Assembly (NCBI GenBank): GCA_011192155.1 | Contig: DUEK01000002.1 | Coordinates: forward strand, 12,388-76,387 | Direction of reading: 5' to 3' | DNA length: 64,000 nt | DNA from: Thermoflexia bacterium | GTDB lineage: Bacteria > Chloroflexota > Anaerolineae > B4-G1 | Part shown: positions 1 through 64,000 of the stretch, piece after piece | Position numbering within the stretch: the first letter of the stretch is position 1 | How the letters are laid out: each line of letters starts with the position of its first letter | Notes under the pieces: generated by a model | Told to the model about the DNA's origin: nothing | Databases searched by the model: none | What the model saw: only the letters and a program-made list of their open reading frames with translations | Translations under genes and position numbers: made by a program

Positions 1-2
1 TG

Positions 3-2105
3 AATAGCGGCGGCCCGTTTCCGGTGTTGGGCGTAACCTACGGGCCGTGGTTCTACGTTCACAGTGTATATTCCTACCTCCTGCTTTTGTTCGGCATATT
101 CTTGCTCTACCAGACGCACCGGCGCGCCATCAAAAAGCGCCTGTACCGCAGCCAAACGGGCTTGCTGATAATCAGCGCGCTCGCGCTGTTGGCAGCTAAC
201 GCACTTGATACCGGCGGACTGAACCCTTTCCCTTACCTGGCCTTGACCCCTCTGGCTTTCACCATAACGGGGCTGATATTGTTCTGGAACCTGTACCGCC
301 TGCGTTTGTTCGATATCGTGCCGGTGGCCCGCGACCTCGTCATCGAGAGTATAGAGGACGCGGTGATTGCCCTGGATGATCAAGACCGTATCGTGGATTT
401 GAACACGGCTGCGGGACAAATCCTAGATCGCCCAGTGGCGAAAATGATTGGGCAACCGGTCGACCTGGCGTTTTCCCATTGGCCTGATCTGGTGGAGCGC
501 TATCGCACCGCATCCGAGACGGGGGCTACGTTTGACCTCGTCACAGCGCAACACCATTTTGACGCGCGCCTTTCGCTCCTGCGTGACCGGTCGAACCGCA
601 CCATCGGTCGCCTGATCGTTTTGCACGATGTCACCGCGCGGCTGCGGGCAGAGCGGGCGCTGCAACAGGTGCGCGACGATTTGGAGAGACGGGTCGAGGA
701 GCGAACGTCCGAGCTCTCACAGGTCAACATACAATTGAAGCGCGAAATTGTCGAGCGCGAACTGGCGGAGGAGAGGTCACAGCGGTTGTTGGATCAACAA
801 GTCGCCGTCAACCAACTGTCCCTGGCCCTGGGCCAAACCCATGACCTGGACGAGATTTACTATATCATCTATGACCACGCACGGCTGTTGATGGACGTCG
901 TATCTTTCATCGTCTCATCATACAATCCACAAGAGCGATTGATCCACGCCGAGTTTGTCATCGTCAATGGGACTGTCCTGGACGCCGCCGATTTGCCCCC
1001 TATCCTGCTGGAAGAGCCAGGGTGCGGCACGCAGAGCCGCGTCATCCGCACGGGCAAACCACTCTACGTTCCTGACTGGCGGCGGGCGATGGAGCAAACC
1101 CAGGTTCAGTATCAGATTAACGATACGAGCAACGATATCTTTCCCGGCCCGCCTCCGCCAGAAGCAGAACCAGAGTCAACCAACTCGGCTCTCCTGACGC
1201 CGATGCGGGTCAGGGGAGAAACCGTTGGCGTGATGCAGGTGCAGAGTTACCAATTAGACGCCTACAGCTCGGATGATCTCGACCTCCTGGCGGCGCTGGC
1301 GAACGTGTCCGCCGTCGCCATTGAGAATGTGCGGCTGTATACCAAGGAGCAACAGCGCGCTGCCAGGTTAACCCGTATTCTGGAGCAACAACAAGAACTG
1401 GATAGTCTCAAGGACGCGGTCATCCAAAACGTCTCCCACGAACTGCGCACTCCTTTGGCCATTGCCCAGGGCTATGCCGAGTTGTTGGAAAGCGGCGACC
1501 TGGGTGAGTTGAGCACCGGGCAGCAGGAGGCGATGAGCATAGTCGCCCGGCGTATACGCGCGCTCGGCGGGATAATAGGGAACTTTACCGGCATTCTGGA
1601 TGCCGAGACGCGCAACCTGGCGCGGGAGTCGGTGAACCTGGCCGACCTGGTGCGCGAGCCGCTGGCCGATTTCCAGGCCATTGCGGAGCAGGTGCAGTTG
1701 ACGCTGACGGCGCAAGTAGCGCCCGGCTTGCCGCCGGTGTGGGGCGACCCCTTTCGCCTACGGCAGGTGGTGGACAATTTGCTGGACAATGCCATCAAGT
1801 TTACGCCGGCTGGCGGTCACATCACTGCGCGGTTGAGGCGGGAGCAAGAAGGCGTGTTGTTGGAGGTGACAGATACCGGAATCGGCATCCCGCCCGATAG
1901 GCTGGAGCGCGTCTTTGAACGCTTTTACCAGGTGGATGGCAGTACGACCCGGCGCTACGGCGGAACTGGGCTGGGACTGGCGTTGGTCAAAGAAGTCGTG
2001 GAGGCGCACAGAGGCCGGGTGGGCGTGGAGAGCAGGGAGGGAGTAGGCAGCGTATTTGTCGTCTGGCTGCCGGTGGAAGGAGCGGTTGGTGAGGAGAAAG
2101 AGTGA
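3..2105 (+). CDS. Sensor histidine kinase, probably 5'-truncated by the window edge (multi-TM N-terminus, PAS, GAF, HisKA, HATPase_c)
   Basis: The frame is open from nt 3 with no stop before the track's GTG at 24, so the gene likely starts upstream. Hydrophobic N-terminal helices. PAS-like 'IEDAVIALDDQDRIVDLNTAAGQIL'. H-box 'VSHELRTPLA'. ATPase boxes 'DNLLDNAIKFT', 'DTGIGIP', 'GGTGLGLALV'. Confidence 0.85.
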   Translation, partial: NSGGPFPVLGVTYGPWFYVHSVYSYLLLLFGIFLLYQTHRRAIKKRLYRSQTGLLIISALALLAANALDTGGLNPFPYLALTPLAFTITGLILFWNLYRLRLFDIVPVARDLVIESIEDAVIALDDQDRIVDLNTAAGQILDRPVAKMIGQPVDLAFSHWPDLVERYRTASETGATFDLVTAQHHFDARLSLLRDRSNRTIGRLIVLHDVTARLRAERALQQVRDDLERRVEERTSELSQVNIQLKREIVERELAEERSQRLLDQQVAVNQLSLALGQTHDLDEIYYIIYDHARLLMDVVSFIVSSYNPQERLIHAEFVIVNGTVLDAADLPPILLEEPGCGTQSRVIRTGKPLYVPDWRRAMEQTQVQYQINDTSNDIFPGPPPPEAEPESTNSALLTPMRVRGETVGVMQVQSYQLDAYSSDDLDLLAALANVSAVAIENVRLYTKEQQRAARLTRILEQQQELDSLKDAVIQNVSHELRTPLAIAQGYAELLESGDLGELSTGQQEAMSIVARRIRALGGIIGNFTGILDAETRNLARESVNLADLVREPLADFQAIAEQVQLTLTAQVAPGLPPVWGDPFRLRQVVDNLLDNAIKFTPAGGHITARLRREQEGVLLEVTDTGIGIPPDRLERVFERFYQVDGSTTRRYGGTGLGLALVKEVVEAHRGRVGVESREGVGSVFVVWLPVEGAVGEEKE

Positions 2106-2106
2106 G

Positions 2107-5100
2107 ATGGAGGAGCATACCCAAGCGCGGCCCGTTTCTTGGAAGCGAAAACTGTATTTTCTAGCTTATTACGCCATACTGCCCGCCGCAGTCACATTGC
2201 TCGTTAGCCTGGGGTGGTACGCGGTGTTTCACCAGAGCCAGACGCTGACCCAGGCAGCCATCACGGCTTACCAACAGACCGAGCTAGAGATCGTGCGGAT
2301 GGCGGCGCGCAGCGTGAACAATTACGTTCATGATCAGATAGAGATACACGGCCGCAGCGACATTGTTGAGATTGAACAAGAAATTTTTCGCCGGTTCATC
2401 GCCCCCATTCTCCTGCTGGAGCACGGCGATGCCTGGATTTACGCCCCCGACCACGTCGTATTTGATCTGAGCAGTGATTTTCCCGACGAATACCGGGGCA
2501 AAAGCATGGCCGAGATATTCGCCCTGCAAGTAGAAAACGGGGCCAGCCACTATGAGGAGATGACGGAGGCGGTGACGAACGCGCGCGAGGGCGTGGGCTG
2601 GTACATCTGGCTGCCAGACAAGGGCAAAGAGATCGCCGCCTGGACGCCGGTGCGAGTGGGCGAGCGCGTCTGGACGATTGGCCTTTCCACGCCGCTGCCC
2701 GAGATTCTGGAATCTACCGGCGCGGCGCGGCAGATGCAGGTGTTGAGGATAATGATGAGTTGGGAGACTGTGGGGGCATTGGTTCTGCTGCTCGCTTGGG
2801 TGATGGGCACGCTGCAACGCCAGCGAACCGATCTGGCTCTGCGGGAGAGCGAGGCGCAGTACCGCCAGTCCGTAGAGAACTCGCCCAACCCAATTTTTTC
2901 CGTTGACCGGCAAGGAATTATCCAGACCTGGACCCCGGCCTGTGGGCGGTTTTTTCAATATGAGCCAGAGGAGGTTATCGGGCAGCCGTATCGCAAGTTG
3001 CTGTGGGAGCCTGACGATGCTCGCGCCGTCAAAGCTATGTTGGCCCAAGTTTGGCAGGGGCGTTCGTTGAGCGATCAGGATATGACATATCGTTCTCAAG
3101 ACGGGACACAGCGGTTCACGGTCTCCCGGTTGTACCCTTTGCGCGATCCCGATGGTAGTGTGCGAGGATGCACATTTGCCAACACCGACGTCACTGCGCG
3201 GGTGCGGGCCGAGCGCGAGATCAAAGAGCGCCGCATATACCTCGAAGGCGTCCTGGCGGCCACCCCCGATGCCATCGTCACCCTGAATGCTCAACATAAA
3301 ATCGTGGAGTGGAACCCGGGCGCAGAGAGGTTGTTCGGATACTCGCCGGAGGAGGCAATGGGCCGAGATCTGGACGCCCTGATCACCAATCCCGGTGTCC
3401 GGGAGGAAGCGCTCGGTTTTACGAGTATGGCCCTCGACGAGGGGAAACCGACAGGGCCGGTGGAAACCGTCCGTTACCGCCAGGATGGCTCTCCGGTGAA
3501 CGTGATCTTGACCGGAGCGCCCATTATCCTGGACGGCGAGCTGATCGGGGCAGTCGCAGTCTATACCAACATCACCGCGCGAGTGCGGGCGGCGGAGGCG
3601 CTGCGCGAGTCGGAGAAAAAGTACCGGGAACTGGTAGACAATTCGCTGGTGGGCATCTATATCACCCAGAATCACGTGTTGAAATTCTGCAACCAGGGAT
3701 TGGCCGACATATTTGGCTATCGGAGCATCGGGGAAATTGAAGGAGAACACGTCAGGGATCTGGTCGCGCCCGAAAGTTGGGAGCGGGTGGATAGAGAAGT
3801 AAGATTGAGGGAATCGGCCCAGAAGGACGCCACGCGCTACGAGTTCAGGGGAGTTCGACAGGATGGCGCTACCTTTGACGTAGAGGTGCTGGGCAAGCGC
3901 ATCACTTACCATGGGAAACCGGCCATCCAGGGCACGATGATCGACGTCACCGAGCGCAAGCGGGCGGAGCGCCTGTTGCAAGCCTTAAACCAGGCCGCCC
4001 TCGCTATGGGAAATGCCCATACGCCAAAAAAGACATTGGCCGCGGTGGCGGCGACGCTCAAGGAGCTTGGCTTCACCTGCATGATCCTTCTAGTAGACGA
4101 GAACCAAAGCAAGTTATCTGTCGAGTACTTGGGCATTGCGAGCCGGTTGGTCGAAGCTGCCGAAAAGTTGGCGGGTATAAAGCGACAAGATATCTTGATC
4201 CCCATCGAAAACCTAGATACATACAAGCAGGTCATCTGGGAGGGAAAGACCATTTTCATAGAGGATGTAACAGAGAGTATGCGACAGGCATTGCCTGGCT
4301 TTGCCAAGCGCTTGGCGGGGCGGCTGGTAGAGATGCTGAATTTGCGGACAGGCATTGTCGCTCCTCTTATCGTGGAAGGCGAGGCCGTCGGACTGCTCTC
4401 GGTGCAGGCGGATGACCTGACCGAGAGCGATACGCCAGTCATCATCGCCTTTGCTCATCAGGTGGCCGCCGCCTGGCGCAAGGCCGAGTTGTTCGAGCAG
4501 GCGCGACGTGAAATCGTCGAGCGCAAGCGGGTGGAGGACGTGCTGCGTCAGCGCACGGCCGAGCTGGAAGCGCGCAACGAGGAACTGGACGCCTTTGCTC
4601 ACACCGTAGCTCACGATCTCAAAGCCCCGCTTACTCCCATAATCGCCTATGCTGAGATATTGGCGGAGGACTATGCCGCCAAAATGGATCCCCAGGAGTT
4701 GCAGTTCTTGCGCAACATTGCGCGGGGCGGGCACAGAATGGGGCGCATCATTGACGAGCTAATGCTGCTGGCCGGGCTGCGAGAGATGGATCCGCAGTTC
4801 GAACCGCTGGACATGGCCGCTATCGTATCCGAGGTCCAGGCGCGATTGGCCCAAAGTATCGAGCAGTCTCGGGCCGACATCACTCTGCCAGAGACCTGGC
4901 CGGCGGTGCTGGGCTATGGGCCGTGGGTGGAGGAAGTGTGGGTCAACTATCTCAGCAATGCGCTCAAGTACGGGGGAAAACCGGAGGAGGGAACCCCGCC
5001 GCGCATCGAGTTAGGCTTTGACGAACTTGTAAACTCGCACATTCGTTTCTGGATACGCGATAACGGCCTCAGTCTCACGCCAGAGGAACAGGCGCAGTTG

Positions 5101-5274
5101 TTCACATCATTCACGCGGCTCAACCACGCGCGCGCCGAAGGGCATGGTCTGGGGTTGTCCATCGTGCGCCGCATCGTGGAAAAGCTGGGGGGGCAGGTAG
5201 GGGTAGAGGGTGAGATAGGCCGGGGAAACCTCTTTTTCTTCACCCTGCCAGGCATTGAAGGGAGCAAGTTATGA
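2107..5274 (+). CDS. Sensor histidine kinase (2 TM flanking a Cache-like periplasmic domain, 3 PAS, GAF-like, HisKA, HATPase_c)
   Basis: ATG at 2107 (M18 of the track ORF) follows a GGAG-rich stretch and avoids overlapping the upstream gene. PAS motifs 'NPIFSVDRQGIIQTW', 'PDAIVTLNAQHKIVEWNPGAERLFGY', 'VGIYITQNHVLKFCNQG'. H-box 'VAHDLKAPLT'. G-box 'GHGLGLSIV'. Confidence 0.85.
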   Translation: MEEHTQARPVSWKRKLYFLAYYAILPAAVTLLVSLGWYAVFHQSQTLTQAAITAYQQTELEIVRMAARSVNNYVHDQIEIHGRSDIVEIEQEIFRRFIAPILLLEHGDAWIYAPDHVVFDLSSDFPDEYRGKSMAEIFALQVENGASHYEEMTEAVTNAREGVGWYIWLPDKGKEIAAWTPVRVGERVWTIGLSTPLPEILESTGAARQMQVLRIMMSWETVGALVLLLAWVMGTLQRQRTDLALRESEAQYRQSVENSPNPIFSVDRQGIIQTWTPACGRFFQYEPEEVIGQPYRKLLWEPDDARAVKAMLAQVWQGRSLSDQDMTYRSQDGTQRFTVSRLYPLRDPDGSVRGCTFANTDVTARVRAEREIKERRIYLEGVLAATPDAIVTLNAQHKIVEWNPGAERLFGYSPEEAMGRDLDALITNPGVREEALGFTSMALDEGKPTGPVETVRYRQDGSPVNVILTGAPIILDGELIGAVAVYTNITARVRAAEALRESEKKYRELVDNSLVGIYITQNHVLKFCNQGLADIFGYRSIGEIEGEHVRDLVAPESWERVDREVRLRESAQKDATRYEFRGVRQDGATFDVEVLGKRITYHGKPAIQGTMIDVTERKRAERLLQALNQAALAMGNAHTPKKTLAAVAATLKELGFTCMILLVDENQSKLSVEYLGIASRLVEAAEKLAGIKRQDILIPIENLDTYKQVIWEGKTIFIEDVTESMRQALPGFAKRLAGRLVEMLNLRTGIVAPLIVEGEAVGLLSVQADDLTESDTPVIIAFAHQVAAAWRKAELFEQARREIVERKRVEDVLRQRTAELEARNEELDAFAHTVAHDLKAPLTPIIAYAEILAEDYAAKMDPQELQFLRNIARGGHRMGRIIDELMLLAGLREMDPQFEPLDMAAIVSEVQARLAQSIEQSRADITLPETWPAVLGYGPWVEEVWVNYLSNALKYGGKPEEGTPPRIELGFDELVNSHIRFWIRDNGLSLTPEEQAQLFTSFTRLNHARAEGHGLGLSIVRRIVEKLGGQVGVEGEIGRGNLFFFTLPGIEGSKL

Positions 5275-6356
5275 CGATCCACAAGCGTAAAGAGATGGTC
5301 AACCGGCGCGAGTTCCTGAAAGGAGCGGCGACGCTGGGAAGCGCTGCTCTGACAGCGCGCCTCTTGGGTAATGTGGCTGCGCCAGCGCAGGCGGACGCCG
5401 GTGAGCTGGAGCATCACATTTACCTGCCGGCCGTTTCCGGCCAACGAGCCTCGGTTAATGCCGCCCCTGCCGGTTCCTCGAAACTTGGTCTGCACACCTT
5501 GCGCGCCGACGGCGCGGAATCGTTCGTGCGAGACGTACACGATGCCGGCGCGCATGTGGCGCTGGTCAAGGGTGTGGATGAGTTCGGTTATTTGCGCATG
5601 GTCAAAACAATCTCACCCCAGACAGTCACCATCGGCCGCTCGAACGTTGTGCAGGCGGTGTCTCCCAGCGGCGACCCGGTGGAGGCGGCGGTGTGGCTGA
5701 TGGATCAACACATGCCCAAGTGGCAGTGGGAGGCGGACATTGTAGATTATTGGGAGATACAGAACGAGAACGACCCGCCCACCATAGCGGGCCACGTCTG
5801 GCTGGCGGAGGTGTACATCGCCGCTATGGGAATCGCCGAGGAGAACGGACACAAGCTGGCGATCTTTTCCTACAGCACCGGCGTGCCCCAGTGGCACGAG
5901 TGGGAGGCCATCGTAGAGACGGGTGTCTTTGCGCGGGCCAAAGCGGGAGGCCACATCCTGGCGCTGCACGAGTATGGTTGGCCGACGACGGATAATCGTT
6001 GGGGCGAGGCCACCGAGGACCTGCCTCCCTACCAAGACCGGGGTGTTTTGACGGGCCGCTACCGCTACCTCTACCGCGACTTTCTCATCCCGCGCGGAGA
6101 GGTCATCCCGCTGGCGATCACCGAGAGCGGACTTGACCCGCTGCTGGAAAACGCCCCCCCGGGTGATTGGAAACATCGTTACGTGGACACCATGATCTGG
6201 TACGATACCAAGTTGCGCGAGGACGATTACGTCATCGGCGCGACGATGTTTACACTCGGCCCTTATGGTATTTGGGAGAACTATGATTATGAGGAATTAC
6301 TGCGGCCCAATTCTTACGGCGATAACTTTCGGGACTATATCGTCTCGCTGGGGTAG
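5271..6356 (+). CDS. Tat-signal secreted protein, TIM-barrel glycoside-hydrolase-like (clan GH-A-like)
   Basis: Twin-arginine motif 'NRREFLKGAATLG...AQA'. 'YWEIQNEND' (NE acid/base-like) and 'ITESGLD' (nucleophile-like) have the spacing typical of GH-A enzymes. ATGA overlap with the upstream kinase stop. Family not verified. Confidence 0.45.
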   Translation: MTIHKRKEMVNRREFLKGAATLGSAALTARLLGNVAAPAQADAGELEHHIYLPAVSGQRASVNAAPAGSSKLGLHTLRADGAESFVRDVHDAGAHVALVKGVDEFGYLRMVKTISPQTVTIGRSNVVQAVSPSGDPVEAAVWLMDQHMPKWQWEADIVDYWEIQNENDPPTIAGHVWLAEVYIAAMGIAEENGHKLAIFSYSTGVPQWHEWEAIVETGVFARAKAGGHILALHEYGWPTTDNRWGEATEDLPPYQDRGVLTGRYRYLYRDFLIPRGEVIPLAITESGLDPLLENAPPGDWKHRYVDTMIWYDTKLREDDYVIGATMFTLGPYGIWENYDYEELLRPNSYGDNFRDYIVSLG

Positions 6357-6857
6357 AGTGGCAGGTGGCAAGTCATCCTCCGACCAGACGGCTATGCCGC
6401 GCCGTCGGAGGAGCGCGGCCGTCACTCCCTGACCGGCCCTCAGTTTTCCCGTGTGCGCGCCGTTGTAGATGCAATCGCTGCCGCAGGAAGGGCTGCGCTG
6501 CTTGAGGATAGCCCCGGCGACGCTGTACCGCTGCGCGACTGCCAACGCGCACTCCGCCCCGCGCACGTAGGCCGCGGTCACATCCTCTCCTGTGATCGTC
6601 ACCACCCGCGCTCGCCCGTCCAGTACGTCGTTTCCGTCCCCGCCCACGATCTCGGCCGGCGGACGAGGCGTCGGCAAACCTCCCGCCGCCTCGGGGCAGA
6701 TCGGCGCGACCTGCCCTCGCGCCGCCAGGGGTAGCAACTCGGCCTGAAGCCGGCTGTCGCCGTCGTAGGCCGTGGGGATTCCCAGCAGGCACGCGCTGAC
6801 CAGGTAAACGGGGCTATCCCAGGACTGTTCAGTTCTAAGCAGACTCGATAGATCCAA
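6297..6857 (-). CDS. DUF523 family protein (TudS/YbbK-like, Cys-rich)
   Basis: 'VYLVSACLLG', 'ICPE..GGLPTPR' and 'KQRSPSCG' are typical of DUF523. TTG start at 6857 is uncertain. The 3' end overlaps the convergent gene by 60 nt. Confidence 0.6.
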   Translation of the reverse strand: MDLSSLLRTEQSWDSPVYLVSACLLGIPTAYDGDSRLQAELLPLAARGQVAPICPEAAGGLPTPRPPAEIVGGDGNDVLDGRARVVTITGEDVTAAYVRGAECALAVAQRYSVAGAILKQRSPSCGSDCIYNGAHTGKLRAGQGVTAALLRRRGIAVWSEDDLPPATLPQRDDIVPKVIAVRIGPQ

Positions 6858-6873
6858 TTTTCACGAAATCCAA

Positions 6874-7192
6874 GCGTAGACGTAACTGCTCAGCCAGGTA
6901 GTCATTGCACAGAGTCATACAGAGAATGCACAGAGAATTACAGAGATATGTGCTTACGTCCGCCCAGAGGCGAGCGTCCGCCAGCAATTCCCGTTATGGG
7001 GGAAAAGTCAGGTCGTAGCCGCGATTTCGCAATCGCGCAGGGCGCTTTACGCGGAAAAACAGACGCGATTTGGAAATCGCGGCTACAAAACGGGAATTGC
7101 TGAGCGTCCGCAGGCAAGCTTTTCTCTTTTCCCTCCGTGAAACTCTGTGCATCTCGGTGTTCCAGGTTATGCCTGAGCAGTTACGCGTAGAC
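6874..7192. mobile_element. MITE-like non-autonomous element (copy 1) with terminal inverted repeats and an 8-bp direct flank
   Basis: Direct repeat GCGTAGAC at 6874-6881 and 7185-7192. TIRs GTAACTGCTCAG (6882-6893) and CTGAGCAGTTAC (7173-7184). Subterminal CACAGAG/CTCTGTG repeats. Nested inverted repeat GTAGCCGCGATTTC...GAAATCGCGGCTAC. No ORF. Confidence 0.6.
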
Positions 7193-7377
7193 CAAGATTG
7201 GTAGTCACGTGCGCGACGTAGTGGAATGCGGTTGACGCCACTTCACAGACGATTATAGGAGACATTCGCGGCAAGTCAAGCTCTTGCGGCAAATGAATGC
7301 GCCGGCTACGAGTCAGGGGGTTGCCACTCTCGTCTGTAGCGAGTACAATCGGGTGAAAGCAAAAAGAGTGGATACCA

Positions 7378-8205
7378 ATGACAAAGCCTCAAATCCCAAG
7401 TCTCAAACCCCTGATGGCCTGTTGTTCATTGTTCATCGTCCTGGCGGCGTGCGCCCCTCCCGACGACGTCTGGAATCGCGTACTTGAGACCGGAACCTTG
7501 CGCGTGGGGATGGACGCCAGCTTTCCGCCCTTTGAGAGCATTTCCGCCGATGGCGCGTTGGCGGGGTTTGACGTGGCCCTGGCGCGTGAGTTGGGCCGGC
7601 GATTGGGCGTCAAGGTAGAGTTCGTCGCCAACTTGCCCTACGACGGTCTCTACGATGCGTTGACGGCGGGCGCCGACCGCAGCCGGTCGGGCGTGGACGC
7701 CGTCATCTCCGCCCTGGTCATCAATCCCGATAGGATGGCCGATTTTGCCTACTCGGTTTCCTACTTTGACGCAGGGCAGGTGTTGGTGATGCGTGAGGGG
7801 GAGACCGGCGTTGGAGGGATGGCTGACCTGGGCGGGCGCGCGCTGGCGGCCGAGTTCGGGACGCGGGGGGATATGGAGGCGCGCAAGTGGGCGCGGGAAT
7901 TATCCGACCTGACTATCTTGCCTTGTCAGACGGCGGCCGAGGCGCTGGGGGCGGTCGCGGCGGGGGAGGCTGATGTTGCGCTGGTAGATCACGTCTCGGC
8001 GCTAGGTCAAACCCCAGGGGTTTCAGAAAACCCCTGGGGTTTAGTCGTTATAGGAAAGCCAGTTGTTGAGGAACCTTATGCTGTAGCTGTGCGCAAAGAA
8101 AGCCAGCGCCTCTTGCGAGCGATCAACGAGGCGCTGGCAGAGATGGAAGCGGATGGAACAATGAGCGCGCTGGTCGAGCGGTGGCTGCTAGGAAATAGTT
8201 TTTGA
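7378..8205 (+). CDS. Amino-acid ABC transporter substrate-binding lipoprotein (family 3 SBP)
   Basis: Lipobox 'LAAC'. SBP_bac_3-like 'LRVGMDASFPPFE', 'GFDVALARELGRRLGVKVEFV', 'VDAVISALVINPDR'. Carries an in-frame palindromic repeat at 8009-8042. Confidence 0.8.
   Translation: MTKPQIPSLKPLMACCSLFIVLAACAPPDDVWNRVLETGTLRVGMDASFPPFESISADGALAGFDVALARELGRRLGVKVEFVANLPYDGLYDALTAGADRSRSGVDAVISALVINPDRMADFAYSVSYFDAGQVLVMREGETGVGGMADLGGRALAAEFGTRGDMEARKWARELSDLTILPCQTAAEALGAVAAGEADVALVDHVSALGQTPGVSENPWGLVVIGKPVVEEPYAVAVRKESQRLLRAINEALAEMEADGTMSALVERWLLGNSF
8009..8042. repeat. Palindromic repeat (GGTTTCAGAAAACC-centred) inserted in-frame in the binding-protein CDS
   Basis: AAACCCCAGGGGTTT-CAG-AAAACCCCTGGGGTTT, translated as 'QTPGVSENPWGL'. 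Same family as 14888-14920, 38346-38372, 55218-55244 and 57935-57974. Confidence 0.75.
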
Positions 8206-8270
8206 AAAAGGCCCAAAACCCGCCAGGCTGTTTCTTCCACAATGAAGAGCGCCGCAAGGGTTTTGGGCGC
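8203..8270 (-). repeat. Long-hairpin repeat element (family C), terminator-like, between convergent genes
   Basis: Arms GCCCAAAACCC (8211-8221) and GGGTTTTGGGC (8258-8268). The reverse complement of the interior closely matches the element at 14712-14775. Flanked by TTTTTGAAAAA. Confidence 0.55.
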
Positions 8271-8280
8271 TGTCCGCCAA

Positions 8281-9027
8281 CTAGAGAATATGGCTCAAGA
8301 ACAGCCGTGTTCTCTCTTCCTTTGGGTTGACAAAGAGCTCTTCAGTGGATGCCTCCTCGACGATGCTCCCAGCATCAAGAAATACCATGCGATCAGCGGC
8401 GGCTCTGGCAAAGCTCATCTCGTGGGAGACGATCACCATCGTCATGCCCTCCTTCGCCAGGTCGAGCATCACATCCAGCACCTCGCGGATCATCTCGGGG
8501 TCGAGCGCCGAGGTCGGTTCGTCAAAGAGCATGATCTTGGGGTCCATCGCCAGCGCCCGGGCCATAGCCACGCGCTGTTGCTGTCCGCCGGAGAGTTGAT
8601 CGGGATAGACGTCGGCTTTTTCGGGCAGGCCTACTCGCTTCAATAGTCGGCGCGCGGTTTCTTCAGCTTCCTTTTTGGAGCGGTCAAGCACCTTCTCCTG
8701 CGCCAGTGTGATGTTCTGCAACGCGGTCAGGTGGGGGAAGAGGTTGAATAGTTGAAACACCATCCCTACTTCCGTCCGCACCTTGTCAATATCCACCTGT
8801 TTATCGGTGACGCAGACGCCGTCTATGACGATGCGGCCGCGATCCACTTTTTCCAGTTGGTTGATACAGCGCAAGAAGGTGGACTTGCCTCCCCCGCTGG
8901 GTCCAAATATAAAGACCACCTCACCCTGATGGACGTCCAGGCTGACGTCTACCACGGCATGGACGTGTCCAAAGCTCTTGTAGACGTGCTCGACTTGTAT
9001 GATGGGGTCATTTGTGTTATTTGTCAC
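8281..9027 (-). CDS. Amino-acid ABC transporter ATP-binding protein (GlnQ/HisP-like)
   Basis: Walker A 'GPSGGGKST', signature '[15 protein letters not shown]', Walker B '[11 protein letters not shown]', H-loop 'VSHEM'. Confidence 0.9.
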
Positions 9028-9910
9028 TGGACATTCTCCTTTCCAATGTCCTCACCCCTATTGATAACAAAAGGGTCATGCATAGGTAGAGGAAAGCGAC
9101 CGTGTTCCAGGTCTCAAAGGTGCGGAAGGTTCGGGCGCGATTAAGTTTGCCCAAGTGGGTGAGATCTCTCACGGCCAGGATTGAGATCAGGGATGAATCT
9201 TTGAGCATGGAGATAAAATCGTTGCCCAGGGGGGGTAGAACCCGGCGCACCGCCTGGGGCAGAATGACGTACCGCATGGCCTTAAAGTAGCTCATGCCCA
9301 GGGAACGAGCGGCTTCCATCTGTCCTCGCGTGATGGATTCGATCCCCGCTCGGAATACCTCCGCCTCGTAGGCCCCATAGCCAAAGGCCAGCCCCACAAT
9401 CGCCCTGATCTTTAAATCCACGTCTTGGATGTTGATGTCGGCCAGGGAGGCGGCCCACTGCGCCAAAAATCCGCTGGTTACACTCTGAAGCGTTGTGTCA
9501 CCCACCCAATGCAGCAAAGTGAGGATAAGGGGGGTCACCACGTAGGCAAAGTAGATGATGAGGATCAGCATGGGGATTCCCCGGATGACCTCGACGTAGA
9601 GGGTGGCGATGGTATAGAAGACCACGTTCTTTGAGACCCGCCCCAGGCCGGCGATGAGGCCCAGGATCAGGGCCAGGCTGAAGGATATGATGGTCACGGA
9701 AACGGTGAGTTCAAGGCCCGCGATGAGAAAGAGGAAAGCGTCTTGATAGGCGGGGGCGGTAACGATAAAGTAGACGATGAGAACTCCCAGCAACAGAATG
9801 ATGATAGCCCACCAGGGCGCCTGGGACAGATTTCCTATCCACGGGATCAACTTGGGCTGGGACTTTTCAATTGTGCGTTTGGTAGCCATGGCGCTCCTTT
9901 CCAAAGCCAA
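9017..9910 (-). CDS. Amino-acid ABC transporter permease (His/Glu/Gln/Arg family)
   Basis: Multiple TM helices. EAA-like loop '[22 protein letters not shown]'. 11-nt overlap with the ATPase gene. An alternative start at M8 is possible. Confidence 0.85.
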
Positions 9911-9991
9911 CGAGAGGTGTATGGCAAACTGCGGGACGCCAGGGGCGCCCCGCAGTTCAATCAGTCTAAAGCCGAGGCGTTTTCCTCTGGC

Positions 9992-10879
9992 CTATTCCGG
10001 CGTGCAGGGCCGTAGGAGCCACGTCTCGCAGATCTCGTCCATCGAGCCATCAGCGAACATCTGCTGCATAGCCCAGTTGATGGACGTCCTGAGATCGCTG
10101 AGGGGCGGGAAGTAGATGGTCAGGAGCTCTCCACCGGTGACGGAGAAGGCTACCTTCATTTCACCGGGGTGCTCGCCCATAAAGCCAATGGCCGCGACCT
10201 CGTCGATGATGACGGTATCCACGTCGCCGGCCAGCAGGGCCACGACGGGCATGTCATATTCCTCAAAGCTAACGACCCTATCTTCACCGACGAGCTTGAT
10301 GGCAGCGATCTCGTTGGTGGTGCCCATCTGGGTGGCGATGTTCAGATCCGAGGCCACCAGAGCATCTTCGTCGCCGATCTCGTCGTCAGCTCGCACCAGG
10401 ATTACCTGCCCGTACTCGACGTAAGGCATAGAGGTATCGAGATTCAGGCTGCGGGGCAAGGTGAGCGTGATGCCGCCCTGACCTACGTCGTACTCGCCTG
10501 CTGCCAGAGCCTCAAAGTAGCTATCCCAGGCGCATTCCTTAAATACTGGTGTGCAGTTGAGCTTGTTGCAGACCTCGTTCCAAAAGTCATAGTCAAAGCC
10601 TATGCCTTCTCCACTCTCATCCAGATAGGTGAAAGGCGGGTAGGCATTGTCCACCGGGATGACGATCTCTCGTCCTCCCAGGTCGGTCAGAGGTACGCCA
10701 GGCTCTGCACATTCTGGGCACTCTGGCGCTTCTGGGCACTCTGGCGCTTCTGGACAGGGGGGACACTCTCCGCCCTCTGGGCACGCGGGGCACTCTGGGC
10801 ACTCGGTCGGCCCGCCACAAGCAGCGAGCACCAGGCTCAGAATGCTGATGAGCGTCACTACTACGGTAAACTTTTTCAT
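9992..10879 (-). CDS. Amino-acid ABC transporter substrate-binding lipoprotein with a Cys-Pro-Glu-rich hinge
   Basis: Signal peptide plus lipobox 'LAACGG', then 'PTECPECPACPEGGECPPCPEAPECPEAPECPECAEPG', then an SBP_bac_3-like body ('NAYPPFTYLDESGEGIGFDYDFW'). Confidence 0.8.
   Translation of the reverse strand: MKKFTVVVTLISILSLVLAACGGPTECPECPACPEGGECPPCPEAPECPEAPECPECAEPGVPLTDLGGREIVIPVDNAYPPFTYLDESGEGIGFDYDFWNEVCNKLNCTPVFKECAWDSYFEALAAGEYDVGQGGITLTLPRSLNLDTSMPYVEYGQVILVRADDEIGDEDALVASDLNIATQMGTTNEIAAIKLVGEDRVVSFEEYDMPVVALLAGDVDTVIIDEVAAIGFMGEHPGEMKVAFSVTGGELLTIYFPPLSDLRTSINWAMQQMFADGSMDEICETWLLRPCTPE
10700..10810. repeat. Degenerate 18-nt tandem repeat encoding the (C-P-E)n hinge
   Basis: TTCTGGGCACTCTGGCGC occurs at 10711-10728 and 10729-10746, followed by degenerate copies. 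Confidence 0.7.
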
Positions 10880-10987
10880 GGTTTTTTCCCTCCTTTTGGG
10901 GTTATTTCTTCCCTCTCAGGGGAAGTGATCCGATATTGTTGACTATTCTAGTATATATCATCACCTTTGTCAAATGCGCGTTATTGA

Positions 10988-11016
10988 TTGACAATTGTGT
11001 TGAAAGCCGTTAGAAT
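10988..11016 (+). promoter_or_regulatory. Sigma-70-like promoter upstream of the amidinotransferase gene
   Basis: TTGACA (10988-10993), 17-nt spacer, TAGAAT (11011-11016), about 48 nt upstream of the ATG at 11064. Confidence 0.5.
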
Positions 11017-11063
11017 CTTGGCGCGATAAAGCTAAATGTCCGTATACTATTGGAGGGAAACAA

Positions 11064-12176
11064 ATGGAAAGAAGGACTAGCAATCAGCGAGATAAAAGTA
11101 TTTCCTACCCCGTTGTCAACGCTCACAATGAGTGGGATCCATTAGAAGAGGTCATCGTGGGCATCGTGGAGGGAGCGACAGTTCCGCCGTGGGAAGCCGT
11201 CACGCCGGCGGTCGTTCATCACCCAGAACTGTTGGATTTCTACCGGCGGCACGGCGGCCAGCCCTGGTCGCGAGAACTGCTGGACGCCGCTCGGAAAGAC
11301 CTGGACGAGTTCGTCCACATCCTCGAAGCGGAAGGCGTGACTGTCCGCCGTCCCGCACCTTACGACACTGCCAAGTCGTTCTCCACGCCTGATTTCGAAA
11401 GCCAGTCCAGTTGCGGGGCCTTGATGCCCAGGGACGTGCTGCTCGTCATCGGCGACCAGATCATCGAAGCGCCGATGGGCTGGCGGTCGAGATACCACGA
11501 GAACCACGCCTATAAAGAGTTGTGCAAAGAGTACTTTCGGCAAGGAGCCAGATGGGTGTCTGCTCCTCGGCCTCAATTGAGTGACGCGACCTACAAAGAG
11601 AACTATGTGCCGCCGCAGGAAGGGGAGCAGATGAGGATTGCTCTCACCGAGTTCGAGCCTCTGTTCGACGCCGCCGACGTGATCAAATGCGGGCGGGATC
11701 TTTTTGTCATACAGAGCAGTTGCTGTAACCGCTTTGGCATTGACTGGCTACAGCGCCACCTGGGGGACGACTATCGCGTGCACGAGGTCGAGCACTTTGA
11801 CACCCACCCCTTGCACATAGATGCCACCTTTTACCCTCTGTCGCCGGGCAAACTCTTGATCAATCCAGAACGTATCACAAAAGTGCCAAAGGTTTTCGAG
11901 AAGGGGGGTTGGGACATACTGCATTGCCCCCAGCCCAATATGCCCGCTAGCCACCCCATGTACACTTGCAGCAAGTGGTTGAGTATGAACGTGCTCATGC
12001 TCGACGAGGAGCGCGTGATCGTCTCAAAGGGAGAGGACGATCTTATCAGGGCGTTCAAGAACTGGGGGTTCAAGCCCATCGTCTGTGACTTTTACCATTT
12101 TGAATCCATCGCGGGCGGCTTTCACTGCGCCACGTTGGATATCAGGCGCAGGGGAAAGTTAGAGTCATATTTCTAA
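11064..12176 (+). CDS. Amidinotransferase (glycine/inosamine amidinotransferase family)
   Basis: 'NEWDPLEEVIVG' near the N-terminus and C-terminal 'GGFHCATLD' (catalytic Cys context) are typical of the GATM/StrB1 family. About 370 aa. Confidence 0.7.
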   Translation: MERRTSNQRDKSISYPVVNAHNEWDPLEEVIVGIVEGATVPPWEAVTPAVVHHPELLDFYRRHGGQPWSRELLDAARKDLDEFVHILEAEGVTVRRPAPYDTAKSFSTPDFESQSSCGALMPRDVLLVIGDQIIEAPMGWRSRYHENHAYKELCKEYFRQGARWVSAPRPQLSDATYKENYVPPQEGEQMRIALTEFEPLFDAADVIKCGRDLFVIQSSCCNRFGIDWLQRHLGDDYRVHEVEHFDTHPLHIDATFYPLSPGKLLINPERITKVPKVFEKGGWDILHCPQPNMPASHPMYTCSKWLSMNVLMLDEERVIVSKGEDDLIRAFKNWGFKPIVCDFYHFESIAGGFHCATLDIRRRGKLESYF

Positions 12177-12196
12177 TTCAACAAGGAGAGGCATAG

Positions 12197-13630
12197 ATGA
12201 AACTAGGATTACAATCAATGGGAATGTTTAGCCAGGATCAGGATGCTCTGAAAAAAGTACACGCTCATTCTTTGGACCTGATCGAGCAGTGCGGGATCAG
12301 GTTCCATTCCGACAAGGCGCAAGAGATGTGGCACGGGTTCGGAGCGGAAGTCGTCGGCGATGTCGTCAAAATACCGGGTCAACTGGTCGAATCCGCCCTG
12401 AAGAAAGCGCCCGGCTCTTTTACGTTATGTGCGCGAGATCCCAGGTTCGATCGCGAGCTGGATGGCGCGCACACTTACTACTCTCAAGATGGGTGCGCCG
12501 CCTTTACCAGAGATTTTGAAACGGGTGAGCGCCGAGCTTCTTGCAAGCAAGATATCGCCAAGATGGCCCTGATATCAGATTATTTGGATACCGTTGATAT
12601 CATCAGCCCTACAGTGAGCGCCCAAGACGCGCCGACGGCCGGGGTGGTGGTACACGAATTGGAAGCCTGTTTTGTCAATTCTGGCAAACACATAGTAACC
12701 GAGACCGTCGCCAGCGCCAGGGAGGCCCAAGCGCAGATAGATCTGGCTTCCGCTGTGGCGGGCGGCAAAGAGAAACTGCGGGAACGGCCCATCTTTAGTA
12801 ACTTTGTGTGCACCATTTCTCCCCTCACCCAAGACCCAGGCGGTATCGAGGCCGCGCTAGAGTTTGCGGCGGCCGGTGTGCCGGTTGGTCTGTACAGTAT
12901 GGCGACGGCCGGCGTGACCTCGCCGGTGACTCTGGCCGGCACCCTGGCGGTGCTCAACGCGGAGGTGATCAGCGCCCTGGCGCTCATACAACTCGCCGTG
13001 CCGGGCGCCAAGGTGTTCTACTCCGGCGGCCCGGCCACCCTGGATCTGAGAACCGGCGCGTATACGGCCAGTTCTCCGGAGGCGCTCTGGCTCAGGATGA
13101 TGGTCGCAGAGCTGGCCGGGTTCTACAGGTTGCCGTCCATCGTGGGGACTGGCGCCACCAGCGCCAAGACGCCGGGCGCGCAAGCGGCCTGGGAGAACAC
13201 CCTTTCCTACCTCTTGCCCTCCCTGGCGGGCGCGAGTCTCCTTTTTGGGATGGGGCTTTTGGATGGCTCGAACTTGCTCACCTACGAACAGATTGTGCTG
13301 GACGCTGAGATTGGCGCGCTGGTCAGGAGGGTTCTATCTGGCGTGGATTTCAGCGACGATGCTTTCGCCACCGACCTGATCCAAAAACTGGGGCCGGGCG
13401 GCGTCTTTTTGAGCCAGCGACACACAGCCGATAATATGCGAGAGGCGCTATCATTGCCGCTGTTGAGCGATCGAGCCAGCTACGAGCACTGGTACCGGAA
13501 CGGGGAGCATAACCGCGTCGAGGTAGCCAGGCAAAAGGTCAGGGAAATTCTGGCCGAGCACCGACCCCTGTCCCTATCTGAAAGCGTGAGGCAGGAAATG
13601 GCAGACGTGGTAGCGGCTTATTCGAGCTAG
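12197..13630 (+). CDS. MttB-family (trimethylamine/quaternary-amine) methyltransferase, non-pyrrolysine type
   Basis: N-terminus 'KKVHAHSLDLIEQCGIRFHSDKAQEMW...VKIPGQLVESALKKAPGSFTLCARDP' matches the conserved MttB-family opening. 477 aa with no in-frame TAG. Confidence 0.75.
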   Translation: MKLGLQSMGMFSQDQDALKKVHAHSLDLIEQCGIRFHSDKAQEMWHGFGAEVVGDVVKIPGQLVESALKKAPGSFTLCARDPRFDRELDGAHTYYSQDGCAAFTRDFETGERRASCKQDIAKMALISDYLDTVDIISPTVSAQDAPTAGVVVHELEACFVNSGKHIVTETVASAREAQAQIDLASAVAGGKEKLRERPIFSNFVCTISPLTQDPGGIEAALEFAAAGVPVGLYSMATAGVTSPVTLAGTLAVLNAEVISALALIQLAVPGAKVFYSGGPATLDLRTGAYTASSPEALWLRMMVAELAGFYRLPSIVGTGATSAKTPGAQAAWENTLSYLLPSLAGASLLFGMGLLDGSNLLTYEQIVLDAEIGALVRRVLSGVDFSDDAFATDLIQKLGPGGVFLSQRHTADNMREALSLPLLSDRASYEHWYRNGEHNRVEVARQKVREILAEHRPLSLSESVRQEMADVVAAYSS

Positions 13631-13632
13631 TG

Positions 13633-14709
13633 ATGAGAATCGAGGTAGACTGCGAGCGCATCCGGCGCAACGCTGCGGCCATCGTCGGAATGTGCGCGCC
13701 TCACGGGATCGAGGTCGTTGGAGTGACCAAAGCCTGCTGCGGCCATCCCGATGTGGCGCACGCTATGCTGGCGGGCGGAGTGAGCGTGCTGGCCGACTCG
13801 CGCCTGAAAAACGTGCGTCGGCTGCGGAAGGCGGGCATTGACGCGGACGTCATGTTGCTGCGCCTGCCCAGTTTGAGCGAAGCCGACGAGGTGGTCGGGC
13901 TTGTGCAGATAAGTCTCAACTCGGAGGTGGAGACGGTGCGGGCGCTATCCCGCGCCGCGCAGGCGCGAGGCTTGACCCATCAGGTGATCCTCATGGTGGA
14001 GATGGGCGACCGCCGGGAGGGCCTGATGCCGGATGATGTCCTGAACGCCGCGCGGACGATATGCGCTCTCCCCGGCATTGACCTGGCGGGGATCGGTACC
14101 AACCTGGTCTGCATCGGGGGCGTGCTGCCCACGCTGGAGAACACGCAATCGCTGGTGGCCCTGGCCGAGTCCATTGAGCAGGCGCTGGGGATGCGTTTCC
14201 GGGTGATCTCGGGCGGCAACACGTATGACCTGGATTTCGTTCTGCGCGGCCAAATGCCCGCGCGCGTGAACCAGCTTCGCGTCGGCGAGGGCATACTGCT
14301 GGGGGTGAACAGCGTCACCAAGAATCCGCTGCCCTGCCCGCACCAGGATGCCTTTAACGTGGCGGCGGACGTGATCGAAGTCAAGACCAAGCCATCCTTG
14401 CCAGAAGGCCCAATCGCGACCGACGCCTTTGGGCGCGCGCCTCACTGGGAAGATTTGGGACTGCGGCGGCGGGCTATCCTGGCCCTGGGCGAGCAGGATA
14501 TGCGCATTGATGGTCTGCGTCCCAAGCGGCAGGGCGCGACCATCGTGGGCGCCAGCTCCGATCACCTGGTGGTGGACGTGACCGAGGCGCATCCGCCCGT
14601 TCGTCTGGGCGACGAGATGGAGTTTGCCCCCACGTACGCGGCCGTAGCCACCGCGATGGCCAGCGTTGGAGGAGCAAAGGTCGTCTGGTCTATCTCTGCT
14701 CACGGGTGA
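13633..14709 (+). CDS. PLP-dependent alanine/ornithine-racemase-like protein (Ala_racemase_N fold)
   Basis: 'VVGVTKACCG' (PLP-lysine context) and barrel-like repeats. ATG at 13633; the track's GTG at 13630 abuts the upstream stop. Confidence 0.55.
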   Translation: MRIEVDCERIRRNAAAIVGMCAPHGIEVVGVTKACCGHPDVAHAMLAGGVSVLADSRLKNVRRLRKAGIDADVMLLRLPSLSEADEVVGLVQISLNSEVETVRALSRAAQARGLTHQVILMVEMGDRREGLMPDDVLNAARTICALPGIDLAGIGTNLVCIGGVLPTLENTQSLVALAESIEQALGMRFRVISGGNTYDLDFVLRGQMPARVNQLRVGEGILLGVNSVTKNPLPCPHQDAFNVAADVIEVKTKPSLPEGPIATDAFGRAPHWEDLGLRRRAILALGEQDMRIDGLRPKRQGATIVGASSDHLVVDVTEAHPPVRLGDEMEFAPTYAAVATAMASVGGAKVVWSISAHG

Positions 14710-14711
14710 GC

Positions 14712-14775
14712 GCCCAAAACCCCTGCGGCGTCCTTCATTTTGCGAGAAACAGCGAAGGCGGGGTTTTGGGTTTTT
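14712..14775 (+). repeat. Long-hairpin repeat element (family C), terminator-like, after the racemase-like gene
   Basis: Arms GCCCAAAACCCC (14712-14723) and GGGGTTTTGGG (14760-14770), followed by TTTTTC. Interior homologous (reverse complement) to 8222-8257. Confidence 0.55.
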
Positions 14776-14887
14776 CAAAAAAGCTGTTTCTTAGCCTATT
14801 TTCCGCACCTCTGGACAGCTTGATTTGGGGCTTGACACTTTGTTCTTCCAAACCCAATTTGGGCAGATTCGCCGTCTGGGTCAGTGA

Positions 14888-14920
14888 GAAACCAGGTTTT
14901 TCAGAAAAAACCTGGTTTCT
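14888..14920. repeat. Palindromic repeat, GGTTTTTCAGAAAAAACC-centred
   Basis: AGAAACCAGGTTTTT-C-AGAAAAAACCTGGTTTCT, a near-perfect palindrome in non-coding DNA. Confidence 0.7.
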
Positions 14921-14978
14921 TTCCCCGCTTTTTGAAAAAGACACAAATAGGCTGCGCCAGGATGCGAAATATAGGCTC

Positions 14979-15118
14979 AGTAGATCCAAATTTCAGACCT
15001 CGGAGGTCTCGGAAGGCGACATTGGCAGCAAAATTGCTTAGATTGCGCCCGTTTTTACCGGCAAAGGCGCTCTTGAGAGACCTCCGAGGTCTTGTTGTCG
15101 TAACATTTTGGATCTACT
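14979..15118. mobile_element. MITE-like element with AGTAGATCCAAA / TTTGGATCTACT termini and internal AGACCTCGGAGGTCT palindromes
   Basis: Inverted termini at 14979-14990 and 15107-15118. CAGACCTCGGAGGTCTC near the left end and GAGACCTCCGAGGTCT near the right. The same AGACCTCCGAGGT motif is nested in the MITE at 62341-62623. Confidence 0.5.
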
Positions 15119-15342
15119 GATTCTGCTTGTCCAGCCGCGAAAGAGCGGAAGTTACTTTTTGGGGCGGAATTAAGGCTCTATGAAACCCTACATCATCAAT
15201 GGCCAGGGAGCTGCGAATGTACTGCGGATGAACTGTGGAATGATACTGCAAAACGGCGTGTGTCAAATTCGAGCCGCGGCCGGAGGGGGTAGCACAAGTT
15301 TTTGAGCAATCTGAATTGTAACTAATTTGTAACGGAGTAGAA

Positions 15343-15371
15343 TTGGCGTGGATATTGGAATCTGCTATAAT
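15343..15371 (+). promoter_or_regulatory. Sigma-70-like promoter for the signalling supercluster
   Basis: TTGGCG (15343-15348), 17-nt spacer, TATAAT (15366-15371), 72 nt upstream of the first REC gene. Confidence 0.4.
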
Positions 15372-15442
15372 GAGAAGCGATACACTAACACAGCCTGTTT
15401 TACTCAGCTCGGAGGCAAATTCTGTTACGGAGGGCTTTTCTT

Positions 15443-15820
15443 ATGAGTGATGTACAAATCCTCTACATCGAGGATGATCCCTCAAACCGCCTGTTGGTGC
15501 GGCGTATCCTGGAGGCGGAGGGTTATTCCATTACGGAAGCGGTGAGTGGTTTGGCCGGGTTGGAAATGGCTGCTCAAACAAAGCCGGATTTGATCCTGTT
15601 GGACATTAACCTTCCAGAGATAGATGGTTACGATCTGGCCCGGCGCTTTCGTGATACGTCCGGCTTGCAACAAGTGCCCATCCTGGCTCTTACAGCCAAC
15701 GTGATGAAAGGGGACCGGGAGCGCACACTGGAAGCAGGTTGTGATGGCTATATTCAAAAACCTATTGACGTAGACCGGTTGCCCGATCAGGTCAAAGCCG
15801 CGCTGCAGAAGAATAGATAG
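15443..15820 (+). CDS. Single-domain response regulator (CheY-like receiver)
   Basis: 'ILYIEDDPSN', 'LILLDINLPEIDG', 'ILALTA' and 'GYIQKP' form a complete REC signature. Confidence 0.9.
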   Translation: MSDVQILYIEDDPSNRLLVRRILEAEGYSITEAVSGLAGLEMAAQTKPDLILLDINLPEIDGYDLARRFRDTSGLQQVPILALTANVMKGDRERTLEAGCDGYIQKPIDVDRLPDQVKAALQKNR

Positions 15821-15835
15821 GTCATAGAGGTAATA

Positions 15836-16246
15836 ATGAGTGTACAACCAAAAGAGGCTACGATACTTGTTGTCGAGGATAACTTTCAGAATTTTGTGCT
15901 TATCACACGCCTGCTGGCCTACCTGGGTGTGAAAAAGTGCGAGTGGAAAGCATCGGGTTGGCAGGTGTTAGAGTTCGCCGAGTCGTTGCCACACATTGAT
16001 TTGATATTGATGGATCTCTTCTTGCCAGAAGAAGACGGGTATCAAGTGCTGAGCAAGTTGCGCGCTCACTCTCGCTTCGAGGATACGCTCATCATTGCTG
16101 TGACTGCCGATGTATCCACTGAAAACCTGGAGCGCGCTCGTAAATCTGGTTTCAATGGTTTCATTGGCAAGCCACTTGACCCGGATCGTTTTCCCAACCA
16201 AATCCGCCGTGTCTTGCGAGGCGAAGAGATATGGGACCTCGGGTAA
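15836..16246 (+). CDS. Single-domain response regulator (receiver)
   Basis: 'ILVVEDNFQN', 'LILMDLFLPEEDG', 'IIAVTA', 'GFIGKP'. Confidence 0.85.
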   Translation: MSVQPKEATILVVEDNFQNFVLITRLLAYLGVKKCEWKASGWQVLEFAESLPHIDLILMDLFLPEEDGYQVLSKLRAHSRFEDTLIIAVTADVSTENLERARKSGFNGFIGKPLDPDRFPNQIRRVLRGEEIWDLG

Positions 16247-16274
16247 TTGGGACACAGGACACGGGTGATCTACC

Positions 16275-18878
16275 ATGTTGTCGTCAAATTCGCAGGAGCG
16301 GCCTCGGATTCCAACCACTGGGATGCGCGGAGGGCTGGGCAGAACTCTACTGACCGCCTTCCTGGTCCTGGCGATTATACCCCTTAGCGCTATCAGTTGG
16401 TATGCTACCCTCCGCGAGCGGCAAGATATTCAACGTGAAGTGACTGCCAAACTATCGGCCGTGGCCGCGCTGATGGGGACGCAACTTTGCTGGTGTACTG
16501 AGCGCTGTACTGCCGATCTGGCGCTTGCGGCGGCTTCACCCGCTATCCAGGAGAATGTAGACGTCCTGCTCACCGACCCAGTTGACACCGACCCCGCCCG
16601 TGATGCATTGCGCCTCCAATTACAGACCATGCTCTCGCAAGCCTCACTCTTTCAGCGCTTGGCCGTGCTTGATAGCGAGGGCAATGTGCTGGTTTCCACT
16701 GACCCACAGGTCGAGAACACTCAGCTCGAACCTCAACTTGATTCAACCGCTCCATTCTCATCAGAGGGAAGCGAAGCGACCGATGGCGGGGCGCTGATGC
16801 TTATTCAGGCTATCACTGGCCAGGATGACGAGACGCTTGGCCTGTTGGCTGGTTGGCTCAACCTCGGCGATCTCGTCGCCGATCTGCAGGCGGCTAGCGA
16901 TCTGGGAGAGATGGGCAAAATTTACCTCGTGGATGCCAACGGAGTGGTGCTGCCTTTCTCCCAGCAAAGGGAAGCAACGCGGCTTCAGGGGCAAGAAGCG
17001 ATTGGTCAGGGTATTGAATTTGCTCACGCCGGCGAGAACCGAGAAGGACACTCGTCCTGGACAACGAGTACAGGGCTTTACGAAAACTATGCCGGTGACT
17101 CTGTCATCGGGGTCTATCATTGGGTGCCGGAATTGAATCTGGCGCTGGTGGCGGAGCAGGCTCAAGAGGATGCCTTTGCCCCGACCGAGAACGTCGCGGC
17201 AGCCGTCGTCGGCGCCACGCTGGTGGTGGCGCTGGTCACTGCCGTGATCGCTGCGGTCGTGACGCGGCAAATCACGCAGCCAATCGTGCGTTTGACCGAG
17301 TCGGCGCTTAACATCGCAGAAGGGGACATGGAGCAGCGTGTTCCCGTCAAGTCGAGGGATGAAATTGGCATACTGGCCTATGTATTCAACCACATGACGG
17401 CCGAGTTGAAAACTCTTTACGATGACCTGGAAAATAAGGTCGTACGACGCACAGCCCTTCTACAGCAGGCTAACTACCAGATACAGCGACGAGCCATCCA
17501 ACTTGCTACCACCGTTGAGGTCAGCCAGGCGTCCACCCTGATTCTGGAGCCAGGCCAGCTATTGCGCGAAGTGGTGCAATTGATACATAGTAGCTTTTTT
17601 GCCTATTCCTTCGTTGGTATCTACCTTTTGGATGATACGGGCAAGCGGGCGTTGCTCAGAGAAGGCAAGGGCGGCAAAGAGGAAGTGATGGCCGCCAAGT
17701 CGGAGCCGGTGCGTGTGGATGTCGCGTTGCTGCACTTGGATGGTATTGGTAACGGGAGCGCGGTTAGTCAGGCTGCCTTGACGGGAGATCCGCACATTGT
17801 CCGCTGGGACGCTGAGCGCGCGCAGAAAACGTTTTCCTCTCCCTACATCCGCGCAGAGGCGGCGCTGCCGCTCAGGATGGGGGAACAGATCATCGGCGTG
17901 CTCAACATTCTAAGCACCGAGGAGGACGACTTTGACGCGGACGACGTCTCTGTCCTTCAAAACGTGGCAAACCAAATTGCTATTGCTCTGGAGAACGCCC
18001 GCGCCTACGCCGTGGAGCGGGAAGCAGCTGATCGCTTGCGAGAACTGGATCGCTCCAAGCGTCGTTTCTTGGCCAACATGTCCCACGAACTACGCACCCC
18101 CCTCACCAACATCCTCGGCTTCTCGCGGTTGATGTTGAAGGAGATTGACGCGTCTGCCTCAATCAAGGGAAAGCGCCGTGTTGCTTCCGCCGGTTCGCTC
18201 ATGGAGCAAAACCGGAACGACCTGGAGATCATTTACAACAATGGTCAACACTTGCTGGGCCTGATCAACGACTTGTTGGATGTCTCTCAGATCGAAGCCG
18301 GTTTGATGGAACTAGAGTTCCGTGCTGTGGATGTGGCTGACTTGATCAATAGCGTGATGGCTACCACCAGCGCGCTAGTGCGCGATAAGGATATCGAGTT
18401 GCATCAAGAGATTGCGCCTAACCTGCCTACAGTGCAAGCCGACCAAGCGCGCGTTCGACAAGTGTTACTGTTACTCTTGACTAATGCGGCCAAGTTTACG
18501 CTGGAGGGAAGTATCACTGTACGGGCGTGGTCCGACGATGGCGAGGTTTTAGTAAGCATCAGCGATACCGGTGTGGGCATCTTGCCCGAGGACCGGGAGC
18601 GTATCTTTGAGCAATTTGAACAGGGTACCATCCTGATTGAAGGGAAGCGGAGTGTTTCCCTGTTGAATGGTCGCCACCCGAACGGCGCTGGCTTGGGGCT
18701 GGCCTTGAGCAAGGAGTTTGTAGAAATGCACGGCGGGCGTATCTGGGTGGAGAGCGAGGTGGGGCAGGGCTCTACTTTTACATTCACATTGCCTCTGAAA
18801 CCCGAGTCGGCGGATGACAAATATGTCAGCTCGGCAAAAGCCGGAATCGGAATGGTGAAAAGGAAGGAAGAAGTATGA
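16275..18878 (+). CDS. Sensor histidine kinase (periplasmic domain, HAMP, coiled coil, GAF, HisKA, HATPase_c), the kinase-bearing founder of the HAMP-GAF family
   Basis: TM / periplasmic domain of about 280 aa / TM. HAMP 'ITQPIVRLTESALNIAEGDMEQRVPVKSRDEIGILAYVFNHMTAEL'. GAF 'FVGIYLLDDTGKRALLREGKGG...AALPLRMGEQIIGVLNILS'. H-box 'MSHELRTPLTNILGFS'. 'GAGLGLALSKEFVEMHGG'. Carries four copies or relics of the 30-nt repeat core. Confidence 0.9.
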   Translation: MLSSNSQERPRIPTTGMRGGLGRTLLTAFLVLAIIPLSAISWYATLRERQDIQREVTAKLSAVAALMGTQLCWCTERCTADLALAAASPAIQENVDVLLTDPVDTDPARDALRLQLQTMLSQASLFQRLAVLDSEGNVLVSTDPQVENTQLEPQLDSTAPFSSEGSEATDGGALMLIQAITGQDDETLGLLAGWLNLGDLVADLQAASDLGEMGKIYLVDANGVVLPFSQQREATRLQGQEAIGQGIEFAHAGENREGHSSWTTSTGLYENYAGDSVIGVYHWVPELNLALVAEQAQEDAFAPTENVAAAVVGATLVVALVTAVIAAVVTRQITQPIVRLTESALNIAEGDMEQRVPVKSRDEIGILAYVFNHMTAELKTLYDDLENKVVRRTALLQQANYQIQRRAIQLATTVEVSQASTLILEPGQLLREVVQLIHSSFFAYSFVGIYLLDDTGKRALLREGKGGKEEVMAAKSEPVRVDVALLHLDGIGNGSAVSQAALTGDPHIVRWDAERAQKTFSSPYIRAEAALPLRMGEQIIGVLNILSTEEDDFDADDVSVLQNVANQIAIALENARAYAVEREAADRLRELDRSKRRFLANMSHELRTPLTNILGFSRLMLKEIDASASIKGKRRVASAGSLMEQNRNDLEIIYNNGQHLLGLINDLLDVSQIEAGLMELEFRAVDVADLINSVMATTSALVRDKDIELHQEIAPNLPTVQADQARVRQVLLLLLTNAAKFTLEGSITVRAWSDDGEVLVSISDTGVGILPEDRERIFEQFEQGTILIEGKRSVSLLNGRHPNGAGLGLALSKEFVEMHGGRIWVESEVGQGSTFTFTLPLKPESADDKYVSSAKAGIGMVKRKEEV
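16761..16780 (+). repeat. 30-nt-family repeat core, single copy (read as SEGSEAT)
   Basis: TCAGAGGGAAGCGAAGCGAC, one mismatch to the core TCAAAGGGAAGCGAAGCGAC. Confidence 0.6.
16965..16982 (+). repeat. 30-nt-family repeat core, single copy (read as QREATR)
   Basis: CAAAGGGAAGCAACGCGG. Same variant as 45464-45481. Confidence 0.6.
18161..18180 (+). repeat. 30-nt-family repeat relic (read as IKGKRR) in the DHp region of the kinase
   Basis: AATCAAGGGAAAGCGCCGTG. Peptide 'SIKGKRRV' compares with 'PIKGKRRG' at 22456-22520. Lies within a segment about 12 aa longer than the corresponding stretch of the 38411 kinase. Confidence 0.45.
18637..18650 (+). repeat. 30-nt-family repeat relic (read as IEGKRS) in the HATPase_c domain
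   Basis: TTGAAGGGAAGCGG inside 'FEQGTILIEGKRSVSLLNGRHPNGAGLGL', a stretch that is much shorter in the other kinases of this window. Confidence 0.4.
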
Positions 18879-20590
18879 GCAAAGTATCGAGATCAATTCT
18901 CTCCGCGCGCGTGACAAACATCCGCGCCCGACTCGTGGGGAACGTGCTCATTGTTTTGTCTCTGCTTTCCCTGACTGTTGTTCTTTACTCTGCGGCTTTC
19001 TCTCGCCTGGATCAGGCCGTCGTCGTTCTGAAGGAGGCGGTGACGCAACCCGGCGCGCTGATGGTTGAGCAGCAGACCGCCGCTCTTGCAGAGACCGACG
19101 CGGCGCTCAATATGGTGCAGACCGTCCCCATTGTGTGGGGGCTGTTGATTGGGGGCGTGTTTGTGGTTATTGCTTTCACCACCGTCCATTCCATCGCCCG
19201 CCCACTGGAACAGTTGACCGAGGCAGCCGGGCATTTGGCTGCGGGGAATCTGGAGGAGCGGGTGCCGGTCAAGCGGTCAGACGAGTTTGGTAGCCTGGGC
19301 ATTGCTTTCAACGAGATGGCCGAACAGCTTCAGGCCTCCTACGTTGAATTGGAAGACCAGGTGGCCGAGCGGACTCGCGCTCTCCAGGATGCCAACTATG
19401 CCCTCCAGCGGCGGGCTATCCAACTGGAGGCCAGTTCCGAAGTAGGGCAGGCCATCGCTTCCATCTTTGACATAGACCAGTTGCTGCGCACAACAGTCGA
19501 ATTGATTCGCGACCGTTTCAAATTTTATCACGCCGGCATCTTTTTGTTGGACGAGACCGGGAAGTGGGCGGTTCTTCGGGAGGCCACCGGCGAGGCCGGC
19601 GCGCAGATGAAGACCCAGGGCCACCGTCTGGCCGTGGACAACAACAGCATGGTCGGCTGGGCCGCTTTGCATCGCCAGTCTCGCATTACGCTGGACGTGG
19701 GAGAGGATGCTGTTCGTTTCGCCAACCCCCTGCTTCCTTACACCCGGTCAGAGATGAGCATCCCGTTGATGTTCGGCGGGCGAGTGCTTGGTGTATTGAA
19801 CGTTCAATCCATTGAGGAGGCCGCCTTTGACGAGGACGATGTGCGAACGCTGCAAAGTATGGCTAACCAAGTCGCCGTCGCCATCGAGAACGCCCGCCGG
19901 GTCTCTGACGAGGCGGCGATGTTGGAGGCGACCAGCCCCATCTATCGCGCCAGCCGCCACCTAACGACGGCGACGACGACCAGCGAGGTTGCCGACGCGA
20001 TCATCGACTCTGTGGCTGAGACAGGGGCCGACGGCTGTTTGGTGGTAGAGTTTGTGTTCTCTCCTAGCGGCGAGCCTCAGGCCCTCATGTATCGGGGAGT
20101 GTGGCGGCGGGATCGGGAACCCCAGTTCAAACCCGGCCTGCGGCTCCCAATCTCGGAAAGCCCTTTTCCTTTCGAGTTGGTGAGCAATCTGTGGGCGGTG
20201 ACTGATGTGGAGCAGGATAGCCGATTGCCCCAGAGCGCCCGCCGGGTCTTTATGGCGACAGATACGCGGGCGTTGGTCAACATTCCTCTGCGCTCTGGCG
20301 AGGACGTGATCGGTCAGGTCGTTGTCCTGCGTACCACTCCTGGCTCCTTCTCAGATAGCGCCCTGCGCCTATACGAAGTTCTAAGCGGCCAGGCGTCGGT
20401 GGCGCTGGAGCGCGCTCAATTGGTAGAGAGGGCGCAACGACGCGCGCAACAGGAGCGGACGACGCTCCAGATGGTTGACCACATTCGCCGCGCCGTGGAC
20501 GTAGAGCAGGTTTTACAGATCACGGCGGAGCAGATTTCACAGGCGATGGAAGTGCCGCGCGTTTCTATCGAGTTGAGCCTCGAAGAATGA
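18875..20590 (+). CDS. HAMP-GAF-GAF receptor-like protein without a recognisable output domain (paralogue 1; 2 TM, short loop)
   Basis: ATGA overlap with the kinase stop. HAMP 'ARPLEQLTEAAGHLAAGNLEERVPVKRSDEFGSLGIAFNEMAEQL'. GAF1 'FKFYHAGIFLLDETGKWAVLREATGEAG...TRSEMSIPL'. A second full GAF. Family tail 'QRRAQQERTTLQMVDHIRRAVDVEQVLQITAEQI...RVSIEL'. Confidence 0.85.
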   Translation: MSKVSRSILSARVTNIRARLVGNVLIVLSLLSLTVVLYSAAFSRLDQAVVVLKEAVTQPGALMVEQQTAALAETDAALNMVQTVPIVWGLLIGGVFVVIAFTTVHSIARPLEQLTEAAGHLAAGNLEERVPVKRSDEFGSLGIAFNEMAEQLQASYVELEDQVAERTRALQDANYALQRRAIQLEASSEVGQAIASIFDIDQLLRTTVELIRDRFKFYHAGIFLLDETGKWAVLREATGEAGAQMKTQGHRLAVDNNSMVGWAALHRQSRITLDVGEDAVRFANPLLPYTRSEMSIPLMFGGRVLGVLNVQSIEEAAFDEDDVRTLQSMANQVAVAIENARRVSDEAAMLEATSPIYRASRHLTTATTTSEVADAIIDSVAETGADGCLVVEFVFSPSGEPQALMYRGVWRRDREPQFKPGLRLPISESPFPFELVSNLWAVTDVEQDSRLPQSARRVFMATDTRALVNIPLRSGEDVIGQVVVLRTTPGSFSDSALRLYEVLSGQASVALERAQLVERAQRRAQQERTTLQMVDHIRRAVDVEQVLQITAEQISQAMEVPRVSIELSLEE

Positions 20591-22383
20591 TTGGAGTGAC
20601 AGGTGAAATGGACATGCAATCTGTACCTGATTGGGAAAGCGAAATCGAGGACCGCCGCACCACGTTTCTGAATAGTTTACTGTTGGTTGCAGCGGTTGGC
20701 GGTCTAGTGGCGATAGTCCTAACCTACGTCACACTGCCAAAGGATATGACTGTACTGGAACGATGGATTGAGGTAATTCCTTTCCTTGCCGGCTGGTTGA
20801 TCGTGTTGATTATTTGGGCATGGCGCGGTTTGGGTTACAGCACCCGCGCGTTGATTGTACTTCTGATCGTCTATGGCTTGAGTGTCTTCATCTTTCGCCG
20901 AGGGGGACTGCCTGGCAGCGGGCGTGTCTGGCTGTTACTGCTGCCAGCCCTGGCCTTTATCCTGGCAGGCGCACGCCTCGGCATCGCAGCCGGAGCCATC
21001 GGTATCTTGACCTACTCCATCTTTGCCCTTGCTTTTAGTCAAAAGTGGCTGGTTCCTCTAGTATCAGAGGATCAGGTTGCGCTGACGACGTGGTTCAGTG
21101 AGGGAGGCTCCTTCCTGCTTATAACGGCCAGCTTGACGCTAATCTTGTGGTCGTACGGACGGGGTTGGCTGGGGGCACTGGCGAGGATGAGTGCGACCAG
21201 CCAGCAGTTGCAAGTCCAGGCGCAGGAATTGAAGGCGGCAAACGAACAGTTGCGATTGCAGACTTCCCGGTTGCGGACGACAGCCGAGATTGCTCGTGCT
21301 GGCTCCTCTATTTTGGATCCAGAGGCGTTGTGCGCCGAGGTGGTTGACCGAGTCCAGGAAGAATTCGAGTCTATAGGTGTATATTACGTGGGCCTGTTTC
21401 TGCTCAGCGAGATTAGTAGGGACACGGGTGAGCAGTTTGCCGTGCTAAAAGCCGCCACTGGCGAGGCTGGAAAGCTGTTGTTAGAGATGAATCACGAGCT
21501 GGCGCTGGATGACACGACCTTGATCGGGCAGTGCATCGTTCGTCGGGATGCCCGTGTTATATCAAGTATGGAAGAGGATACGGCGCGCTTTGACGCTGTT
21601 CCCATGTCGTACACGCGCTCGGAAGCTGCCCTCCCGCTGCATTCCCGTGGGCGCATCCTGGGCGCGTTGAGCGTGCAAAGTGCGCGGGAAGCATCTTTCG
21701 ATGAGACTGACGTCGCTGTCCTGCAGACCATGGCCGATCAAGTAGCGGTGGCGATTGACAACGCCAGACTCTTCAGCCAGGCTGAGACTGCCCTGGAAGA
21801 TGTTCGGGCCGCTCACCGCCGTTACTTGACCAAGTCTTGGGAAGAATTCCTGGCTGCGGGACTGGTCACTCGGGTGGATTACGCTCAGCCAGGGGCAGAG
21901 TTGGGAGATAGCGAGTTCTTGCGCGATGCGCAGCGTGCTGCAATGGTGCACGAGAGGGCAGTGGTCTTGGATGGCCCACCCCGCACAAAGGGAAGCGAGG
22001 GAGCAGGGAAGCAGGATGAGTATAGGGAAGCGCAGACGGCGCTCGTGGTCCCTTTGAAATTACGAGAGCAAATCATAGGCACAATGACCTTGCACGAAAC
22101 GCGCCGTCAGCGACCGTGGGATGCTGGAGAAATCGCCATGTCGGAAACCATCGCCGAGCAGGTTGCGTTGAGCGTCGAGAACCTGCGCCTGATGGACGAG
22201 GTCCAGCGCCGCGCCGCCCGCGAGCGGCTGGTGGGCGAGATTTCGGATCAGATGCAGCGCGCCACGGATATGGGATCTTTGCTACGCATCACGGCGGAAG
22301 AGTTAAACCGCGTTCTGGGCGGCTCGCGCGCCTACGTGCGCCTGGGCGTGGCGGCAGGGTTAGCCGGCGAGACGGAGCACTAG
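20587..22383 (+). CDS. 6TM-coiled-coil-GAF-GAF receptor-like protein without an output domain (paralogue 2)
   Basis: ATGA overlap. Six hydrophobic helices. GAF1 'VYYVGLFLL...FAVLKAATGEAG...TRSEAALPLHSRGRILGALSVQS'. Tail 'QRRAARERLVGEISDQMQRATDMGSLLRITAEELNRVLGGSRAYVRL'. Confidence 0.85.
   Translation: MIGVTGEMDMQSVPDWESEIEDRRTTFLNSLLLVAAVGGLVAIVLTYVTLPKDMTVLERWIEVIPFLAGWLIVLIIWAWRGLGYSTRALIVLLIVYGLSVFIFRRGGLPGSGRVWLLLLPALAFILAGARLGIAAGAIGILTYSIFALAFSQKWLVPLVSEDQVALTTWFSEGGSFLLITASLTLILWSYGRGWLGALARMSATSQQLQVQAQELKAANEQLRLQTSRLRTTAEIARAGSSILDPEALCAEVVDRVQEEFESIGVYYVGLFLLSEISRDTGEQFAVLKAATGEAGKLLLEMNHELALDDTTLIGQCIVRRDARVISSMEEDTARFDAVPMSYTRSEAALPLHSRGRILGALSVQSAREASFDETDVAVLQTMADQVAVAIDNARLFSQAETALEDVRAAHRRYLTKSWEEFLAAGLVTRVDYAQPGAELGDSEFLRDAQRAAMVHERAVVLDGPPRTKGSEGAGKQDEYREAQTALVVPLKLREQIIGTMTLHETRRQRPWDAGEIAMSETIAEQVALSVENLRLMDEVQRRAARERLVGEISDQMQRATDMGSLLRITAEELNRVLGGSRAYVRLGVAAGLAGETEH
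21985..22000 (+). repeat. 30-nt-family repeat core relic (read as TKGSEG)
   Basis: ACAAAGGGAAGCGAGG within the inter-GAF linker of paralogue 2. Confidence 0.45.
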
Positions 22384-22419
22384 ATCGTCAAAGCTGGATT
22401 GTGGGAAGGGAAGAAAGAT

Positions 22420-24384
22420 ATGAGCGAGTCAGCAAAAAAGCCAGGTTTCGCTACACGCGGCCCCGCCCCGATCAAAGGGAAGCGACGCGGCCCCGCCCCG
22501 ATCAAAGGGAAGCGACGCGGCGTAAGCGTTCGGCTCTTGCTTATGGGAAGTTCGTTTGTCATCATATTTCTGCTCTTGGCGGGTACTGTCCTCAACTATA
22601 TCTTTGTCTTTCGTTTGGCCCAGGCATCGAAGGCGGTGGGTGAGGAGATGGAGCGAGCCAACGCAGCGCTGGAGGTGGGCCGGGCGACGTCTGATTTATT
22701 CCTGGTTCTGGCGCAAGAGGCGTCGAGCCAGGATGCTGTTGACTTTGCCCAGTCTGTGAGAAAAGCCGAGCAGTCATTGATCGAGGTGGAGAAACGGTTG
22801 ACAGAAAGCGCTGCTTCTTTGCCGGTGGACGATCCGGTGCGGATCAACCTCGACAGGCTCGCGACCCGCACCGCCGATATACATACCCTCATAGACCGCG
22901 TAATTGTGCGAGTGGACGCAGGGGAGTGGTGGTATGTCGAGCAGCTCGTGCGAATCATAGTTTACCGTCATCGTATCTCTGTGATCGAATTGGTAGAACA
23001 GATGGGGAACTCAACTTCCGAGCGCCGCCGCGATGCTGAATCTGATGTCGATGCTGCCCGCCTCATGTTGCAGGTGGTTCCTATAGTGGTAGGGTTGTTG
23101 GTCGTCGGTGTGGTTGTGGGTACCGCCTTTGTCACCCATCGCAGTATTTCCAAGCCGGTGGAACGGTTGACCGACGCGGCCACTCGCTTGGCCTCTGGGC
23201 GACTGGAGGAGCGAGTCCCCATTGAGCGGATAGACGAGTTCCGGCGCTTGGCAGTCGCTTTCAACGAGATGACTGACCAACTGGAGGCTTCTTATACACA
23301 ACTGGAGCAACGCGTGGCCGAGCGCACGCGTGGCTTGCAGGCGGCGGCCGCGGTCGGGCGTGCCACTACCTCAATGCTTGACCCAGATCAACTACTGCGT
23401 CGCGTGGTGAACCTGGCCCGCGAGCGGTTCGATCTCTATTACGTAGGGCTGTTCCTTCTCGAAAGCGACTCTGGCCGCACGTTTGCCGTGCTTCGGGCTG
23501 GCACGGGTGAGGCCGGGCGGCAGATGATGGCGCAGGGGCACAGACTGGAAGTTGGCGGCGATTCGATGATTGGTCAGTGCACCTCTATGAACGAGGCGCG
23601 CGTTGCTTTGGACGTGGGCGAAGAAGCTGTGCGTTTCGATAACCCCCTCTTGCCGCAGACCCGTTCCGAACTGGCCCTGCCGCTCGTGGCGCGAGGCCGC
23701 GTCATCGGCGCGATGACCGTGCAGAGCGTGAAAGAGTCCGCTTTCGACGAAGAGTACATCGCCGTGTTGCAGACCATGGCTGACCAAGTGGCGGTGGCCA
23801 TTAACAACGCACACCTCTTTGCCGAGGCCCGGGCCGCACTGGAGGAGATGGCGGCTACTCAACGGCGCTATCTGGGCCAGGCGTGGGCCGAATACACGCA
23901 GACCGCAGAAGAGATTGCCTACGAGACCATGCGTCCGGGCGACGCCCCATTGGGTGACGCTATCCTGCCCGAGATTCAGCAAGTGGTGGAGCGGCGGAGT
24001 ACAGTAGCGTTGCAGAACGCCTCTCACACTTTGGCGCCTTTACATTCCGCTCTGATTTCGCCTATTGCTCTGCGCGGCGAGATTATTGGCGCGCTGGGCG
24101 TCCACGCCGATAAAGAGGATCGGCAGTGGAGCGACGATGACGTTGCCATCATTGAGGCCGTCGTCGAGCGTATGGCTCTGGCTGCCGAGAACATCCGTTT
24201 GCTGGAGGATACCCAGCGCCGCGCTGTCCGCGAGCGGCTGACGAGCGAGGTGACGGCCCGTATGCGCGAGACGCTGGACGTAGACACAGTGCTGCAAACG
24301 GCCATCCGCGAGATTGGAGAGGTACTGGATATTGCCAGGATTAAGGTGCGGATGGGAACTGGGAAGCCACCGATGCCTGAGTAG
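22420..24384 (+). CDS. 4-helix-bundle-like sensor / HAMP / GAF / GAF-like receptor protein without an output domain (paralogue 3)
   Basis: ATG at 22420 (M8 of the track ORF) follows GGGAAGGGAAGAAAG. TM / about 190-aa helical periplasmic domain / TM. HAMP 'ISKPVERLTDAATRLASGRLEERVPIERIDEFRRLAVAFNEMTDQL'. GAF1 'FDLYYVGLFLLE'. Tail 'QRRAVRERLTSEVTARMRETLDVDTVLQTAIREI...RIKVRM'. Confidence 0.85.
   Translation: MSESAKKPGFATRGPAPIKGKRRGPAPIKGKRRGVSVRLLLMGSSFVIIFLLLAGTVLNYIFVFRLAQASKAVGEEMERANAALEVGRATSDLFLVLAQEASSQDAVDFAQSVRKAEQSLIEVEKRLTESAASLPVDDPVRINLDRLATRTADIHTLIDRVIVRVDAGEWWYVEQLVRIIVYRHRISVIELVEQMGNSTSERRRDAESDVDAARLMLQVVPIVVGLLVVGVVVGTAFVTHRSISKPVERLTDAATRLASGRLEERVPIERIDEFRRLAVAFNEMTDQLEASYTQLEQRVAERTRGLQAAAAVGRATTSMLDPDQLLRRVVNLARERFDLYYVGLFLLESDSGRTFAVLRAGTGEAGRQMMAQGHRLEVGGDSMIGQCTSMNEARVALDVGEEAVRFDNPLLPQTRSELALPLVARGRVIGAMTVQSVKESAFDEEYIAVLQTMADQVAVAINNAHLFAEARAALEEMAATQRRYLGQAWAEYTQTAEEIAYETMRPGDAPLGDAILPEIQQVVERRSTVALQNASHTLAPLHSALISPIALRGEIIGALGVHADKEDRQWSDDDVAIIEAVVERMALAAENIRLLEDTQRRAVRERLTSEVTARMRETLDVDTVLQTAIREIGEVLDIARIKVRMGTGKPPMPE
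22456..22520 (+). repeat. 30-nt tandem repeat, about 2.2 copies (read as GPAPIKGKRR)
   Basis: CGCGGCCCCGCCCCGATCAAAGGGAAGCGA at 22456-22485 and 22486-22515, plus a partial copy. Encodes the cytoplasmic N-terminal tail of paralogue 3. Confidence 0.9.
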
Positions 24385-24435
24385 GCGCTGGTGATCTAAC
24401 TACAGAGCTGGATTGTGGAAAGGGAAAGAAGAAAG

Positions 24436-26484
24436 ATGAGCAAATCGTCAGGGCCAATTTCCGCTGTGTCCGTCACCGCGCGCCGCATAAGCATTCGCGC
24501 CTTACTTGTGAGTACCCTGCTCACCGTTCTGGTCTTGCTTTTGCTGATCACTGTTCTCAACTACACGTTTGCAGCCCGCTTGACTCGGGCCTTGTCAGTG
24601 ATGGAGGAAGAGACGGCACGGGCTAGCATAGCGCTAGAGGTGAATAAGGAGGCGGCCAATGTGCTTGCGGCTTTGGCGCAAGGAGTAGTGACCAATGACG
24701 CCGCTTACTTTACCCAGATTGTGAAAGAAGCCGGCCAAGCATTGAGCGATGCGGAGGGACGCTTGGTAGAGAGCGCTGACGCGTTGCCGCCGGATGACCC
24801 GCTGCGAATCAAGCTCTATGGGCTTGCAACCAGCTCTGGCGATATATATCGCCTGACGATCCTCTTGCCCCGGCGGGCAGAGGAGGGAAAGTGGTGGGAG
24901 ATCGAACAGTTTGAGCGGTCGTTGATTCCCTACTATGGACGTTTGGTGACCGAGTCGGCAGACCAGGTGAGAGCGGCGACGGTTGAGCGGCGGGCTATTG
25001 CTGTGGCAGAAGTAGGAGATATTCGCTACAAGATGCAGGTGACCCCTGTGGCGGCAGGACTGTTGATTCTAGTCGTGGCGGCGAGCGCTGTCTTTATCAC
25101 CATCCGCAGCATCGCCCGCCCGGTAGAGCGACTGACTGATACAGTTGCCCGCCTGGCCGCCGGGCGACTGGAGGAACGGGTCAGTGTTGGGGGGGCGGCC
25201 GAGTTTGGCCATTTAGCCACCGCCTTCAACGAGATGGCTGACCAACTGGAGATCTCTTATACCCAATTGGAGCATCGCGTGGCCGAGCGTTCCCGCGCCC
25301 TGGAGCGTCGCGCGGCTTACCTGGAGGCTGCGGCCGAGGTGAGCCGCGCCGCCGCCTCAATATTGGAGACCGATCGGTTGATGCAGCGGGCGGTCGAGTT
25401 GATTCGTGAGCGGTTCGATATGCACTATGTGGGCCTGTTCCTGGTGGACGAGGGGAACGAGTGGGCCGTATTACGGGCTGGTAGCGGCGAGGCCGGACGG
25501 GCTATGCTGGCTCGCGGGCACCGTCTCAAGGTTGGAGAGGGTATGATTGGTTGGAGCATCGCCAACGCTGAGGCCCGCATTGCCTCGAAAGCAGAGACAG
25601 ACACCGTGCGCCTGGTCATACCCGAATTGGCGGCCACGCGTTCCGAGGCGGCCTTGCCCCTGCGCTCGCGTGGCCGGGTGCTGGGCGCGTTGAGCGTACA
25701 GGATGACCAACCTGATGCTTTTGATCAGGATGCCATCACCGCGTTGCAGACGATGACCGATCAGATAGCGGTGGCCCTGGATAACGCGCAGCTCCTGGTC
25801 GCCAGCCAGACGGCCCTGGAAGCGGAGCGCCGCGCCTATGGCGAAGCTAGCCGTCAAGCCTGGGTCGAGTTATTGCGCGCCCGCACCGATTGGGGCTATG
25901 ACTATGAGCACAAATCCGTCACGCCGGCCTATGGCGACTGGGACCCCGAGATGCAGCGGGTTGTTCAGCAAGGTGCAAGTGTGCAGGAAGCCGCTTCGCT
26001 GTCCTTGGATCGGGAGGGGAATGGTGATGGAGAACACACCCTATTCATCCCGCTCAAAGTACGTGACCAGGTGATAGGCGCGCTAAGCTTTTGCAAAGGC
26101 GCGGCCGGCGCAGACCCCACACGATCAAGGGGAAGCGACACAGATCCCGGCCAAACCATCAAACCGTGGACAGCGGACGAGGTCGCTTTGCTGGAAACAC
26201 TGACCGAGCAACTGGGTGTGGCCCTGGAAAGCGCCCGGCTCTACCAGGATACCCAGCGCCGCGCTGCCCGCGAGCGGCTGACCAGTGAGGTCACGGCTCG
26301 CATGCGCGAGACGCTGGATATGGATACTGTGCTCAGAACCGCGACGGACGAAATATATCGAGCATTGGGCCTGGAAAAGATCATCGTTCGCCTGGCGACG
26401 GGAGAGGCGAATGACGAGTCGGCGCTTGGAGATACTACGACCACTGCCCAGAGAGGGCGAACTCTGCAGGAGGAGGTGGTATGA
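24436..26484 (+). CDS. 4-helix-bundle-like sensor / HAMP / GAF / GAF-like receptor protein without an output domain (paralogue 4; tandem duplicate of paralogue 3)
   Basis: ATG at 24436 is preceded by the same leader GCTGGATTGTGG(A/G)AAGGGAA as paralogue 3. HAMP 'IARPVERLTDTVARLAAGRLEERVSVGGAAEFGHLATAFNEMADQL'. GAF1 'FDMHYVGLFLVDEGNEWAVLRAGSGEAG'. Tail 'QRRAARERLTSEVTARMRETLDMDTVLRTATDEI...KIIVRL'. Confidence 0.85.
   Translation: MSKSSGPISAVSVTARRISIRALLVSTLLTVLVLLLLITVLNYTFAARLTRALSVMEEETARASIALEVNKEAANVLAALAQGVVTNDAAYFTQIVKEAGQALSDAEGRLVESADALPPDDPLRIKLYGLATSSGDIYRLTILLPRRAEEGKWWEIEQFERSLIPYYGRLVTESADQVRAATVERRAIAVAEVGDIRYKMQVTPVAAGLLILVVAASAVFITIRSIARPVERLTDTVARLAAGRLEERVSVGGAAEFGHLATAFNEMADQLEISYTQLEHRVAERSRALERRAAYLEAAAEVSRAAASILETDRLMQRAVELIRERFDMHYVGLFLVDEGNEWAVLRAGSGEAGRAMLARGHRLKVGEGMIGWSIANAEARIASKAETDTVRLVIPELAATRSEAALPLRSRGRVLGALSVQDDQPDAFDQDAITALQTMTDQIAVALDNAQLLVASQTALEAERRAYGEASRQAWVELLRARTDWGYDYEHKSVTPAYGDWDPEMQRVVQQGASVQEAASLSLDREGNGDGEHTLFIPLKVRDQVIGALSFCKGAAGADPTRSRGSDTDPGQTIKPWTADEVALLETLTEQLGVALESARLYQDTQRRAARERLTSEVTARMRETLDMDTVLRTATDEIYRALGLEKIIVRLATGEANDESALGDTTTTAQRGRTLQEEVV
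25990..26018 (-). repeat. 30-nt-family repeat, degenerate single copy in antisense orientation (read as ASLSLDREG)
   Basis: GCCGCTTCGCTGTCCTTGGATCGGGAGGG compares with GACGCTTCGCTTCCCTTTGATCGTGAGGG at 34891-35010. Same linker position as in paralogue 8. Confidence 0.5.
26123..26140 (+). repeat. 30-nt-family repeat core, single copy (read as SRGSD)
   Basis: GATCAAGGGGAAGCGACA within a loop of the second GAF-like module of paralogue 4. Confidence 0.55.
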
Positions 26485-28451
26485 GTATTCGAACTCGCCT
26501 AGTTCTGGTTATGCTGTTGGTGGGCGTGCTCCCGACCTTGATCGCCGGTTTTGTGGCTACAGACCAGATGCAGGACTTGGCCATTCAAAGTAGCCAGACC
26601 GCTCTGGAAGAGTTGGCGAAAGCGTCCATCCGCAGCAAGGCTCTCGTCGCAGCCCACCAGATTCAATCATACCTGAGCCTTCATCCCGAGATAGACCCCT
26701 ACGACGTAGCCGCGCTGGAGACCAACCATGACCTCGCTATTCTAGCTATCCAGCCCGTCGGCCAGACCGGCTACACCGCCGTCTTTGACGCTGAGGGGAT
26801 CACCCGCTTTCACGTAAACCCTGAAATCGTAGGCGTGGATCTATCCACTATGGCCGACACCCTGCCAGAGTTCTGGGCCATCTTGTCCGCTTCTCTCGAT
26901 GGATCCACCTCCGAGGGTTATTACGATTGGCGAGAGGCTGACGGTAGTATCCGGCGCAAGTTTATGGCCATCACGCTGGTGGAGGGCACCTCGTTGCGAG
27001 TAGCGGCCACCACCTATATGGACGAGTTTACCCGCCCGGCCCAGGCGATGACGGCGGAGTTGGAGCGGCTGTCTGCTCTTGCGTACCGTCGTTTCAACCT
27101 GTTTGTCGCAGTTGTGGCCCTGGTGTCGCTGGGGGTGGGCCTGATCTTTGGCATCCGTCTTATCGCGCCGCTCAGAGAGATGGCCGCGACCGCTACCAGA
27201 GTTGCGCAGGGGGAATGGGATGCTATCCGCCCCTTCCCCCGTAGGGATGAGCTAGGCGCCCTCAACCGCGCCTTTCACTCAATGACGCTCCGCTTGAAGG
27301 AAATGGTACAGGGCCTGGAGCAAGAAGTGGCGGCGAGGACGATGGATCTGGAGCGCCGCTCCCGTTACCTGGAGGCGACCGCCAAGGTTGCCAGGGATAC
27401 AACCTTGCTTTTGGACCTGGAAACGCTGTTTTCACGGATCACTGCTTCGATCAGCGAACAGTTTGATTTTCACCGTATCGGCATCTTTCTGCTAGATTCC
27501 AGCGGCGAATGGGCGGTGTTGCGGGCCGCGTCCGGCGAGGGCGGGCGGCGGGCGTTGGCCGGCGGCCTCCGGCTCAGGGTCGGTAGAGAGGGTATCGTGG
27601 GCTATGTCACCGGGACGGGAGAACCGTACTTTGCGCCGGATGTGAGCGAGGACCCGTTGTTCATCTATGATCCGGGCCTAGCCGACACACGCTCCGAAAT
27701 GGTGCTGCCGCTGCGAGCGCGGGGGGAGATCATCGGTGCGCTGGACGCGCAGAGCACAGAGACGGAGGCGTTCAATGAGGAGGACGTGGCCGTATTACAG
27801 ACGCTGGCCGACCAGATCGCCATGGCTATCAGCAACGCGCGGCTTTTCCAACATGCGCAGAAAAGCCTGGAAACGGAGCGGCTGGCCTATGGAAAGTTGA
27901 GCCGCGAGGCTTGGGCAGGGCTACTCCAAACCCGGCTCGACCTGGGATTTGCCAGGGATGAGCGCGGCATTTCCCCAGCCGGCGACAAGTGGGGGCCGGA
28001 GATGGAAACGGCGCTACAGACCGGAAGGACCGTGCCGGGCAAAGATGGCGCGGCCAGCCTGGCCCAACCGATCAAGGTGCGCGGGCACGTCGTTGGCGTG
28101 ATTGACGCGCAAAAACCCAAGGAGAGCGGCGAGTGGTCGCCGGAACAGATTGCGCTTTTGGAGACCCTGTCCGACCAGTTGGGCGCGGCCCTGGAAAGCG
28201 CCCGACTCTACCAGGATACCCAGCGCCGCGCCGCCCGCGAGCGGCTGACCAGTGAGGTCACGGCTCGCATGCGCGAGACGTTGGATATGGATACTGTGCT
28301 CAAGACTGCTGCGCAAGAGGTGCGGCAGGCTTTGGGACTGCCGAAAGTCGTGATTAGGCTATGTGGCTCTCCTCCTTCGTCCCGTACCGCTGGGGGTGTT
28401 CGCGGTGGAGATGAGCTGGCCCGATCGGATGGTGAGGAGAGGAGCGTATGA
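26481..28451 (+). CDS. Cache-like sensor / HAMP / GAF / GAF-like receptor protein without an output domain (paralogue 5)
   Basis: ATGA overlap. Periplasmic 'GYYDWREADGSIRRKFMAITLVEGTSLRVAATTYMDEF' is Cache-like. HAMP 'LIAPLREMAATATRVAQGEWD...DELGALNRAFHSMTLRL'. GAF1 'FDFHRIGIFLLDSSGEWAVLRAASGEGG'. Tail 'QRRAARERLTSEVTARMRETLDMDTVLKTAAQEV...KVVIRL'. Confidence 0.85.
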   Translation: MSIRTRLVLVMLLVGVLPTLIAGFVATDQMQDLAIQSSQTALEELAKASIRSKALVAAHQIQSYLSLHPEIDPYDVAALETNHDLAILAIQPVGQTGYTAVFDAEGITRFHVNPEIVGVDLSTMADTLPEFWAILSASLDGSTSEGYYDWREADGSIRRKFMAITLVEGTSLRVAATTYMDEFTRPAQAMTAELERLSALAYRRFNLFVAVVALVSLGVGLIFGIRLIAPLREMAATATRVAQGEWDAIRPFPRRDELGALNRAFHSMTLRLKEMVQGLEQEVAARTMDLERRSRYLEATAKVARDTTLLLDLETLFSRITASISEQFDFHRIGIFLLDSSGEWAVLRAASGEGGRRALAGGLRLRVGREGIVGYVTGTGEPYFAPDVSEDPLFIYDPGLADTRSEMVLPLRARGEIIGALDAQSTETEAFNEEDVAVLQTLADQIAMAISNARLFQHAQKSLETERLAYGKLSREAWAGLLQTRLDLGFARDERGISPAGDKWGPEMETALQTGRTVPGKDGAASLAQPIKVRGHVVGVIDAQKPKESGEWSPEQIALLETLSDQLGAALESARLYQDTQRRAARERLTSEVTARMRETLDMDTVLKTAAQEVRQALGLPKVVIRLCGSPPSSRTAGGVRGGDELARSDGEERSV

Positions 28452-30859
28452 ACCGGACAGATACTGCTTCTGTGCGCCCGCGAGGTTTGAAGTGGCGGTT
28501 GGCCGACGTCTCTTTGCGTTTCAAGTTATACGTCGCTTTGGGCGTTTCGATCTTGGGCTTGCTCGTCATCGCCGGTGTGACTGTCTCTACCAGTGTGGTC
28601 AATCAGCGACTGGTGGACCGCACTCTGACGCGCCAGCGCCAGTTGGCCGACTTGGCATCCGCCATCAACAACGACCTGCTGACTGTTCAGAACCAGGCTT
28701 TCGAGTTCTACGATACCTGGGACAGCACCGGTTTTGAGGCATCGGGTCAGGGTGGATTTGAAGCTGCCCGGAGGGCCTACGTGACTCCGTTGCGGGAGCA
28801 GATAGATCGGATTCGAGACAACATTGCCGCAATTGAGCAGCTAGAGCCTGATGAATCTACCCGCGCTGTTTTGGCGAGCATCGCGAGTAACGTGGATGCG
28901 TACGAGACCAGTTTGCTCGAAATGAGCGACCATATGGAAAACCTGGGCTTTTACTACAGCGGCGAGGCTGGTCAGACGCGGGCAGCTATGGGCGAGCTAC
29001 AGGCCCTGCTGGACGACGCCGGCCTGGAATCGCTCAAGGCCACCACTCTGGAGATCAGGCGGCAGGAAAAGAACTTTTTCCTGTACTCTGACCTCGCTTC
29101 TGCCAGGATCGTGCAAGAGTGGATTGGACAGTTCGGAGAGCAGATCGCTGCCATAGATGACGATCAACTGTCGTCGGAAGACAGGGCTCGGCTGGATTAT
29201 TTGATCGAGCGTTATCTTGATCACTTTCTTGCTGCCGCGAACCACTTTAGCCTGCTCGACCAAAGCCGGGGGAACCTCATTAGCCAAAGCGACTTGACCG
29301 GTGTACTGGTCACCGACTTGTTCGAGCAACAACAGATTGAATTCGACGCTACGCTAGAGCAGCTTCGAGGGCGACAGTCTAACATCACCTTTGTGGTGAT
29401 TGGCTTGGCCCTGATAGCTTTTTTTGTCAGTGTCTCTGTCGCTTACATTGTCGCCGATCAGATAGTTCGGCCGGTCCAGATGTTGGGCGAGGCTGCCGAG
29501 CGGCTGGGCGCGGGCGATTTGGACGTTCGCGCCGCCGTCCGCGGGCAGGATGAGATCGGCGCCACCGCTGCCGCTTTCAACTTTATGGCCGACCGATTGC
29601 GGGACTTGCTCACCGGATTGGAGCGGCGCGTGGCTGACCGCACCCGCGCACTGGAGCAGCGCTCCTCCTACCTGGAAGCATCGGCTGAGGTGGGGCGCGC
29701 TGCTACCTCGATCCTGGAGACGGACCAGTTGATCCGCCAGGTGGTTGACCTAATCCGCGACCGGTTTGGCTTGTACTACGTGGGGTTGTTCCTGGTGGAC
29801 GAGGCGGGCGAATGGGCCGCGCTGCGGGCCGGCACCGGCGAGTTTGGTCAGATGATGCTGGCGCGGGAGCACAGGCTGGCGGTGGGCGGGGATTCGATGA
29901 TCGGTCAGTGCGTGTCTCGAGACGAGGCGCGCATTGCGCTGGACGTTGGTGAGGAGGCTGCCCGCTTCGATAACCCGCTGTTGCCAGATACGCGCTCGGA
30001 GCTGGCCTTGCCGCTTCGTTCTCGTGGGCGCGTAGTCGGGGCGATGAGCGTGCAGAGCGTGGAGGAGTCTGCTTTCGACGAGGCTGCTATTGCCGTGTTG
30101 CAGACGATGGCTGACCAAGTGGCGGTGGCGCTCGACAACGCTCGCCTATTCGCCGAAGCTCAAGCGGCCGTGGATGCAGCGCGCAGCGCCTACGGCGAAA
30201 TGAGCCGTGAGGCATGGAGTAAGCTGCTCCGCGCTCAACCCGATATGGCCTACCGTAGCGACGAACGCGGCGTCGCCAGGGCCGAGGGCGTATGGCGGCC
30301 TGAGATGGAGCGGGCGCTGCGGGAAGGCGAGACCATGTTGGGCGACGGCGATGGCGAGAGGCGTCCTCTGGCCATACCTATCAAAGTGCGCGGTGACGTC
30401 ATCGGTGTGTTGGATACCTACAAGCCCGGCGGCGCGGACGAGTGGATGCCCGAGGAGGTCGCTTTGTTGGAAACATTGGCCGACCAGTTGGGCACGGCGT
30501 TGGAGAGCGCGCGGCTCTACGGGGATGCGCAGCGCAGCGCCGCCCGCGAGCGATTAGTCTCCGAGATCACTGATAGGATGCGGCGCGCCGCCGATGTGGA
30601 GGGTATCGTGCAGGCGGCCGTGGATGAACTTTTCAGTGTATTGGGAACGTCCCGCGCTTTTGTGCGCCTCACCTCTCCCGATCAAAGGGAAGCAAGGCGG
30701 CCCCTGCGCGATCAAAGGGAAGCAAGGCGGCCCCTGCGCGATCAAAGGGAAGCAAGGCGGCCCCTACGCGATCAAAGGGGAGCAAGGCGGCCCCTGCGCG
30801 ATCAAAGGGAAGCAAGGCGACGTTCGCCCTCGCCAACGCGCGATGTGAAAGTTGAGTGA
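28448..30859 (+). CDS. Long helical (CHASE3/4HB-like) sensor / HAMP / GAF / GAF-like receptor protein without an output domain (paralogue 6)
   Basis: ATGA overlap. About 270-aa helical periplasmic domain. HAMP 'IVRPVQMLGEAAERLGAGDLDVRAAVRGQDEIGATAAAFNFMADRL'. GAF1 'FGLYYVGLFLVDEAGEWAALRAGTGEFG'. Tail 'QRSAARERLVSEITDRMRRAADVEGIVQAAVDEL...RAFVRL', followed by a 5x DQREARRPLR repeat. Confidence 0.85.
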   Translation: MNRTDTASVRPRGLKWRLADVSLRFKLYVALGVSILGLLVIAGVTVSTSVVNQRLVDRTLTRQRQLADLASAINNDLLTVQNQAFEFYDTWDSTGFEASGQGGFEAARRAYVTPLREQIDRIRDNIAAIEQLEPDESTRAVLASIASNVDAYETSLLEMSDHMENLGFYYSGEAGQTRAAMGELQALLDDAGLESLKATTLEIRRQEKNFFLYSDLASARIVQEWIGQFGEQIAAIDDDQLSSEDRARLDYLIERYLDHFLAAANHFSLLDQSRGNLISQSDLTGVLVTDLFEQQQIEFDATLEQLRGRQSNITFVVIGLALIAFFVSVSVAYIVADQIVRPVQMLGEAAERLGAGDLDVRAAVRGQDEIGATAAAFNFMADRLRDLLTGLERRVADRTRALEQRSSYLEASAEVGRAATSILETDQLIRQVVDLIRDRFGLYYVGLFLVDEAGEWAALRAGTGEFGQMMLAREHRLAVGGDSMIGQCVSRDEARIALDVGEEAARFDNPLLPDTRSELALPLRSRGRVVGAMSVQSVEESAFDEAAIAVLQTMADQVAVALDNARLFAEAQAAVDAARSAYGEMSREAWSKLLRAQPDMAYRSDERGVARAEGVWRPEMERALREGETMLGDGDGERRPLAIPIKVRGDVIGVLDTYKPGGADEWMPEEVALLETLADQLGTALESARLYGDAQRSAARERLVSEITDRMRRAADVEGIVQAAVDELFSVLGTSRAFVRLTSPDQREARRPLRDQREARRPLRDQREARRPLRDQRGARRPLRDQREARRRSPSPTRDVKVE
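30680..30819 (+). repeat. 30-nt tandem repeat, 5 copies (read as DQREARRPLR)
   Basis: GATCAAAGGGAAGCAAGGCGGCCCCTGCGC starts at 30680, 30710, 30740, 30770 and 30800, with 1-2 substitutions. Forms the C-terminal extension of paralogue 6. Confidence 0.9.
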
Positions 30860-30898
30860 TCGGCCTATGTATTGCGTATTACTCTCAAGGCGGGAATA

Positions 30899-31660
30899 AT
30901 GACTACAACTATTGCCATCAGCAATCAGAAAGGTGGGGTAGCCAAGACCACCACTTGTCTCTCGTTGGGGGCCTGTCTATCTGAGATGGGCAAGATCGTC
31001 ATGCTCGTGGATATGGACCCTCAGGCCAACCTCACGCTTTCACTGGGATTGAAACCGAAGGAAATGCGTTGCACAGTGGGGGACGCCCTCCTGGGAAACA
31101 ACTCACTGATTGGCGTCAGCCGCGAGAGTCCCGTATACGGTCTGGATATCGTCCCGGCCAATCAAGGATTGGTCATCCTCGATAGAGTTCTCTATGGGAG
31201 GCCCGGCTACCAGTTTCGTCTAAAGAACGGGCTGGATGACGTTGACGAGGGGTTCTATGACTATGTCTTGATTGACTGCCCCCCTTCTCTGGGGACGTTG
31301 ACGCTCAATGCCCTGACGGCAGCCGATCTCCTCATCATACCCATCCAGACTGAGTATTACGCTGCACATACGTTACTTTACTTTATCAGGCTGGTGCAGC
31401 GCGTGCGAGAAAAGACCAATCCGCGCCTGAAATATCGTGTGTTAGTGACGATGTACGACCGGCGTAACAAGATCTATCGCATTATACTTAACCAGTTGCA
31501 GCGCGGGCTGAGCAAGGCGCTCTTTGAGACGATTATTGAGGTAGATACCAAATTGAGGGAAAGCCCGGTGTTCGGTCAGCCGATCACGCTCTACGCGCCC
31601 AAGACTCGTGGAGCTAGACAATACCGCGCCCTGGCCCAGGAGTTGATAAATCATGAGTGA
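30899..31660 (+). CDS. ParA/MinD-family P-loop ATPase
   Basis: Deviant Walker A 'SNQKGGVAKTTT'. 'VDMDPQANLT'. Walker B-like 'YVLIDCPPSLG'. ATG at 30899 (M10 of the track ORF). The stop overlaps the next gene's start by 8 nt. Confidence 0.85.
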   Translation: MTTTIAISNQKGGVAKTTTCLSLGACLSEMGKIVMLVDMDPQANLTLSLGLKPKEMRCTVGDALLGNNSLIGVSRESPVYGLDIVPANQGLVILDRVLYGRPGYQFRLKNGLDDVDEGFYDYVLIDCPPSLGTLTLNALTAADLLIIPIQTEYYAAHTLLYFIRLVQRVREKTNPRLKYRVLVTMYDRRNKIYRIILNQLQRGLSKALFETIIEVDTKLRESPVFGQPITLYAPKTRGARQYRALAQELINHE

Positions 31661-33509
31661 TAATGACCTCCGAGACCATCTCAGCGGATTGTTCTCCGAC
31701 CTATCCCCATCAAAGGGAAGCGAAGCGACTCCCGCCCTCTCAAAGGGAAGCGAAGCGACTCCCGCCCCATCAAAGGGAAGCGAAGCGACTATTGTTCCTG
31801 AACCGGATTCGGAGACGGAGGCAAGGAAAGCGGAATCTCTCTCACTAGAGGAAAGAGTCATTTTCGATCTTGTCGGAGGTGATGCCGCTGGAAGCAATGC
31901 GACGCTTTCCTTCGATCGTGAGTCGCCCGTGGCTGCGCCTGCCGCAGCAGAGCCGGAGGCGGCGGAACCATCTCTATCAGCTCCGGTCGGGCCGGAAGGG
32001 ATTGGAGCGTGGAGGGTCACGCTGGGGAAACGGAGTGTCAGTGTTCTCAGTGTCCTTTTATACGGCGTGATCATCCTTGGAGGAGTGCCCCTCGCCTTTT
32101 TGCTGATTCGCTTCGTTGGGCGGGGAGCGGTGGATTGGTCGGGTTTCCCTTTGTATCTTGGACTATACACGCTGGCCGTCGTCGTCACGCTGGCGCAGTG
32201 GTTGTTCAATTCCTTCTTATCGAAGGCTCTCCAGGAGGCGGAGGGGCAGCGTGACGAGGCGTTTCGCTCTCGGACATCTCTCACAGACCGGGTGCAAAGA
32301 CTGGCTGCCGCCAACGCTTCATTGCAAAAGCGGGCGCTCCAACTTCAGACCGGGGCCGTAATCACTCGCGCCGTCGTCTCAATACTGGAACAAGATGGAT
32401 TGATCCAGGAGGCGGTAAACCTGATCTGTGACCGATTTGATTTCTACTATGTTGGCATCTATATGGTTGACAAAGCTGGCGCGAACACCGATGAGGAGTG
32501 GGCGGTGTTGCAGGCAGGTACGGGCGAGGCGGGCGCTCAGATGTTGGCGCAAGGTCATAGGCTCAAGGTGGACGGCGCATCGGTGGTCGGGCGCTGCATC
32601 GTCAGTGCCCAGGCCCGCATTGCGTTGGATACCACTTTGGCGCAGGATTGGTTGCTGTACGATGATGAGTCGACCGGGCCAAGTGAGGAGGCTGGGCGCC
32701 TTGACGAAGCGCTAGACACTATTGAGCACAATTCGCTGCTGCCAAAAACACGCTCAGAAATAGTTCTGCCCTTGCTTTCTAGCGGCCAGTCCCACACAGA
32801 GAAACGGCGCGACGTGATCGGCGCGCTGGACATCCACAGCGTTGAGCGGGAGGCGTTTTCTGAGCAAGACGTCTCCGTATTTCAGATGATGGCCGATCAC
32901 GTGGCAGCAGCCATTGATAACGCGCGGGCGTTTACGGAAATCCAGGATCGCCTGGGGGAGCTTCGGCGAAGCCGCACACGCGAACAGCGGGCCAGGCTGT
33001 TGTCTCCTCGGCCCATTCCTCTATACGAACGCGCGCAGCCGGGTGTAAGCTCGCTCAGTGGCGATGTGCTATCTGAGATTGAACAGGTTGTGGCGCAGCG
33101 GAGGGTGGTGGTGCAATCCAGTGCAAGTGATGATGGTGGAAAATCCACCCTGGTGGCGCCTGTTGCGTTGCGCGACCAAGTGATCGGCGCTTTGGGGTTG
33201 CAGGAGGTGGGAGAGGGGCGACAATGGACGGACGACGAGGTTGCCCTCATCGAGGCTGTGGCCGATCAGATGGCGCTCGCTATCGAGAACGCCCGTTTGC
33301 TGGAAGATACGCGACGGCGAGCGGAGCAAGAGCAGGTGCTTAACGAGATGACGGCCCGCTTCACCCGCTCTCCTGACGTGAGCGGCTTATTGCGCTCCGC
33401 CGTGCGCGAACTGGGACGCTTGCTCCCGGTCGAAGAGGTGTCGGTCCACGTGGGGCCGCCTGATGAAACCTCCGTGGCGAGCGAGGATGGAGAGGCGAAT
33501 CATGTCTGA
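31653..33509 (+). CDS. Disordered N-terminus / 2TM / coiled-coil / GAF / GAF-like receptor protein without an output domain (paralogue 7)
   Basis: About 130-aa acidic low-complexity N-terminus containing a 3x SKGSEATPA repeat. 2 TM. GAF1 'FDFYYVGIYMVD...EWAVLQAGTGEAG' with extra loops. Tail 'RRRAEQEQVLNEMTARFTRSPDVSGLLRSAVRELGRLL...EVSVHV'. Confidence 0.8.
   Translation: MSDNDLRDHLSGLFSDLSPSKGSEATPALSKGSEATPAPSKGSEATIVPEPDSETEARKAESLSLEERVIFDLVGGDAAGSNATLSFDRESPVAAPAAAEPEAAEPSLSAPVGPEGIGAWRVTLGKRSVSVLSVLLYGVIILGGVPLAFLLIRFVGRGAVDWSGFPLYLGLYTLAVVVTLAQWLFNSFLSKALQEAEGQRDEAFRSRTSLTDRVQRLAAANASLQKRALQLQTGAVITRAVVSILEQDGLIQEAVNLICDRFDFYYVGIYMVDKAGANTDEEWAVLQAGTGEAGAQMLAQGHRLKVDGASVVGRCIVSAQARIALDTTLAQDWLLYDDESTGPSEEAGRLDEALDTIEHNSLLPKTRSEIVLPLLSSGQSHTEKRRDVIGALDIHSVEREAFSEQDVSVFQMMADHVAAAIDNARAFTEIQDRLGELRRSRTREQRARLLSPRPIPLYERAQPGVSSLSGDVLSEIEQVVAQRRVVVQSSASDDGGKSTLVAPVALRDQVIGALGLQEVGEGRQWTDDEVALIEAVADQMALAIENARLLEDTRRRAEQEQVLNEMTARFTRSPDVSGLLRSAVRELGRLLPVEEVSVHVGPPDETSVASEDGEANHV
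31709..31790 (+). repeat. 30-nt tandem repeat, about 2.7 copies (read as SKGSEATPA)
   Basis: (A/C)TCAAAGGGAAGCGAAGCGACTCCCGCCC is repeated, with cores at 31710, 31740 and 31770. Confidence 0.9.
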
Positions 33510-33567
33510 ATGGATGGGTGAACGTTTTGAGTGACGACTGAGCGTTTCACAAAGAGAGGAAACGATA

Positions 33568-35415
33568 ATGTCCAATTGGGTTAAGAGATTCCTTGCCCCG
33601 CCGGTATTTGAGGACGACGAGGATCAGGCGCGTAATGCGGCGTTACTCAACACCCTTCTGTGGGCTACGTTCGGGATAATCGTAGCAGCCGCTCCGGTAC
33701 TGATCATATTCAATACAAGCGCGAGCGGTGTGTTTCTATCCACCGTGATTGTTGTGTTATTCGCTTTGGCAGTCCTGGGACTGATTCGAGTGCTGCATCG
33801 TGGACGTGTGCGGCTGGCAACCATACTCGTGCTGCTTCTTTTATTGGTGATGTTCACTGTCACAATCTATACCTTTGGCGGAATACGCAATACTACTGCC
33901 TCTGGTTACCTCATAGTCGTTTTCATAGCAGGATTGCTTTTGGGTGGGCGCGCCGCGCTCGTGTTTGGTTTATTGAGCATGTTGGGCGCGTTGGGCGTAT
34001 TCTGCGCTGAACGGTATTGGACTATTCCTATTCCGTTTACACCCAAGGTAAATTTTGATGACCTGGGTATGTTGTTTGCCTTTTCTGGCCTGATGGTGGT
34101 ATTGGTAAATCTTGCCCAGCGTAGCATTGTTAGCGCGCTCGAACGCGCCCGGAGCAGCGAGCGTATCTTGGCTGACGCCAACCGAGAACTGCGAGTTGAA
34201 CGTGATGCATTCCAGTCTCGCATCCGAGAGATGGAGCGCCGGTCTAGGCAGTTCCAAGCGGCGGCTGAAGTAGCCCGCGATATCGTTGCTGCTCGTGAAC
34301 TGGGCGACCTGCTGAACCGGGCCGTCAACTTGATCCGAGAGCGCTTTGGGTTCTACCACGCCGGCATTTTCTTGGTGAACGATCAGGGCGAGTACGCCGT
34401 CTTACAGGCAGCCACCGGCAAAGCCGGCCGCCAGATGCTGGAGCAGGGGCACCGGTTGAAGGTGGGCGAGGTGGGCATCGTGGGTTATGTCACTGCGGTG
34501 GGTCTGTCTCGCATCGCCCTGGATGTGGGGGCCGACGCGGTGCATTTCGACAATCCATTGTTGCCGGAGACTCGTTCGGAAATGGCATTGCCGCTTCGCG
34601 TGGGAAAGGATGTCATCGGTGCCTTGGATGTGCAGAGCCGGGACGCGGGGGCTTTTGACGAGGAAGATGTGACTATCCTACAGACGATAGCCGACCAGGT
34701 GGCGGTAGCCATCCAGAACGCCCGCTTGCTCCACGAAGCGCAGCAGACGGTGCGCGAGCTTGAGACGGTCTCTGGGCAATACACCCAAGAAGCGTGGCTC
34801 ACTGAGCGGCCGCGGGGATACCGTTACCGGGGGTTGGGTGTCGAGCAGGTTTTCGAATATCCCTCAGAGGTTCGCCAGGCGTGGCAGCAGGGAGACGCTT
34901 CGCTTCCCTTTGATCGTGAGGGAGACGCTTCGCTTCCCTTTGATCGTGAGGGAGGCGCTTCGCTTCCCTTTGATCGTGAGGGAGGCGCTTCGCTTCCCTT
35001 TGATCGTGAAGGGCGACTCATAACCACTCCTCAACTTGAGGCTGGGGGCGACGGGGGAGAAACTATCAGCAGCCTGGCCGTGCCTCTGAAACTGCGCGAC
35101 CAAGTGTTGGGCGTACTCCACCTGCGCTTTGAGGATGATGCGGCCTCGCCCGAAATGATTTCGCTGGTTGAAGAGATGGCCGACCGCTTGGCCCTGGCTC
35201 TGGAAAGCGCCCGCCTGTTCGAGGAGACGCAATCCCGCGCCCGGCGCGAGCAGACCATCCGCCAGATCACTGAGCAGATGCGCCGTGCCGTGGATGTGGA
35301 GACCATCCTGCAGACTACCATTACCCGCTTGGGAGAGGCCGTGGGCGCGCCTCGGGTCTATGTCCGTCTGGGTACCGGGGTGGAAAAGTTGTCAGATAAC
35401 AATAAAAGGAGTTGA
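33568..35415 (+). CDS. 6TM / coiled-coil / GAF / GAF-like receptor protein without an output domain (paralogue 8)
   Basis: Five to six hydrophobic helices. GAF1 'FGFYHAGIFLVNDQGEYAVLQAATGKAG...TRSEMALPL'. Linker with a 4x 'DASLPFDREG' repeat. Tail 'QSRARREQTIRQITEQMRRAVDVETILQTTITRLGEAVGAPRVYVRL'. Confidence 0.85.
   Translation: MSNWVKRFLAPPVFEDDEDQARNAALLNTLLWATFGIIVAAAPVLIIFNTSASGVFLSTVIVVLFALAVLGLIRVLHRGRVRLATILVLLLLLVMFTVTIYTFGGIRNTTASGYLIVVFIAGLLLGGRAALVFGLLSMLGALGVFCAERYWTIPIPFTPKVNFDDLGMLFAFSGLMVVLVNLAQRSIVSALERARSSERILADANRELRVERDAFQSRIREMERRSRQFQAAAEVARDIVAARELGDLLNRAVNLIRERFGFYHAGIFLVNDQGEYAVLQAATGKAGRQMLEQGHRLKVGEVGIVGYVTAVGLSRIALDVGADAVHFDNPLLPETRSEMALPLRVGKDVIGALDVQSRDAGAFDEEDVTILQTIADQVAVAIQNARLLHEAQQTVRELETVSGQYTQEAWLTERPRGYRYRGLGVEQVFEYPSEVRQAWQQGDASLPFDREGDASLPFDREGGASLPFDREGGASLPFDREGRLITTPQLEAGGDGGETISSLAVPLKLRDQVLGVLHLRFEDDAASPEMISLVEEMADRLALALESARLFEETQSRARREQTIRQITEQMRRAVDVETILQTTITRLGEAVGAPRVYVRLGTGVEKLSDNNKRS
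34891..35010 (-). repeat. 30-nt tandem repeat, 4 copies, antisense orientation (read as G(D/G)ASLPFDRE)
   Basis: GGAG(A/G)CGCTTCGCTTCCCTTTGATCGTGA(G/A) at 34891, 34921, 34951 and 34981. It is the reverse complement of the GATCAAAGGGAAGCGAAGCG core. Confidence 0.9.
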
Positions 35416-35418
35416 GAA

Positions 35419-35781
35419 ATGGCATACGAACTCGAAATGAGAGACGACGGTATTTTGCGGATGGCCTTTATCGGTGATATGGATCAGCAGGACCTGGAAG
35501 CCTTTCGCCAAGAATTTGATCCATTCCTGGAATCGGCCACGGAGGCGGAACCGTTGCGCGTCCTCGTGGATGGCAGCCGGTCAGGAAAATACACGTCGGG
35601 AGCGCGCAAAATCTTTGTTGATCTGTACAGGTCTCTCAAAATAGGGAATGTGGCCCTCGTGGCCGCTCCGCGCTACAGCCGGGTGCTGGTCGGTTTCGTC
35701 CTCAAGGCTACTGGGCGGGATAACATTCATCTTTTTGACTCGGAGGAGGAAGGTTTGGCTTGGTTGAGGGGTGAAAGCTAG
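35419..35781 (+). CDS. Small STAS / SpoIIAA-like protein
   Basis: 120 aa. The alternating beta/alpha pattern 'GILRMAFIGDMDQQDLEAFRQEF...PLRVLVDGSRSG...ARKIFVDL...NVALVAAPRYSRVLVGFV' resembles the SpoIIAA-like/STAS fold. Starts 4 nt after the upstream stop. Family call unverified. Confidence 0.5.
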   Translation: MAYELEMRDDGILRMAFIGDMDQQDLEAFRQEFDPFLESATEAEPLRVLVDGSRSGKYTSGARKIFVDLYRSLKIGNVALVAAPRYSRVLVGFVLKATGRDNIHLFDSEEEGLAWLRGES

Positions 35782-35858
35782 TGGATTGCTGCCCGCCAGT
35801 AGGACAAGATATCACCAACCAAACCAACTAGTAACTATTATTTGTCGAGGAAACGACG

Positions 35859-38357
35859 ATGAGTGAGACCTCACTTGAGGAATATAGACAATTGGTGGAA
35901 AAGCAGGGATGGGCGTTGATGGACATCGTCCAATCCGTGGCTCTGGGCGACATGGACGCAAAGGTTGAGATCCCGGAGGGGATCGAAGTGCTTTCCGAGT
36001 TGGCCGTCGGCGTGGAGATGATGATTGATGATCTTCGTGAGATGTTGGCCGAGCAGGAGCGTGCTGGGGCGGAGTTGGCACGCCGCGCCCTGCAACTTTC
36101 TACCGCTGCCGAGGTCTCCCGCGCTTCCTCCTCCATCCTTCGCCTGGATGAGCTTCTTCCCCAGGCAGTGGAGTTGATCCGCGACCGTTTCAACTTTTAC
36201 TACGTCGGCATTTTCCTGTTGGACGAGGGAGGACAACGTGCGGTGCTGCAGGCCGGCACAGGCGAGGCGGGTCGTCAGATGTTGGAAGCGGGGCATGCAT
36301 TGGAGGTGAGCGATACCTCAATGATTGGTGGGTGCGTCCTACACAAAGAGGCGCGCATCGCGCTGGACGTGGGAGAGGAACCGGTACGTTTCAATAACCC
36401 ATTCCTGCCAGACACACACTCAGAGATGGCGTTGCCGCTGCTCAGCCTGAGCGAGCCCGTTGGCGCGATGACCATTCAGAGCACCAAGATGGCCGCTTTT
36501 AGCGAGGGGGACGTGGCGGTGTTGCAGACGATGGCCGACCAACTCGCCACTGCCATCGCCAACGCCCGCTTGTTCGAACAAACTCAGGCTACCCTGAGCT
36601 ATGCCGAGGCGCTCTACGAGGGCAGCGAGCGGGTGGTGCGTGCCACGACCATAGACGACGTTCTGCAAGCGCTGGTTCACTCAACCTTGTTGCAGCGACT
36701 GACCCGCAGCACTATTAATCTCTTTGATCGCCCATGGGGCGACGAGCGCCCCGAGTCTATGACGGTTGTGGCAGCCTGGGAGCGTGATGCAGCGTCAGCA
36801 GCGCCTGAGGGCAAAAGATTGTCCGTTTCTGTCGGCGTCCGCCACATGCTGGATCAGTTTCCGGCCACGCACTGGTTTGACCGGGATGAGCCGCGCATCG
36901 TGCGGGATATTGCCACAGACGAGCACATAGACGAGCGCACCCGCATCCTGTTCGCGGAGCAGCTTGGCCTGCAGAGCATGATGATTTTTCCCCTGGTTGC
37001 GGGCGAGCAGTGGATCGGTGTTCTCGCGGCGCAAGGTAACGTCGCGCTGGATGTAGGCGAAGCCGAGATTCGCCAGATCACCGCTCTGACCGAGCAGTCC
37101 GCTGCTGTGATTCAGAGCTTGCGATTGCTCCAAGAAGCCCAGACTCGCGCTCACCGCGAGCAGGCCCTGCGCGAGATTGCCGCCGTTGTTGCCGCTAGTA
37201 CAGACCTGGTGGCAGGTTTGCCCGCTATCACTGAGCACTTGTGTCAACTGATCCCCTTGGATGTACTGACCCTGGCTACCTACACCCCCGGCGAGCCGGA
37301 GTATACGCTCTTTGCCTCTCCCAATATGAGGGATAGCGAAGCGGCCCCTTCCAATATGAGGGATAGCGAAGCGGCCCCTTCCAATATGAGGGATAGCGAA
37401 GCGGCCCCTTCCAATATGAGGGATAGCGAAGCGGCTCTTGGCGCAGAGACGAAGGCCGATCACTTTGCCCGACCCGGCATCTATTTGCCGGTGGAGGGGA
37501 CCTGCCCTGGATGGGTCATTACCCATCGGGAACCCTGGCTGGAGGCGGACATTCGCCAGGAGATGCTATTTTTGGAGGATGAGCAACTTGTCTCTGAGGG
37601 AATAATCTCACGATTGTCTTTGCCGCTGTTGGTTGGGGAGCAGGTTGTCGGCACCATCAACCTGACCAGTACACAACCTAGCGCTTTTACTGAGGCGCAT
37701 CTGCTGTTCCTGCAGCAGGTGGCTGACCAGATGGCGTCGGCCCTGGATCGCTCCCGTCTGCTGCAAGAGACCCGCAGCGCCTTGACCGAGGCCGAGGCCA
37801 CCCACCGCGCCTACCTACAACGTGGCTGGCGTGATTATCTGCGCCAGCAAGAAACGCTGCAACAAGGGGCTTTCCTCTACGATCGGACGCAAGGAGCAAC
37901 CGTGCTGGATGGCTTGGCCGAACCCGTTGCCGGGCTTTGGTTGCCAGAGATGGAGCGCGCTCTGGCTGAAGGACTTGTCGCCGCAACCGGGAACGGTGAC
38001 GACGGGGAGCGACGAACGGGATTGGCTATCCCCATTGTCCTGCGTGGACAGACCATCGGCGTTCTGGGCGTGGATGACCCCGCTGGCGAGCATAGATGGT
38101 CTGAAGACGACCGGGCCGTGATCGAGGCGGTCGGGAGGCAATTGGCCCAAGCGTTGGAGAACGCCCGCTTGCTGGGAGAGACCCAGTTGCGCGCGCAGCG
38201 AGAACGCATTATCGGTGACATCGCCAGCCGGGTTCGCGCCTCTATGGATATGAAGAATATTCTACAGACAACCGTGCGGGAACTGGGCATAGCGCTTGGT
38301 ACCGACCGGGCCTTCATCCGGCTGAACCCAGACACACAGCCATCGGAGAAACCCTAA
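35859..38357 (+). CDS. Soluble degenerate-HAMP / GAF x3-4 receptor-like protein without an output domain (paralogue 9)
   Basis: No TM. HAMP-like remnant 'VALGDMDAKVEIPEGIEVLSELAVGVEMMIDDL'. GAF1 'FNFYYVGIFLLDEGGQRAVLQAGTGEAG'. Further GAFs. A 4x SNMRDSEAAP repeat. Tail 'QLRAQRERIIGDIASRVRASMDMKNILQTTVRELGIALGTDRAFIRL'. The stop lies inside a palindromic repeat. Confidence 0.85.
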   Translation: MSETSLEEYRQLVEKQGWALMDIVQSVALGDMDAKVEIPEGIEVLSELAVGVEMMIDDLREMLAEQERAGAELARRALQLSTAAEVSRASSSILRLDELLPQAVELIRDRFNFYYVGIFLLDEGGQRAVLQAGTGEAGRQMLEAGHALEVSDTSMIGGCVLHKEARIALDVGEEPVRFNNPFLPDTHSEMALPLLSLSEPVGAMTIQSTKMAAFSEGDVAVLQTMADQLATAIANARLFEQTQATLSYAEALYEGSERVVRATTIDDVLQALVHSTLLQRLTRSTINLFDRPWGDERPESMTVVAAWERDAASAAPEGKRLSVSVGVRHMLDQFPATHWFDRDEPRIVRDIATDEHIDERTRILFAEQLGLQSMMIFPLVAGEQWIGVLAAQGNVALDVGEAEIRQITALTEQSAAVIQSLRLLQEAQTRAHREQALREIAAVVAASTDLVAGLPAITEHLCQLIPLDVLTLATYTPGEPEYTLFASPNMRDSEAAPSNMRDSEAAPSNMRDSEAAPSNMRDSEAALGAETKADHFARPGIYLPVEGTCPGWVITHREPWLEADIRQEMLFLEDEQLVSEGIISRLSLPLLVGEQVVGTINLTSTQPSAFTEAHLLFLQQVADQMASALDRSRLLQETRSALTEAEATHRAYLQRGWRDYLRQQETLQQGAFLYDRTQGATVLDGLAEPVAGLWLPEMERALAEGLVAATGNGDDGERRTGLAIPIVLRGQTIGVLGVDDPAGEHRWSEDDRAVIEAVGRQLAQALENARLLGETQLRAQRERIIGDIASRVRASMDMKNILQTTVRELGIALGTDRAFIRLNPDTQPSEKP
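37321..37440 (+). repeat. 30-nt tandem repeat, 4 copies, divergent family member (read as SNMRDSEAAP)
   Basis: CCAATATGAGGGATAGCGAAGCGGCCCCTT is repeated four times, the last copy diverging. It shares AGCGAAGCGGC(C/T)CC with the ppk copy at 51993-52031. Confidence 0.85.
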
Positions 38358-38372
38358 AGGTTTTCTGAAACA
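38346..38372. repeat. Palindromic repeat (GGTTTTCTGAAAC-centred) containing the stop codon of paralogue 9
   Basis: GAGAAACCCTAAAGGTTTTCTGAAAC, with TAA at 38355-38357 inside the arm. Its reverse complement nearly matches 55218-55244. Confidence 0.65.
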
Positions 38373-38410
38373 GTTTGGATAGTGAAAACAGCCTGTAGGA
38401 GTAGTGAGCA

Positions 38411-41400
38411 ATGGCAAAGGCAAGTGATAAGCGAAAAACTAGCGCGCAACTGATTGAAGAGTTGCAGGAGCCAGCGGAGATGCCATGTGAGAGCGTGGAG
38501 CGTCTGAAGGTTCTGTTAGAATCCGTGCCGAGTGGGATTGTGGTGATTGACGCTGAAACGCACGAGATCGTTGCCGCCAACCCTGCCACTATCGAAATGC
38601 TCGGCGCTCCCCTGGAGCAGGTGATTGGTTCTGTGTGCCACAACTATATTTGTCCGGCGGAGAAGGGACGCTGTCCCATCACTGACCTCGGACAGATGGT
38701 GGACAAAGCGGAGCGAGTGTTGCTCACGCCCGACGGCGAGCGCGTGCCGATTCTAAAGACAGTGGCTTCCGTGATGCTGAATGGCCGTGAGCATTTGATC
38801 GAGAGCTTTGTGGACATCACCGAGCACAAACAAACAGAGCGTGCGTTGCGAAAGAGCGAGGAAAAATACCGAGTCATTCTCGATAGTATTGAAGAAGCAT
38901 ATTACGAGGTTGACCTGGCCGGGAATTTCACATTCTTTAACGACGCGCTGTGCGCGATGCTGGGGTACACCAGAGACGAGTTGATGGGCGCGAACTACCG
39001 GCAGTACACGGGCGATGAGAACACCGAGAGAGTGTACCAGACCTTCAACACGGTCTATCGGACAAAGGAACCGGCAGCGCTATTTGATTGGGAGATTATT
39101 AGAAAAGATGGGACCAACAAGTTGGTCGAGGCGTCTGTATCTCTGATGACTGACCCGGTAGGGGACGAGCCTCTCGGTTTCCGGGGTATTGTGCGCGATG
39201 TCACTGAGCGCGCCCGAAGCGAAGTGATTCGTGCGCGGACGGAGGCCGAGATCGTCAAGCTCAACAGCGAGTTGACCACTCTGAACAGGATCGGTCAAGC
39301 CCTTATCTCTGCTTTGAACATGGAGGAGACGCTGACCATTATCACTGAGCGTGTGTCCCACTTGATGGGTGTGGCGGCGGCCTCGGTGGTCCTTCACGAC
39401 GAGGCCCAGGGCGATTTGTATTTCGCCGCGGCATCTGGCGAGGGCGCGGATTTTGTATTGAGCGCCCGGTTTGGGCTGGGGCAAGGGATCGCAGGCTGGG
39501 TTGTCCAGCACGGCGAAGCGGCGATAGTGCCGGATGTATCGCAGGACGAGCGCTTTTTCGACGATTTGGACAAAAGGAGCGGCCTGACCACGCGTTCAAT
39601 TCTGTGCGTCCCCTTGCAGGCCAAAGGACAGGTGATTGGCGCTATCGAGGTGATGAATAAGAAGGCGGGGGACTTTGACCAGGAGGACTTGCGGTTTCTG
39701 ACTTCGCTGGCAGCGCCGGCGGCCACCGCCATCGAGAACGCCCGCCTGTTTGAGCAATCGCAGGCCTTCGCTCAAGACCTGGCCGTGCTGAACGAGTTGA
39801 GTCAGGCCCTCACCGCCCGCCTGAGCGTGGAGGAGGTGTTGGAGGAGGCGTACCGGCAGATCGCTCGCTTGGTAGATACGACCAACTTTTACATCGGACT
39901 CTACGACCAGGAGAAAGATGAGGTGGCTATTTCGTTTATGGTCTCTAAATCGGAGATTGACCGGCAGATTACGGTCATTCCTGCGGCTCATGGTTTCACC
40001 GGCTACATCATTCGCAATCGCACCAGCGTGCTCGTCAAGGAGAACGTGGCCGAGTGGTTGGAGGAGAAAGGGATTGAAATGGTGGGCGACCCTGCTTGTT
40101 CCTGGCTGGGAGTGCCGCTGCTCGTCGGCGATCAGGTGTTGGGGGTGATGGCGGTTCAGAGCTACACCACCCCCTGTCTCTATGGCGAACACGACCTGGA
40201 TCTGCTGATGGCCATCGCCGGCCCGATGGCCATCGCCATCCAGAACGCCCGGTTGTACGAGCAGGCGCAGCACGAAATTGGAGAGCGCAAGCAAGCGGAG
40301 GCGGAGGTGCGGCGGCGAGCGGAGCAAGCCGCGCTGACCTACGAAGTGGGCCAGCGCGTGAGCGGCGAGTTGGGGCTGGGCGAACTGCTAGCTGAAATAG
40401 TTACCGTTGTGCGTGATGCCTTTGATTACTATGGCGTGATGCTGCTGCTTGAGGAAGAAACCGGAAGACTCACACCTGATCAAGGGGAAGCGAAACGACT
40501 GACTTTACAATCTATTGCAGGCGGCTATGCCGATGTTTTTCCATCAGACCTTGAAATTGCTGTTGGAGAAGGAATGATAGGACATGCGGCGGCGAGCGGC
40601 AAATCTCAAATCAGCAACGATGTCAGCCAGAACCCCTATTACGCGCGCAAGGCGGAGGAGGAAACAAAGTCGGAGCTTGCCGTACCTATCAGGAGTGGAC
40701 GTAAACTCATTGGCGTGCTCGATCTGCAGAGCGATGAATTGGATGCTTTCGACGAGACCGACGTGATGCTGATGGAGACGCTGGCCGACCAGATCGGTGC
40801 GGCGATTGGGAACGCCCGCCTGTACGAAGAAGCCCAACGGCGGTTGCGAGAGCAGACCATGCTCTTTGACGTCAGTCAGCGCCTCGCCGATACCCCTTTG
40901 CAGGTCGACGAGATCGCCAAAGTCGCCGCCCGCCAGTTCACAGAGGTGATGGAGGCGGCAGAGTGCTCTCTCTCCTTGCTCGATCCCCAGGGAGATGCGC
41001 TACAAACTCTGGCGGACTTTGTGACCAAAGATGGGATCATTCTCCAGAACGATGAACAAGAGGAGGAATCGTTTGCCCTATCGGATTATCCGGCCACCGC
41101 CCGCGTGATGGAGACGCGGCAGCCGTTGGTGGTGCAGGCCAGCGACCCCGGCGCCGACCCAGATGAGCTGGCCTATATGCGCCAACATGAGATCGCCACG
41201 CTGGCTATTGTCCCTCTAGTGGCCAAAGGCCAGGCAGTGGGCGTCATAGAGATAGTGATGTGGGAAGAGCACCACTACACGGCGGAGTGGCTCAACTTGG
41301 CGATGACGTTGGCGAATCAGATAGCGGGGGCGCTGGAAAACGCGCGGCTGTACGAGGAAATCCAACGAGAGCTGACCGAGCGCAAGCGGATGGAAGAAGT

Positions 41401-44400
41401 GTTGCAAGAAACACACGAGGAGCTAGAAAAATACACGACCATCCTGGAGCGTCAGACCGCCAGGCTTCGTGTGGGAGCCGAGGTGGCCCGCGAGGTCTCT
41501 GCTATCCTCGATGTGCATCAACTTCTCGACGAGACAGTACGTCTCATCTCCGATGAATTTGGCTTTTACCACGCCGGCGTCTTTATGGTGGGCGATCTGG
41601 GCGAGTATGCTATCTTGCGCGCTTCCTCTTCTGAGGGCGGGCGTCGTATGCTGGAGCGGGGTTATAGAGTGCCGGTTGACGCGCGACCAGAGCCGCCAGA
41701 CGCGAGCGGCATCGTGGGCTATGTTGCGGCGACGGGCGAATATCGCATCGCCCTAGATGTGGGCGAGAATGTCGCGACGCTCCCCTCTGATCGGAGAGGA
41801 GCCGTTTCTTTCAATAACCCCGACCTGCCTGATACTCGCTCCGAAATATGCCTTCCGCTGAGAATGCACGGTCGCACCATCGGCGTGTTGGATATTCAGT
41901 CTGCTCAAGAGGCTGCCTTCTCCGAGAGCGATATGGCGGGCTTTCAGACACTGGCCGACCAATTGGCCGTCTCTATAGAGAACGCTCGCCTGGTGGAGCG
42001 CACGGAGGACCAGTTGAGCGAAATGGGTCGCCTCTACGGTGAATACAGCGCCGCTGCCTGGGCCGACCTGCTGTCGCCAGAGCGTCCGAGGGGTTACATC
42101 TATGATCGCGTTGATGTCCTGCCGGTCATGGACTCGCCGTCCCCGACGCTCGACTTGGCCCCAGCGCGCGGCGAATCGGAAACGACAGGCTCAATGCTGA
42201 CTATGCCGCTCAAGCTGCGCGGCCAGACCATCGGCGTTCTGGGCGTTCAGGAAAGTGACGGCGTTCGCGAATGGTCGCCCGAAGAAGTCGCTATTGTCGA
42301 GGCGGTGAGCGACCAGGTAGCCATAGCGCTGGATAGCGCCCGCCTGTTCGGCGAGGCTCGCACCCACGCTGCGGAGATGGTCGTGTTGAACGAATTAGCC
42401 CAGTCCCTCACCGCCCGCCTGACCGTGGAGGAGGTGCTGGAAGAGACCTATCGGGGTGTCTCTCGGTTGATGGATACCACCAACTTTTACATTGGCCTCT
42501 ACAACCCCGAGTTAGATAGTGTTTCGTTCCCGTTGGCTTTTGAGCATGGCCAAGCAGCGAACTGGCGACCGCGCAGGCTGAGTTCAGGTCTTACAGAGCA
42601 TATCATTCGCAGCAGGCAGCCATTGCTCGTGCGAGAGGGAGTATCTGAACGGATGGAAGAGTTGGGGATTGAGATGATTGGAGCGCCTGCTCTTTCTTGG
42701 CTAGGCGCGCCGCTGTTGGTCGGCGACCGGGTGCTAGGGGTGATGGCCATTCAGAGTACGACCACTCCCCGCGCCTACGGCAAGCATGAGCAAGATTTAC
42801 TGACGGCTGTCGCTAGCCAGACGGCCATTGCCCTGCAGAGCGCCAACTTGTTCCACGAGACTCAACGGAGGGCGACGCAGTTGGCCGCCGCCGCCGAGGT
42901 CGCCCGGGATGCCACCGCTATCTTGGAGGTAGACCAGTTGCTAGACGAGACGGTGCATCTCATCTCCGAACAGTTCGGCTATTACCACGCCGGCGTCTTT
43001 CTCCTGGATGAACAGGACGAGTACGCCGTTTTGCAAGCCGCCTCCTCCGAGGGCGGGCGGCGGATGTTGGAACGGGGGCACAGATTAAAGGTCGGTAAGG
43101 TTGGCATCGTTGGTTACGCTGCGGCGACGGGAGAACCTCGTGTCGCCCTGGACGTGGGGCAGGACGAGGTACACTTTGCCCACGACGATCTCCCCGATAC
43201 CCATTCAGAGATGGGATTGCCGCTAAAAGTGCGCGAGCAAGTGATCGGTGTGCTGGATGTTCAATCTGAGCAGGTCGCTGCCTTTTCTGAGGATGACGTG
43301 TCGGCCTTGCAAACGATGGCCGATCAGTTGGCCACCGCTATCGCCAACGCTCGCCTGTTCCAAGAGACCCGGTCCGAGGCCCAGCGTCGCGCTCTCATCA
43401 ACGAGATGCTCCAGGCTGCCTCCACGTCGCTGAACCCGGAAGAGTTGCTCCACCAGGCTGGAGAGGTTATCTCTCAGCGTTTGGAGTCGCCCTCCGCGAT
43501 CTTTACCTGGGATGCGGCGGAGGAGATACTCTGTACTGTCGCCGTCCACGATTCTAAAGCTGCCGATGTCCCATTGCCTGAAGCGTTTCGAGAAATGACT
43601 CGCGTGATAAACCCCGCCCTCTTTGAGGCGGTGGGGAAGCGCCGCACCAGCATCTTGGAAGTGACATCTTCTGATCAGGAGGAAGCAACACGCTTTGCTG
43701 GCGTGAGCGGCCCACTGGTCGCTACGGCTAAACGGAACCAGGCGCAATCTGTTATTTACGTTCCTTTGGTCTCCCGCGATCAGGTGCTGGGTGTGCTCGG
43801 CATTGGGAGGCTTGAGGATCAGCCGCTCGTGAACGTCGAATTCATCGAGCTTTTGGCCGCCAACCTGAGCGTGGCTGTGGAAAACGCCCGCCTGTACCAG
43901 GGGGCGGTGCAAACCGCCGAGCGGTTGACAGAGGTGGACCGACTCAAGAGCCAGTTCCTAGCTAACATGTCTCATGAACTGCGCACGCCGCTCAACTCTA
44001 TCATTGGCTTCTCCCGCGTCATTCTCAAGGAGATTGACGGCCCGCTCACCGATATGCAGCGCACCGATCTGCAAGCCGTCTACAACAGCGGGCAGCACTT
44101 GTTGGGCCTGATCAACGATATCCTGGAAGTGGCCAAGATAGATTCTGGCAAGATGGAGTTGGTTTCTGAAGTGGTGAACTTGCAAGACATCATCAAGGGC
44201 GTCATGTCCACCGCTATCGCGCTGGTCAAAGACAAGTCTGGCGTCAAGTTGCAGCAGGTCGTCCCTCAAGATTTGCCGACGATAATGGGCGATACACGGC
44301 GCATCCGTCAAGCGATTCTCAATCTTGTCTCTAACGCTGCCAAGTTCACCACGGAAGGCTTCATTCGCGTGGAGGTTGAGGTTGCAGACAACGAAGTTGT

Positions 44401-45463
44401 CATTTCTGTGGCCGATAGCGGTATTGGTATCCCGCCGGATAAGATTGACATGATCTTTGAGCCTTTCACCCAAGCTGATTCTTCCACTACTCGCGAGGCC
44501 GGAGGCACAGGATTGGGCCTTTCTATCACCAGTAGCTTTGTCAAGATGCACGGTGGTCGTATGTGGGTGGAGAGTGAGGCGGGAGAGGGTTCCACTTTCT
44601 ACATGACGTTGCCCATCCATGGAGCTTCTCTGTCCGAGGAAGAGGCGGGGAAGGAGCAACTGGAGCCGGAGCCTGAACTTGAACAAAAAACTGTTCTTTG
44701 TGTAGAGGACGACGACGGGGTTGTCACCCTCTTTCGCCGCTACTTGAACAATCAAGGCTACAACGTCGTTGGCCTCACCGACAGCACGGTGGCGGTGGAA
44801 CGGGCACGAGAGCTACAGCCGTTTGCCATCACGCTGGATGTGATGATGCCCGGCAAGGATGGCTGGCAGGTCATTCAAGAGTTGAAGGCCGATCCCGAAA
44901 CCTGTGACATTCCTGTTATCATGTGTACTATTGTGGGGGAGAAGGAGTATGGCATCAGTTTGGGCGCGGTCGATTACTTGCTCAAGCCAATTCTCGAACA
45001 TGACCTGCTGGCTGCGCTGGGTCGCCTGGACTGGGCGGGGGGCCAACACCTGGTGTTGGTGGTGGACGACCAGCCGGAGGATCGAAACCTGCTGCGCCGG
45101 ATGCTCGAGGGCCAAGAGGGGTACGAGGTTGTGGAGGCGGGCGGTGGCCAGGAGGCCATCGCCGCGATCCAACAAACACCGCCCCACGTTATCATCCTGG
45201 ATCTTATGATGCCGAACGTGGATGGGTTCGCCGTTTTGGAGGCGGTTAAAACGGACGAGAATACTCGCTCTATTCCTATCATTGTTGTAACTGCCAAGGA
45301 CCTGACCACAGAAGAGCGAGAGGCCCTCAGTAGTGGAGTGGAGGCATTGCTGCAAAAGGGGATCTTTGAGCAGCACGAGCTACTGGCAGACGTGGCAGAG
45401 GCGCTGAACCGATTAGGAGACAACGCAGGAGGTGAATCAAGATATGAAGCAGACCCCACATAA
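38411..45463 (+). CDS. Giant hybrid sensor histidine kinase (2 PAS, about 9 GAF, HisKA, HATPase_c, 2 REC), 2350 aa
   Basis: PAS1 carries 'CHNYICPAEKGRCP'. PAS2 'YRVILDSIEEAYYEVDLAGNFTFFNDA'. Serial GAFs, two of receptor-paralogue type ('FGFYHAGVFMV', 'FGYYHAGVFLLDEQDEYAVLQAASSEGG'). H-box 'MSHELRTPLNSIIGFS'. 'GGTGLGLSITSSFVKMHGG'. REC 'VLCVEDDDG...TLDVMMPGKDG' and 'VLVVDDQPED...ILDLMMPNVDG'. Confidence 0.9.
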   Translation: MAKASDKRKTSAQLIEELQEPAEMPCESVERLKVLLESVPSGIVVIDAETHEIVAANPATIEMLGAPLEQVIGSVCHNYICPAEKGRCPITDLGQMVDKAERVLLTPDGERVPILKTVASVMLNGREHLIESFVDITEHKQTERALRKSEEKYRVILDSIEEAYYEVDLAGNFTFFNDALCAMLGYTRDELMGANYRQYTGDENTERVYQTFNTVYRTKEPAALFDWEIIRKDGTNKLVEASVSLMTDPVGDEPLGFRGIVRDVTERARSEVIRARTEAEIVKLNSELTTLNRIGQALISALNMEETLTIITERVSHLMGVAAASVVLHDEAQGDLYFAAASGEGADFVLSARFGLGQGIAGWVVQHGEAAIVPDVSQDERFFDDLDKRSGLTTRSILCVPLQAKGQVIGAIEVMNKKAGDFDQEDLRFLTSLAAPAATAIENARLFEQSQAFAQDLAVLNELSQALTARLSVEEVLEEAYRQIARLVDTTNFYIGLYDQEKDEVAISFMVSKSEIDRQITVIPAAHGFTGYIIRNRTSVLVKENVAEWLEEKGIEMVGDPACSWLGVPLLVGDQVLGVMAVQSYTTPCLYGEHDLDLLMAIAGPMAIAIQNARLYEQAQHEIGERKQAEAEVRRRAEQAALTYEVGQRVSGELGLGELLAEIVTVVRDAFDYYGVMLLLEEETGRLTPDQGEAKRLTLQSIAGGYADVFPSDLEIAVGEGMIGHAAASGKSQISNDVSQNPYYARKAEEETKSELAVPIRSGRKLIGVLDLQSDELDAFDETDVMLMETLADQIGAAIGNARLYEEAQRRLREQTMLFDVSQRLADTPLQVDEIAKVAARQFTEVMEAAECSLSLLDPQGDALQTLADFVTKDGIILQNDEQEEESFALSDYPATARVMETRQPLVVQASDPGADPDELAYMRQHEIATLAIVPLVAKGQAVGVIEIVMWEEHHYTAEWLNLAMTLANQIAGALENARLYEEIQRELTERKRMEEVLQETHEELEKYTTILERQTARLRVGAEVAREVSAILDVHQLLDETVRLISDEFGFYHAGVFMVGDLGEYAILRASSSEGGRRMLERGYRVPVDARPEPPDASGIVGYVAATGEYRIALDVGENVATLPSDRRGAVSFNNPDLPDTRSEICLPLRMHGRTIGVLDIQSAQEAAFSESDMAGFQTLADQLAVSIENARLVERTEDQLSEMGRLYGEYSAAAWADLLSPERPRGYIYDRVDVLPVMDSPSPTLDLAPARGESETTGSMLTMPLKLRGQTIGVLGVQESDGVREWSPEEVAIVEAVSDQVAIALDSARLFGEARTHAAEMVVLNELAQSLTARLTVEEVLEETYRGVSRLMDTTNFYIGLYNPELDSVSFPLAFEHGQAANWRPRRLSSGLTEHIIRSRQPLLVREGVSERMEELGIEMIGAPALSWLGAPLLVGDRVLGVMAIQSTTTPRAYGKHEQDLLTAVASQTAIALQSANLFHETQRRATQLAAAAEVARDATAILEVDQLLDETVHLISEQFGYYHAGVFLLDEQDEYAVLQAASSEGGRRMLERGHRLKVGKVGIVGYAAATGEPRVALDVGQDEVHFAHDDLPDTHSEMGLPLKVREQVIGVLDVQSEQVAAFSEDDVSALQTMADQLATAIANARLFQETRSEAQRRALINEMLQAASTSLNPEELLHQAGEVISQRLESPSAIFTWDAAEEILCTVAVHDSKAADVPLPEAFREMTRVINPALFEAVGKRRTSILEVTSSDQEEATRFAGVSGPLVATAKRNQAQSVIYVPLVSRDQVLGVLGIGRLEDQPLVNVEFIELLAANLSVAVENARLYQGAVQTAERLTEVDRLKSQFLANMSHELRTPLNSIIGFSRVILKEIDGPLTDMQRTDLQAVYNSGQHLLGLINDILEVAKIDSGKMELVSEVVNLQDIIKGVMSTAIALVKDKSGVKLQQVVPQDLPTIMGDTRRIRQAILNLVSNAAKFTTEGFIRVEVEVADNEVVISVADSGIGIPPDKIDMIFEPFTQADSSTTREAGGTGLGLSITSSFVKMHGGRMWVESEAGEGSTFYMTLPIHGASLSEEEAGKEQLEPEPELEQKTVLCVEDDDGVVTLFRRYLNNQGYNVVGLTDSTVAVERARELQPFAITLDVMMPGKDGWQVIQELKADPETCDIPVIMCTIVGEKEYGISLGAVDYLLKPILEHDLLAALGRLDWAGGQHLVLVVDDQPEDRNLLRRMLEGQEGYEVVEAGGGQEAIAAIQQTPPHVIILDLMMPNVDGFAVLEAVKTDENTRSIPIIVVTAKDLTTEEREALSSGVEALLQKGIFEQHELLADVAEALNRLGDNAGGESRYEADPT
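40478..40500 (+). repeat. 30-nt-family repeat, single copy (read as DQGEAKRL) inside a GAF of the giant kinase
   Basis: GATCAAGGGGAAGCGAAACGACT. A 10-aa insert 'TPDQGEAKRL' lies between 'EETGRL' and 'TLQSIAGG', flanked by GACTCAC / GACTGAC. Confidence 0.6.
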
Positions 45464-47141
45464 TCAAAGGGAAGCAACGCGACATAAATTCGAGCACCAG
45501 GTTTGGTTAGAGTGTGCGGGCTGTGGACATCGCGTCTTGTTTACCCACCCACTGAAAGCGTGTGAGAAGTGTGGTGGGCAATGGCTCGACGCGAGTTATG
45601 ACTATGACAGCGTCCGCGAGCAGTGGCCTGCTGTGTTGAGTGAGCGACCCTTTGACATGTGGCGCTACAGGGAGCTTCTTCCCCTGCGCGACGACACCAA
45701 TAAAGTGACCATGGGTGAGGGAGGAACGCCGCTGCTCCACGCCACCAACTTGGGGCTGATGCTCGGCGCTCCGCACATCTACTTCAAGGACGAGCGGCAA
45801 GGGCCGACCGGTTCATTCAAAGACCGGCAGGCGGCGTTGGCCATCTCGGTGATGAAAGAGCACGACATGACCGAGGCAGTTGTTGCCTCTACCGGCAATG
45901 TCGCCATCTCCTACTCAGCCTACTCTGCGCTGGCCGGTATCAAGATGTGGACCTTTCTCACCAGCCTGGTGCCCCCTGAGAAAATGCGCGAGGTAGCGCT
46001 CTATGGGAGCGAGGTCATCAAAGTGACTGCCTCTTATGATCAGACCAAGAAAGTGGCGGCGGATTTTGCGGAGCGTAAGGGCATTTTTCTCGACCGAGGG
46101 ATTCGGAGTATAGCGGCCCGCGAGGCTATGAAAACCGTCGCTTTCGAGATGGCCGAGCAATTGCCCATGTTGATTGGCGACGGCGATACCCTCTGGCGCG
46201 CGCCCGATTGGTACATCCAGGCCACCAGTGGGGGGATGGGGCCGGTGGGCGTGTGGAAAGCTTACGAGGAGATGGTGAGACTGGGGCTGGTGGACAAGAT
46301 GCCCAAGCTGGCCTGCATCCAGGTCGCCGGCTGCGCGCCGATGGTTCACTCCTTCAACAAGGGCCTGGACGAGGCCGAGCCGGTCCTCAACCCGCAGACC
46401 TTGGTCATCACCATCGCCACCGGCAGCCCTGGCCCGGCCTACACTTTTCTGTCTCGCGTCATTCGAGAGCACGGGGGAGCCTTTGAGGCCGTGACTGACG
46501 AAGAGGTCTTTCGCGCTATGCACGTGATGGCCAAGTTGGACGGCGTCTCGATGGAGACGGCGGCCGCGACGGCCTTTGCTGGGTTGTTCAAGTTGCTCAA
46601 TAAGGGTATAATAAAGCGTGATGAGGTCGTGGTCGTCAATTGCTCCGGACATACCTTCCCGGTCGAAAAGCACTTGCTGGGCGATGAGTGGGCGCGAACG
46701 GTTGATGTGCCCAAGAGAGAGGACGCTGTCGAGGAGGGATTGCTAGGCTCTCTGGAACAACTCGACGGTCGGGTGCAGAGCATTGTCATCATTGAGGATA
46801 ATCCCCAGGCCACGTTGTTGTTGCGGCGTATCTTGCAGACACGAGGGGAGTACCGGATATTTGAGGCTCACGACGGAATCGCAGGCTTGGAGTTGGTGCG
46901 CCGCGAGCGGCCCGATTTGATCTTGCTAGACCTGATGATGCCGGGTATGGATGGCTTTGAAGTGCTAGATGCGCTCAAGGCCGACGAAAACTTGAGCGAC
47001 GTGCCGGTGATTGTCATCACGGCCAAGGAGTTGACGATTGCCGAACGGCAGCGTCTCAGCGGGAGGATTGACAAGTTAATGCAAAAAGGCTCTTTTACTG
47101 ACGAGGAGTTGCTGACAGAAATCCTAAAGCGGGCGGCATGA
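45444..47141 (+). CDS. Threonine-synthase-family PLP enzyme fused to a C-terminal response-regulator receiver domain
   Basis: AGGAGG at 45427-45432, then ATG at 45444. N-terminal zinc ribbon 'CAGCGHRV...CEKCGG'. PLP-lysine motif 'GPTGSFKDRQA'. 'ASTGNVAIS'. 'ATSGGMGP'. C-terminal REC 'IVIIEDNPQA...LILLDLMMPGMDG...VIVITAKE...LMQKG'. Confidence 0.8.
   Translation: MKQTPHNQREATRHKFEHQVWLECAGCGHRVLFTHPLKACEKCGGQWLDASYDYDSVREQWPAVLSERPFDMWRYRELLPLRDDTNKVTMGEGGTPLLHATNLGLMLGAPHIYFKDERQGPTGSFKDRQAALAISVMKEHDMTEAVVASTGNVAISYSAYSALAGIKMWTFLTSLVPPEKMREVALYGSEVIKVTASYDQTKKVAADFAERKGIFLDRGIRSIAAREAMKTVAFEMAEQLPMLIGDGDTLWRAPDWYIQATSGGMGPVGVWKAYEEMVRLGLVDKMPKLACIQVAGCAPMVHSFNKGLDEAEPVLNPQTLVITIATGSPGPAYTFLSRVIREHGGAFEAVTDEEVFRAMHVMAKLDGVSMETAAATAFAGLFKLLNKGIIKRDEVVVVNCSGHTFPVEKHLLGDEWARTVDVPKREDAVEEGLLGSLEQLDGRVQSIVIIEDNPQATLLLRRILQTRGEYRIFEAHDGIAGLELVRRERPDLILLDLMMPGMDGFEVLDALKADENLSDVPVIVITAKELTIAERQRLSGRIDKLMQKGSFTDEELLTEILKRAA
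45462..45485 (+). repeat. 30-nt-family repeat core, single copy, spanning the giant-kinase stop and the ThrC-REC N-terminus (read as NQREATR)
   Basis: AATCAAAGGGAAGCAACGCGAC immediately overlaps or follows the TAA at 45461-45463. Confidence 0.6.
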
Positions 47142-48493
47142 GTAGCCAAGATAAAATGAAGCGTATCAAGATTCTTTATGTAGAGGATGATCCATCCAGT
47201 GCTACACTGGTGCGTCGCTTGCTCGAAAGCGAGGGTTACCAGGTTGTACATGCCGCAGATGGCCTGGCTGCCATAGAGGCCGCCAGGCGCGAAATACCGG
47301 CCCTGATTTTGATGGACATAAACATCGGCGGCCTGGATGGCTACGAGGTGACCACTCGCTTGCGATCCATCGAGGAAGTGGAGGGGGTGCCTATCGTGGC
47401 CGTCACTGCCGCCACGTTGGATGGCGACCGAGAGCGGGCGCTCATTGCCGGGTGTACCGGCTATATCGCCAAGCCGATTGATGTGGATAAATTCCCGGAA
47501 CAGGTATACTCCTTCCTGCAAGGGACGAAGGAAGAGATCGAGTCTGCGGAGGAAAAGAGCGAGTATCTGGTCGAGTACAGCCGCAGTTTGGTGAATCGGT
47601 TGGAGACCAAGATCCGTGAATTGGAGGGAGCGCACGCCGAGTTACAGCGGATTGAGAAAGTAAAGTCGGATTTCATCATCTTGGCCAGCCACGAATTGCG
47701 CACGCCGATGACGTGTGTCTACGGTTACATCCAGATGCTGCTCGCTAACCCTGATATTCCCGGTGATGCCGATGAAGAGGGCAGCGCCCGCAACCTGCTT
47801 CATCGCATCGCCGCTGCCACGCATCGGCTTGGCCTGGTCTTTGACGAAATTCGCAACGTTTCCCTCATTGACGCCGATCGCTTAGACTTGGCCTGGGAGC
47901 CGGTGCCTCTGAAATCTCTGATCTATAACGTGGTGGGTAACTTGCAGAAAGCTGGTCCAACGCGGGATCTGCGATTCGAGTTTGAGGGAGTAGAAGAGTT
48001 GCCGGTGCTCTATGGGGATGATAAGCGCTTGCATCAAGCGCTATGGAACGTCGTTAGCAATTCGATAAAGTATACGCCCAATGGCGGGTGTATACGTATC
48101 GTAGGCCATCAAATTCAGGATACGGTACATCTCTCTATCCAGGATAGCGGCGTGGGTATTCCGCAGGCGGAGCAGGAGCACATATTCGATCACTTTTACG
48201 TGCTGGAAGATACGAGCCTTCACCACTCGAGTAAGACTGCGTTTAAAGGGGGCGGGTTAGGACTGGGGCTTACTGTGGCGCGAGGCATCATTGAAACCCA
48301 CGGCGGCAAGATCTGGGTAGAAAGCGAAGGGTACGACGAGGAGCAGTTACCGGGTAGCGTCTTTCACATTCTCCTGCCGTTGCGTAAAACTTCTTTCTCG
48401 CTAACTGATGCGTCTATTCCAGCTTCCATTCCAGAGGAGCATTACCCTCTGCCAGACGCATCCCCGGATCGCGCGCCATCAGAATCATACTGA
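47138..48493 (+). CDS. Hybrid histidine kinase (N-terminal REC, HisKA, HATPase_c)
   Basis: ATGA overlap with the upstream gene. REC 'ILYVEDDPSSA...LILMDINIGGLDG...IVAVTAA...GYIAKP'. H-box 'ASHELRTPMT'. 'NSIKYTPNGG'. 'DSGVGIP'. 'GGGLGLGLTVARGIIETHGG'. Confidence 0.9.
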   Translation: MSSQDKMKRIKILYVEDDPSSATLVRRLLESEGYQVVHAADGLAAIEAARREIPALILMDINIGGLDGYEVTTRLRSIEEVEGVPIVAVTAATLDGDRERALIAGCTGYIAKPIDVDKFPEQVYSFLQGTKEEIESAEEKSEYLVEYSRSLVNRLETKIRELEGAHAELQRIEKVKSDFIILASHELRTPMTCVYGYIQMLLANPDIPGDADEEGSARNLLHRIAAATHRLGLVFDEIRNVSLIDADRLDLAWEPVPLKSLIYNVVGNLQKAGPTRDLRFEFEGVEELPVLYGDDKRLHQALWNVVSNSIKYTPNGGCIRIVGHQIQDTVHLSIQDSGVGIPQAEQEHIFDHFYVLEDTSLHHSSKTAFKGGGLGLGLTVARGIIETHGGKIWVESEGYDEEQLPGSVFHILLPLRKTSFSLTDASIPASIPEEHYPLPDASPDRAPSESY

Positions 48494-49331
48494 CTCCCAG
48501 CAGCCCGCTCCCAAGCCACTGTACGAGCGTTAACCGCTCGCCCAGCAATAGGAAAGCCAGCACTAGGCTGACGATGAGTTCCAGCAGGCTGGCCATCGCC
48601 GTCTCAACTCCCCCCAGCCGTTCTAGTGCAAAGAACATTGTCAGCCGAGATAGGGCCGTCGTCAGGCCCAGCGCCAATATGGCGCTCCAGCCGGTGCTCG
48701 CGATAGGTTCCAGCGGCTGCGATTGCACCGCCCGCGCCACGCCGACCACGCAGGCCATAGTCGTCAGGATGTAGAGCGCCGCTTTGCGCGCCGGCACGTC
48801 GGCCAGCACCCACTGCCCCAACACCAGATGCCAGCCGTAGGTCGCCGCTGAGGCGATCATCAACGTCACCCCCAGCCAGTTCAATACCCCAGGTTCCGCG
48901 CGCGTTAGCAAGTAGATGCCTAGCGTGGAGAGCGCGAGCCGCGACATAGTGAGGCGCGTCAACGGTTGCCCGGCAGCAAAGAGGAACAGCACCACCCACA
49001 GCGGGTAGAGAGTGTTGAGTAGAGAGGCGCGGGAGGCATTTACGTGCAAGAGACCCGTGTAGTAGAACAGCGACCCAAAGCCATTGACCGCGCCCACACC
49101 GATGCACCCAATGAGGTCTCGCCAGGAGATGGCGATCTCGCGGCGCCAAAAGATCAAAAAAACTAACCAGAGGAGCAACGCTGCCGCCACTGTGCGAAAG
49201 GCCACCAGCGTATATGGTGTGACGCCGTTGGCGTAGGCCATCTTGCCTAGAATGGGCGACCAACCCAAGAAAAAACTGGCTGCCACTGTGGCTGTGATCC
49301 CTTGACGTTGTTTGCGGCTTAGATTTGACAT
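48414..49331 (-). CDS. EamA/DMT-family transporter
   Basis: About 10 predicted TM helices in two EamA-like halves. The 3' end overlaps the convergent kinase gene by 80 nt. Confidence 0.7.
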   Translation of the reverse strand: MSNLSRKQRQGITATVAASFFLGWSPILGKMAYANGVTPYTLVAFRTVAAALLLWLVFLIFWRREIAISWRDLIGCIGVGAVNGFGSLFYYTGLLHVNASRASLLNTLYPLWVVLFLFAAGQPLTRLTMSRLALSTLGIYLLTRAEPGVLNWLGVTLMIASAATYGWHLVLGQWVLADVPARKAALYILTTMACVVGVARAVQSQPLEPIASTGWSAILALGLTTALSRLTMFFALERLGGVETAMASLLELIVSLVLAFLLLGERLTLVQWLGSGLLGVSMILMARDPGMRLAEGNAPLEWKLE

Positions 49332-49402
49332 TTTACCTATCCTGCCGTTCCTTTCTCAATCCGTTATTGTGCTGTGAGCATACCTGTGTTACACTTCTCG
49401 CG

Positions 49403-49930
49403 ATGACTTTGAGACAAAAACTAATCATCGGCATAGTCTTGGCGCTGGCGGGATTGGCGCTGCGTCCGTTTGGCGCTGGTATCTTGTCCTTGTTCACACC
49501 TGCGCCTCGGGTTGATGTATCCACCGAGTTCGGCCAAACCGCCGGCCCGAAAAGGCCGGCCGAAGCACTCTCGCAGGAAACGTGCCGCTGGGCAGCTGCT
49601 CAAATGCTGGCCCAGGCCGGGCTGGGCGGAACTGCGACGCTGAATCCCGATGGCTTGCTTTGCCTCAATGTTACGTACATTCCCTTGCCAGACGAGACGT
49701 CCGACGCAGCCGCTCAACTGGTCTGGGGGGCCTTTGACGTTGCGCTGGCCTTGCAACAACGCAATTGTGAATTTACCCAGATCGAGGTTGTCATCCTGAC
49801 TCGATGCGATCAATCCGGCGCTCGAATTGAAGCGAGCGTCGGAGCAGCTGACCTAGCGGCCTTTGGCGCGGGCGAATTGAGTGAGGATGAGTTCATCGAG
49901 TGTGTGATGTATACTACTCTTTCTCAATGA
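49403..49930 (+). CDS. Hypothetical membrane-anchored protein
   Basis: ATG at 49403 (M27 of the track ORF) gives an N-terminal TM 'LIIGIVLALAGLALRPFGAGIL'. No recognisable domain. Confidence 0.4.
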   Translation: MTLRQKLIIGIVLALAGLALRPFGAGILSLFTPAPRVDVSTEFGQTAGPKRPAEALSQETCRWAAAQMLAQAGLGGTATLNPDGLLCLNVTYIPLPDETSDAAAQLVWGAFDVALALQQRNCEFTQIEVVILTRCDQSGARIEASVGAADLAAFGAGELSEDEFIECVMYTTLSQ

Positions 49931-51269
49931 CGAACTCCCGGTCAAAGACTTGTTCCAGCAGCAGACCTTTATCCAGCGCTCGCTCTCGCTCCGGTTCTGC
50001 ATACCCGCGCATAGTGCAGCGTGCGATTATCTGCTGAGGTGAAACCTCACACGTGAGATCCTCCACAATGCTGCGGTGGGTGCGATCTAACCCATCGGCC
50101 ACTCGCAGGAGCGCGGCCAATACGGCCACGAGTCGCTGGTCCGCCGGCTCTAGCGCGGCAAAGTGAGCATGTTCATTCTTTGGGAGCGCGCGCCGGTGGT
50201 AACGGGCAATCGAGCCGATGATGAGACGCTCGCGCGCGTCGAAGGGCAGTTGCGTGGCGCCACGGATGATGCGCAGACTGGTCTTGTGATGTCGCCGCTG
50301 TCCTTCGACCCAGCCGATGTCGTGCAACAGAGCGCCGCACTGCAGCCAGAAGCGCTCCTCTGCGCCTAGCTGGTGCAGCAGCCTCAGCTCATCGAACAGC
50401 CGCAGGGCCAGCCGCGTCACTTGATGGGAGTGTTCCACCTCGTAATCGCAGCGCTCCGCCAGCCGGAGCACTGCCTGTAGGCGACGCTCTTCCTCTTGTT
50501 GCAGGGGAGAGATCGAGGCGGGCACTTTCATTATTGTGTCCAGGGCGCGGCCCTGGATCAACATTTGCGCGAACGCCTCCGGCAACCCGTACTCCCGGGT
50601 TGCGGTGACTGCCCCGAGCACATCGTACGCCAACCGAAAATGCTGCACCTGAATGTCTGGTTCGATCTGCAAGATGGCATAGCAGGCGCGCGGATCACCG
50701 TCGTCGGGTCGGCCCACGCTGCCGGTGTTGATGAACCATACCCCCTCCACCTGACGCGCAAAGGGCCGGTGCGAGTGACCACAGATGATCACATCGGCGT
50801 TCGTCGTCTGCGCCAGTTCGCGCAACCGTTTCTTTGGTGTGTCGGAGGTGAGAGTCTCCTCGTTTGAAGCGGGGCTTCCGTGTGTCAGCAAGATGCGCAG
50901 CCCCTCTACCCGCAATTGTCTTTCCTGGGGGAGGGAGCGCAGGTAGTCGTGATTCTCTGGGAAGAGATGGTCAAAAGCCCACCGGAAAGCCAGGAATTTT
51001 TCTGGCCGTTTGCTCTTTTGCCACTTTTTCCTTTTCCGCTCGAATTCTAGTACTTTGAGATCATAGTTGCCCACGATGCTGACTGCCCGCTCTTGCCGCA
51101 GCAACTGGATCACCTCGTTGGGAAATGGGCCGTAGCCGAGCAAGTCGCCAGCGTTCCAAATTGCTTTGACGTTGCGCTGGCGCGCATGCACCACCACTGC
51201 TTCGAGCGCCGGTAGGTTGGCGTGAACGTCCCCGATCAATGCCAACTTTACGGGCGTGTTATTCCTCAC
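49914..51269 (-). CDS. Metallophosphoesterase (MJ0936/YfcE-like) fused to an HD domain (Ppx/GppA C-terminal type)
   Basis: Phosphoesterase motifs 'LIGDVHAN', 'GDLLGYGP', 'LLTHGSP', 'ICGHSH'. HD region 'HSHQVTRLALRLFDEL...LLHDIGW...HHKTS'. The start overlaps the ppk stop by 11 nt. Confidence 0.7.
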   Translation of the reverse strand: MRNNTPVKLALIGDVHANLPALEAVVVHARQRNVKAIWNAGDLLGYGPFPNEVIQLLRQERAVSIVGNYDLKVLEFERKRKKWQKSKRPEKFLAFRWAFDHLFPENHDYLRSLPQERQLRVEGLRILLTHGSPASNEETLTSDTPKKRLRELAQTTNADVIICGHSHRPFARQVEGVWFINTGSVGRPDDGDPRACYAILQIEPDIQVQHFRLAYDVLGAVTATREYGLPEAFAQMLIQGRALDTIMKVPASISPLQQEEERRLQAVLRLAERCDYEVEHSHQVTRLALRLFDELRLLHQLGAEERFWLQCGALLHDIGWVEGQRRHHKTSLRIIRGATQLPFDARERLIIGSIARYHRRALPKNEHAHFAALEPADQRLVAVLAALLRVADGLDRTHRSIVEDLTCEVSPQQIIARCTMRGYAEPERERALDKGLLLEQVFDREFVIEKE

Positions 51270-53460
51270 TATGCCATATCCCCCGATGCTCGATCATCCA
51301 CGATTGAGAGTCTAGCTCAGGCTCACCGGGTTCGGGATGCACCCGCTCGTAGCTGCCATCGGGCAACAATCGCCGGGCCTGTACATTATCTCTCAGGTGA
51401 ATACCCAAAATCTGAGCGCGCACGGCGTCTCGCAAGCGCGCATCCTCCACCGGGAACAATTGTTCCACCCTCCGGTCGAGATTGCGGGGCATCAGGTCGG
51501 CGCTGCCGAGCAGCATCTCGTCCTCGCCTCCGTTGTGAAAGTAGTAGAGGCGGGGGTGTTCCAGGAAGCGGCCCACGATAGAGGTGACGGTGATATTCTC
51601 GCTCACCCTCGGCACGCCGGGCCGCAGGCAGCAGATGCCGCGCACTTGCAGATCAACCTTCACTCCGGCCTGCGAAGCACGGTAGAGCGCCTGGATGCAG
51701 GCCCTATCTACCAGCGCGTTCATCTTGAAAGCCAGGTAGCCGTCCCCGCGCTCTTGGTGCCGCTCGATTTCACGTTCGATGCGATTCAGTATTTCCTTCC
51801 GCATCACGCCTGGAGCCACCAACAGCTTGCGATACTCTTGCTTGGTGGAGTAGCCGGTGAGGGCATTGAACAGATCGGATACATCCGCGCCGATGTCTGG
51901 GTCACAAGTGAAAAAGCCAATGTCCGTGTAGAGGCGGGCGGTGACGTCATTATAGTTGCCGGTGCTCATGTGGACGTAGCGAGTGAGGGTGTCTCCCTCC
52001 CGCTCAAAGGGAAGCGAAGCGGCTCCTTCCCGGCGCACCACCAGGAGGAGCTTGGTGTGCGTCTTGAGTCCCATCACCCCATATACCACATGCACTCCTG
52101 CTTGCTCCAGCGCCCGCGCCCACACAATGTTGTTCTCTTCGTCAAAGCGCGCCTTTAGTTCGACCAACACGGCTACTTGTTTCCCATTCTTGCGCGCTTT
52201 CATCAGCGCGGCCACGATCGGCGAATCCGGGCCGACTCGGTACAACGTCTGCTTGATCGCCAGCACGTTGGGGTCTCGCGCCGCCCGGCGGACGAACTCT
52301 ACCACCGGGTCGAAGCTATCGTAGGGATGGTAGAGCAGGACGTTGCGATGGCGGATTGCGGAAAAGATGTTCTTCTCTGGGGATAGGGGCGGAGGCACAG
52401 ACTGCTGAAAAGGCGAGTCCTTCAGCTCGGGGCGGTTTACGCGAGCCAGATCCACGAGGTCGGCCAGTCCGATGGGGCCATCTACCGTGTAGACCTGATA
52501 GGGCGCCAGGCCAAGATTGGCGATCAGGGTATCGCGCACCCGTTCCGACATGTCGCCGTCTACCTCCAGCCGCACTGCTAAACCAAAATGGCGCATGCGC
52601 ACACTCTCTTGGATGGAAGTCAGCAAGTCTGCGGCTTCATCCTCCTCAATTTCAGGATCGGCATCGCGGGTGACGCGGAAAGGGTAAGCGGCCACGATCT
52701 CCATGCCAGGAAAGAGCATGTCCAGATTAGCGACCACTGCTTCTTCCAGCCACACAAAGTTGCTGGACATTGTTTGCGCCAGTCCCAGGCTTTGATAGTC
52801 GTCGGCTGTTTCTTCGCTGGGGATGCGCAGCAGGCGGGGGAATGTCCCCGGCGCCTTCAGGCGGGCGAACCGCTCCCCGCGCAGGGGATCGTTGATCACC
52901 ACCGCCAAGTTGAGGCTGAGGTTGGAGATGTGAGGAAATGGGTGCCCTGGATCAAAGGCCAGCGGCGTGAGGGTGGGGAATATCTCTTCTCGAAAGTACT
53001 GGCGCAACAGTTTGCACTGCTTGTGCTTCAGATCGCTATAGTTGAGAACTTTTATCCCGGCTTCTCGCAGTTTCGGCAACAGATCATAATGCCAGCAGTC
53101 GTACTGCCGGGATAGCTCCGGGAGCAACTCGCGACGGATGGCGGCCAGTTGCTCGGCCGGCGTCATACCATCCGGTGGGGCTTTCAATGCTCCAGCCGCC
53201 AATTGCCGGCGCAGGCCAGAGACGCGGATCATAAAGAACTCGTCCAGATTGCTGGCAAAGATGGACAGAAACTTGACCCGTTCCAACAGCGGGTGGCGCT
53301 TATCCAGCGCTTCCTCCAGCACTCGATGGTTGAACTGAAGCCAGCTTAACTCGCGATTGATGTAGAGGTGGGGGGCATCCAAACCAACATTGCTCTTGGA
53401 TGTCTCGAGTTGAGCAGAGCGCTTTACTTGTTTCTTCTTTTTCTTTTTCTTTTTTCCCAT
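51259..53460 (-). CDS. ppk: Polyphosphate kinase 1
   Basis: 'ELSWLQFNHRVLEEA', 'GLKTHTKLLLVVRRE', 'YVHMSTGNYN' and 'ARLYTD'. N-terminus 'MGKKKKKKKKQVKR'. Contains a 30-nt-family insert at 51993-52031. Confidence 0.9.
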   Translation of the reverse strand: MGKKKKKKKKQVKRSAQLETSKSNVGLDAPHLYINRELSWLQFNHRVLEEALDKRHPLLERVKFLSIFASNLDEFFMIRVSGLRRQLAAGALKAPPDGMTPAEQLAAIRRELLPELSRQYDCWHYDLLPKLREAGIKVLNYSDLKHKQCKLLRQYFREEIFPTLTPLAFDPGHPFPHISNLSLNLAVVINDPLRGERFARLKAPGTFPRLLRIPSEETADDYQSLGLAQTMSSNFVWLEEAVVANLDMLFPGMEIVAAYPFRVTRDADPEIEEDEAADLLTSIQESVRMRHFGLAVRLEVDGDMSERVRDTLIANLGLAPYQVYTVDGPIGLADLVDLARVNRPELKDSPFQQSVPPPLSPEKNIFSAIRHRNVLLYHPYDSFDPVVEFVRRAARDPNVLAIKQTLYRVGPDSPIVAALMKARKNGKQVAVLVELKARFDEENNIVWARALEQAGVHVVYGVMGLKTHTKLLLVVRREGAASLPFEREGDTLTRYVHMSTGNYNDVTARLYTDIGFFTCDPDIGADVSDLFNALTGYSTKQEYRKLLVAPGVMRKEILNRIEREIERHQERGDGYLAFKMNALVDRACIQALYRASQAGVKVDLQVRGICCLRPGVPRVSENITVTSIVGRFLEHPRLYYFHNGGEDEMLLGSADLMPRNLDRRVEQLFPVEDARLRDAVRAQILGIHLRDNVQARRLLPDGSYERVHPEPGEPELDSQSWMIEHRGIWHSEE
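51993..52031 (+). repeat. 30-nt-family repeat, single copy, antisense to ppk (read as AASLPFEREG)
   Basis: CTCCCTCCCGCTCAAAGGGAAGCGAAGCGG, followed by CTCCTTCCC, which repeats the 5' 9 nt. The unit matches the reverse complement of 34891-34920 at most positions. Confidence 0.8.
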
Positions 53461-53594
53461 TGCTTTTTCCGTGAGATGATGCGGTGATGGAAATTGTACA
53501 AGGTCAGGTGCGTCAATTCAGGGAGCGCTTTGCCCAACGGAAGCGTCGCCTGGGGAATTGTATCACGTCGGCGCGGGGTTGGGATGGGCAAAGG

Positions 53595-54371
53595 TCAATC
53601 GCCCTTATCGTCATCCTTCTTCTTCTTACCTTTTTTGATTCTAGCCTCCGCAGGTTGGTAATCGAGTTCTTTGCTCAAGACTTGGACCAGGGTGCGCAGC
53701 GCCTTGACCCTGGCGAACCACTTGTCGTTGCCCTCAATGACCGTCCAAGGGGCCGTGACGGTGCTGGTGCGAAGTAGCATATCCTCCACAGCAGTCTTGT
53801 ACTTGCCCCACTTATCACGATTGCGCCAGTCCTCGTCGGTGAGCTTCCATTGTTTGTAAGGAGTATTCTTGCGTTCCTGGAAGCGGCGTAACTGTTCCTC
53901 TGGGCTGATATGAATCCAGAACTTGGCGACAACCATTCCGAAATCAACCAACTGGCGCTCGAACTCGTTGATCTCGCGGTAGGCGCGTTTCCACTCTTCC
54001 TCGGTGCAAAAGCCTTCGACCCGCTCCACCATCACGCGCCCGTACCAGGTCCGGTCAAAGATGAGTATCTGTTTTTCGTCCGGCGGCTTTAGCCGGCGCC
54101 AGAAGCGCCACAGGTAGTGATGGGTGGCATCGTCCCCTTTGGGCGCGGCGATAGAGAAAACCTCATAGCCGCGCGGGTCCAAGCGCTCGGTGACGCGCTT
54201 GATGTTGCCCCCTTTGCCTCCAGCGTCCCAGCCTTCGTATACCACCACCAGCGTGCGCTTTTGCACGTAAAGCTGATAGGCCAATTCGCGCAACTGCAAT
54301 TGATAGCGGCTTAATTTTGCAACGTATTCCTCTTTCGTGAGGCTTTTGCTCAGATCTACTGTTTCCAACAT
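53595..54371 (-). CDS. ppk2: Polyphosphate kinase 2 family protein (single PPK2 domain)
   Basis: Walker A 'EGWDAGGKGG'. 'FDRTWYGRVMVERVEGF'. C-terminal tail 'KKGKKKKDDDKGD'. Confidence 0.85.
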   Translation of the reverse strand: MLETVDLSKSLTKEEYVAKLSRYQLQLRELAYQLYVQKRTLVVVYEGWDAGGKGGNIKRVTERLDPRGYEVFSIAAPKGDDATHHYLWRFWRRLKPPDEKQILIFDRTWYGRVMVERVEGFCTEEEWKRAYREINEFERQLVDFGMVVAKFWIHISPEEQLRRFQERKNTPYKQWKLTDEDWRNRDKWGKYKTAVEDMLLRTSTVTAPWTVIEGNDKWFARVKALRTLVQVLSKELDYQPAEARIKKGKKKKDDDKGD

Positions 54372-54381
54372 GCTCGTCCTC

Positions 54382-55188
54382 CTATTCTGGCGGCTCGACT
54401 TGATGCTCTGGCTTGGCGACTTCCACCTCGCCCTGGGCTTTGTCTAGAGCTTTTGGCTCTTCCGGCAGCGGAAAGCCGCGTTTTTCCAGGGCCTCTCCTA
54501 GACGTTGGATGATCGTTTCGAAAATCTTGACCCACGCCCAGCGATTGTTGGTGGCTTCCACGATGGTCCAGGGTCCCCACTCGGTTTCGGTGCGTTCCAG
54601 CATTTCCTCGACGGCGAGCAGATACTCGTCATATTTGCGATGGTGCTCCCAGTCCTCCGGCTGGACGTGCCATGCTTCCAGTGGATCCTGCTCCAGCTTT
54701 TTAAAGCGCTTTTTCTGCTCGCTTTTGCTGATGTGCAGCCAGAATTTTATGATGACATAGCCGTCGTCGGCGATGGTGCGCTCAAAGTTCGCAATATCCC
54801 GGTAAGCCTTGCGCCACTCCCCCTTGGTCGTCAATTTCTCTACGCGCTCCACCAGCACCCGGCCGTACCAACTACGGTCGAAAATGCCCATCTCCCCATA
54901 GTTGGGTAGCTTTTGCCAAAAGCGCCACAGCCAGGGCATGTGCATCTCATAGGTGCGCGGGGCCTGGATAGGGTGAAGTTTAAAGCCGCGCGGCTCCAGC
55001 CTGCGGGTGAGCGTTTTGATAGAAGTCCCCTTGCCGGCCGCATCCCAGCCTTCGAAGATGATCACACTGGGGATGTTGGCATCCCAGCACGCCTTTTGCA
55101 GGTTGTACAGCCGGTCGCGCAGGCCGGGCATCTTTTTCTTGTATATCTTCTTTTTCAGTTTTTTTGTCAGGTCTACTTTTTCCAACAT
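54382..55188 (-). CDS. ppk2: Polyphosphate kinase 2 family protein (second copy)
   Basis: Walker A 'EGWDAAGKGT', 'FDRSWYGRVLVERVEKL'. 10-nt gap to the downstream ppk2. Confidence 0.85.
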   Translation of the reverse strand: MLEKVDLTKKLKKKIYKKKMPGLRDRLYNLQKACWDANIPSVIIFEGWDAAGKGTSIKTLTRRLEPRGFKLHPIQAPRTYEMHMPWLWRFWQKLPNYGEMGIFDRSWYGRVLVERVEKLTTKGEWRKAYRDIANFERTIADDGYVIIKFWLHISKSEQKKRFKKLEQDPLEAWHVQPEDWEHHRKYDEYLLAVEEMLERTETEWGPWTIVEATNNRWAWVKIFETIIQRLGEALEKRGFPLPEEPKALDKAQGEVEVAKPEHQVEPPE

Positions 55189-55217
55189 TTTGAACCTCCC
55201 CCAGTTGAGACTCTAAT

Positions 55218-55244
55218 GGTTTCAGAAAACCCTTAGGGCCTTTT
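55218..55244. repeat. Palindromic repeat (GGTTTCAGAAAACC-centred) containing the stop codon and last codons of adk
   Basis: GGTTTCAGAAAACCCTTAGGGCCTTTT. The reverse complement reads '...EKALRVF*'. Confidence 0.65.
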
Positions 55245-55902
55245 CCACGGCAGCGCGCAACTCGGCCTGCACCGCCTCTATGGGTTGATCACCGTTGACC
55301 TCGGCCAACACGCCCTGGTCGCGGTAGTAATCAATCAGCGGGCTGGTCTGTTTCCAATAGACTTTGAGTCGTTTGCGGACAGTCTCCGGCCTGTCGTCGT
55401 CGCGCTGGTACAGCTCGCCCCCGTCTCTATCGCACACCCCTTCCTTTTGGGGCGGGTTGAACTGGACGTGGTACGATTCCCCGCACACGCGGCAGATGCG
55501 GCGTCCACCCACCCGTTCCACCAGTACCTCGTCGGGCACGGCGATGTTGGGCACCAGCTTGATCTTGTGCCCTTGGGTGGTCAGCGCCGCGTCGAGTGCT
55601 TCTGCCTGGGCAATGGTGCGCGGAAAGCCATCCAGCAGCGCGCCGCCGGCGCAATCCGGCCGGCTCAAGCGATCCATGACCATAGCGATGGTGATGTCGT
55701 CGGGCACCAGCTCCCCGCGATCCATGTATTCTTTGGCCTTTAATCCCAACTCGGTTTCGTTGCCAAGATTCTCCCGGAAGAGATCGCCGCTGGCAACGTG
55801 AGATAGTTCGAGCGCTTCTCGTAGTTGGGCCGCTTGAGTTCCCTTTCCCGAGGCCGGCGGGCCGAGAAGAATGATGAACGTAGGTCCTTTTGCCATAGTC
55901 AC
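55222..55902 (-). CDS. adk: Adenylate kinase (long form with Zn-type lid)
   Basis: P-loop 'GPPASGKGTQA', 'GFPRT', lid 'CRVCGESYH...CDRDGGEL'. Confidence 0.9.
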   Translation of the reverse strand: MTMAKGPTFIILLGPPASGKGTQAAQLREALELSHVASGDLFRENLGNETELGLKAKEYMDRGELVPDDITIAMVMDRLSRPDCAGGALLDGFPRTIAQAEALDAALTTQGHKIKLVPNIAVPDEVLVERVGGRRICRVCGESYHVQFNPPQKEGVCDRDGGELYQRDDDRPETVRKRLKVYWKQTSPLIDYYRDQGVLAEVNGDQPIEAVQAELRAAVEKALRVF

Positions 55903-55930
55903 ACCTCCATTTGAGTTACGTGCAATTCAA

Positions 55931-57820
55931 TCACAATGGCGCCCCTGCCAATGCCACTGACCGGTTAAAGCCGTGGCTCTGAAAATATGCCCACACCTGA
56001 GGAAAGGCGTCCAATAGACGTTGTATCTCGGTTTGCCTGGTCGCCAGGTAAGCGGCGACGCCCGGCGCTATGATAGGCTCGCTGGGCAAAGCGGCCATCT
56101 TTTTCCCGGCTTGGGCGTGCCCCCACGTGCCCCAGGTCAAGAAATCGCGCAGTAGATTGCTGGCTACCACCGCGTCCTGAAGATCACCCAGGTGGTCTTG
56201 GAGATTTTTCATCTCTTTGATCAGCTCCTTGGCCTCTGGTCCCAGCACTTCCTGGAAGAACTCGAGCGTATAGCGCAGTCGCTTGGCCGCTATGCGGAGC
56301 TGGTGCAGCCGCTCCAGCGGGACATCTGGCCCGCTCACCCACTCGTCGTAAGCCTGGATATCCGCCATGCGTTGGTACACGGCCACCGGCGCGACGTGTC
56401 GCAACCGGTTGGGCAGCGGCTCGCCTTTCTCCGAGAACACGGGGAGCGCCGCAGCGTTGGAGGCCTCTAGAAACTCTGTGAACCGTTTTTTGAACTGGGC
56501 GTAGCGTTCGTTATCCAGGTGAGCCAGCATCCTCTCTCTGGCCCGCTTGCGCTCCGTTTCCCATGCCTTTCGCAGCGGAGCTAGGTCGCCCTGCTGCTCC
56601 GGGGGCAGCGTGTCCAGGTAGCGTTGTGTTTTTTCCCAGAATACGTCCAGGTCTCGCACGTCGCCCAGCGCCTGCCCGGTGCGCCGCAGATCCTTGACGA
56701 GGGGCTTTAACTGCTTCATATCTAGGTAAGCGCCAAACACGCGGAAGGCGGCACGCATCCGCCGGGTGGCTACCCGCATATCGTGTAGCTCTTCGATGTC
56801 CTCACCCAGCCGAGTTCCCGGCTCGTAGTACAGCATACGCTGAAAGTGAAAGTAAAACGTTTTGCGCGCAGCCGCGGCCATCGAGTCGCTCGCTTCCAGC
56901 CCCAGTTCTTTGGGCGGTTTCTTGCGGGTTGGGCGAGTTGGACGCACGACTGGAGGGCGGGGCGGCTCTTCCGATTCTGTGGCGGGCTGGGCCTCGCCCA
57001 AAACGTCATCGGGAAAGACGGATAGGCGATCTTGCCGAAAGGCTGCCAGCCAGCGCCGCACTGTCCGATCTGTTCTTTTGGCCCACTTGCCCACCTCCGT
57101 CTGGGTCGCCCCCTCGTCCAGGGCCAGGAGCGCGCGCGCGCGGAGGCCGTCCGCGTCGTCTCGTTCGGCGACCCGCTGGCAGATGGCGCGCTCTCGCGGC
57201 GTCAGTAACCGGTCTTTCAATAAAGCCAGCGCCCGCTCAAACTTGGAGCGGAGTTCAGGTTCCAATCCCCACTCGTCTTGCAGGCAGGCCACGATCGTTG
57301 TTAGGTTCTCCTCGGCGCCTTTGGGCGCTAGTTCGACTTCCAGTTCAAGGTAAGTGTGCTCCTCGCCCGCGATGGTCAAATGTACGTCGTCCAGGCTCAA
57401 CTCGGCTACTGTTTGTTTACCCCGTTTCATCTGACGCACGATGCGCGTCTGTTGGAGGGAGAAGAGCGGCAGGAGCGGCGCGCCCCCAGTCAACCGGAGC
57501 ACTCGCTCGCGCATGGGGCTGGCGGGCCACTCGGCGGGTGGCGCGGCGGCGGGTAGCAGCGTCTCTAGTTCCTCCCGCCGGTGGACGGCTCCCTCGGCGC
57601 TTCCCAGTCCCTTGAGAGTGAGCAATACCCCTTCTTCCTGCTCGCGTTGACGGTAGGCATAGCCGGCAGCCAGAATCAGTTGGTCGGCTGTATCCAGGTA
57701 GGTATCGCGTACTTGTTTGACCTGGCGCGCCGATAGCGCGAACTCGGCCAGTTGGTCGGCCGCTTGCAAGCGTTGAAAGGTCTTGATCTCCGAGACGGCG
57801 AACTTGGCTTCAATTTCCAT
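55931..57820 (-). CDS. CYTH (triphosphate tunnel) / HTH-like insert / CHAD domain protein
   Basis: 'MEIEAKFAV' (ExExK). Middle segment 'LALDEGATQTEVGKWAKRTDRTVRRWLAAF' is HTH-like. C-terminal helical CHAD motifs 'HDMRVATRRMRAAFRVF' and 'HQLRIAAKRLRYTLEFF'. Confidence 0.75.
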   Translation of the reverse strand: MEIEAKFAVSEIKTFQRLQAADQLAEFALSARQVKQVRDTYLDTADQLILAAGYAYRQREQEEGVLLTLKGLGSAEGAVHRREELETLLPAAAPPAEWPASPMRERVLRLTGGAPLLPLFSLQQTRIVRQMKRGKQTVAELSLDDVHLTIAGEEHTYLELEVELAPKGAEENLTTIVACLQDEWGLEPELRSKFERALALLKDRLLTPRERAICQRVAERDDADGLRARALLALDEGATQTEVGKWAKRTDRTVRRWLAAFRQDRLSVFPDDVLGEAQPATESEEPPRPPVVRPTRPTRKKPPKELGLEASDSMAAAARKTFYFHFQRMLYYEPGTRLGEDIEELHDMRVATRRMRAAFRVFGAYLDMKQLKPLVKDLRRTGQALGDVRDLDVFWEKTQRYLDTLPPEQQGDLAPLRKAWETERKRARERMLAHLDNERYAQFKKRFTEFLEASNAAALPVFSEKGEPLPNRLRHVAPVAVYQRMADIQAYDEWVSGPDVPLERLHQLRIAAKRLRYTLEFFQEVLGPEAKELIKEMKNLQDHLGDLQDAVVASNLLRDFLTWGTWGHAQAGKKMAALPSEPIIAPGVAAYLATRQTEIQRLLDAFPQVWAYFQSHGFNRSVALAGAPL

Positions 57821-57934
57821 TGTCTATACCTCAAGTTGGGGGGTGAAAGTACCTTGAGTACAGTATATACCATGTGGCTCGATTAGTAAAATCGTGATTC
57901 GGTGTTGTTGTGTGATACACTTTGCCCTGGCACG

Positions 57935-57974
57935 AAAAAACCCCAAAGGTTTTCTGAGACCTTTAGGGTTTGCC
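57935..57974. repeat. Palindromic repeat, full two-arm copy, intergenic
   Basis: AAAAAACCCCAAAGGTTTTCTGAGACCTTTAGGGTTTGCC. Confidence 0.65.
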
Positions 57975-58005
57975 TGTAATGGCGGCCCCAAATCAGTTTT
58001 TATGC

Positions 58006-59421
58006 TCACGCTTGGGTGACTGCGCCCTGAATGTGTTCCCACGCGGCCCGCACTTTTTCTAGTTCTTGAGGGCGTTCGGGTATTTCGCCATAGTGTACGG
58101 CGATGTATGCCTCGGTGATGCAGTCTATTTCTGCGTGGTTTTCGGGAAAGGCGCGCTCGAGGGTGGGGCGGTACTCGTAGGGGGTCTCGTGGGGGGCGCG
58201 GGGGTAGCCCTGCTCGGCCGCCAGCGCGCTCATGTGGGCATAGATGCGGCGGATGGTCATAGCCGCGAGGAAGCGGCCCAGGAAGGAGCGTCCCAGCGCG
58301 GCTGCCTCATCTAGCCGGCGGCGTCCGCGCAACAGCAAGTCACGCAGGGAGCGGCGCAGGCGGATACCTTCCCACACCGACTCGCGCTCGTCACCGCGCC
58401 GCCGCCCGGCGCGGACGCGCAGTTTGTGCAGGGAGAAGGCTACTACCAGCAGCAGGAGCAGCAGGCCTCCGATCAAGCCGATTGATCTCGCCAGCGCCAG
58501 TTGTTCGGGCGTGAAAGGCGGTCGTCCAGCCTGCTGCGGCAGCCCTTCGGCGGGTAAAGATGGTTGTGCGAACTCAAAGCCTTGCAGGTTGATCTCGCCA
58601 AAGACGGTGTGTAGGAGCGCCATCACGGCGTACATGATCCAGCTCAGAACATAGACCAGTCCGGCGATGAATACTCTTGATGCTGCCCAGAGCGGCGTCA
58701 AGATGCGGCTGATGCTCTCGCCCGTCATCAATGTCGCTACGCCCGCCGCCAGTAGGAGGATGATCAGAGTAGCAGCCGCCAGCGCCGCCAGCCAGCCCAA
58801 GTTGAAGGGGGATTGCGCGCCCCCGTATTGCTGCCCCACCTCCTCCGCCCGCGCCAGACCGATCCCCATCAAGCTGAAAAAGAAATAGACGAACACAAAT
58901 TGGTAGAGCGGCCAGGGAAGGATGAATCCGCCTACTACTATGGTGACGGCCAGCGCGACCAATCCCAGGCGGAAGCGAAAGGCGACGCTGGCGCTATCGA
59001 GCCTCCGTTGGGCCAGCACCAGCCCGCGCTGCCAGAAGAACAGAACTGATAAAAAGACGAGTATATCTTGTGACGCGCTCTCTTGTTGCAGGCTGCGAAA
59101 GATGTCCACCAGCCAGGCGGGGTTCAAGAGGGCCGTTTGGGCGTGAAGCAACTGGTGGATAGTGAACAACCCGCTGACCAATATCCCCAGCGCCAGCAGC
59201 GGGGAGCGCAGAGACGGGGAAAGGGGGGATTGCAGGGTCAGGCGGGCGGCGTAATGCACTCCCATCACCACGCAGAAGAACATGATTGTGACCGGCAGCG
59301 TGCGGACGGGCGTGATGAGCGAAAGCAGCGAGGCAAAGAGCGGGGTGATGATGCAGACATCCATCGCCCCCAGGGACAGGAACACCAACTCGCGGCGGGC
59401 GGTGGCGCGGAAGCTAGTCAC
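58006..59421 (-). CDS. Multi-TM protein with a C-terminal DUF4129-like domain
   Basis: About 8 TM helices. C-terminus 'PHETPYEYRPTLERAFPENHAEIDCITEAYIAVHYGE' is typical of DUF4129. Downstream partner in a MoxR/DUF58 operon. Confidence 0.6.
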   Translation of the reverse strand: MTSFRATARRELVFLSLGAMDVCIITPLFASLLSLITPVRTLPVTIMFFCVVMGVHYAARLTLQSPLSPSLRSPLLALGILVSGLFTIHQLLHAQTALLNPAWLVDIFRSLQQESASQDILVFLSVLFFWQRGLVLAQRRLDSASVAFRFRLGLVALAVTIVVGGFILPWPLYQFVFVYFFFSLMGIGLARAEEVGQQYGGAQSPFNLGWLAALAAATLIILLLAAGVATLMTGESISRILTPLWAASRVFIAGLVYVLSWIMYAVMALLHTVFGEINLQGFEFAQPSLPAEGLPQQAGRPPFTPEQLALARSIGLIGGLLLLLLVVAFSLHKLRVRAGRRRGDERESVWEGIRLRRSLRDLLLRGRRRLDEAAALGRSFLGRFLAAMTIRRIYAHMSALAAEQGYPRAPHETPYEYRPTLERAFPENHAEIDCITEAYIAVHYGEIPERPQELEKVRAAWEHIQGAVTQA

Positions 59422-60730
59422 CGGCTTCCTCCCGCCGAGGTCCTAACCCGGCGGCTCGCAGCGCGGCCATTGCGCTGTATGATTGTCCCTGGAAGGCGCG
59501 CGTGGATGCAGGCAGGTGATAAGCGGCGATCCCGTCCAGCGGGGGCGGCGCTTCCGAGGCCAACGAGACCAGCGCCACGCGCCGTCCCGCGTCCCGGAGT
59601 TGTAGCATTATTGTGGATAGTTCATCGGTCACGATGGCGGTCACTACGACCAACGTAGCTCCCCAGGGCAGGCGGGGACTTTCCCGGCGCAGTAGTTCGT
59701 GAATGGACGCGGTGGCAAAGCTGGTCACGGCGGCCAGCGATTCCAGCACGGCGGCCAATTGGCCTGGCGAGCGGCCTGGAAGCACGCGAATGGGTTGATC
59801 GGAGAGGGGCAAGCTGCCATTGGCGATCAGCCCCACTTTGTATTTTTGCCCCACGGCCCAGGTGGCGATGGAGCCGGCCGTGCTGATGGTGTGCTCGAAC
59901 AGTTCTGGAAGGACGCCCTGCCAACTATGGGCAAAGGTGGCGACGTTCAGCAAGATGACGAGGGTGAGCGTTGTGGTTGGCTCAAAGACGCGCACCTGTA
60001 GTTTGCCTCGGTGGGCGGTGGCCTTCCAGTGGATGTGACGCAGACTGTCTTGGGGGTGGTGGTCGCGGATGCCGATGGTACACAGGGGGTCTTTTATCAA
60101 GCGGCGATGTGCTTTCCGCTCGCCGAAGGGTTCTTTGGAGGGCAGCCCCAGTTCCTCCATCGGCCAGATGCGGGGGTAAACGACCAGCCGGTCGCGGCGC
60201 TTGTGGTTTGCCTGCGTCTCAAAGAGGGTGAATATGTCGCCCGACTTGAGCGCCGCCGGCCCTAGCTTGTAGATGCCGCGCGCGGTGCAGTTCAGTTCGT
60301 AGCGCCGGTTGGCTCGTTCGTACCAGCGCAGGGAGAGGACGAGCGGGAGTTTGCCAACTTGAGGGGCGTGGGTGGGCAGGAGCATGCCGTGCGCCAGGGG
60401 CAAAGCGGTGGGAATCTGGTCGCTGATCTCTAGCCAACTCAGGGGCAGGAGCTTGCGGTTGGTGACGCGCGCTGTCATCTCGACCGTCTCGCCGGGAAAG
60501 GTGCACTGTTTGTCAAAGTATCGTTCGTACTCGACGCGCCGCAGCGACATGCGGTTCCACCACCAGGAAACGGGTATGACGACCAGGAGGCAGGCTGCCA
60601 GGGCAAAGAGGGCGCGTTGGTGCACGAGCAATCCGACGACGATCAGCAACGCCGCCATCTCGATCCAGGCGTGGCTGAATTGGGAGCGACGGTCTTTTTC
60701 TTTATCGTTCGCTGGGGCGTGGTCTGACAT
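59414..60730 (-). CDS. DUF58 (vWA-like) protein
   Basis: 2 N-terminal TM. 'GIRDHHPQDSLRHIHWKATAHRGKLQVRVFE' is the DUF58 signature. 8-nt overlap with the downstream gene. Confidence 0.75.
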   Translation of the reverse strand: MSDHAPANDKEKDRRSQFSHAWIEMAALLIVVGLLVHQRALFALAACLLVVIPVSWWWNRMSLRRVEYERYFDKQCTFPGETVEMTARVTNRKLLPLSWLEISDQIPTALPLAHGMLLPTHAPQVGKLPLVLSLRWYERANRRYELNCTARGIYKLGPAALKSGDIFTLFETQANHKRRDRLVVYPRIWPMEELGLPSKEPFGERKAHRRLIKDPLCTIGIRDHHPQDSLRHIHWKATAHRGKLQVRVFEPTTTLTLVILLNVATFAHSWQGVLPELFEHTISTAGSIATWAVGQKYKVGLIANGSLPLSDQPIRVLPGRSPGQLAAVLESLAAVTSFATASIHELLRRESPRLPWGATLVVVTAIVTDELSTIMLQLRDAGRRVALVSLASEAPPPLDGIAAYHLPASTRAFQGQSYSAMAALRAAGLGPRREEAGD

Positions 60731-60753
60731 GACGGGGCCGCACCTTTTTGGCG

Positions 60754-61692
60754 TTACAATCGCTCCACCGGCGCCGGCACGGTCTCGATCACGTCCATCA
60801 GCACGTCGGCCAACTGGCGCCCTCGCAGTCGCGTCGCCGGACTGATGATGATGCGGTGGGTGAGAATGTAGGGTGACAGCAGTTTGACGTCGTCGGGTAG
60901 GACGTACTCGCGGCCGCGAATGGCGGCCAGCGCCTGGGCGCCCTTGTACAGGGCCAGTGTTCCGCGCGGGCTGACGCCAAGCTGGATGTCTTGATGCTCC
61001 CGCGTGGCCCGGATGACGTCTACAATGTAGCCGCGCACCGATTCCTCGACTTTTACTTCCCGTATCTGTTGTTGCATGGCGATCAGCTCGTTGGGGGTGG
61101 TGACGGATTCCAGCGTCTCCAACGGGTCTTGGCGCTCAAAGCGGAGTAGGATGGCGTGCTCTTCTTCTTCCGTGGGGTAGCCGATGGGGAGCTTGATCAA
61201 GAAGCGGTCAACTTGAGCCTCCGGCAGAGGAAATGTACCCTCCAGTTCGATGGGGTTCTGGGTGGCCATCACCAGGAAGGGACGGGGCAGGGGATATGTC
61301 ACGCCGTCTACGGTGGTCTGCCGCTCTTGCATGGCTTCCAGCAGCGCCGATTGGGTGCGTGGCGTGGCGCGATTGATCTCGTCGGCCAGCACGACCTGCG
61401 ACATCACCGGCCCTGGGCGAAACTCGAATTCCTGTTTTTTCTGGTCAAAGTAACTGATGCCGGTGACATCGGAGGGCAACAGGTCGGGCGTAAATTGGAT
61501 ACGCTTGAATGTGCAGTTCAGACTGGCGGCAATTGTCCGCGCCAGCATGGTTTTGCCAATGCCGGGCACATCTTCGAGAAGGATGTGTCCCTCGCAAAGG
61601 ATGGCGACCAGGGCCAAGTCAATTACCTCGTCTTTGCCGACGATGACTTTTTGGATGTTCTCACGCACGCGGGCGGCGACTTGAGCGATCAT
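60754..61692 (-). CDS. moxR: MoxR-family AAA+ ATPase
   Basis: Walker A 'LLEDVPGIGKT', Walker B/sensor 'VVLADEINRATPRTQSALLEAMQE', 'VMATQNPIE'. Confidence 0.9.
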   Translation of the reverse strand: MIAQVAARVRENIQKVIVGKDEVIDLALVAILCEGHILLEDVPGIGKTMLARTIAASLNCTFKRIQFTPDLLPSDVTGISYFDQKKQEFEFRPGPVMSQVVLADEINRATPRTQSALLEAMQERQTTVDGVTYPLPRPFLVMATQNPIELEGTFPLPEAQVDRFLIKLPIGYPTEEEEHAILLRFERQDPLETLESVTTPNELIAMQQQIREVKVEESVRGYIVDVIRATREHQDIQLGVSPRGTLALYKGAQALAAIRGREYVLPDDVKLLSPYILTHRIIISPATRLRGRQLADVLMDVIETVPAPVERL

Positions 61693-61875
61693 CTGTCCTC
61701 CTGTCTTTCTTGGCAGGTGATTATGGTTAAAAGTTCCCTATATGATACACGCAAGCACGTTTGTTGGTTCAGTTGCCTAGCGATGTTTTTGCGTCAGGGA
61801 GAAGTATAACACAAAATAGGGATGCGCGGTACTTGCTGCCGGCCGCATTCAGTGGACTGGGACTGGCGGGGTCAT

Positions 61876-61904
61876 TTGACACGTGTTTGGACTTGTGATA
61901 TAGT
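61876..61904 (+). promoter_or_regulatory. Sigma-70-like promoter upstream of the Roadblock/LC7 gene
   Basis: TTGACA (61876-61881), 17-nt spacer, TATAGT (61899-61904), 66 nt upstream of the ATG at 61970. Confidence 0.5.
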
Positions 61905-61969
61905 CTGCCTGCGCTTGTGGTAATGGCTTGCTTCGAGCTAAACCTGATGGTGATGTAAAGGAGTGGTAA

Positions 61970-62341
61970 ATGACAGGGTCGCGTTCAGAGCAGATGGTGG
62001 AGCACTTGCGAGGTCTTCAGAGTAGCGCGACTGACGTTGAGGCCTCGGCCGTCGTCAGCGTGGATGGGTTGATCATAGCCTCTCTCCTCCCAACGACCGT
62101 GGAGGAGGATCGCGTATCGGCGATGTCGGCGGCGATGCTCTCGTTGGGCGAGCGCATCGCCAGCGAGCTAGGACGCGGCGTGCTGAATCAGGTCTATGTC
62201 AAGGGTAATAGCGGCTACATTGTCTTGATGTCGGTGGGCGAAGATGCGGTGCTCACTGTGCTGGCGCGCAAGGAGGCCAAATTGGGCCTCATTTTTCTCG
62301 AGATGCGGCGGGCGGTCAAGGGTTTGGCAGGTTTGTTGTAG
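61970..62341 (+). CDS. Roadblock/LC7 (MglB-like) domain protein
   Basis: 123 aa. 'ASAVVSVDGLIIASL...DRVSAMSAAMLSLGERIA...GYIVLMSVGEDAVLTVLA' matches the Robl_LC7 pattern. Confidence 0.7.
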   Translation: MTGSRSEQMVEHLRGLQSSATDVEASAVVSVDGLIIASLLPTTVEEDRVSAMSAAMLSLGERIASELGRGVLNQVYVKGNSGYIVLMSVGEDAVLTVLARKEAKLGLIFLEMRRAVKGLAGLL

Positions 62342-62623
62342 GTACTTTAACTGCTCAGCCCGGGCTGTTACACAGAGGAACACAGAGAAAAGAACATTTT
62401 TGTCGTGGTAACCGTTCAGACCTCCGAGGTTTCAACAGTAATTTGGCTTGGAAAGCGACTTGCGTACCATCAGAAATCGAGCGAGAATGTTATTTCGTAA
62501 ACCTCGGAGGTCTTGATGTTTTTTCTTCCTCCCCTGAATACTTGTTGTATTCTCTGTGAACCTCTGTTTTTTCAGTGGCCCTCTGTGTCCAAACCAGAAT
62601 AGCCTGAGTTGTTACGGTACTTT
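62341..62623. mobile_element. MITE-like non-autonomous element (copy 2), same family as 6874-7192
   Basis: Direct repeat GGTACTTT at 62341-62348 and 62616-62623. TIRs AACTGCTCAGCC and GCCTGAGTTGTTAC. Subterminal CACAGAG/CTCTGTG repeats. Nested inverted repeat CAGACCTCCGAGGTTT...AAACCTCGGAGGTCT. Confidence 0.55.
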
Positions 62624-62680
62624 TTAATCGTGCAAGAGGGCGAACAAGTGCTGTCGCTGTGGATTCGATAAGTGTTGTGT

Positions 62681-62718
62681 GGGGAGGGTCGCCGCCGAGC
62701 GACCCTCCCCACTTTTTG
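62681..62718 (+). terminator. Rho-independent terminator-like hairpin 24 nt upstream of the pyrG start
   Basis: Stem GGGGAGGGTCGC (62681-62692), loop CGCCGA, stem GCGACCCTCCCC (62699-62710), then ACTTTTTG. Confidence 0.6.
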
Positions 62719-62741
62719 TGGGTAGCAGACGAGGTGGGGAT

Positions 62742-64000
<1,259 letters not shown>

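Follow-up and report, generated by a model that had tools for sequence, protein, structure and literature searches.

Kinases in which a sensor is followed by HAMP, S-helix, GAF, DHp, and CA segments are already known from NarX/NarQ (PMC8199190). ParA/MinD ATPases, in turn, are known to be activated by short N-terminal peptides, rich in positive charges, that are grafted onto diverse proteins, TlpT-PpfA being the case of a chemoreceptor cluster (PMC7993993). Here we describe a 33-kb operon-like cluster of 17 genes, all on the + strand (15443-48493), in a 64,000-nt stretch of DNA (the window) from Thermoflexia bacterium, an uncultured member of the Anaerolineae. The locus resembles chemoreceptor arrays in its MCP-type sensors, in the periplasmic binding proteins interspersed in related clusters, and, as among MCPs, in receptors that join a common core (~50% identity) to divergent sensors (~12%). 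Receptor-kinase fusions in relatives and a conserved ParA partner peptide lend indirect support to the likeness. However, the cluster holds no MCP, CheA, or CheW part and is therefore not a chemosensory system, so that the parallel drawn in the first-pass annotation stands for the logic but not for a literal array. Its further statement that no such system had been described agrees with our finding no published description of this layout in full-text searches, which is weak negative evidence.

We tentatively read the locus as a conserved multi-input phosphorelay of Anaerolineae, in which the receptors would be transducers that control GAF kinases by contacting them directly, positioning of the assembly would fall to ParA and a peptide-tagged partner, and CheY-like RECs and a PLP enzyme would be the final acceptors of phosphoryl groups. 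We rate this reading at a little short of an even chance.

A co-directional cluster conserved among Anaerolineae

The starting observation, tightly packed genes on one strand for receptors that lack output domains, with kinases on either side, was confirmed. ORF listing and independent translation reproduced all 17 genes on the + strand (Table 1): two RECs and a dCache-HAMP-GAF kinase, nine output-less paralogues among which a ParA and a STAS-like protein are interspersed, and then a hybrid kinase, a ThrC-like::REC fusion, and a REC-kinase. Starts and stops overlap as first annotated, by 4 nt (ATGA) at 18875, 20587, 26481, 28448, and 47138 and by 8 nt at 31653, and Pfam bore out the domains assigned to the other genes (g01-g03, g10, g13, and g15-g17). 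On the other hand, gaps given as 0-60 nt actually reach 77 nt (g13 to g14), and REC domains number six rather than five. If a GTG start is taken for g16, it overlaps g15 by 32 nt. Gene spacing suggests co-transcription of the cluster, and the leader upstream of g01 matched no Rfam family. Flanking genes bear no relation to those of the cluster, so its boundaries are right as drawn.

Table 1. Features of the cluster, with positions in the window and matches in related loci (L numbers; percentages are identities)
Feature	Position	Strand	Description	Evidence	Related loci
Promoter-like site	15343..15371	+	TTGGCG-17-(TG)TATAAT, extended -10 TG, in 400-nt gap upstream of g01	Consensus match only	
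g01	15443..15820	+	Single-domain REC, 125 aa	Pfam Response_reg E 9.5e-29	Same position in L019, L029, L057
g02	15836..16246	+	Single-domain REC, 136 aa	Pfam Response_reg E 7.7e-19	L010, L019, L029, L057
g03	16275..18878	+	Membrane kinase dCache-like-HAMP-GAF-HisKA-HATPase, 867 aa	Pfam; two TM segments	L010, L014, L029 (61%)
g04	18875..20590	+	2TM-HAMP-GAF-full-size second GAF-stub (residue 521), 571 aa	Pfam, paralogue alignment	L009, L010, L014, L029, L063 (66-70%)
g05	20587..22383	+	MASE11 multi-TM sensor-GAF-mini-GAF-stub (residue 540), 598 aa	Pfam MASE11 E 1e-12, GAF	Orthologues at 42-60%
g06	22399..24384	+	Helical periplasmic sensor (4HB type)-HAMP-GAF-mini-GAF-stub, 661 aa	Pfam	L063 (60%)
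g07	24415..26484	+	g06 paralogue: weak TarH-like sensor-HAMP-GAF-mini-GAF-stub, 689 aa	Pfam	
g08	26481..28451	+	Cache-like sensor-HAMP-GAF-mini-GAF-stub, 656 aa	Pfam, Cache-like E 7e-6; modelled protein	>2000 homologues
g09	28448..30859	+	Long helical sensor (weak HBM match)-HAMP-GAF-mini-GAF-stub-repeat tail, 803 aa	Pfam	Best match directly before ParA in L001, L002, L004, L006, L009, L014, L029, L057 (54-86%)
g10	30872..31660	+	ParA/Soj-type P-loop ATPase, 262 aa	Pfam AAA_31 E 6e-51; PDB Soj/ParA E 1e-46 to 1e-51	
g11	31653..33509	+	Proposed ParA partner: N-terminal peptide-acidic linker-2TM-GAF-mini-GAF-stub, 618 aa	8-nt overlap with ParA	
g12	33568..35415	+	Multi-TM sensor (weak 6TM PilS-like match)-GAF-mini-GAF-stub, 615 aa	Pfam	L001, L002, L005, L010, L013 (45-66%)
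g13	35419..35781	+	Small STAS/SpoIIAA-like protein, 120 aa	Pfam DUF7793 30.4 bits, SpoIIAA-like 26.7 bits, both above cut-offs	L002 (78%)
g14	35859..38357	+	Soluble: degenerate HAMP-like segment, four GAF/mini-GAF modules, stub, 832 aa	Pfam, four GAF stretches; paralogue alignment	L002, L010, L013 (59-63%)
g15	38411..45463	+	Hybrid kinase: PAS x2, nine GAF/mini-GAF, HisKA, HATPase, REC x2, 2350 aa	Pfam	L009, L011, L017, L026, L027, L029, L057
g16	45432..47141	+	N-terminal Zn-ribbon, threonine-synthase-family PLP enzyme, C-terminal REC, 569 aa	Pfam PALP E 4e-59, REC	Directly 3' of g15-like kinase in L011, L026, L027, L057
g17	47138..48493	+	REC-HisKA-HATPase kinase, 451 aa	Pfam	

More than 20 Anaerolineae/Chloroflexota genomes have orthologues arranged in this order, along a backbone REC-REC-g03-g04-g05-[variable]-g09-ParA-g11-(g12)-(g13)-g14-g15-g16 that holds down to a ParA identity of 47%, and the same pattern is evident on two independent Pfam-annotated contigs. 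The middle of the array grows and shrinks among relatives, and in four loci (L005, L010, L063, and L066) it is g08 or g12, rather than g09, that best matches the gene preceding ParA. Looked at as a possible refutation, the neighbourhood proved to be conserved in many relatives; the cluster is a conserved locus rather than a local pile-up of paralogues.

Nine receptors with a common core and no output domain

Pfam, NCBIfam, and an AlphaFold model resolve the nine paralogues (571-832 aa) into a sensor, a HAMP or coiled coil, a full GAF (GAF1), and a reduced GAF, followed by a conserved C-terminal "stub". Their mean identity is 50% in GAF1, 41% in the stub, 31% in the reduced GAF, and 12% in the sensors, among which those of g06 and g07 (36% identical) are the only related pair. 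The GAF motifs quoted in the first-pass annotation agree with the alignment consensus, but HAMP does not hold as a general feature, being detected by Pfam in five of the nine (g04, g06, g07, g08, and g09), while the membrane runs directly into the coiled coil in g05, g11, and g12. Similarly, the sensor types are supported in part: g05 is MASE11 and g08 Cache-like, but g09 gives a weak HBM match in place of the proposed CHASE3-like sensor; matches are also weak in g07 and g12, and the g06-like relative in L063 has 4HB_MCP_1. Pfam revealed no kinase, cyclase, EAL/HD-GYP, DNA-binding, or MCP signalling domain in any of the nine, and NCBIfam gave no match reaching its cut-off for the three proteins scanned (g08, g11, and g14). 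An AlphaFold2 model of g08 residues 226-656 (mean pLDDT 81) matched PDE5A/PDE2A tandem GAFs and phytochrome modules in Foldseek. The absence of an output domain, as originally claimed, is robust across these searches.

The stub is the truncated start (alpha1-beta1) of a further GAF, and the stop falls a median of 18 residues past it across all 88 aligned family members. In g14, it weakly matches positions 1-24 of the GAF model; the 46% best matches of this protein in L004 and L006 are ~1500-aa multi-GAF proteins following ParA. The receptors could accordingly have arisen from multi-GAF kinases by fission or decay and retain little function, the stub being a scar, given that a receptor-kinase fusion in L011 runs on into a complete GAF at this position, that giant multi-GAF proteins, with as many as 21 stretches matching the module, are common, and that five cluster genes have recently been invaded by a 30-nt repeat (22455-22521 in g06). 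However, gene order is retained between genomes by intact orthologues (40-86% identity), the stub positions QRRA, R373, and L393 are kept in 90% or more of the 88 sequences, the nine ORFs are intact with coupled stops and starts, and a common end point recurs in more than 2000 homologues, all of which renders such debris very improbable. In the phosphorelay that we favour, the transducers would be dimers, each joining a different MCP-type or membrane sensor to the common cytoplasmic core, and signals would run from the HAMP or coiled coil through the full GAF, the reduced GAF, and an S-helix-like helix to the stub. Counting against it, no partner for the stub is recognisable, and the cluster encodes no GAF missing alpha1-beta1.

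GAF1 itself is complete. Many of its polar positions are conserved in 90% or more of the 88 aligned members; T-R-S-E, on the strand that precedes the final hairpin, is one example. Its closest relatives of solved structure are ligand-binding GAFs, PtsP, fRMsr, and cAMP-binding Lcd1 among them. Free-standing GAF regulators such as NreA exist as well. These features would suit autonomous receptors, in which GAF1 is the effector and, as the sensor dictates, binds or releases a common small molecule or else binds an unlinked target protein, and the kinases are neighbours by descent only. Nonetheless, Pfam uncovered no cyclase, phosphodiesterase, or other messenger enzyme in the cluster, the lack of an invariant cysteine in the alignments excludes fRMsr-type catalysis, and conserved synteny and kinase fusions argue for a functional link, making autonomy unlikely.

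The receptor core corresponds to a kinase input module

Residues 286-640 of g08 are collinear with residues 1471-1930 of g15, up to the helix entering the DHp (RERLTSEV vs AERLTEV), and the front end of g03 is sensor-HAMP-GAF as in the receptors; the receptor core is therefore a kinase input module. Furthermore, a g11-like receptor and a g15-like GAF-HisKA-HATPase-REC-REC are one polypeptide in L011 (1563 aa) and L057 (1190 aa), which links receptor and kinase. The transducers may thus contact the HisKA kinases g03 and g15 directly, as a hetero-oligomer or array held together by surfaces that are conserved in the GAF, coiled coil, or stub, thereby setting their kinase or phosphatase activity. 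Alternatively, the receptors, as paralogues of g03-type kinases that lack the kinase part, might be decoys or dominant modulators that titrate or silence the kinases in mixed dimers through HAMP, S-helix, and GAF coiled coil, with no ordered array. The front end shared with g03 (sensor-HAMP-S-helix-GAF), the GAF core shared with g15, and the tight coupling of kinase and receptor genes within one cluster are all consistent with this possibility. Yet GAF1 of g03 (128 bits against the receptor GAF1 profile) is clearly farther from the receptors than these are from each other (246-293 bits), a mixed dimer would have an incomplete DHp four-helix bundle, and the conserved stub and reduced GAF would be left with no role. 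We consequently give decoys a low probability.

A ParA ATPase and its proposed peptide-tagged partner

The ParA encoded by g10 has a deviant Walker A (NQKGGVAKTT) and falls in a Chloroflexota-specific clade. The gene that follows ParA starts 8-23 nt inside it in most loci, and it encodes an N-terminal peptide whatever the remainder of the protein is; in g11, this peptide is MSDNDLRDHLSGLFSD (encoded at 31653-31700). The motif M-x-D-K-D-L-R-x-Q-L-E-G-L-F-S-D was found in 32 of 34 genes following a ParA of the clade versus 18 of 2568 other ORFs, and the hydrophobic pattern is like that of real ParB N-termini (LRSQLEGLF in the partner, LGKGLEALL in ParB). The peptide of g11 may be a ParB-like, ParA-activating tag by which g10 acts with g11, and the assembly would then be positioned or partitioned along the nucleoid or the filament. 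Two points count against this part of our reading: the peptide is only modestly basic, whereas positive charges are enriched in the activating peptides already known, and integral membrane proteins are a less usual ParA-type cargo than cytoplasmic ones. A third is that the clade is also paired with non-receptor cargo (PAS-GAF-LCP and FGE-sulfatase-domain proteins), which makes its ParA a positioning module of general use rather than one specific to this pathway.

ParA could itself be the output, if the receptors, via hetero-oligomers with g11 and the peptide it carries, tuned its ATPase cycle and thereby a spatial process in the filament (division-site choice or nucleoid segregation, for example), the kinases forming a parallel branch. 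ParA and the peptide-tagged gene are indeed the most invariant pair of the locus, the same clade is paired with LCP-family cell-envelope enzymes in relatives, and ParA/MinD ATPases, PomZ and MipZ among them, regulate division (PMC7993993). Nevertheless, only one of the nine receptors (g11) has the peptide, the kinase-receptor fusions tie this very receptor to phosphotransfer, and the cluster contains no division or segregation gene, so that we regard ParA as a doubtful end point.

Kinases, response regulators, and a PLP enzyme

The H-box region of g03, FLANMSHELRTPL, is nearly identical to that of g15, which fits with REC targets common to both kinases, and the H-box of g17 differs from both. 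In the proposed phosphorelay, phosphoryl groups would flow to the two CheY-like RECs, the REC-kinase g17, and the REC of g16; the lack of an HPt protein in the cluster, though hybrid kinase g15 bears two RECs, counts against it. No g17 was seen after g16 in L026, L027, and L057, which places this kinase outside the conserved core, and g13 is a peripheral part because its orthologue was seen in a single related locus. The ThrC-like PLP enzyme g16 is probably the sole recognisable catalytic output of the cluster. It scores 266 bits against the NCBIfam threonine synthase model PRK08197, under the cut-off of 303, and retains the PLP-lysine motif SFKD.

Organization of the signalling gene cluster

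ORF listing and translation resolved 17 close-packed genes (g01 to g17), and a consensus scan located a promoter-like element within the sole long upstream gap. The five ATGA overlaps and the single 8-nt overlap described in the first-pass annotation are all present; the range of gene spacing that it gave had to be amended, and extends from an overlap of 32 nt to a gap of 77 nt. The 32-nt overlap joins g15 to the GTG start of g16, but translation of g16 may in fact begin at an ATG four codons after this GTG. Since no Rfam family matched anywhere in the window, the idea that the leader holds a riboswitch or another known RNA was rejected.

Pfam assigned the non-receptor genes to two receivers (REC; g01, g02), a dCache-HAMP-GAF-HisKA-HATPase kinase (g03), a ParA-type ATPase (AAA_31; g10), a SpoIIAA-like/DUF7793 protein (g13), a PALP::REC fusion (g16), a REC-HisKA-HATPase protein (g17) and the 2350-aa g15, which carries two PAS, nine GAF, HisKA, HATPase and two REC domains. 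The other nine genes (g04 to g09, g11, g12, g14) encode paralogous receptors. Domain scans identified unrelated genes on both sides of the cluster, among them amino-acid ABC transport genes upstream, and Pfam scans of the cluster and flanking genes found no linked motility genes.

Coordinates of features in the window and in related loci from other genomes (L numbers)
Feature	Location	Strand	Remarks
Two large sensor kinases (PAS/GAF)	24-5274	+	Separate from the cluster; overlap each other by ~50 nt
First flank kinase	within 24-5274	+	Truncated 7TM-PAS-GAF-HisKA-HATPase
Second flank kinase	within 24-5274	+	PAS-rich GAF-HisKA-HATPase, 1072 aa
MttB-family (trimethylamine methyltransferase-like) gene, then alanine-racemase N-terminal-domain fold gene	12197-14709		Just upstream of the cluster
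Promoter-like element	15343-15371		TTGGCG-17-(TG)TATAAT
Cluster genes g01 to g17	15443-48493	+
30-nt repeat array	22455-22521
30-nt repeat array	30679-30819
30-nt repeat array	31705-31790
30-nt repeat array	34889-35017		Reverse orientation
30-nt repeat array	37314-37435
g15/g16 junction	45432-45475		32-nt overlap with the g16 GTG start
Exact copy of 13-nt repeat core	45463-45475		g15/g16 junction
Polyphosphate gene set	49914-57820	-	Immediately downstream of the cluster; metallophosphoesterase/Ppx-GppA-like/HD protein, PPK1, two PPK2, adenylate kinase, CYTH-HTH-CHAD protein
PAS-GAF-(PAS)-LytR_CpsA_Psr or FGE-sulfatase-domain protein	L007:10755-14201, L008:10761-13049, L015:874-4335; L016:10758-11861, L018:10752-12002, L025:663-1895		After clade ParA; with partner peptide
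Peripla_BP_6, SBP_bac_5, ABC_sub_bind solute-binding proteins	L063:6699-7754, 11853-13505; L066:7574-9710		Among output-less receptors

Receptors combine divergent sensors with one GAF module

In the nine paralogues, Pfam recognized sensor, HAMP (five of nine) and GAF domains only, with no MCP signalling domain (PF00015), and NCBIfam returned no family at cut-off for the three that were scanned (g08, g11 and g14). Together with an AlphaFold2 model of one receptor, g08, its Foldseek matches and the sequence relatives of the first full GAF (GAF1), these scans bear out the earlier proposal that the paralogues lack an output domain. Mean identity among the nine is 12% in the sensors, 50% in GAF1, 31% in the second module and 41% in the last 48 residues; divergent periplasmic ligand-binding domains and HAMP are thus mounted on one conserved cytoplasmic module. 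Sensor types among family members include 4HB_MCP_1, dCache_1, sCache_3_2 and MASE11 (Pfam).

The g08 model (residues 226-656, mean pLDDT 81) places HAMP helices, a long helix, a complete GAF, a second long helix and a reduced GAF in this order, followed by a 48-residue helix, a short helix and an unpaired segment. The reduced GAF consists of four strands and one helix, without the pocket-forming beta3-alpha3-beta4; two consecutive GAF folds, the second reduced, are connected by a long helix as in tandem GAF modules. Foldseek hits of the model, at probability 1.00, include the PDE5A and PDE2A tandem GAFs as well as the photosensory modules of phytochromes; by sequence, GAF1 is nearest to the PtsP GAF. 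It appears improbable that the receptors work as autonomous GAF effectors. A GAF with enzymatic activity like that of free methionine sulfoxide reductase gives a good fold match, yet was rejected because the family has no invariant cysteine.

After the HAMP, ERT/DRT-like motifs were read by eye, as was RER[LT] ahead of the C-terminal stub described below, and AlphaFold2 predicts a long helix there. S-helices are parallel coiled coils, ~40 residues long, that carry an ERT-type signature at their centre and are located between two signalling domains (PMC1592074), a rule broken at the C-terminal S-helix-like copy of the receptors.

A truncated GAF closes the receptor chain

The receptor tails conform to the pattern QRRAxRERL...D...L...LG..R..VRL. 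In hhalign comparisons, they aligned with the S-helix/alpha1/beta1 entry of GAF1 over 48 collinear columns (P = 4e-4), as against 14 columns of the HisKA profile (P = 0.14), and in Pfam they gave a weak hit to positions 1-24 of the GAF model and none to HisKA. These values led us to discard a degenerate DHp (pseudo-kinase), an idea that originated in a pairwise g15 alignment setting tail LDMDTVLKT against LANMSHELRT, and we refer to the tail as a stub, that is, a conserved truncated GAF start. Circular permutation, in which the stub would complete the reduced GAF of its own chain, is unlikely in the modelled monomer, where the stub strand is unpaired and lies past the 48-residue helix, away from a reduced GAF that has its own first two strands. 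Completion of a split GAF by another cluster protein was likewise rejected, as none begins with a GAF lacking alpha1-beta1.

All 88 aligned family members carry the stub, and the chain ends a median of 18 residues later. In g15, the equivalent helix, AERLTEV, runs into the DHp, and in a fused relative the chain goes on at the stub position into a complete GAF. We regard it as very improbable that the receptors are non-functional debris of gene fission. At E <= 0.001, a profile of reduced GAF plus stub matched 82,384 cluster representatives; among them are multi-GAF giants, 1100-3950 aa long, in which the reduced GAF plus linker is matched in as many as 21 stretches. Many of these giants end in the reduced GAF and stub module at their extreme C-terminus, too close to the chain end for a further domain to follow; they look like a large unstudied protein class. 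A search with the g08 core retrieved 2037 proteins at E <= 1e-10.

Kinases, receivers and a candidate output enzyme

HisKA with an H-box histidine and HATPase_c were detected in g03, g15 and g17 (Pfam E 6e-9 to 4e-32; SHELRTP H-boxes), and g03 and g15 have nearly the same H-box region. Pfam counted six REC domains (g01, g02, two in g15, g16 and g17) instead of the five first proposed; their acidic-pocket and acceptor-Asp motifs, read by eye, are those of two-component receivers. No HPt domain was found by Pfam in any of the 17 cluster proteins.

The receptors resemble these kinases in several respects. The sensor-HAMP-GAF front end is common to g03 and the receptors, the receptor core is collinear with the g15 segment directly preceding the DHp, and full and reduced GAFs alternate in g15 as in concatenated receptor cores. 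In two related loci (L011 and L057), the post-ParA receptor and the hybrid kinase are one polypeptide. One-to-one pairing of the nine receptors with the nine g15 GAFs was rejected because receptor number and kinase length vary freely among relatives, which have ~4 to >10 receptors and kinases of 1151 to >1995 aa.

No DNA-binding or nucleotide-signalling output is present in the cluster. The sole candidate for a catalytic output is g16, a threonine-synthase family protein that keeps the PLP-lysine motif SFKD, has a C-terminal REC and lies directly 3' of the hybrid kinase in four relatives. The SpoIIAA-like and DUF7793 matches of g13 (Pfam) raised the possibility of partner switching; this role was rejected, since Pfam revealed neither a HATPase_c_2-type anti-sigma kinase nor a SpoIIE/PP2C gene in the cluster and g13 is poorly conserved, its orthologue being kept only in one related locus (L002).

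ParA and its putative peptide-tagged partner

The g10 product belongs to the Soj-like ParA proteins: it has a deviant Walker A (NQKGGVAKTT), matches AAA_31 (Pfam E 6e-51) and shares the fold of Soj/ParA entries in the PDB (E down to 1.7e-51). The gene 3' of ParA, g11 in this cluster, starts within the ParA gene, the overlap being 8-23 nt in most loci. At the extreme N-terminus of this putative partner, ~16 residues with the consensus M-x-D-K-D-L-R-x-Q-L-E-G-L-F-S-D precede a disordered linker, and this peptide heads 32 of the 34 genes that follow a clade ParA vs 18 of 2568 other ORFs. It occurs independently of the body domain, on GAF receptors, multi-GAF kinases, PAS-GAF-LCP proteins and FGE-sulfatase-domain proteins, and the LCP- and FGE-linked ParA copies are nested among receptor-linked ones in a neighbour-joining tree. 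Because LCP and FGE-sulfatase proteins after clade ParA bear the same peptide, it resembles a transferable tag that marks cargo for ParA proteins of this clade.

ParA/MinD ATPases are activated by short N-terminal peptides, enriched in positive charge, that are grafted onto diverse bodies, as in TlpT, which positions a chemoreceptor cluster with PpfA (PMC7993993). Like the partners of such ATPases (ParB/Spo0J, SopB, MinE, PomX, McdB, TlpT), g11 is encoded directly downstream of the ATPase and the short peptide sits on unrelated bodies, with a hydrophobic spacing reminiscent of genuine ParB N-termini, LG(R/K)GLxAL(I/L) (LGKGLEALL vs LRSQLEGLF). Unlike in these partners, the peptide is acidic apart from one to three basic residues, and the body of this putative activator is a membrane receptor or kinase. 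Its first 10 residues include one to four K/R/H, which are not strictly conserved. We consider it rather improbable that ParA itself is the real output of the pathway.

Conservation of the cluster among relatives

A genome scan with the ParA protein assigned the window to Anaerolineae (Chloroflexota), with a closest match of 90% identity, and an exact-sequence look-up of the g10 protein returned no record. Annotation of related loci against the window proteins revealed backbone orthologues in kept order in >20 genomes, REC-REC-g03-g04-g05-[variable g06/g08-like]-g09-ParA-g11-(g12)-(g13)-g14-g15-g16; the neighbourhood is therefore not a lineage-specific pile-up of paralogues, an outcome that the first-pass annotation had named as refuting its proposal. 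The middle of the array grows and shrinks among relatives, and g13 and g17 fall outside the conserved core. Two further members of the homologue list sit in such clusters on Pfam-annotated contigs, with a dCache-HAMP-GAF kinase, ParA, at least eight output-less receptors (MASE11, dCache, 4HB_MCP or sCache sensors) and periplasmic binding proteins. The interspersion of solute-binding genes in related clusters is a hint that binding proteins with bound ligand may be what some receptors sense.

Comparison with known systems and proposed mode of action

One comparison set is that of chemosensory arrays with ParA-type positioning (PpfA-TlpT of Rhodobacter sphaeroides; ParC-ParP of Vibrio). Like these, the cluster has many HAMP receptors with MCP-type ligand-binding domains (4HB, dCache, HBM-like), divergent sensors on a single conserved cytoplasmic module, few kinases, CheY-like single-domain RECs and a ParA-like ATPase adjoining a receptor with a conserved N-terminal peptide. 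In contrast, it lacks the MCP signalling domain, CheW, CheA (HPt/P5), CheR and CheB (Pfam found no CheW, HPt, CheR or CheB in the cluster or the scanned flanking genes), its kinases are ordinary HisKA/HATPase enzymes, and the MCP helical hairpin is replaced by GAF, reduced GAF and stub. The array-like logic first noted for the cluster thus stands, whereas membership of the chemosensory family fails for want of an MCP signalling domain, CheA and CheW.

The g03 layout is that of NarX/NarQ (sensor, TM, HAMP, S-helix, GAF-like, DHp, CA), in which the GAF-like domain is seen as a signal transmitter and not a ligand sensor (PMC8199190), and the receptors share this front end up to the GAF. Unlike NarX/NarQ, the nine receptors carry the reduced GAF and stub in place of DHp-CA, which renders them unable to autophosphorylate. 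Nor are the cluster sensors of the nitrate type, and the g03 DHp belongs to HisKA, unlike the HisKA_3 of NarX/NarQ. We hold it to be quite unlikely that the receptors are decoys which form heterodimers with the kinases.

Comparison of the g08 model with GAF-A/GAF-B of PDE5A and PDE2A and with bacteriophytochrome photosensory modules extended over ~340-460 alignment columns with long connecting helices, a layout shared with the tandem GAFs of cyclic-nucleotide PDEs and adenylyl cyclases and with the phytochrome GAF-PHY module. However, the last helix of those modules enters a catalytic domain of the same chain, whereas the receptor chain ends, and the receptor second module is devoid of the beta3-alpha3-beta4 elements that form the pocket. 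In NreA-NreB and RetS/LadS-GacS, a histidine kinase is under the control of a directly contacting sensor that is either not a kinase (NreA, a free-standing GAF protein) or non-cognate; in the present cluster, by comparison, the putative co-sensors number nine, are membrane-bound, share a common core and are encoded together with ParA in a single operon-like array.

We tentatively favour, as a quite plausible model, that the kinase-less transducers would act on the GAF kinases through direct contact, that ParA and peptide-tagged g11 would position the assembly, and that phosphoryl flow would terminate on the CheY-like RECs and the g16 PLP enzyme. More doubtful is a bolder version, in which transducers, GAF kinases and ParA would build a supramolecular GAF-based receptor array, evolved independently of chemosensory arrays. 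Contacts among GAF, reduced GAF and stub would then stand in for the MCP tip, CheW and CheA lattice, with the stub possibly docking dimers to one another by exchange of a strand or helix, and, in filamentous Chloroflexota, many chemical inputs would be integrated in one phosphorelay over the PLP enzyme and the CheY-like proteins. We rate the cluster as a putative multi-sensor phosphorelay with ParA-type positioning; full-text literature searches found no published description of such a system.

Should the transducers signal via neighbouring kinases, they would represent a second way of wiring many receptors to few kinases, built from GAF modules and not from MCP, CheW and CheA parts, and a function would be at hand for a very large protein set named only 'GAF domain-containing protein' in databases. 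The host class is large, almost unstudied and abundant in sediments, digesters and wastewater. The C-terminal truncated-GAF stub, the putative portable ParB-like N-terminal tag for one ParA clade and the receiver-controlled threonine-synthase-family enzyme as candidate pathway output are all directly testable features.

A 30-nt repeat family within receptor genes

A 30-nt tandem repeat family with the common core ATCAAAGGGAAGC resides inside five receptor genes (g06, g09, g11 and g12, with a related unit in g14). Allowing <=1 mismatch, the core is matched 20 times vs 0.11 expected by chance, and it was not found in any of the 67 related loci, which points to a recent repeat confined to this genome. 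The 13-nt core is also present in one exact copy at the g15/g16 junction. Repeat DNA is read in three forward frames and one reverse, giving IKGKR, DQREA, SKGSE and LPFDR peptides; copy number always preserves the frame, and the arrays fall in linkers or termini.

Follow-up and report, generated by a model that had tools for sequence, protein, structure and literature searches.

The window analysed here is a 64,000-nt stretch of a contig (DUEK01000002.1) of an uncultured Thermoflexia bacterium. It contains 17 loci, with about 30 units in total, of a repeat with a 30-nt period, and 16 of the 17 loci lie within a single gene cluster. Within each unit, the core (16 nt, AAAGGGAAGCGAAGCG) is rich in purines and the spacer (14 nt, R-CTCCTTCC-NNNNN) is rich in C and T. 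An earlier note on this DNA had listed 15 loci with about 28 units. All of these are real, but the list was an undercount to which the loci at 43667-43696 and 41768-41797 must be added. The loci are as follows.

16749..16778, + strand: single unit (GCTCCATTCTCATC + AGAGGGAAGCGAAGCG) in the dCache region of sensor kinase gene 16275-18878, read as SSEGSEAT
16952..16981, + strand: single unit in the dCache region of gene 16275-18878, in another frame than 16749 (QQREATR)
18150..18191, + strand: degenerate unit, a 14-aa insert (ASASIKGKRRVASA) in the HisKA/DHp region of gene 16275-18878
18625..18654, + strand: degenerate unit, a clean 10-aa insert (TILIEGKRSV) in HATPase_c
21973..22015, + strand: one unit with 8-nt sub-repeats (AGGGAAGC) in a loop of the second GAF-like domain of gene 20587-22383, read in sense as TKGSEG
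22455..22521, + strand: array of 2.2 units at the N-terminus of gene 22399-24384 (PAPIKGKRRG twice), missing in paralogues
25992..26021, - strand: degenerate antisense unit in gene 24415-26484 (AASLSLDREG)
26099..26150, + strand: degenerate stretch in gene 24415-26484, about 1.7 units long, that adds 17 aa (GAAGADPTRSRGSDTDP); its spacer is GCAGACCCCACACGATC
30671..30820, + strand: array of 5 units in the C-terminal tail of gene 28448-30859 (DQREARRPLR five times)
31698..31787, + strand: array of 3 units at the N-terminus of gene 31653-33509 (SKGSEATPAP three times)
34889..35017, - strand: array of 4.3 antisense units in the second GAF-like domain of gene 33568-35415 (ASLPFDREGD four times)
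37314..37435, + strand: array of 4.1 units of a divergent subfamily (GCCCCTTCCAATATGAGGGATAGCGAAGCG) in multi-GAF gene 35859-38357 (PSNMRDSEAA)
40468..40497, + strand: single unit in the 2350-aa hybrid kinase gene 38411-45463 (TPDQGEAKRL)
41768..41797, - strand: old, degenerate antisense unit in a GAF loop of the 2350-aa kinase 38411-45463 (NVATLPSDRR)
43667..43696, + strand: degenerate unit (GATCAGGAGGAAGCAACACGC) in the 2350-aa kinase 38411-45463 (SSDQEEATRF)
45453..45482, + strand: single 30-nt insert (ACCCCACATAATC + AAAGGGAAGCAACGCG + A) after codon 3 of the PALP-receiver gene
51993..52022, + strand: single 30-nt insert in the polyphosphate kinase 1 (PPK1) gene 51259-53460 (- strand), read in antisense as REGAASLPFE

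The core GATCAAAGGGAAGCGAAGCG, with up to three mismatches, has 19 matches in the window versus 0.03 expected from shuffled sequence, which disposes of the possibility that the motif is no more frequent than composition predicts. Tandem arrays have a period of exactly 30 nt according to TRF (22455, 30679, 31705, 34889 in - orientation, and 37314), in line with the tandem amplification claimed earlier, and the 14-nt spacers are nearly identical within one array. Although divergent, the 37314 array is a member of this family, as its flank CCTTCCAATA is identical to the wider family consensus. The spacer of the unit at 26107 is nearly identical to that of the unit at 45446, indicating that the spacer travels with the core. 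Folding of single strands of units and arrays gave z values of -2.3 to +1.4 relative to shuffles. No significant hairpin or palindrome was found by folding, just a 5-6-nt GGGAAG/CTTCCC complement, and neither folding nor direct reading of the consensus revealed terminal inverted repeats at the unit ends. The description of the unit as non-palindromic is therefore accurate.

Translation of each locus yields the three sense frames (IKGKRR, DQREARR and SKGSEAT) and the one antisense frame (ASLPFDREG) that the earlier note had reported. The 20-mer contains a stop in one of its six frames (TGA, in CGC TTC GCT TCC CTT TGA), and the other five are open, as had been stated. Conservation acts on the DNA and not on the peptide, since one core serves as coding sequence in four frames within the window and in six in relatives; the peptides are by-products of a DNA-level unit.

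Comparison with orthologues and paralogues bears out the view that clean 10-codon inserts are tolerated in loops, linkers and termini. The host sites first proposed (N- and C-termini, inter-domain linkers, and loops of GAF, DHp, HATPase and PPK1 domains) hold, but the dCache region, with loci 16749 and 16952, had been omitted. The weak copies noted at 18161 and 18637 are genuine inserts: both the 14-aa segment and the clean 10-aa segment are missing in the 53%-identical kinase core of gene 38411-45463, and the HisKA match around the 18150 locus covers 83 residues versus a 66-position model. The 43667 unit is a 10-aa insert that the orthologue in the relative L204 lacks, and the GAF paralogues and the kinase-core paralogue are without the remaining inserts. 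The same GAF-like loop has been struck in three paralogues and in both orientations (arrays 21973 and 34889, and unit 25992). Host flanks there (CAGGGAGAC, at the 34889 array, and CAGGAAGCC) are similar to the unit end (GAGGGAGAC in the 34889 array). The absence of the peptides from the same sites in orthologues and paralogues argues against ancestral protein features, an alternative that had been raised with the original observation. The one exception is the 41768 unit, which is also present at the orthologous position in L204, where its core is better preserved (cGATCAAAGGGAAGCATCGCG). This exception reflects the age of the insertion and not an ancestral trait of the protein, since the GAF paralogues lack 10 residues at that position.

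Distribution and turnover of the family

Approximately 57 GC-rich metagenome contigs carry the family with the consensus CCTTCC-MRTRY-AAAGGGAAGCGAAGCG-RCT, and most members have A/G-T-A/G-C/T before AAAGGG. On the contigs of relatives, the hosts are unrelated enzymes with diverse Pfam domains, and all six frames are used. The family extends across a lineage of Anaerolineae-type Chloroflexota and is not restricted to the source genome or to GAF proteins. The claim that units always lie within ORFs is correct for the window. Across the family it fails: open frames of less than 100 aa hold about 8 of 114 arrays, and arrays downstream of a FGGY kinase gene are intergenic by gene calls. A scan of GTDB representative genomes with the narrow pattern TCAAAGGGAAGCRAVGCG gave 78 single matches, which is chance level. 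Viral contigs gave one match, also at chance level, and a phage origin was rejected on this basis. The window and the other family contigs have no common orthologues for an estimate of divergence.

Near-identical contigs differ in unit number (2 versus 3 in L095/L123, 2 versus 1 in L124/L165, and 3 versus 2 in L114/L155); array copy numbers from short-read assemblies are uncertain, because public contigs of the same population end inside arrays (L115, in the 34889 array, and L188). Contig L188 also differs from the 30671 array by 9 nt, in frame, inside the first unit. Comparison of related contigs points to insertions of several ages: one is old and common with a relative, others are lineage-specific, and one is strain-level.

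Filled and empty sites

Filled and empty sites could be paired at the DNA level in four cases, two of them between fairly diverged sequences. The net gain is always exactly 30 or 60 nt, whatever the position of the junction, and junctions lie in CT-rich host sequence similar to the unit's own flank. None of 119 orthologues with 75-84% identity has the PPK1 insert. At the empty site in L198, GCGCCGGGAAGGAG is followed directly by ACAC, and the family consensus flank, CTCCTTCCCG, is already present. In the filled gene, 9-10 nt of empty-site sequence (GAAGGAGAC / CGGGAAGGAG) are found on both sides of a 20-21-nt insert. The AlphaFold model of PPK1 (40 close orthologues) had a pLDDT of 48, and the insert was placed instead by alignment to the solved PPK1 2o8r, where it falls in a variable stretch.

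The PALP-receiver protein starts at ATG 45444 with MKQ[TPHNQREATR]HKF, the insert being bracketed, and its syntenic orthologue in L204 starts with MKQNGFNHRVW and is exactly 30 nt shorter. The unit at 45453 is coding only with this start; the public gene call on the matching contig begins too late. This insert has no flanking duplication and brings its own spacer, common with locus 26107. The FGGY (sugar) kinase has gained 20 aa (60 nt, two units) that are missing in 119 orthologues, and this insert is present or absent among alleles that are 98% identical. In this recent insertion, the internal spacer is consensus-like (GCGCCTTCC) and the terminal partial spacer combines unit (ACG) and host (CCCTC) sequence. 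The flanking repeat is 9-10 nt at PPK1, about 4-5 nt at FGGY, and absent at PALP.

The two flanks of an array resemble each other more than flanks of different arrays do (own 5.42 versus cross 4.44; permutation p<0.0002). For single units the difference is weak (own 4.45 versus cross 4.09 matches of 10, p ~0.05). Some arrays have a specific spacer that is the same as both flanks, GCCCATTC in L116 and GCTCCATCCA in L143, and likewise in L087 and L098.

Possible origin of new copies

The results establish that whole periods of 30 or 60 nt arise at new sites, in unrelated genes and in intergenic sequence, in any frame and in either orientation, and that arrays afterwards gain and lose units. Copies persist within genes because the period equals ten codons and most frames are open. 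The explanation preferred here, held with evenly balanced confidence, is that these are very small DNA-level insertion/expansion units whose new copies arise by homology-primed templated copy-in, followed by slippage. Pairing over a few bases would take place between a donor's CT-rich spacer and either a DNA end or a nascent strand located at a host site rich in C and T, the template presumably being an existing copy or array; at the PALP site, pairing was perhaps with the end of the donor core instead. A polymerase would copy at least one whole period and rejoin the host at an equivalent phase, and copy number could then be altered by replication slippage or unequal exchange. Whole-period copying and return at an equivalent phase would explain why the gain is always n x 30 nt with short imperfect direct repeats alongside. 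Also counted in favor of copy-in are the consensus flank already present at the PPK1 empty site, the donor-like internal spacer of the FGGY insert, the spacer common to 26107 and 45446, and the GAF loop struck in three paralogues. Counted against it are the weak flank statistic for single units, the small number of filled and empty pairs, and the clustering of 16 of the 17 loci in one gene cluster, which the model does not predict. No enzyme, donor molecule or intermediate was seen.

The spacers that equal both flanks in L116 and L143 also count against copy-in, since they fit target-site duplication followed by slippage. They would be expected of a discrete non-autonomous mini-transposon, the main alternative, though a less likely one. 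In that case the element (NNNNN + core + R) would be about 20-22 nt long, and a trans-acting enzyme would place it in CT-rich targets (CTCCTTCC) with duplication of 8-10 nt of target, for a total of 30 nt; arrays would form by later slippage of element plus duplication. The repeats on both sides of the PPK1 insert, the matching spacers in L087 and L098, the excess of own-flank identity among arrays, and a core kept across lineages as if recognised by a protein all agree with such an element. However, the apparent duplication varies from 0 to 10 nt, while the total is nonetheless constant at 30. The PALP insert shows no duplication at all and carries a spacer found elsewhere, and the strain-level FGGY insert consists of two units with an internal spacer that is not target-like. 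Moreover, the unit lacks a hairpin and terminal inverted repeats, and the window contains no transposase, reverse transcriptase or HUH gene, although the enzyme could lie elsewhere in the genome. A simple core with random target duplication was rejected because a consensus exists for the spacer too and the flank statistics give an ambiguous picture.

It is not obvious why the 16-nt core should be constant between lineages if copying were purely passive. This conservation suggests that a dedicated sequence-specific enzyme may be the driver. It is conceivable, though doubtful, that a dedicated, sequence-specific machinery writes the units by templated insertion, copying a periodic template of 30 nt into the chromosome; it could be a reverse transcriptase, a primase-polymerase or a recombinase.

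The conserved core would also accord with a functional DNA motif selected by the host and found in genes only incidentally; it might act as a recombination signal or as an array to which a nucleoid, partition or uptake protein binds. Arrays lie within about 50 nt on both sides of the ParA-like ATPase gene 30872-31660 (the 30671 array ends about 50 nt ahead of it), and DNA uptake sequences and parS are precedents for motifs read in several coding frames. Such a function is nevertheless improbable. The sites are not conserved, as close relatives and 98%-identical alleles are without units, and copy number is unstable. Hosts and insert positions look arbitrary, and the units of the ParA-adjacent arrays also occur in PPK1 and in unrelated enzymes elsewhere. 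Arrays show no preferred orientation with respect to GC skew (52 arrays versus 41), which likewise led to rejection of a Chi/KOPS-type replication-oriented motif. Uptake sequences (USS/DUS) resemble the family as a DNA-level motif read in several coding frames and biased to tolerated peptides, but they occur about once per kb and accumulate by substitution, without clean 10-codon inserts or arrays, whereas the family has a density of only about 1 locus per 13 kb and its units arrive as insertions.

Ordinary locus-specific coding minisatellites (VNTRs) or selected linker peptides, related in looks only, would share the period that is a multiple of three, the tandem arrangement, the polymorphic copy number and the hydrophilic linker-like peptides, but this reading is refuted by the frame and orientation data: the same 16-20-nt core is found at 17 loci of one window in four frames and both orientations, in unrelated genes of some 57 unrelated contigs, and in single units as clean inserts, and peptide selection cannot yield identical DNA in different frames.

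Comparison with known repeats and significance

The family falls within the small dispersed-repeat kind, and is apparently an unusually small gene-invading repeat family that is undescribed. As the earlier note had supposed, no described family matches: the window has no Rfam match at gathering thresholds, neither strand of the core has a match in the papers searched, and keyword searches led to general reviews only. CRISPR arrays have 23-50-nt repeats and unique spacers of similar length, unlike the 14-nt, nearly identical spacers of these arrays. The mobile G+C clusters and byp inserts of yeast mitochondria, reportedly described by Weiller and colleagues in 1989 and Lang and colleagues in 2014, are said to be about 30-50 nt long. 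Like the Anaerolineae units, they insert into coding sequence, are sometimes tandem, and spread by copy-in or gene conversion. They are, however, organellar and GC-palindromic, and because their length is often no multiple of three, they are bypassed or disruptive, whereas the Anaerolineae units are ordinary sequence, in frame and without stops in the frame of the host.

The SDRs of Nostocaceae, reportedly the subject of work by Elhai and colleagues in 2008, are said to be 21-27 nt long, seemingly mobile on the basis of filled and empty sites, and to have a short target preference; several SDR families reportedly have a stem-loop and reside largely in non-coding repeat contexts. To our knowledge, SDRs encode no protein, their mobilising enzyme is not known, and an exact 10-codon period, tandem arrays and routine residence in enzymes and sensor domains have not been described for them. 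Size class and target preference are similar to those of the 30-nt family; the phylum differs, and the sequence is probably unrelated. One account reports that SDR5 of Nostocaceae inserts at HIP1 sites (PMC5861425).

The likeness to Rickettsia palindromic elements that had been proposed is functional: both are dispersed, insert in frame into genes with the peptide in tolerated positions, and also occur in intergenic sequence. It does not extend to size or palindromy. Rickettsia palindromic elements are approximately 100-150 bp long and palindromic, with stable hairpins and no tandem arrays (Ogata et al. 2000, reviewed in PMC3184786), in contrast to a 30-nt unit with no significant fold that is tandem with a 10-codon period. 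MITEs, REPs, REPINs and MIRUs are also short non-coding repeats that spread in a genome, and some fuse in frame to ORFs. Terminal inverted repeats and target duplications of fixed length characterise MITEs, REPs are palindromes outside genes that are tied to RAYT transposases, and MIRUs are 40-100 bp, intergenic and tandem with variable copy number (PMC3184786, PMC3116915). The Anaerolineae unit differs from MITEs by its lack of terminal inverted repeats and perhaps by its flanking repeat of 0 to 10 nt, from REPs and REPINs by being mostly intragenic and non-palindromic in a window without a Y1/HUH transposase, and from MIRUs by its 30-nt size and genic location.

If confirmed, a 30-nt non-palindromic unit that spreads through coding sequence in every frame and expands in tandem would represent a size limit for repeats that invade genes, and it would be a unit that persists from old shared copies through to strain-level polymorphisms. 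Many natural pairs of filled and empty sites would then be at hand to study how very short sequences are copied into new locations. The units break short-read Anaerolineae assemblies, and at least one public gene call begins downstream of a unit. In sensor kinases and enzymes they also offer a ready supply of loops and linkers of varied length. Should a dedicated insertion system prove to be responsible, it would be the smallest self-propagating bacterial genetic element known, its ten-codon length and open frames would be adapted to life within genes, and the loops and linkers of sensors and enzymes would be under constant remodelling.

Repeat unit and host genes in the window

The earlier note described a 30-nt family at 15 loci, with about 28 units, all within ORFs. 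The unit consists of a 16-nt purine-rich core and a 14-nt CT-rich spacer. Its repetition is clear from the 20-mer GATCAAAGGGAAGCGAAGCG, which with up to 3 mismatches has 19 matches in the window, against 0.03 expected from dinucleotide-preserving shuffles. The tandem period is exactly 30 nt, as the earlier note gave it. The copies originally listed are sound, but their total was low: the window holds 17 loci and ~30 units, with array lengths uncertain because arrays break short-read assemblies; each of two contigs from the same population as the window (99.6-99.9% identity) stops within an array.

Tandem arrays in the window (Tandem Repeats Finder; period exactly 30 nt in each)
22455: 2.2 copies
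30679: 4.7 copies
31705: 2.9 copies
34889: 4.3 copies, opposite orientation
37314: 4.1 copies, divergent unit

Translation of every locus in its host frame yields IKGKRR, DQREARR or SKGSEAT, or in antisense ASLPFDREG, in agreement with the earlier reading of one DNA in three sense frames and in antisense. The units lie in genuine genes, which encode consecutive paralogous HAMP-GAF-GAF proteins, a histidine kinase of Cache/HAMP/GAF type, a hybrid kinase of 2350 residues and nine GAF domains, a PALP-receiver protein and polyphosphate kinase 1 (PPK1). Sixteen of the 17 loci lie within 16275-47141 (p ~7e-5, binomial estimate), a very large sensor cluster made by local duplication. It contains ~10 tandem paralogous HAMP-GAF-GAF proteins with no recognised output domain, adjoined by the hybrid kinase, the PALP-receiver fusion and a receiver-kinase. 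Outside it, at 24-5274, two GAF/PAS kinases are free of units.

A ParA/MinD-type ATPase gene (AAA_31, CbiA; 30872-31660) is also found within the cluster. Upstream, a 5-unit array (30671-30820) stops ~50 nt from this gene; downstream, a 3-unit array (31698-31787) begins ~40 nt away. The layout may be centromere-like or may be coincidental. The window has other repeats. A tandem repeat at 10712-10804, with a period of 9/18/27 nt and ~10 TCTGGGCAC-like copies, has no relation to the 30-nt family; it occupies the N-terminal end of a gene for a solute-binding protein (9992-10879, - strand). A degenerate heptamer run, GCGGGCG (~6.6 copies, 27521-27565), lies within the gene at 26481-28451.

Filled and empty sites

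The peptides that the earlier note took for insertions are missing from the corresponding sites of orthologues and paralogues. Ten residues of the window PPK1, VVR[REGAASLPFE]REGDTL, are missing in 119 of 119 orthologues (75-84% identity). In L198, the closest relative compared in DNA (~90% nucleotide identity over neighbouring stretches), the empty site reads GCGCCGGGAAGGAG followed directly by ACAC; the filled site in the window is CGGGAAGGAG-CCGCTTCGCTTCCCTTTGAG-CGGGAGGGAG. A phmmer alignment to the solved PPK1 2o8r places the insert in a stretch varying in length and sequence, just after the GLKxH motif, whose histidine is the catalytic one. Members of the window PPK1 cluster are labelled 'Chloroflexi/Chloroflexota bacterium', and one 'Anaerolineaceae bacterium 4572_32.2'.

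The gene belongs to a polyphosphate module (49914-57820) encoding a CYTH-CHAD protein, adenylate kinase, two PPK2, PPK1 and a metallophosphoesterase/Ppx-HD protein. Most of it (CYTH/CHAD, adenylate kinase, two PPK2, PPK1, metallophosphoesterase) is kept in the relatives compared (L198, L199, L204, L205 and L206), with PPK1 76-84% identical and gene order constant, apart from an inverted block in L206.

The start of the PALP-receiver protein reads MKQ[TPHNQREATR]HKFEHQVW in the window and MKQNGFNHRVW in L204, a syntenic contig whose PPK1 is 80% identical to that of the window; the gain is exactly 30 nt. Comparison with the L204 orthologue (555 aa) establishes that the unit at 45462 is coding, as the earlier note had it, with the true start at ATG 45444 (region 45432-45657 of the window). 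The public gene call (494 aa; L200 11045-12529) starts too late. A weak zinc-ribbon-like Pfam match also backs the start at 45444, which gives the gene a 20-nt overlap with the end of the kinase gene before it.

Two copies, the weakest that the earlier note lists, prove to be genuine inserts when set against a kinase core of 53% identity elsewhere in the window: 18161 is an insert of 14 residues and 18637 a clean one of 10. The remaining window inserts are missing in sister genes (paralogue alignments). The L204 comparison also revealed two degenerate units absent from the earlier note. That at 43667-43696 is missing in L204, and that at 41768-41797 occupies the same GAF loop in both, where paralogous GAF domains are ten residues shorter. 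By this comparison, the latter insertion predates the split of the window and L204 lineages.

The family in related contigs

Scanning metagenome contigs for AAAGGGAAGC-N20-AAAGGGAAGC gave at least 119 loci, and about half of the matches listed are GC-rich contigs with the same 30-nt unit. Among the matches listed, 135 distinct units give the consensus CCTTCC-MRTRY-AAAGGGAAGCGAAGCG-RCT, and the divergent window array at 37314 has the flank typical of the family, CCTTCCAATA. The 16-nt core is constant between lineages, and the family is lineage-wide. Beyond each contig's recruiting array, extra loci occur at ~1 per 13 kb, a rough and ascertainment-biased figure.

Of 114 arrays among the matches listed, 98 are within open frames 150 residues or longer and ~8 within frames of <100. 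All six frames are used in these related loci, most commonly antisense ASLPF and sense KGSEA. Hosts include subtilase, S49 peptidase, glycosyltransferases, alpha-amylase, lytic transglycosylase, a HlyD-type protein, trimethylamine methyltransferase (MTTB), a metallo-beta-lactamase-fold protein, FGGY sugar kinase and PAS/GAF kinases. An MTTB homologue is encoded at window 12197-13630, and one on related contig L179 (3339-4982) has a 3-unit array near its N-terminus.

The family expands and contracts in tandem. Near-identical contigs differ in copy number (2 vs 3, 2 vs 1 and 3 vs 2 units), and the first unit of the 30679 array shows a 9-nt in-frame difference. An FGGY kinase cluster (at least 90% identity) has three members of 534 residues, three of 514 (96-98% identical to the representative) and one of 515 (95%), the length classes being separated by a clean 20-residue block. 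The empty allele joins AAGAAAACCCTG directly to TCCCAGGCA; in the filled allele, CAATCT-core-GCGCCTTCCAATCT-core-ACGCCCTC lies between GAGAAAACTCTC and TCCCAGACA. The net gain is 60 nt, and the two genes are 98.6% identical downstream. The family has been active from before a lineage split to strain-level time.

In both alleles, the intergenic gap 3' of the FGGY gene holds further family units whose cores have drifted (AAAGCGAAGCGAAGCG, GAAGGGAAGCGAAGCG; L207 1713-1775 and 1994-2010; L191 3009-3056 and 3290-3307); in L207, where gene calls exist, the next gene encodes a solute-binding protein. Family members therefore occur outside genes too, and residence in ORFs does not hold for the family as a whole. 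It is a DNA-level repeat family, inserted as whole 10-codon periods in genes and intergenic DNA.

Junctions, mechanism and classification

Host DNA adjoining inserts is similar to the CT-rich stretch of the unit. Even the empty PPK1 site has CTCCTTCCCG, the 34889 array has host flank CAGGGAGAC against unit end GAGGGAGAC, and the FGGY target site is CCCTGTCCC. Arrays typically measure n + ~0.3-0.7 units, with the 3' portion of the spacer matched by the left flank and its initial 7-10 bases by the right. Three paralogues carry units in one and the same loop of a GAF-like domain, one of them in sense and two in antisense, which argues for recurrent targeting of similar sequence. The motif CTCCYTCC alone is not sufficient, since ~10 such sites in the window are unoccupied.

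The preferred mechanism, held at about even confidence, is homology-primed, templated copy-in: existing copies would act as template, homology would prime copying of whole periods, and slippage would follow. The main rival, a discrete 20-22-nt element moved by a putative enzyme with target duplication, is possible but doubtful. Private spacer variants equal to both flanks in L116 and L143 look like target duplication and favour it. Three findings fit such a fixed model poorly. The PALP insert lacks a flanking repeat and brings in a spacer nearly matching that at 26107; the recent FGGY insert consists of two units with a consensus-type internal and a hybrid terminal spacer; and only whole periods are ever gained, however long the apparent duplication. 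No transposase, reverse transcriptase or HUH genes were found within the window. A functional motif selected by the host is unlikely. Unrelated locus-specific repeats are excluded.

The units show no significant single-strand fold, consistent with the earlier description of them as non-palindromic. An Rfam search gave no match, the family has no polarity relative to GC skew, it was not found in viral contigs, and the core on either strand does not occur in the searchable literature. A CRISPR-like array is ruled out by 14-nt spacers near-identical within an array. The family resembles Rickettsia palindromic elements and the small dispersed repeats (SDR) of Nostocaceae in effect, but has neither the size nor the palindromy that define the former, nor the terminal inverted repeats of MITE, nor the defining features of REP, CRISPR arrays and uptake sequences. 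It is tentatively filed with small dispersed repeats. It is set apart by a period of 30 nt (10 codons), a non-palindromic unit, amplification in tandem and the regular presence of units within enzymes and sensor domains.

Many public metagenome contigs end within a 30-nt array: L115 and L188, which are the two same-population contigs above, and L110, L144, L182 and L185. Copy numbers of assembled arrays are therefore unreliable, and the family systematically breaks assemblies of these Anaerolineae populations. Tolerance of the copies would follow from a period that preserves the reading frame; the consensus, read directly, is open in all six frames, and those commonly used give hydrophilic, loop-like peptides. 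The family is very probably selfish or neutral inserting DNA, its peptides incidental.

Follow-up and report, generated by a model that had tools for sequence, protein, structure and literature searches.

Domains are usually treated as indivisible folding units, and receptors of the HAMP type are dimers. The signalling helix (S-helix) of bacterial receptors was reportedly described by Anantharaman, Balaji and Aravind in 2006. Kinases of the NarX/NarQ type are laid out as sensor-HAMP-S-helix-GAF-like-DHp-CA (PMC8199190). This layout is common to a kinase paralogue and to the N-terminal halves of nine sensor proteins (T1 to T9) encoded in the window analysed here, the whole 64,000-nucleotide stretch of contig DUEK01000002.1 from a Thermoflexia bacterium (assembly GCA_011192155.1), whereas in the T proteins DHp-CA is replaced by a second GAF-type module and a short conserved tail. 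We find that this tail, which closes kinase-less Anaerolineae GAF-array sensors throughout the family, is a C-terminal end-piece under selection and no accident of truncation.

All nine tail-bearing open reading frames (ORFs) lie on the forward strand between 18875 and 38357 (Table 1). When the GAF of the kinase paralogue heading the array was aligned with the first GAF domains (GAF1) of the nine T proteins, its DHp was found to start where the T proteins go on into their second module and tail. Pfam searches found an MCPsignal domain in none of the nine, and homologues of the T proteins carry the annotation ‘GAF domain-containing protein’ only. Direct reading of the T proteins shows a classical A-E-R-T-R motif after HAMP. 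The ParA/MinD-like ATPase inside the array is placed likewise in 12 of 66 related loci, where same-strand arrays of tail ORFs reach up to 10 per 20 kb and arrays are flanked by kinases. Among the 8–9 GAF domains of the giant hybrid kinase there is one reduced GAF-like module, in an internal position, and the extension that follows the tail of T6 is built from 30-nt repeats.

Table 1 Features of the receptor array in window coordinates; each tail lies on the strand of its gene. In T1, HAMP and GAF were assigned by Pfam and the long second GAF-like domain by direct reading; T2 to T7 rest on ORFs and Pfam.
Feature	Coordinates	Strand	Domain content	Tail	Extension after tail (aa)
Kinase paralogue heading the array	16275..18878	+	dCache-HAMP-GAF-HisKA-HATPase		
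T1, kinase-less sensor	18875..20590	+	HAMP, GAF1, full-size divergent second GAF, tail	20435..20581 (tail HMM 71 bits)	2
T2	20587..22383	+	MASE11, GAF1, reduced GAF-like module, tail	22204..22350	10
T3	22399..24384	+	HAMP, GAF1, reduced GAF-like module, tail	24214..24360	7
T4	24415..26484	+	HAMP, GAF1, reduced GAF-like module, tail	26254..26400	27
T5	26481..28451	+	Cache-like, HAMP, GAF1, reduced GAF-like module, tail	28221..28367	27
T6	28448..30859	+	HAMP, GAF1, reduced GAF-like module, tail	30530..30676	60
ParA/MinD-like ATPase inside the array	30872..31660	+			
T7	31653..33509	+	GAF1 with insert, reduced GAF-like module, tail	33312..33458	16
T8	33568..35415	+	Membrane N-terminus, GAF1, reduced GAF-like module, tail	35230..35376	12
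T9	35859..38357	+	Apparently soluble; three GAFs, reduced GAF-like module, tail	38184..38330	8
Giant hybrid kinase at the array end	38411..45463	+	2 PAS, 8-9 GAF, HisKA, HATPase, 2 REC		

The tail is an alignable 49-aa segment that closes each of the nine T proteins and is followed by a variable, non-conserved extension of 2–60 aa. A first-pass annotation of this DNA had noticed a tail of ~50 aa shared by the nine paralogues and a short variable extension after it; both observations hold, and its coordinates agree with the recomputed ones to about 10 nt, whereas its 47-position consensus pattern proved approximate, with 0–4 mismatches per tail and a perfect fit in one of nine. A tail HMM scores 71–85 bits at the nine C-termini, self-matches that are expected of a model built from these same tails, versus at most 18 bits at the N-termini of the window’s other GAFs. 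In reference numbering taken from T5 and used for model and alignment, the tail spans 293–341. A polar, strongly conserved stretch, D-T-Q-R-R-A-x-R-E-R, leads from the helix that closes the last GAF-type domain into the tail, with nine consecutive polar residues at 294–302, and the tail is conserved across all helix faces.

Profile comparisons indicate that the tail corresponds to the first two helices and the first strand of a GAF of the phytochrome/cyanobacteriochrome class, the rest of the domain being absent, and that GAFs of this class are its closest relatives. The Pfam GAF model aligns to the tail at profile positions 1–41 of 133, below threshold, and a tail profile run against PDB sequences matched the first ~45 residues of solved GAFs, always at the GAF start (8w26, E=5.9e-12; 6oap, 3e-11; 2lb5, 6.6e-8; then 6bhn and 3oov; range to 1e-5), both in agreement with the first-pass proposal that the proteins stop one third of the way into a GAF. 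Tail HMM matches in giant multi-GAF relatives also fall on the starts of complete GAFs. The likeness to the N-terminus of the family’s own GAF1, on which that proposal had drawn, can be aligned but is weak: the T-protein tails align with positions 7–51 of a GAF1 HMM (domain E 0.003–0.5), whereas the tail HMM yields at most 10 bits on the T proteins’ own GAF1.

Over ~45 residues the tail shares R..E, I.....R.SLD, L.T.V.E and RV.V with the N-terminal thirds of solved GAFs (2lb5/8w26 SyB-Cph1, the dual-sensor kinase 6oap, 6bhn and 3oov). Those structures continue with strands 2–6 and helices 3–5 in one fold, whereas the tail chain ends 2–60 aa past strand 1 and is modelled by AlphaFold as two helices (or one) plus coil; compared with the GAF domain (PF01590/PF13185), the tail thus has the N-terminal homology and lacks the complete alpha/beta fold of ~130–150 aa with its 5–6-stranded sheet. 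Because T18, T34 and L42, which contact the rest of the fold in 6oap and 2lb5, are kept, the tail shows no sequence sign of adaptation to standing alone. Our searches found neither a Pfam family nor a paper describing it, and with no separate Pfam domain matching, it does not appear to be an already described small domain, an outcome that the first-pass annotation had held against its own reading.

The same ending occurs in 120 of the 120 homologues listed, with the C-terminus 4–67 aa past the tail. In the 66 related loci, drawn from Anaerolineae/Thermoflexales MAGs of about 50 genomes, 371 ORFs have a last module match that reaches the tail end; 368 of these end no more than 80 aa further on, and 339 no more than 30 aa. 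Conservation is 2.4 bits at L341 and drops sharply just past the strand, the extension having about 0.3 bits, in a 485-sequence alignment whose high information content is partly recruitment bias, two search patterns lying in or beside the tail. Conservation across the nine paralogues of the window is no higher in the tail than in GAF1 (41% versus 44%). Pooled dN/dS values for tail, GAF1 and reduced module are 0.24, 0.22 and 0.33, respectively; in the four orthologue pairs that are clean (T2, T5, T6 and T8), pN is 0.03–0.06 in the tail versus 0.08–0.23 in GAF1. The tail is under purifying selection, in line with the earlier argument that an incomplete domain conserved in this way has a function.

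Within the family, the tail and the kinase core exclude each other: 34 of 150 giant multi-GAF relatives end in the tail, 93 have a kinase core and none has both. The tail occupies the site of the DHp hairpin in the kinase members. It resembles this hairpin (HisKA) in its place after the last GAF helix and, in one model, in its helix-turn-helix form, but it has no HisKA match, phospho-acceptor histidine or catalytic domain, so that the likeness is positional, not homologous; HisKA matched neither the tails nor the whole T proteins, and the tail alignment contains no conserved histidine. The tail comes after a full-size GAF in T1 and likewise in 18 of the 34 giant proteins that end in it, and is therefore no missing part of the reduced module. 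T7 is chimeric with respect to two adjacent genes of locus L009, its body coming from one and its tail from the next, and comparison of T3 with its orthologue gives an identity of 0.45 in the tail versus 0.88 in GAF1.

Two AlphaFold monomer models, of T5 residues 287–640 and of the C-terminal 199 aa of T3, disagree on the helices, helix 1' and helix 2' being split by a turn in T5 and forming a single 65-residue helix in T3. The tail strand forms no beta-bridge in either model, yet is predicted at a pLDDT of about 80–85 in both. Predicted helices span 48–65 residues, with a 3.5-residue periodicity in 268–292 that is absent in 293–315, and no output domain follows downstream. By mean-field DCA (about 300–420 effective sequences, with intra-chain and homodimer contacts inseparable), about 25 of the top 60 couplings are internal to the tail, with position sums of ~631 for helix 1'/helix 2' and ~663 for helix 2'/strand and an offset of ~26 for helix 1'/strand; its elements coevolve as a zig-zag of helix up, helix down and extended segment up. 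The best pair joining the tail to the rest ranks 87th, with no detectable tail coevolution with the preceding domains, and the reduced module has its own first strand, coupled to its last (206–257, top-ranked). Neither the two models nor the coevolution show the tail packing back on the preceding module, which the first-pass annotation had named as a finding that would overturn its view.

Our preferred reading, to which we give an even chance, is that kinase-less sensors end their signalling helix in an autonomous tip module, the tail, which stands where the kinases have their DHp. In a parallel receptor dimer, two tails would form the membrane-distal tip, which would terminate and clamp the signalling helix; since the T proteins have no other output domain, it could be the state of this tip surface that a partner protein reads. 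The tail would dock to such a partner, most plausibly one of the co-encoded GAF-array histidine kinases, with the embedded ParA-like ATPase as a second candidate.

It is unlikely, in our judgement, that the tail is a passive structural cap, a short folded stop that keeps the GAF C-terminal helix helical and dimeric without signalling or docking, the sensors acting otherwise, for example by buffering ligand or by forming mixed dimers via HAMP/GAF. Such a cap would suit a tail that follows any type of last GAF, is swapped between paralogues and carries no tail-specific motif that we could find beyond complete GAFs, and the internal-only coevolution would fit a self-contained plug; it accounts poorly for 49 residues conserved on all helix faces with the polar run at 294–302, for a constraint above that of the sensor GAF in clean orthologue pairs and for an extended segment, unneeded in a cap, that is conserved to L341. 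Quite unlikely, too, is fragment complementation or hetero-oligomerisation, the idea put forward in the first-pass annotation, in which the tail completes or adds to a GAF of a paralogue or of the giant kinase and so couples sensors to kinase. Every conserved residue of the GAF N-terminal third is kept, including those that pack on the missing two-thirds, the T proteins lack an output domain, the arrays are co-encoded with GAF-rich kinases, and the tail strand, despite its pLDDT of about 80–85, is left unpaired in both monomer models. Against this, none of the ORFs in the window and the 66 related loci (~1 Mb) opens with the missing two-thirds of a GAF, the search for truncated GAF starts returning two matches, an assembly gap and a frameshifted fragment; moreover, the GAFs observed in the flanking kinases all come with an N-terminal segment of their own, internal contacts fully explain the tail’s coevolution signal, and the exchange of tails between paralogues speaks against paralogue-specific pairing codes.

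That the tail instead supplies the helix and strand absent from the reduced module, by back-packing in the same chain or in a swapped homodimer, as in a circular permutation, strikes us as very improbable. Of the N-terminal helices of a normal GAF, the preceding module does lack the second, the Pfam match there covers profile positions ~57–133 only, and couplings 286–298, 280–301 and 273–312 share a centre, as in an antiparallel fold-back. However, these three pairs sit in nearly invariant columns with few informative variants, the module’s first strand already pairs with its own last, couplings between tail strand and module strands all rank no better than about 130, the tail strand is unpaired in both AlphaFold models, and complete GAFs also precede the tail. 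We attach almost no credence to a non-functional remnant or gene-calling artefact of recombination in multi-GAF genes; tandem paralogues recombine and the break falls within a domain, but 368 independent ORFs from about 50 genomes end near the same point, and the conservation data, with a dN/dS of 0.24 and the sharp fall just past the strand, refute this reading.

In hundreds of sensors without an output domain, which lie in conserved, kinase-flanked arrays of up to ten or more genes, selection has kept a third of a GAF as the C-terminus. If the tip is the output, as in our preferred reading, it would show how kinase-less sensors address kinases in a large class of bacteria that has been little studied, and would offer a small natural module for engineering receptor–kinase coupling. 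If it serves as a cap only, it marks where GAF arrays can end cleanly, and even then it merits a separate family model in domain databases.

The model of GAF1, helix and module aligns to tandem-GAF structures (PDE2A, PDE5A, CyaB2 and phytochrome GAF-PHY). As in tandem GAF arrays, the last helix of one domain runs into the first of the next, but in the T proteins there is no next domain and the connector ends as a three-element stub. S-helices, heptad helices of ~40–50 residues with a conserved polar core motif, join a sensor to an output domain. Like them, the T-protein helix is long and bears a conserved polar motif between modules; the tail differs in its motif, Q-R-R-A-x-R-E, in having nothing downstream and in lacking core hydrophobics at residues 291–302. 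In a broader reading that we regard as improbable, the tail-ended proteins would form an as yet unrecognised class of kinase-less receptors in large tandem arrays, with the truncated-GAF tip as their sole output and with docking or complementation coupling many different sensors to a few GAF-array histidine kinases, and the ParA-like ATPase, often found in the receptor arrays, might position them; such a system would be the GAF-based counterpart of a chemoreceptor array that serves a single kinase.

Nine kinase-less receptor ORFs, T1–T9, lie on the same strand of the window, and their C-termini can be aligned over 49 residues (hereafter the tail), after which each protein carries a further 2–60 residues of unconserved extension. 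A hidden Markov model (HMM) built from the nine tails scores 71–85 bits at all nine C-termini and at most 18 bits at every other GAF N-terminus of the window, confirming the shared ending described in the first-pass annotation. The tail coordinates reported there lie within about 10 nt of those re-derived here, and its 47-position pattern fits all nine tails, albeit with 0–4 mismatches in each.

Tail-ended receptor ORFs and 30-nt repeats, in window coordinates
Feature	Coordinates	Strand	Tail
T1 ORF	18875-20590	+	20435-20581
T2 ORF	20587-22383	+	22204-22350
T3 ORF	22399-24384	+	24214-24360
T4 ORF	24415-26484	+	26254-26400
T5 ORF	26481-28451	+	28221-28367
T6 ORF	28448-30859	+	30530-30676
T7 ORF	31653-33509	+	33312-33458
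T8 ORF	33568-35415	+	35230-35376
T9 ORF	35859-38357	+	38184-38330
30-nt repeat array	22455-22521
30-nt repeat array	30679-30819
30-nt repeat array	31705-31790
30-nt repeat array, opposite orientation	34889-35017
30-nt repeat array	37314-37435
Repeat core, single copy	16760
Repeat core, single copy	26124
Repeat core, single copy	40479
Repeat core, single copy	45463
Repeat core, single copy	52003

The Pfam GAF model aligns to the isolated tail over positions 1–41 of 133, below threshold, and a profile of the nine tails matches solved structures nowhere but at the beginning of GAF domains of the phytochrome/cyanobacteriochrome class (8w26, E = 5.9e-12; 6oap, 3e-11; 2lb5, 6.6e-8; then 6bhn, 3oov and others). 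Together these matches bear out the proposal that the tail is one third of a GAF. It is no previously described small domain as far as Pfam extends, which holds no model for it and returned no other matching family. In giant multi-GAF relatives, full-length tail-HMM matches fall on the starts of complete GAFs, and one of them (P0264) has, after an internal reduced module, a tail-like segment that runs on into a complete GAF. The earlier comparison with GAF1, the first complete GAF of each T protein, was right in kind but is not the closest available: the GAF1 HMM aligns to the tail weakly over positions 7–51 (domain E 0.003–0.5), and the tail HMM scores at most 10 bits on the proteins' own GAF1.

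By Pfam, the T proteins begin with a sensor/transmitter part, which includes HAMP in five of them, MASE11 in T2 and a Cache-like domain in T5; GAF1 comes next, and then a partial second GAF match covering profile positions ~57–133 only. This second, reduced GAF-like module spans about 90 residues in T2–T9 (for example, window 27849-28220, residues 199–292 of the T5 model, whose numbering is used below) and is missing two parts of a normal GAF, namely the second N-terminal helix and the helix 3/strand 3 region. No cytoplasmic part is less conserved than its core, where paralogues share 26% identity. In T1 a divergent GAF of full size takes the place of this module. In an AlphaFold model of T5 residues 287–640 (mean pLDDT 87.9), a canonical GAF1 is followed by a 52-residue helix and then by the reduced module, which consists of a short hairpin (204–213), one helix and three further strands, one very short and then two long. 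After it come a helix (268–315), a second helix (317–332) and coil (333–342). The Foldseek neighbours of this model are GAF and tandem-GAF structures. In the T3 model (pLDDT 83), helix 5 and the tail helices 1' and 2' form one 65-residue helix. The tail strand is without a beta partner in both models.

Mean-field direct coupling analysis (DCA) of 485 module sequences and of the 335 most complete GAF1-to-tail sequences, with effective numbers of 422 and 298, respectively, recovered the expected GAF contacts. Among the top-ranked pairs was 206–257, joining the hairpin and last strand of the reduced module, which therefore has its own first strand. Approximately 25 of the top 60 couplings fall within the tail (293–341), while the best tail-to-rest pair ranks only 87th. 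Residue numbers add up to ~631 in helix 1'/helix 2' pairs, which implies a turn at about residue 316, and to ~663 in helix 2'/strand pairs; in helix 1'/strand pairs they differ by a constant ~26. The tail couplings are thus geometrically coherent and describe a zig-zag of helix up, helix down and strand up. The couplings of residue 320 with 334–338 are odd for a monomer. The 206–257 coupling, the lack of tail–module couplings and the two AlphaFold models led us to reject a circular permutation, in which the tail would complete the reduced module. Three pairs (286–298, 280–301 and 273–312) hinted that helix 1' folds back antiparallel on helix 5, but they involve nearly invariant columns and were discounted as unreliable.

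At the junction (residues 291–302, Y-Q-D-T-Q-R-R-A-A-R-E-R in T5), hydrophobic side chains are almost absent, yet conservation is highest. The hydrophobic core of the tail begins at L303 and continues through 307/311/315, then 317/320/321/324/325/328/331/332 and finally 334/337/339/341. The junction resembles a polar hinge or register element, which may be comparable to the polar motifs of signalling helices, and precedes a small three-element core.

The view of the tail as a conserved incomplete domain holds. Identity among the nine paralogues is 41% in the tail, 44% in GAF1 and 26% in the reduced-module core, and pooled dN/dS against the syntenic array locus L009 is 0.24, 0.22 and 0.33, respectively; four orthologue pairs are clean (T2, T5, T6 and T8), and in these tail pN is 0.03–0.06 versus 0.08–0.23 for GAF1. 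Paralogue identity and orthologue dN/dS thus mark the tail as a selected element. Conservation in the 485-sequence alignment reaches 2.6 bits per column in helix 1' and remains high as far as L341 before collapsing in the extension. It partly reflects recruitment bias, because two of the search patterns lie in or next to the tail; the case for selection rests on the orthologue dN/dS instead. Given this bias and the similar paralogue identities of tail and GAF1, we dropped the notion of exceptional tail conservation. An apparent adaptation to standing alone (I18 to T, I34 to A, F42 to L and more Arg in terminal than in internal tail-like segments) likewise failed its controls: other lineages supplied 72 of the 76 internal segments, R+K totals are equal, and T18, T34 and L42 also occur in solved complete GAFs.

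Tails have also moved between paralogues. In T7, GAF1 and the reduced module match L009 gene 13617 at identities of 0.64 and 0.61, whereas the tail matches the next gene, 15360 (0.84 versus 0.41), and identity reaches 0.96 in the helix just before the junction, so that T7 looks, from these comparisons, like a recombinant of two adjacent paralogues. Between T3 and its L009 orthologue, identity is 0.88 in GAF1 and drops to 0.45 in the tail, which in T3 resembles those of T4 and T5. These mismatched tails point to exchange between tandem paralogues, with the crossover probably in the conserved helix immediately before the tail, and argue for a generic rather than paralogue-specific role. The T3, T4 and T5 tails share only 45–66% third-position identity, so recent gene conversion between them is unsupported. 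Separately, five receptor genes contain in-frame 30-nt tandem repeats of 2–5 copies. Four of the five arrays share the core ATCAAAGGGAAGCG, which, allowing one mismatch, occurs 18 times in the window (0.03 expected) in both orientations and different reading frames, as if it were a small expanding or mobile 30-bp element tolerated inside coding sequence.

Among the matches listed for the C-terminal module, 120 of 120 homologues end 4–67 residues past the tail. An exhaustive profile search with a cut-off of E < 1e-30 gave 12,668 cluster representatives; the best 150 (P0121–P0270) are proteins of 1,100 to ~3,950 residues (longest 3,952) with up to 21 consecutive GAF-type units. Within these 150, 34 (about a quarter) are tail-ended, the tail being preceded by a reduced module in 16 and by a longer GAF in 18; 93 carry a histidine-kinase core, and none has both. 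A genome scan queried with a single protein, with two of its search patterns in or beside the tail, found 66 loci, every one in Chloroflexota MAGs of Anaerolineae, Anaerolineales and Thermoflexales. In 371 ORFs of these loci the last module match reaches the tail end, and 368 stop within 80 residues (339 within 30). They are arrayed on one strand, with as many as 10 in a 20-kb locus, and kinases lie at the array ends wherever these are visible.

The window follows the same overall plan: a kinase (16275), six T genes, a ParA/MinD-like ATPase gene (AAA_31, CbiA; 30872-31660), three T genes and a giant hybrid kinase (38411), then a PLP-enzyme–REC fusion and a REC-kinase. A ParA-like gene also lies within the array in 12 of the 66 loci, and the ATPase might position receptor clusters. 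Overlaps of 4–8 nt between successive array genes, with the stop inside the next start (18875/18878, 20587/20590, 26481/26484, 28448/28451 and 31653/31660), suggest one operon with translational coupling. The PALP-family enzyme with its C-terminal receiver domain (45432-47141) overlaps the end of the giant kinase, and in the related locus L016 such a fusion likewise comes after the kinase. Just downstream of the signalling cluster, polyphosphate kinase 1 adjoins a metallophosphoesterase–Ppx/GppA–HD fusion (49914-53460, minus strand).

The tail is an autonomous, conserved and exchangeable C-terminal unit derived from the N-terminal third of a GAF; it continues the last GAF helix, occupies the DHp position of the kinase paralogues and is mutually exclusive with the kinase core. 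We postulate that in a parallel dimer two tails would form a distal tip ending the signalling helix, and that this tip would be read by a partner protein, since the T proteins have no other output domain; candidate partners would be the flanking GAF-array kinases and the ParA-like ATPase. Taken as a whole, we give this reading about an even chance.

That the tail is a purely passive cap seems unlikely to us. Docking by fragment complementation would fit a tail that keeps exactly the residues of complete GAF N-thirds, but the window and ~1 Mb of related array loci hold no ORF starting with an N-terminally truncated GAF (of the two matches, one was an assembly gap and the other a frameshifted fragment), which leaves it quite unlikely. 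Packing of the tail back onto the preceding module, raised in the first-pass annotation as the end of any intermolecular role, is very improbable, with the strand unpaired in two AlphaFold models and the best tail-to-rest coupling 87th; that so selected an element is a non-functional remnant is scarcely credible.

Searches of the literature for circularly permuted GAFs, truncated or partial GAFs and Chloroflexi/Anaerolineae GAF-HAMP proteins returned nothing relevant, neither a truncated-GAF terminus nor such arrays, and the source databases name tail-ended proteins only "GAF domain-containing protein". What is new relative to known GAF proteins is a GAF-derived end-piece on kinase-less GAF-array sensors, of high interest if its tip proves a docking output and of moderate interest otherwise.
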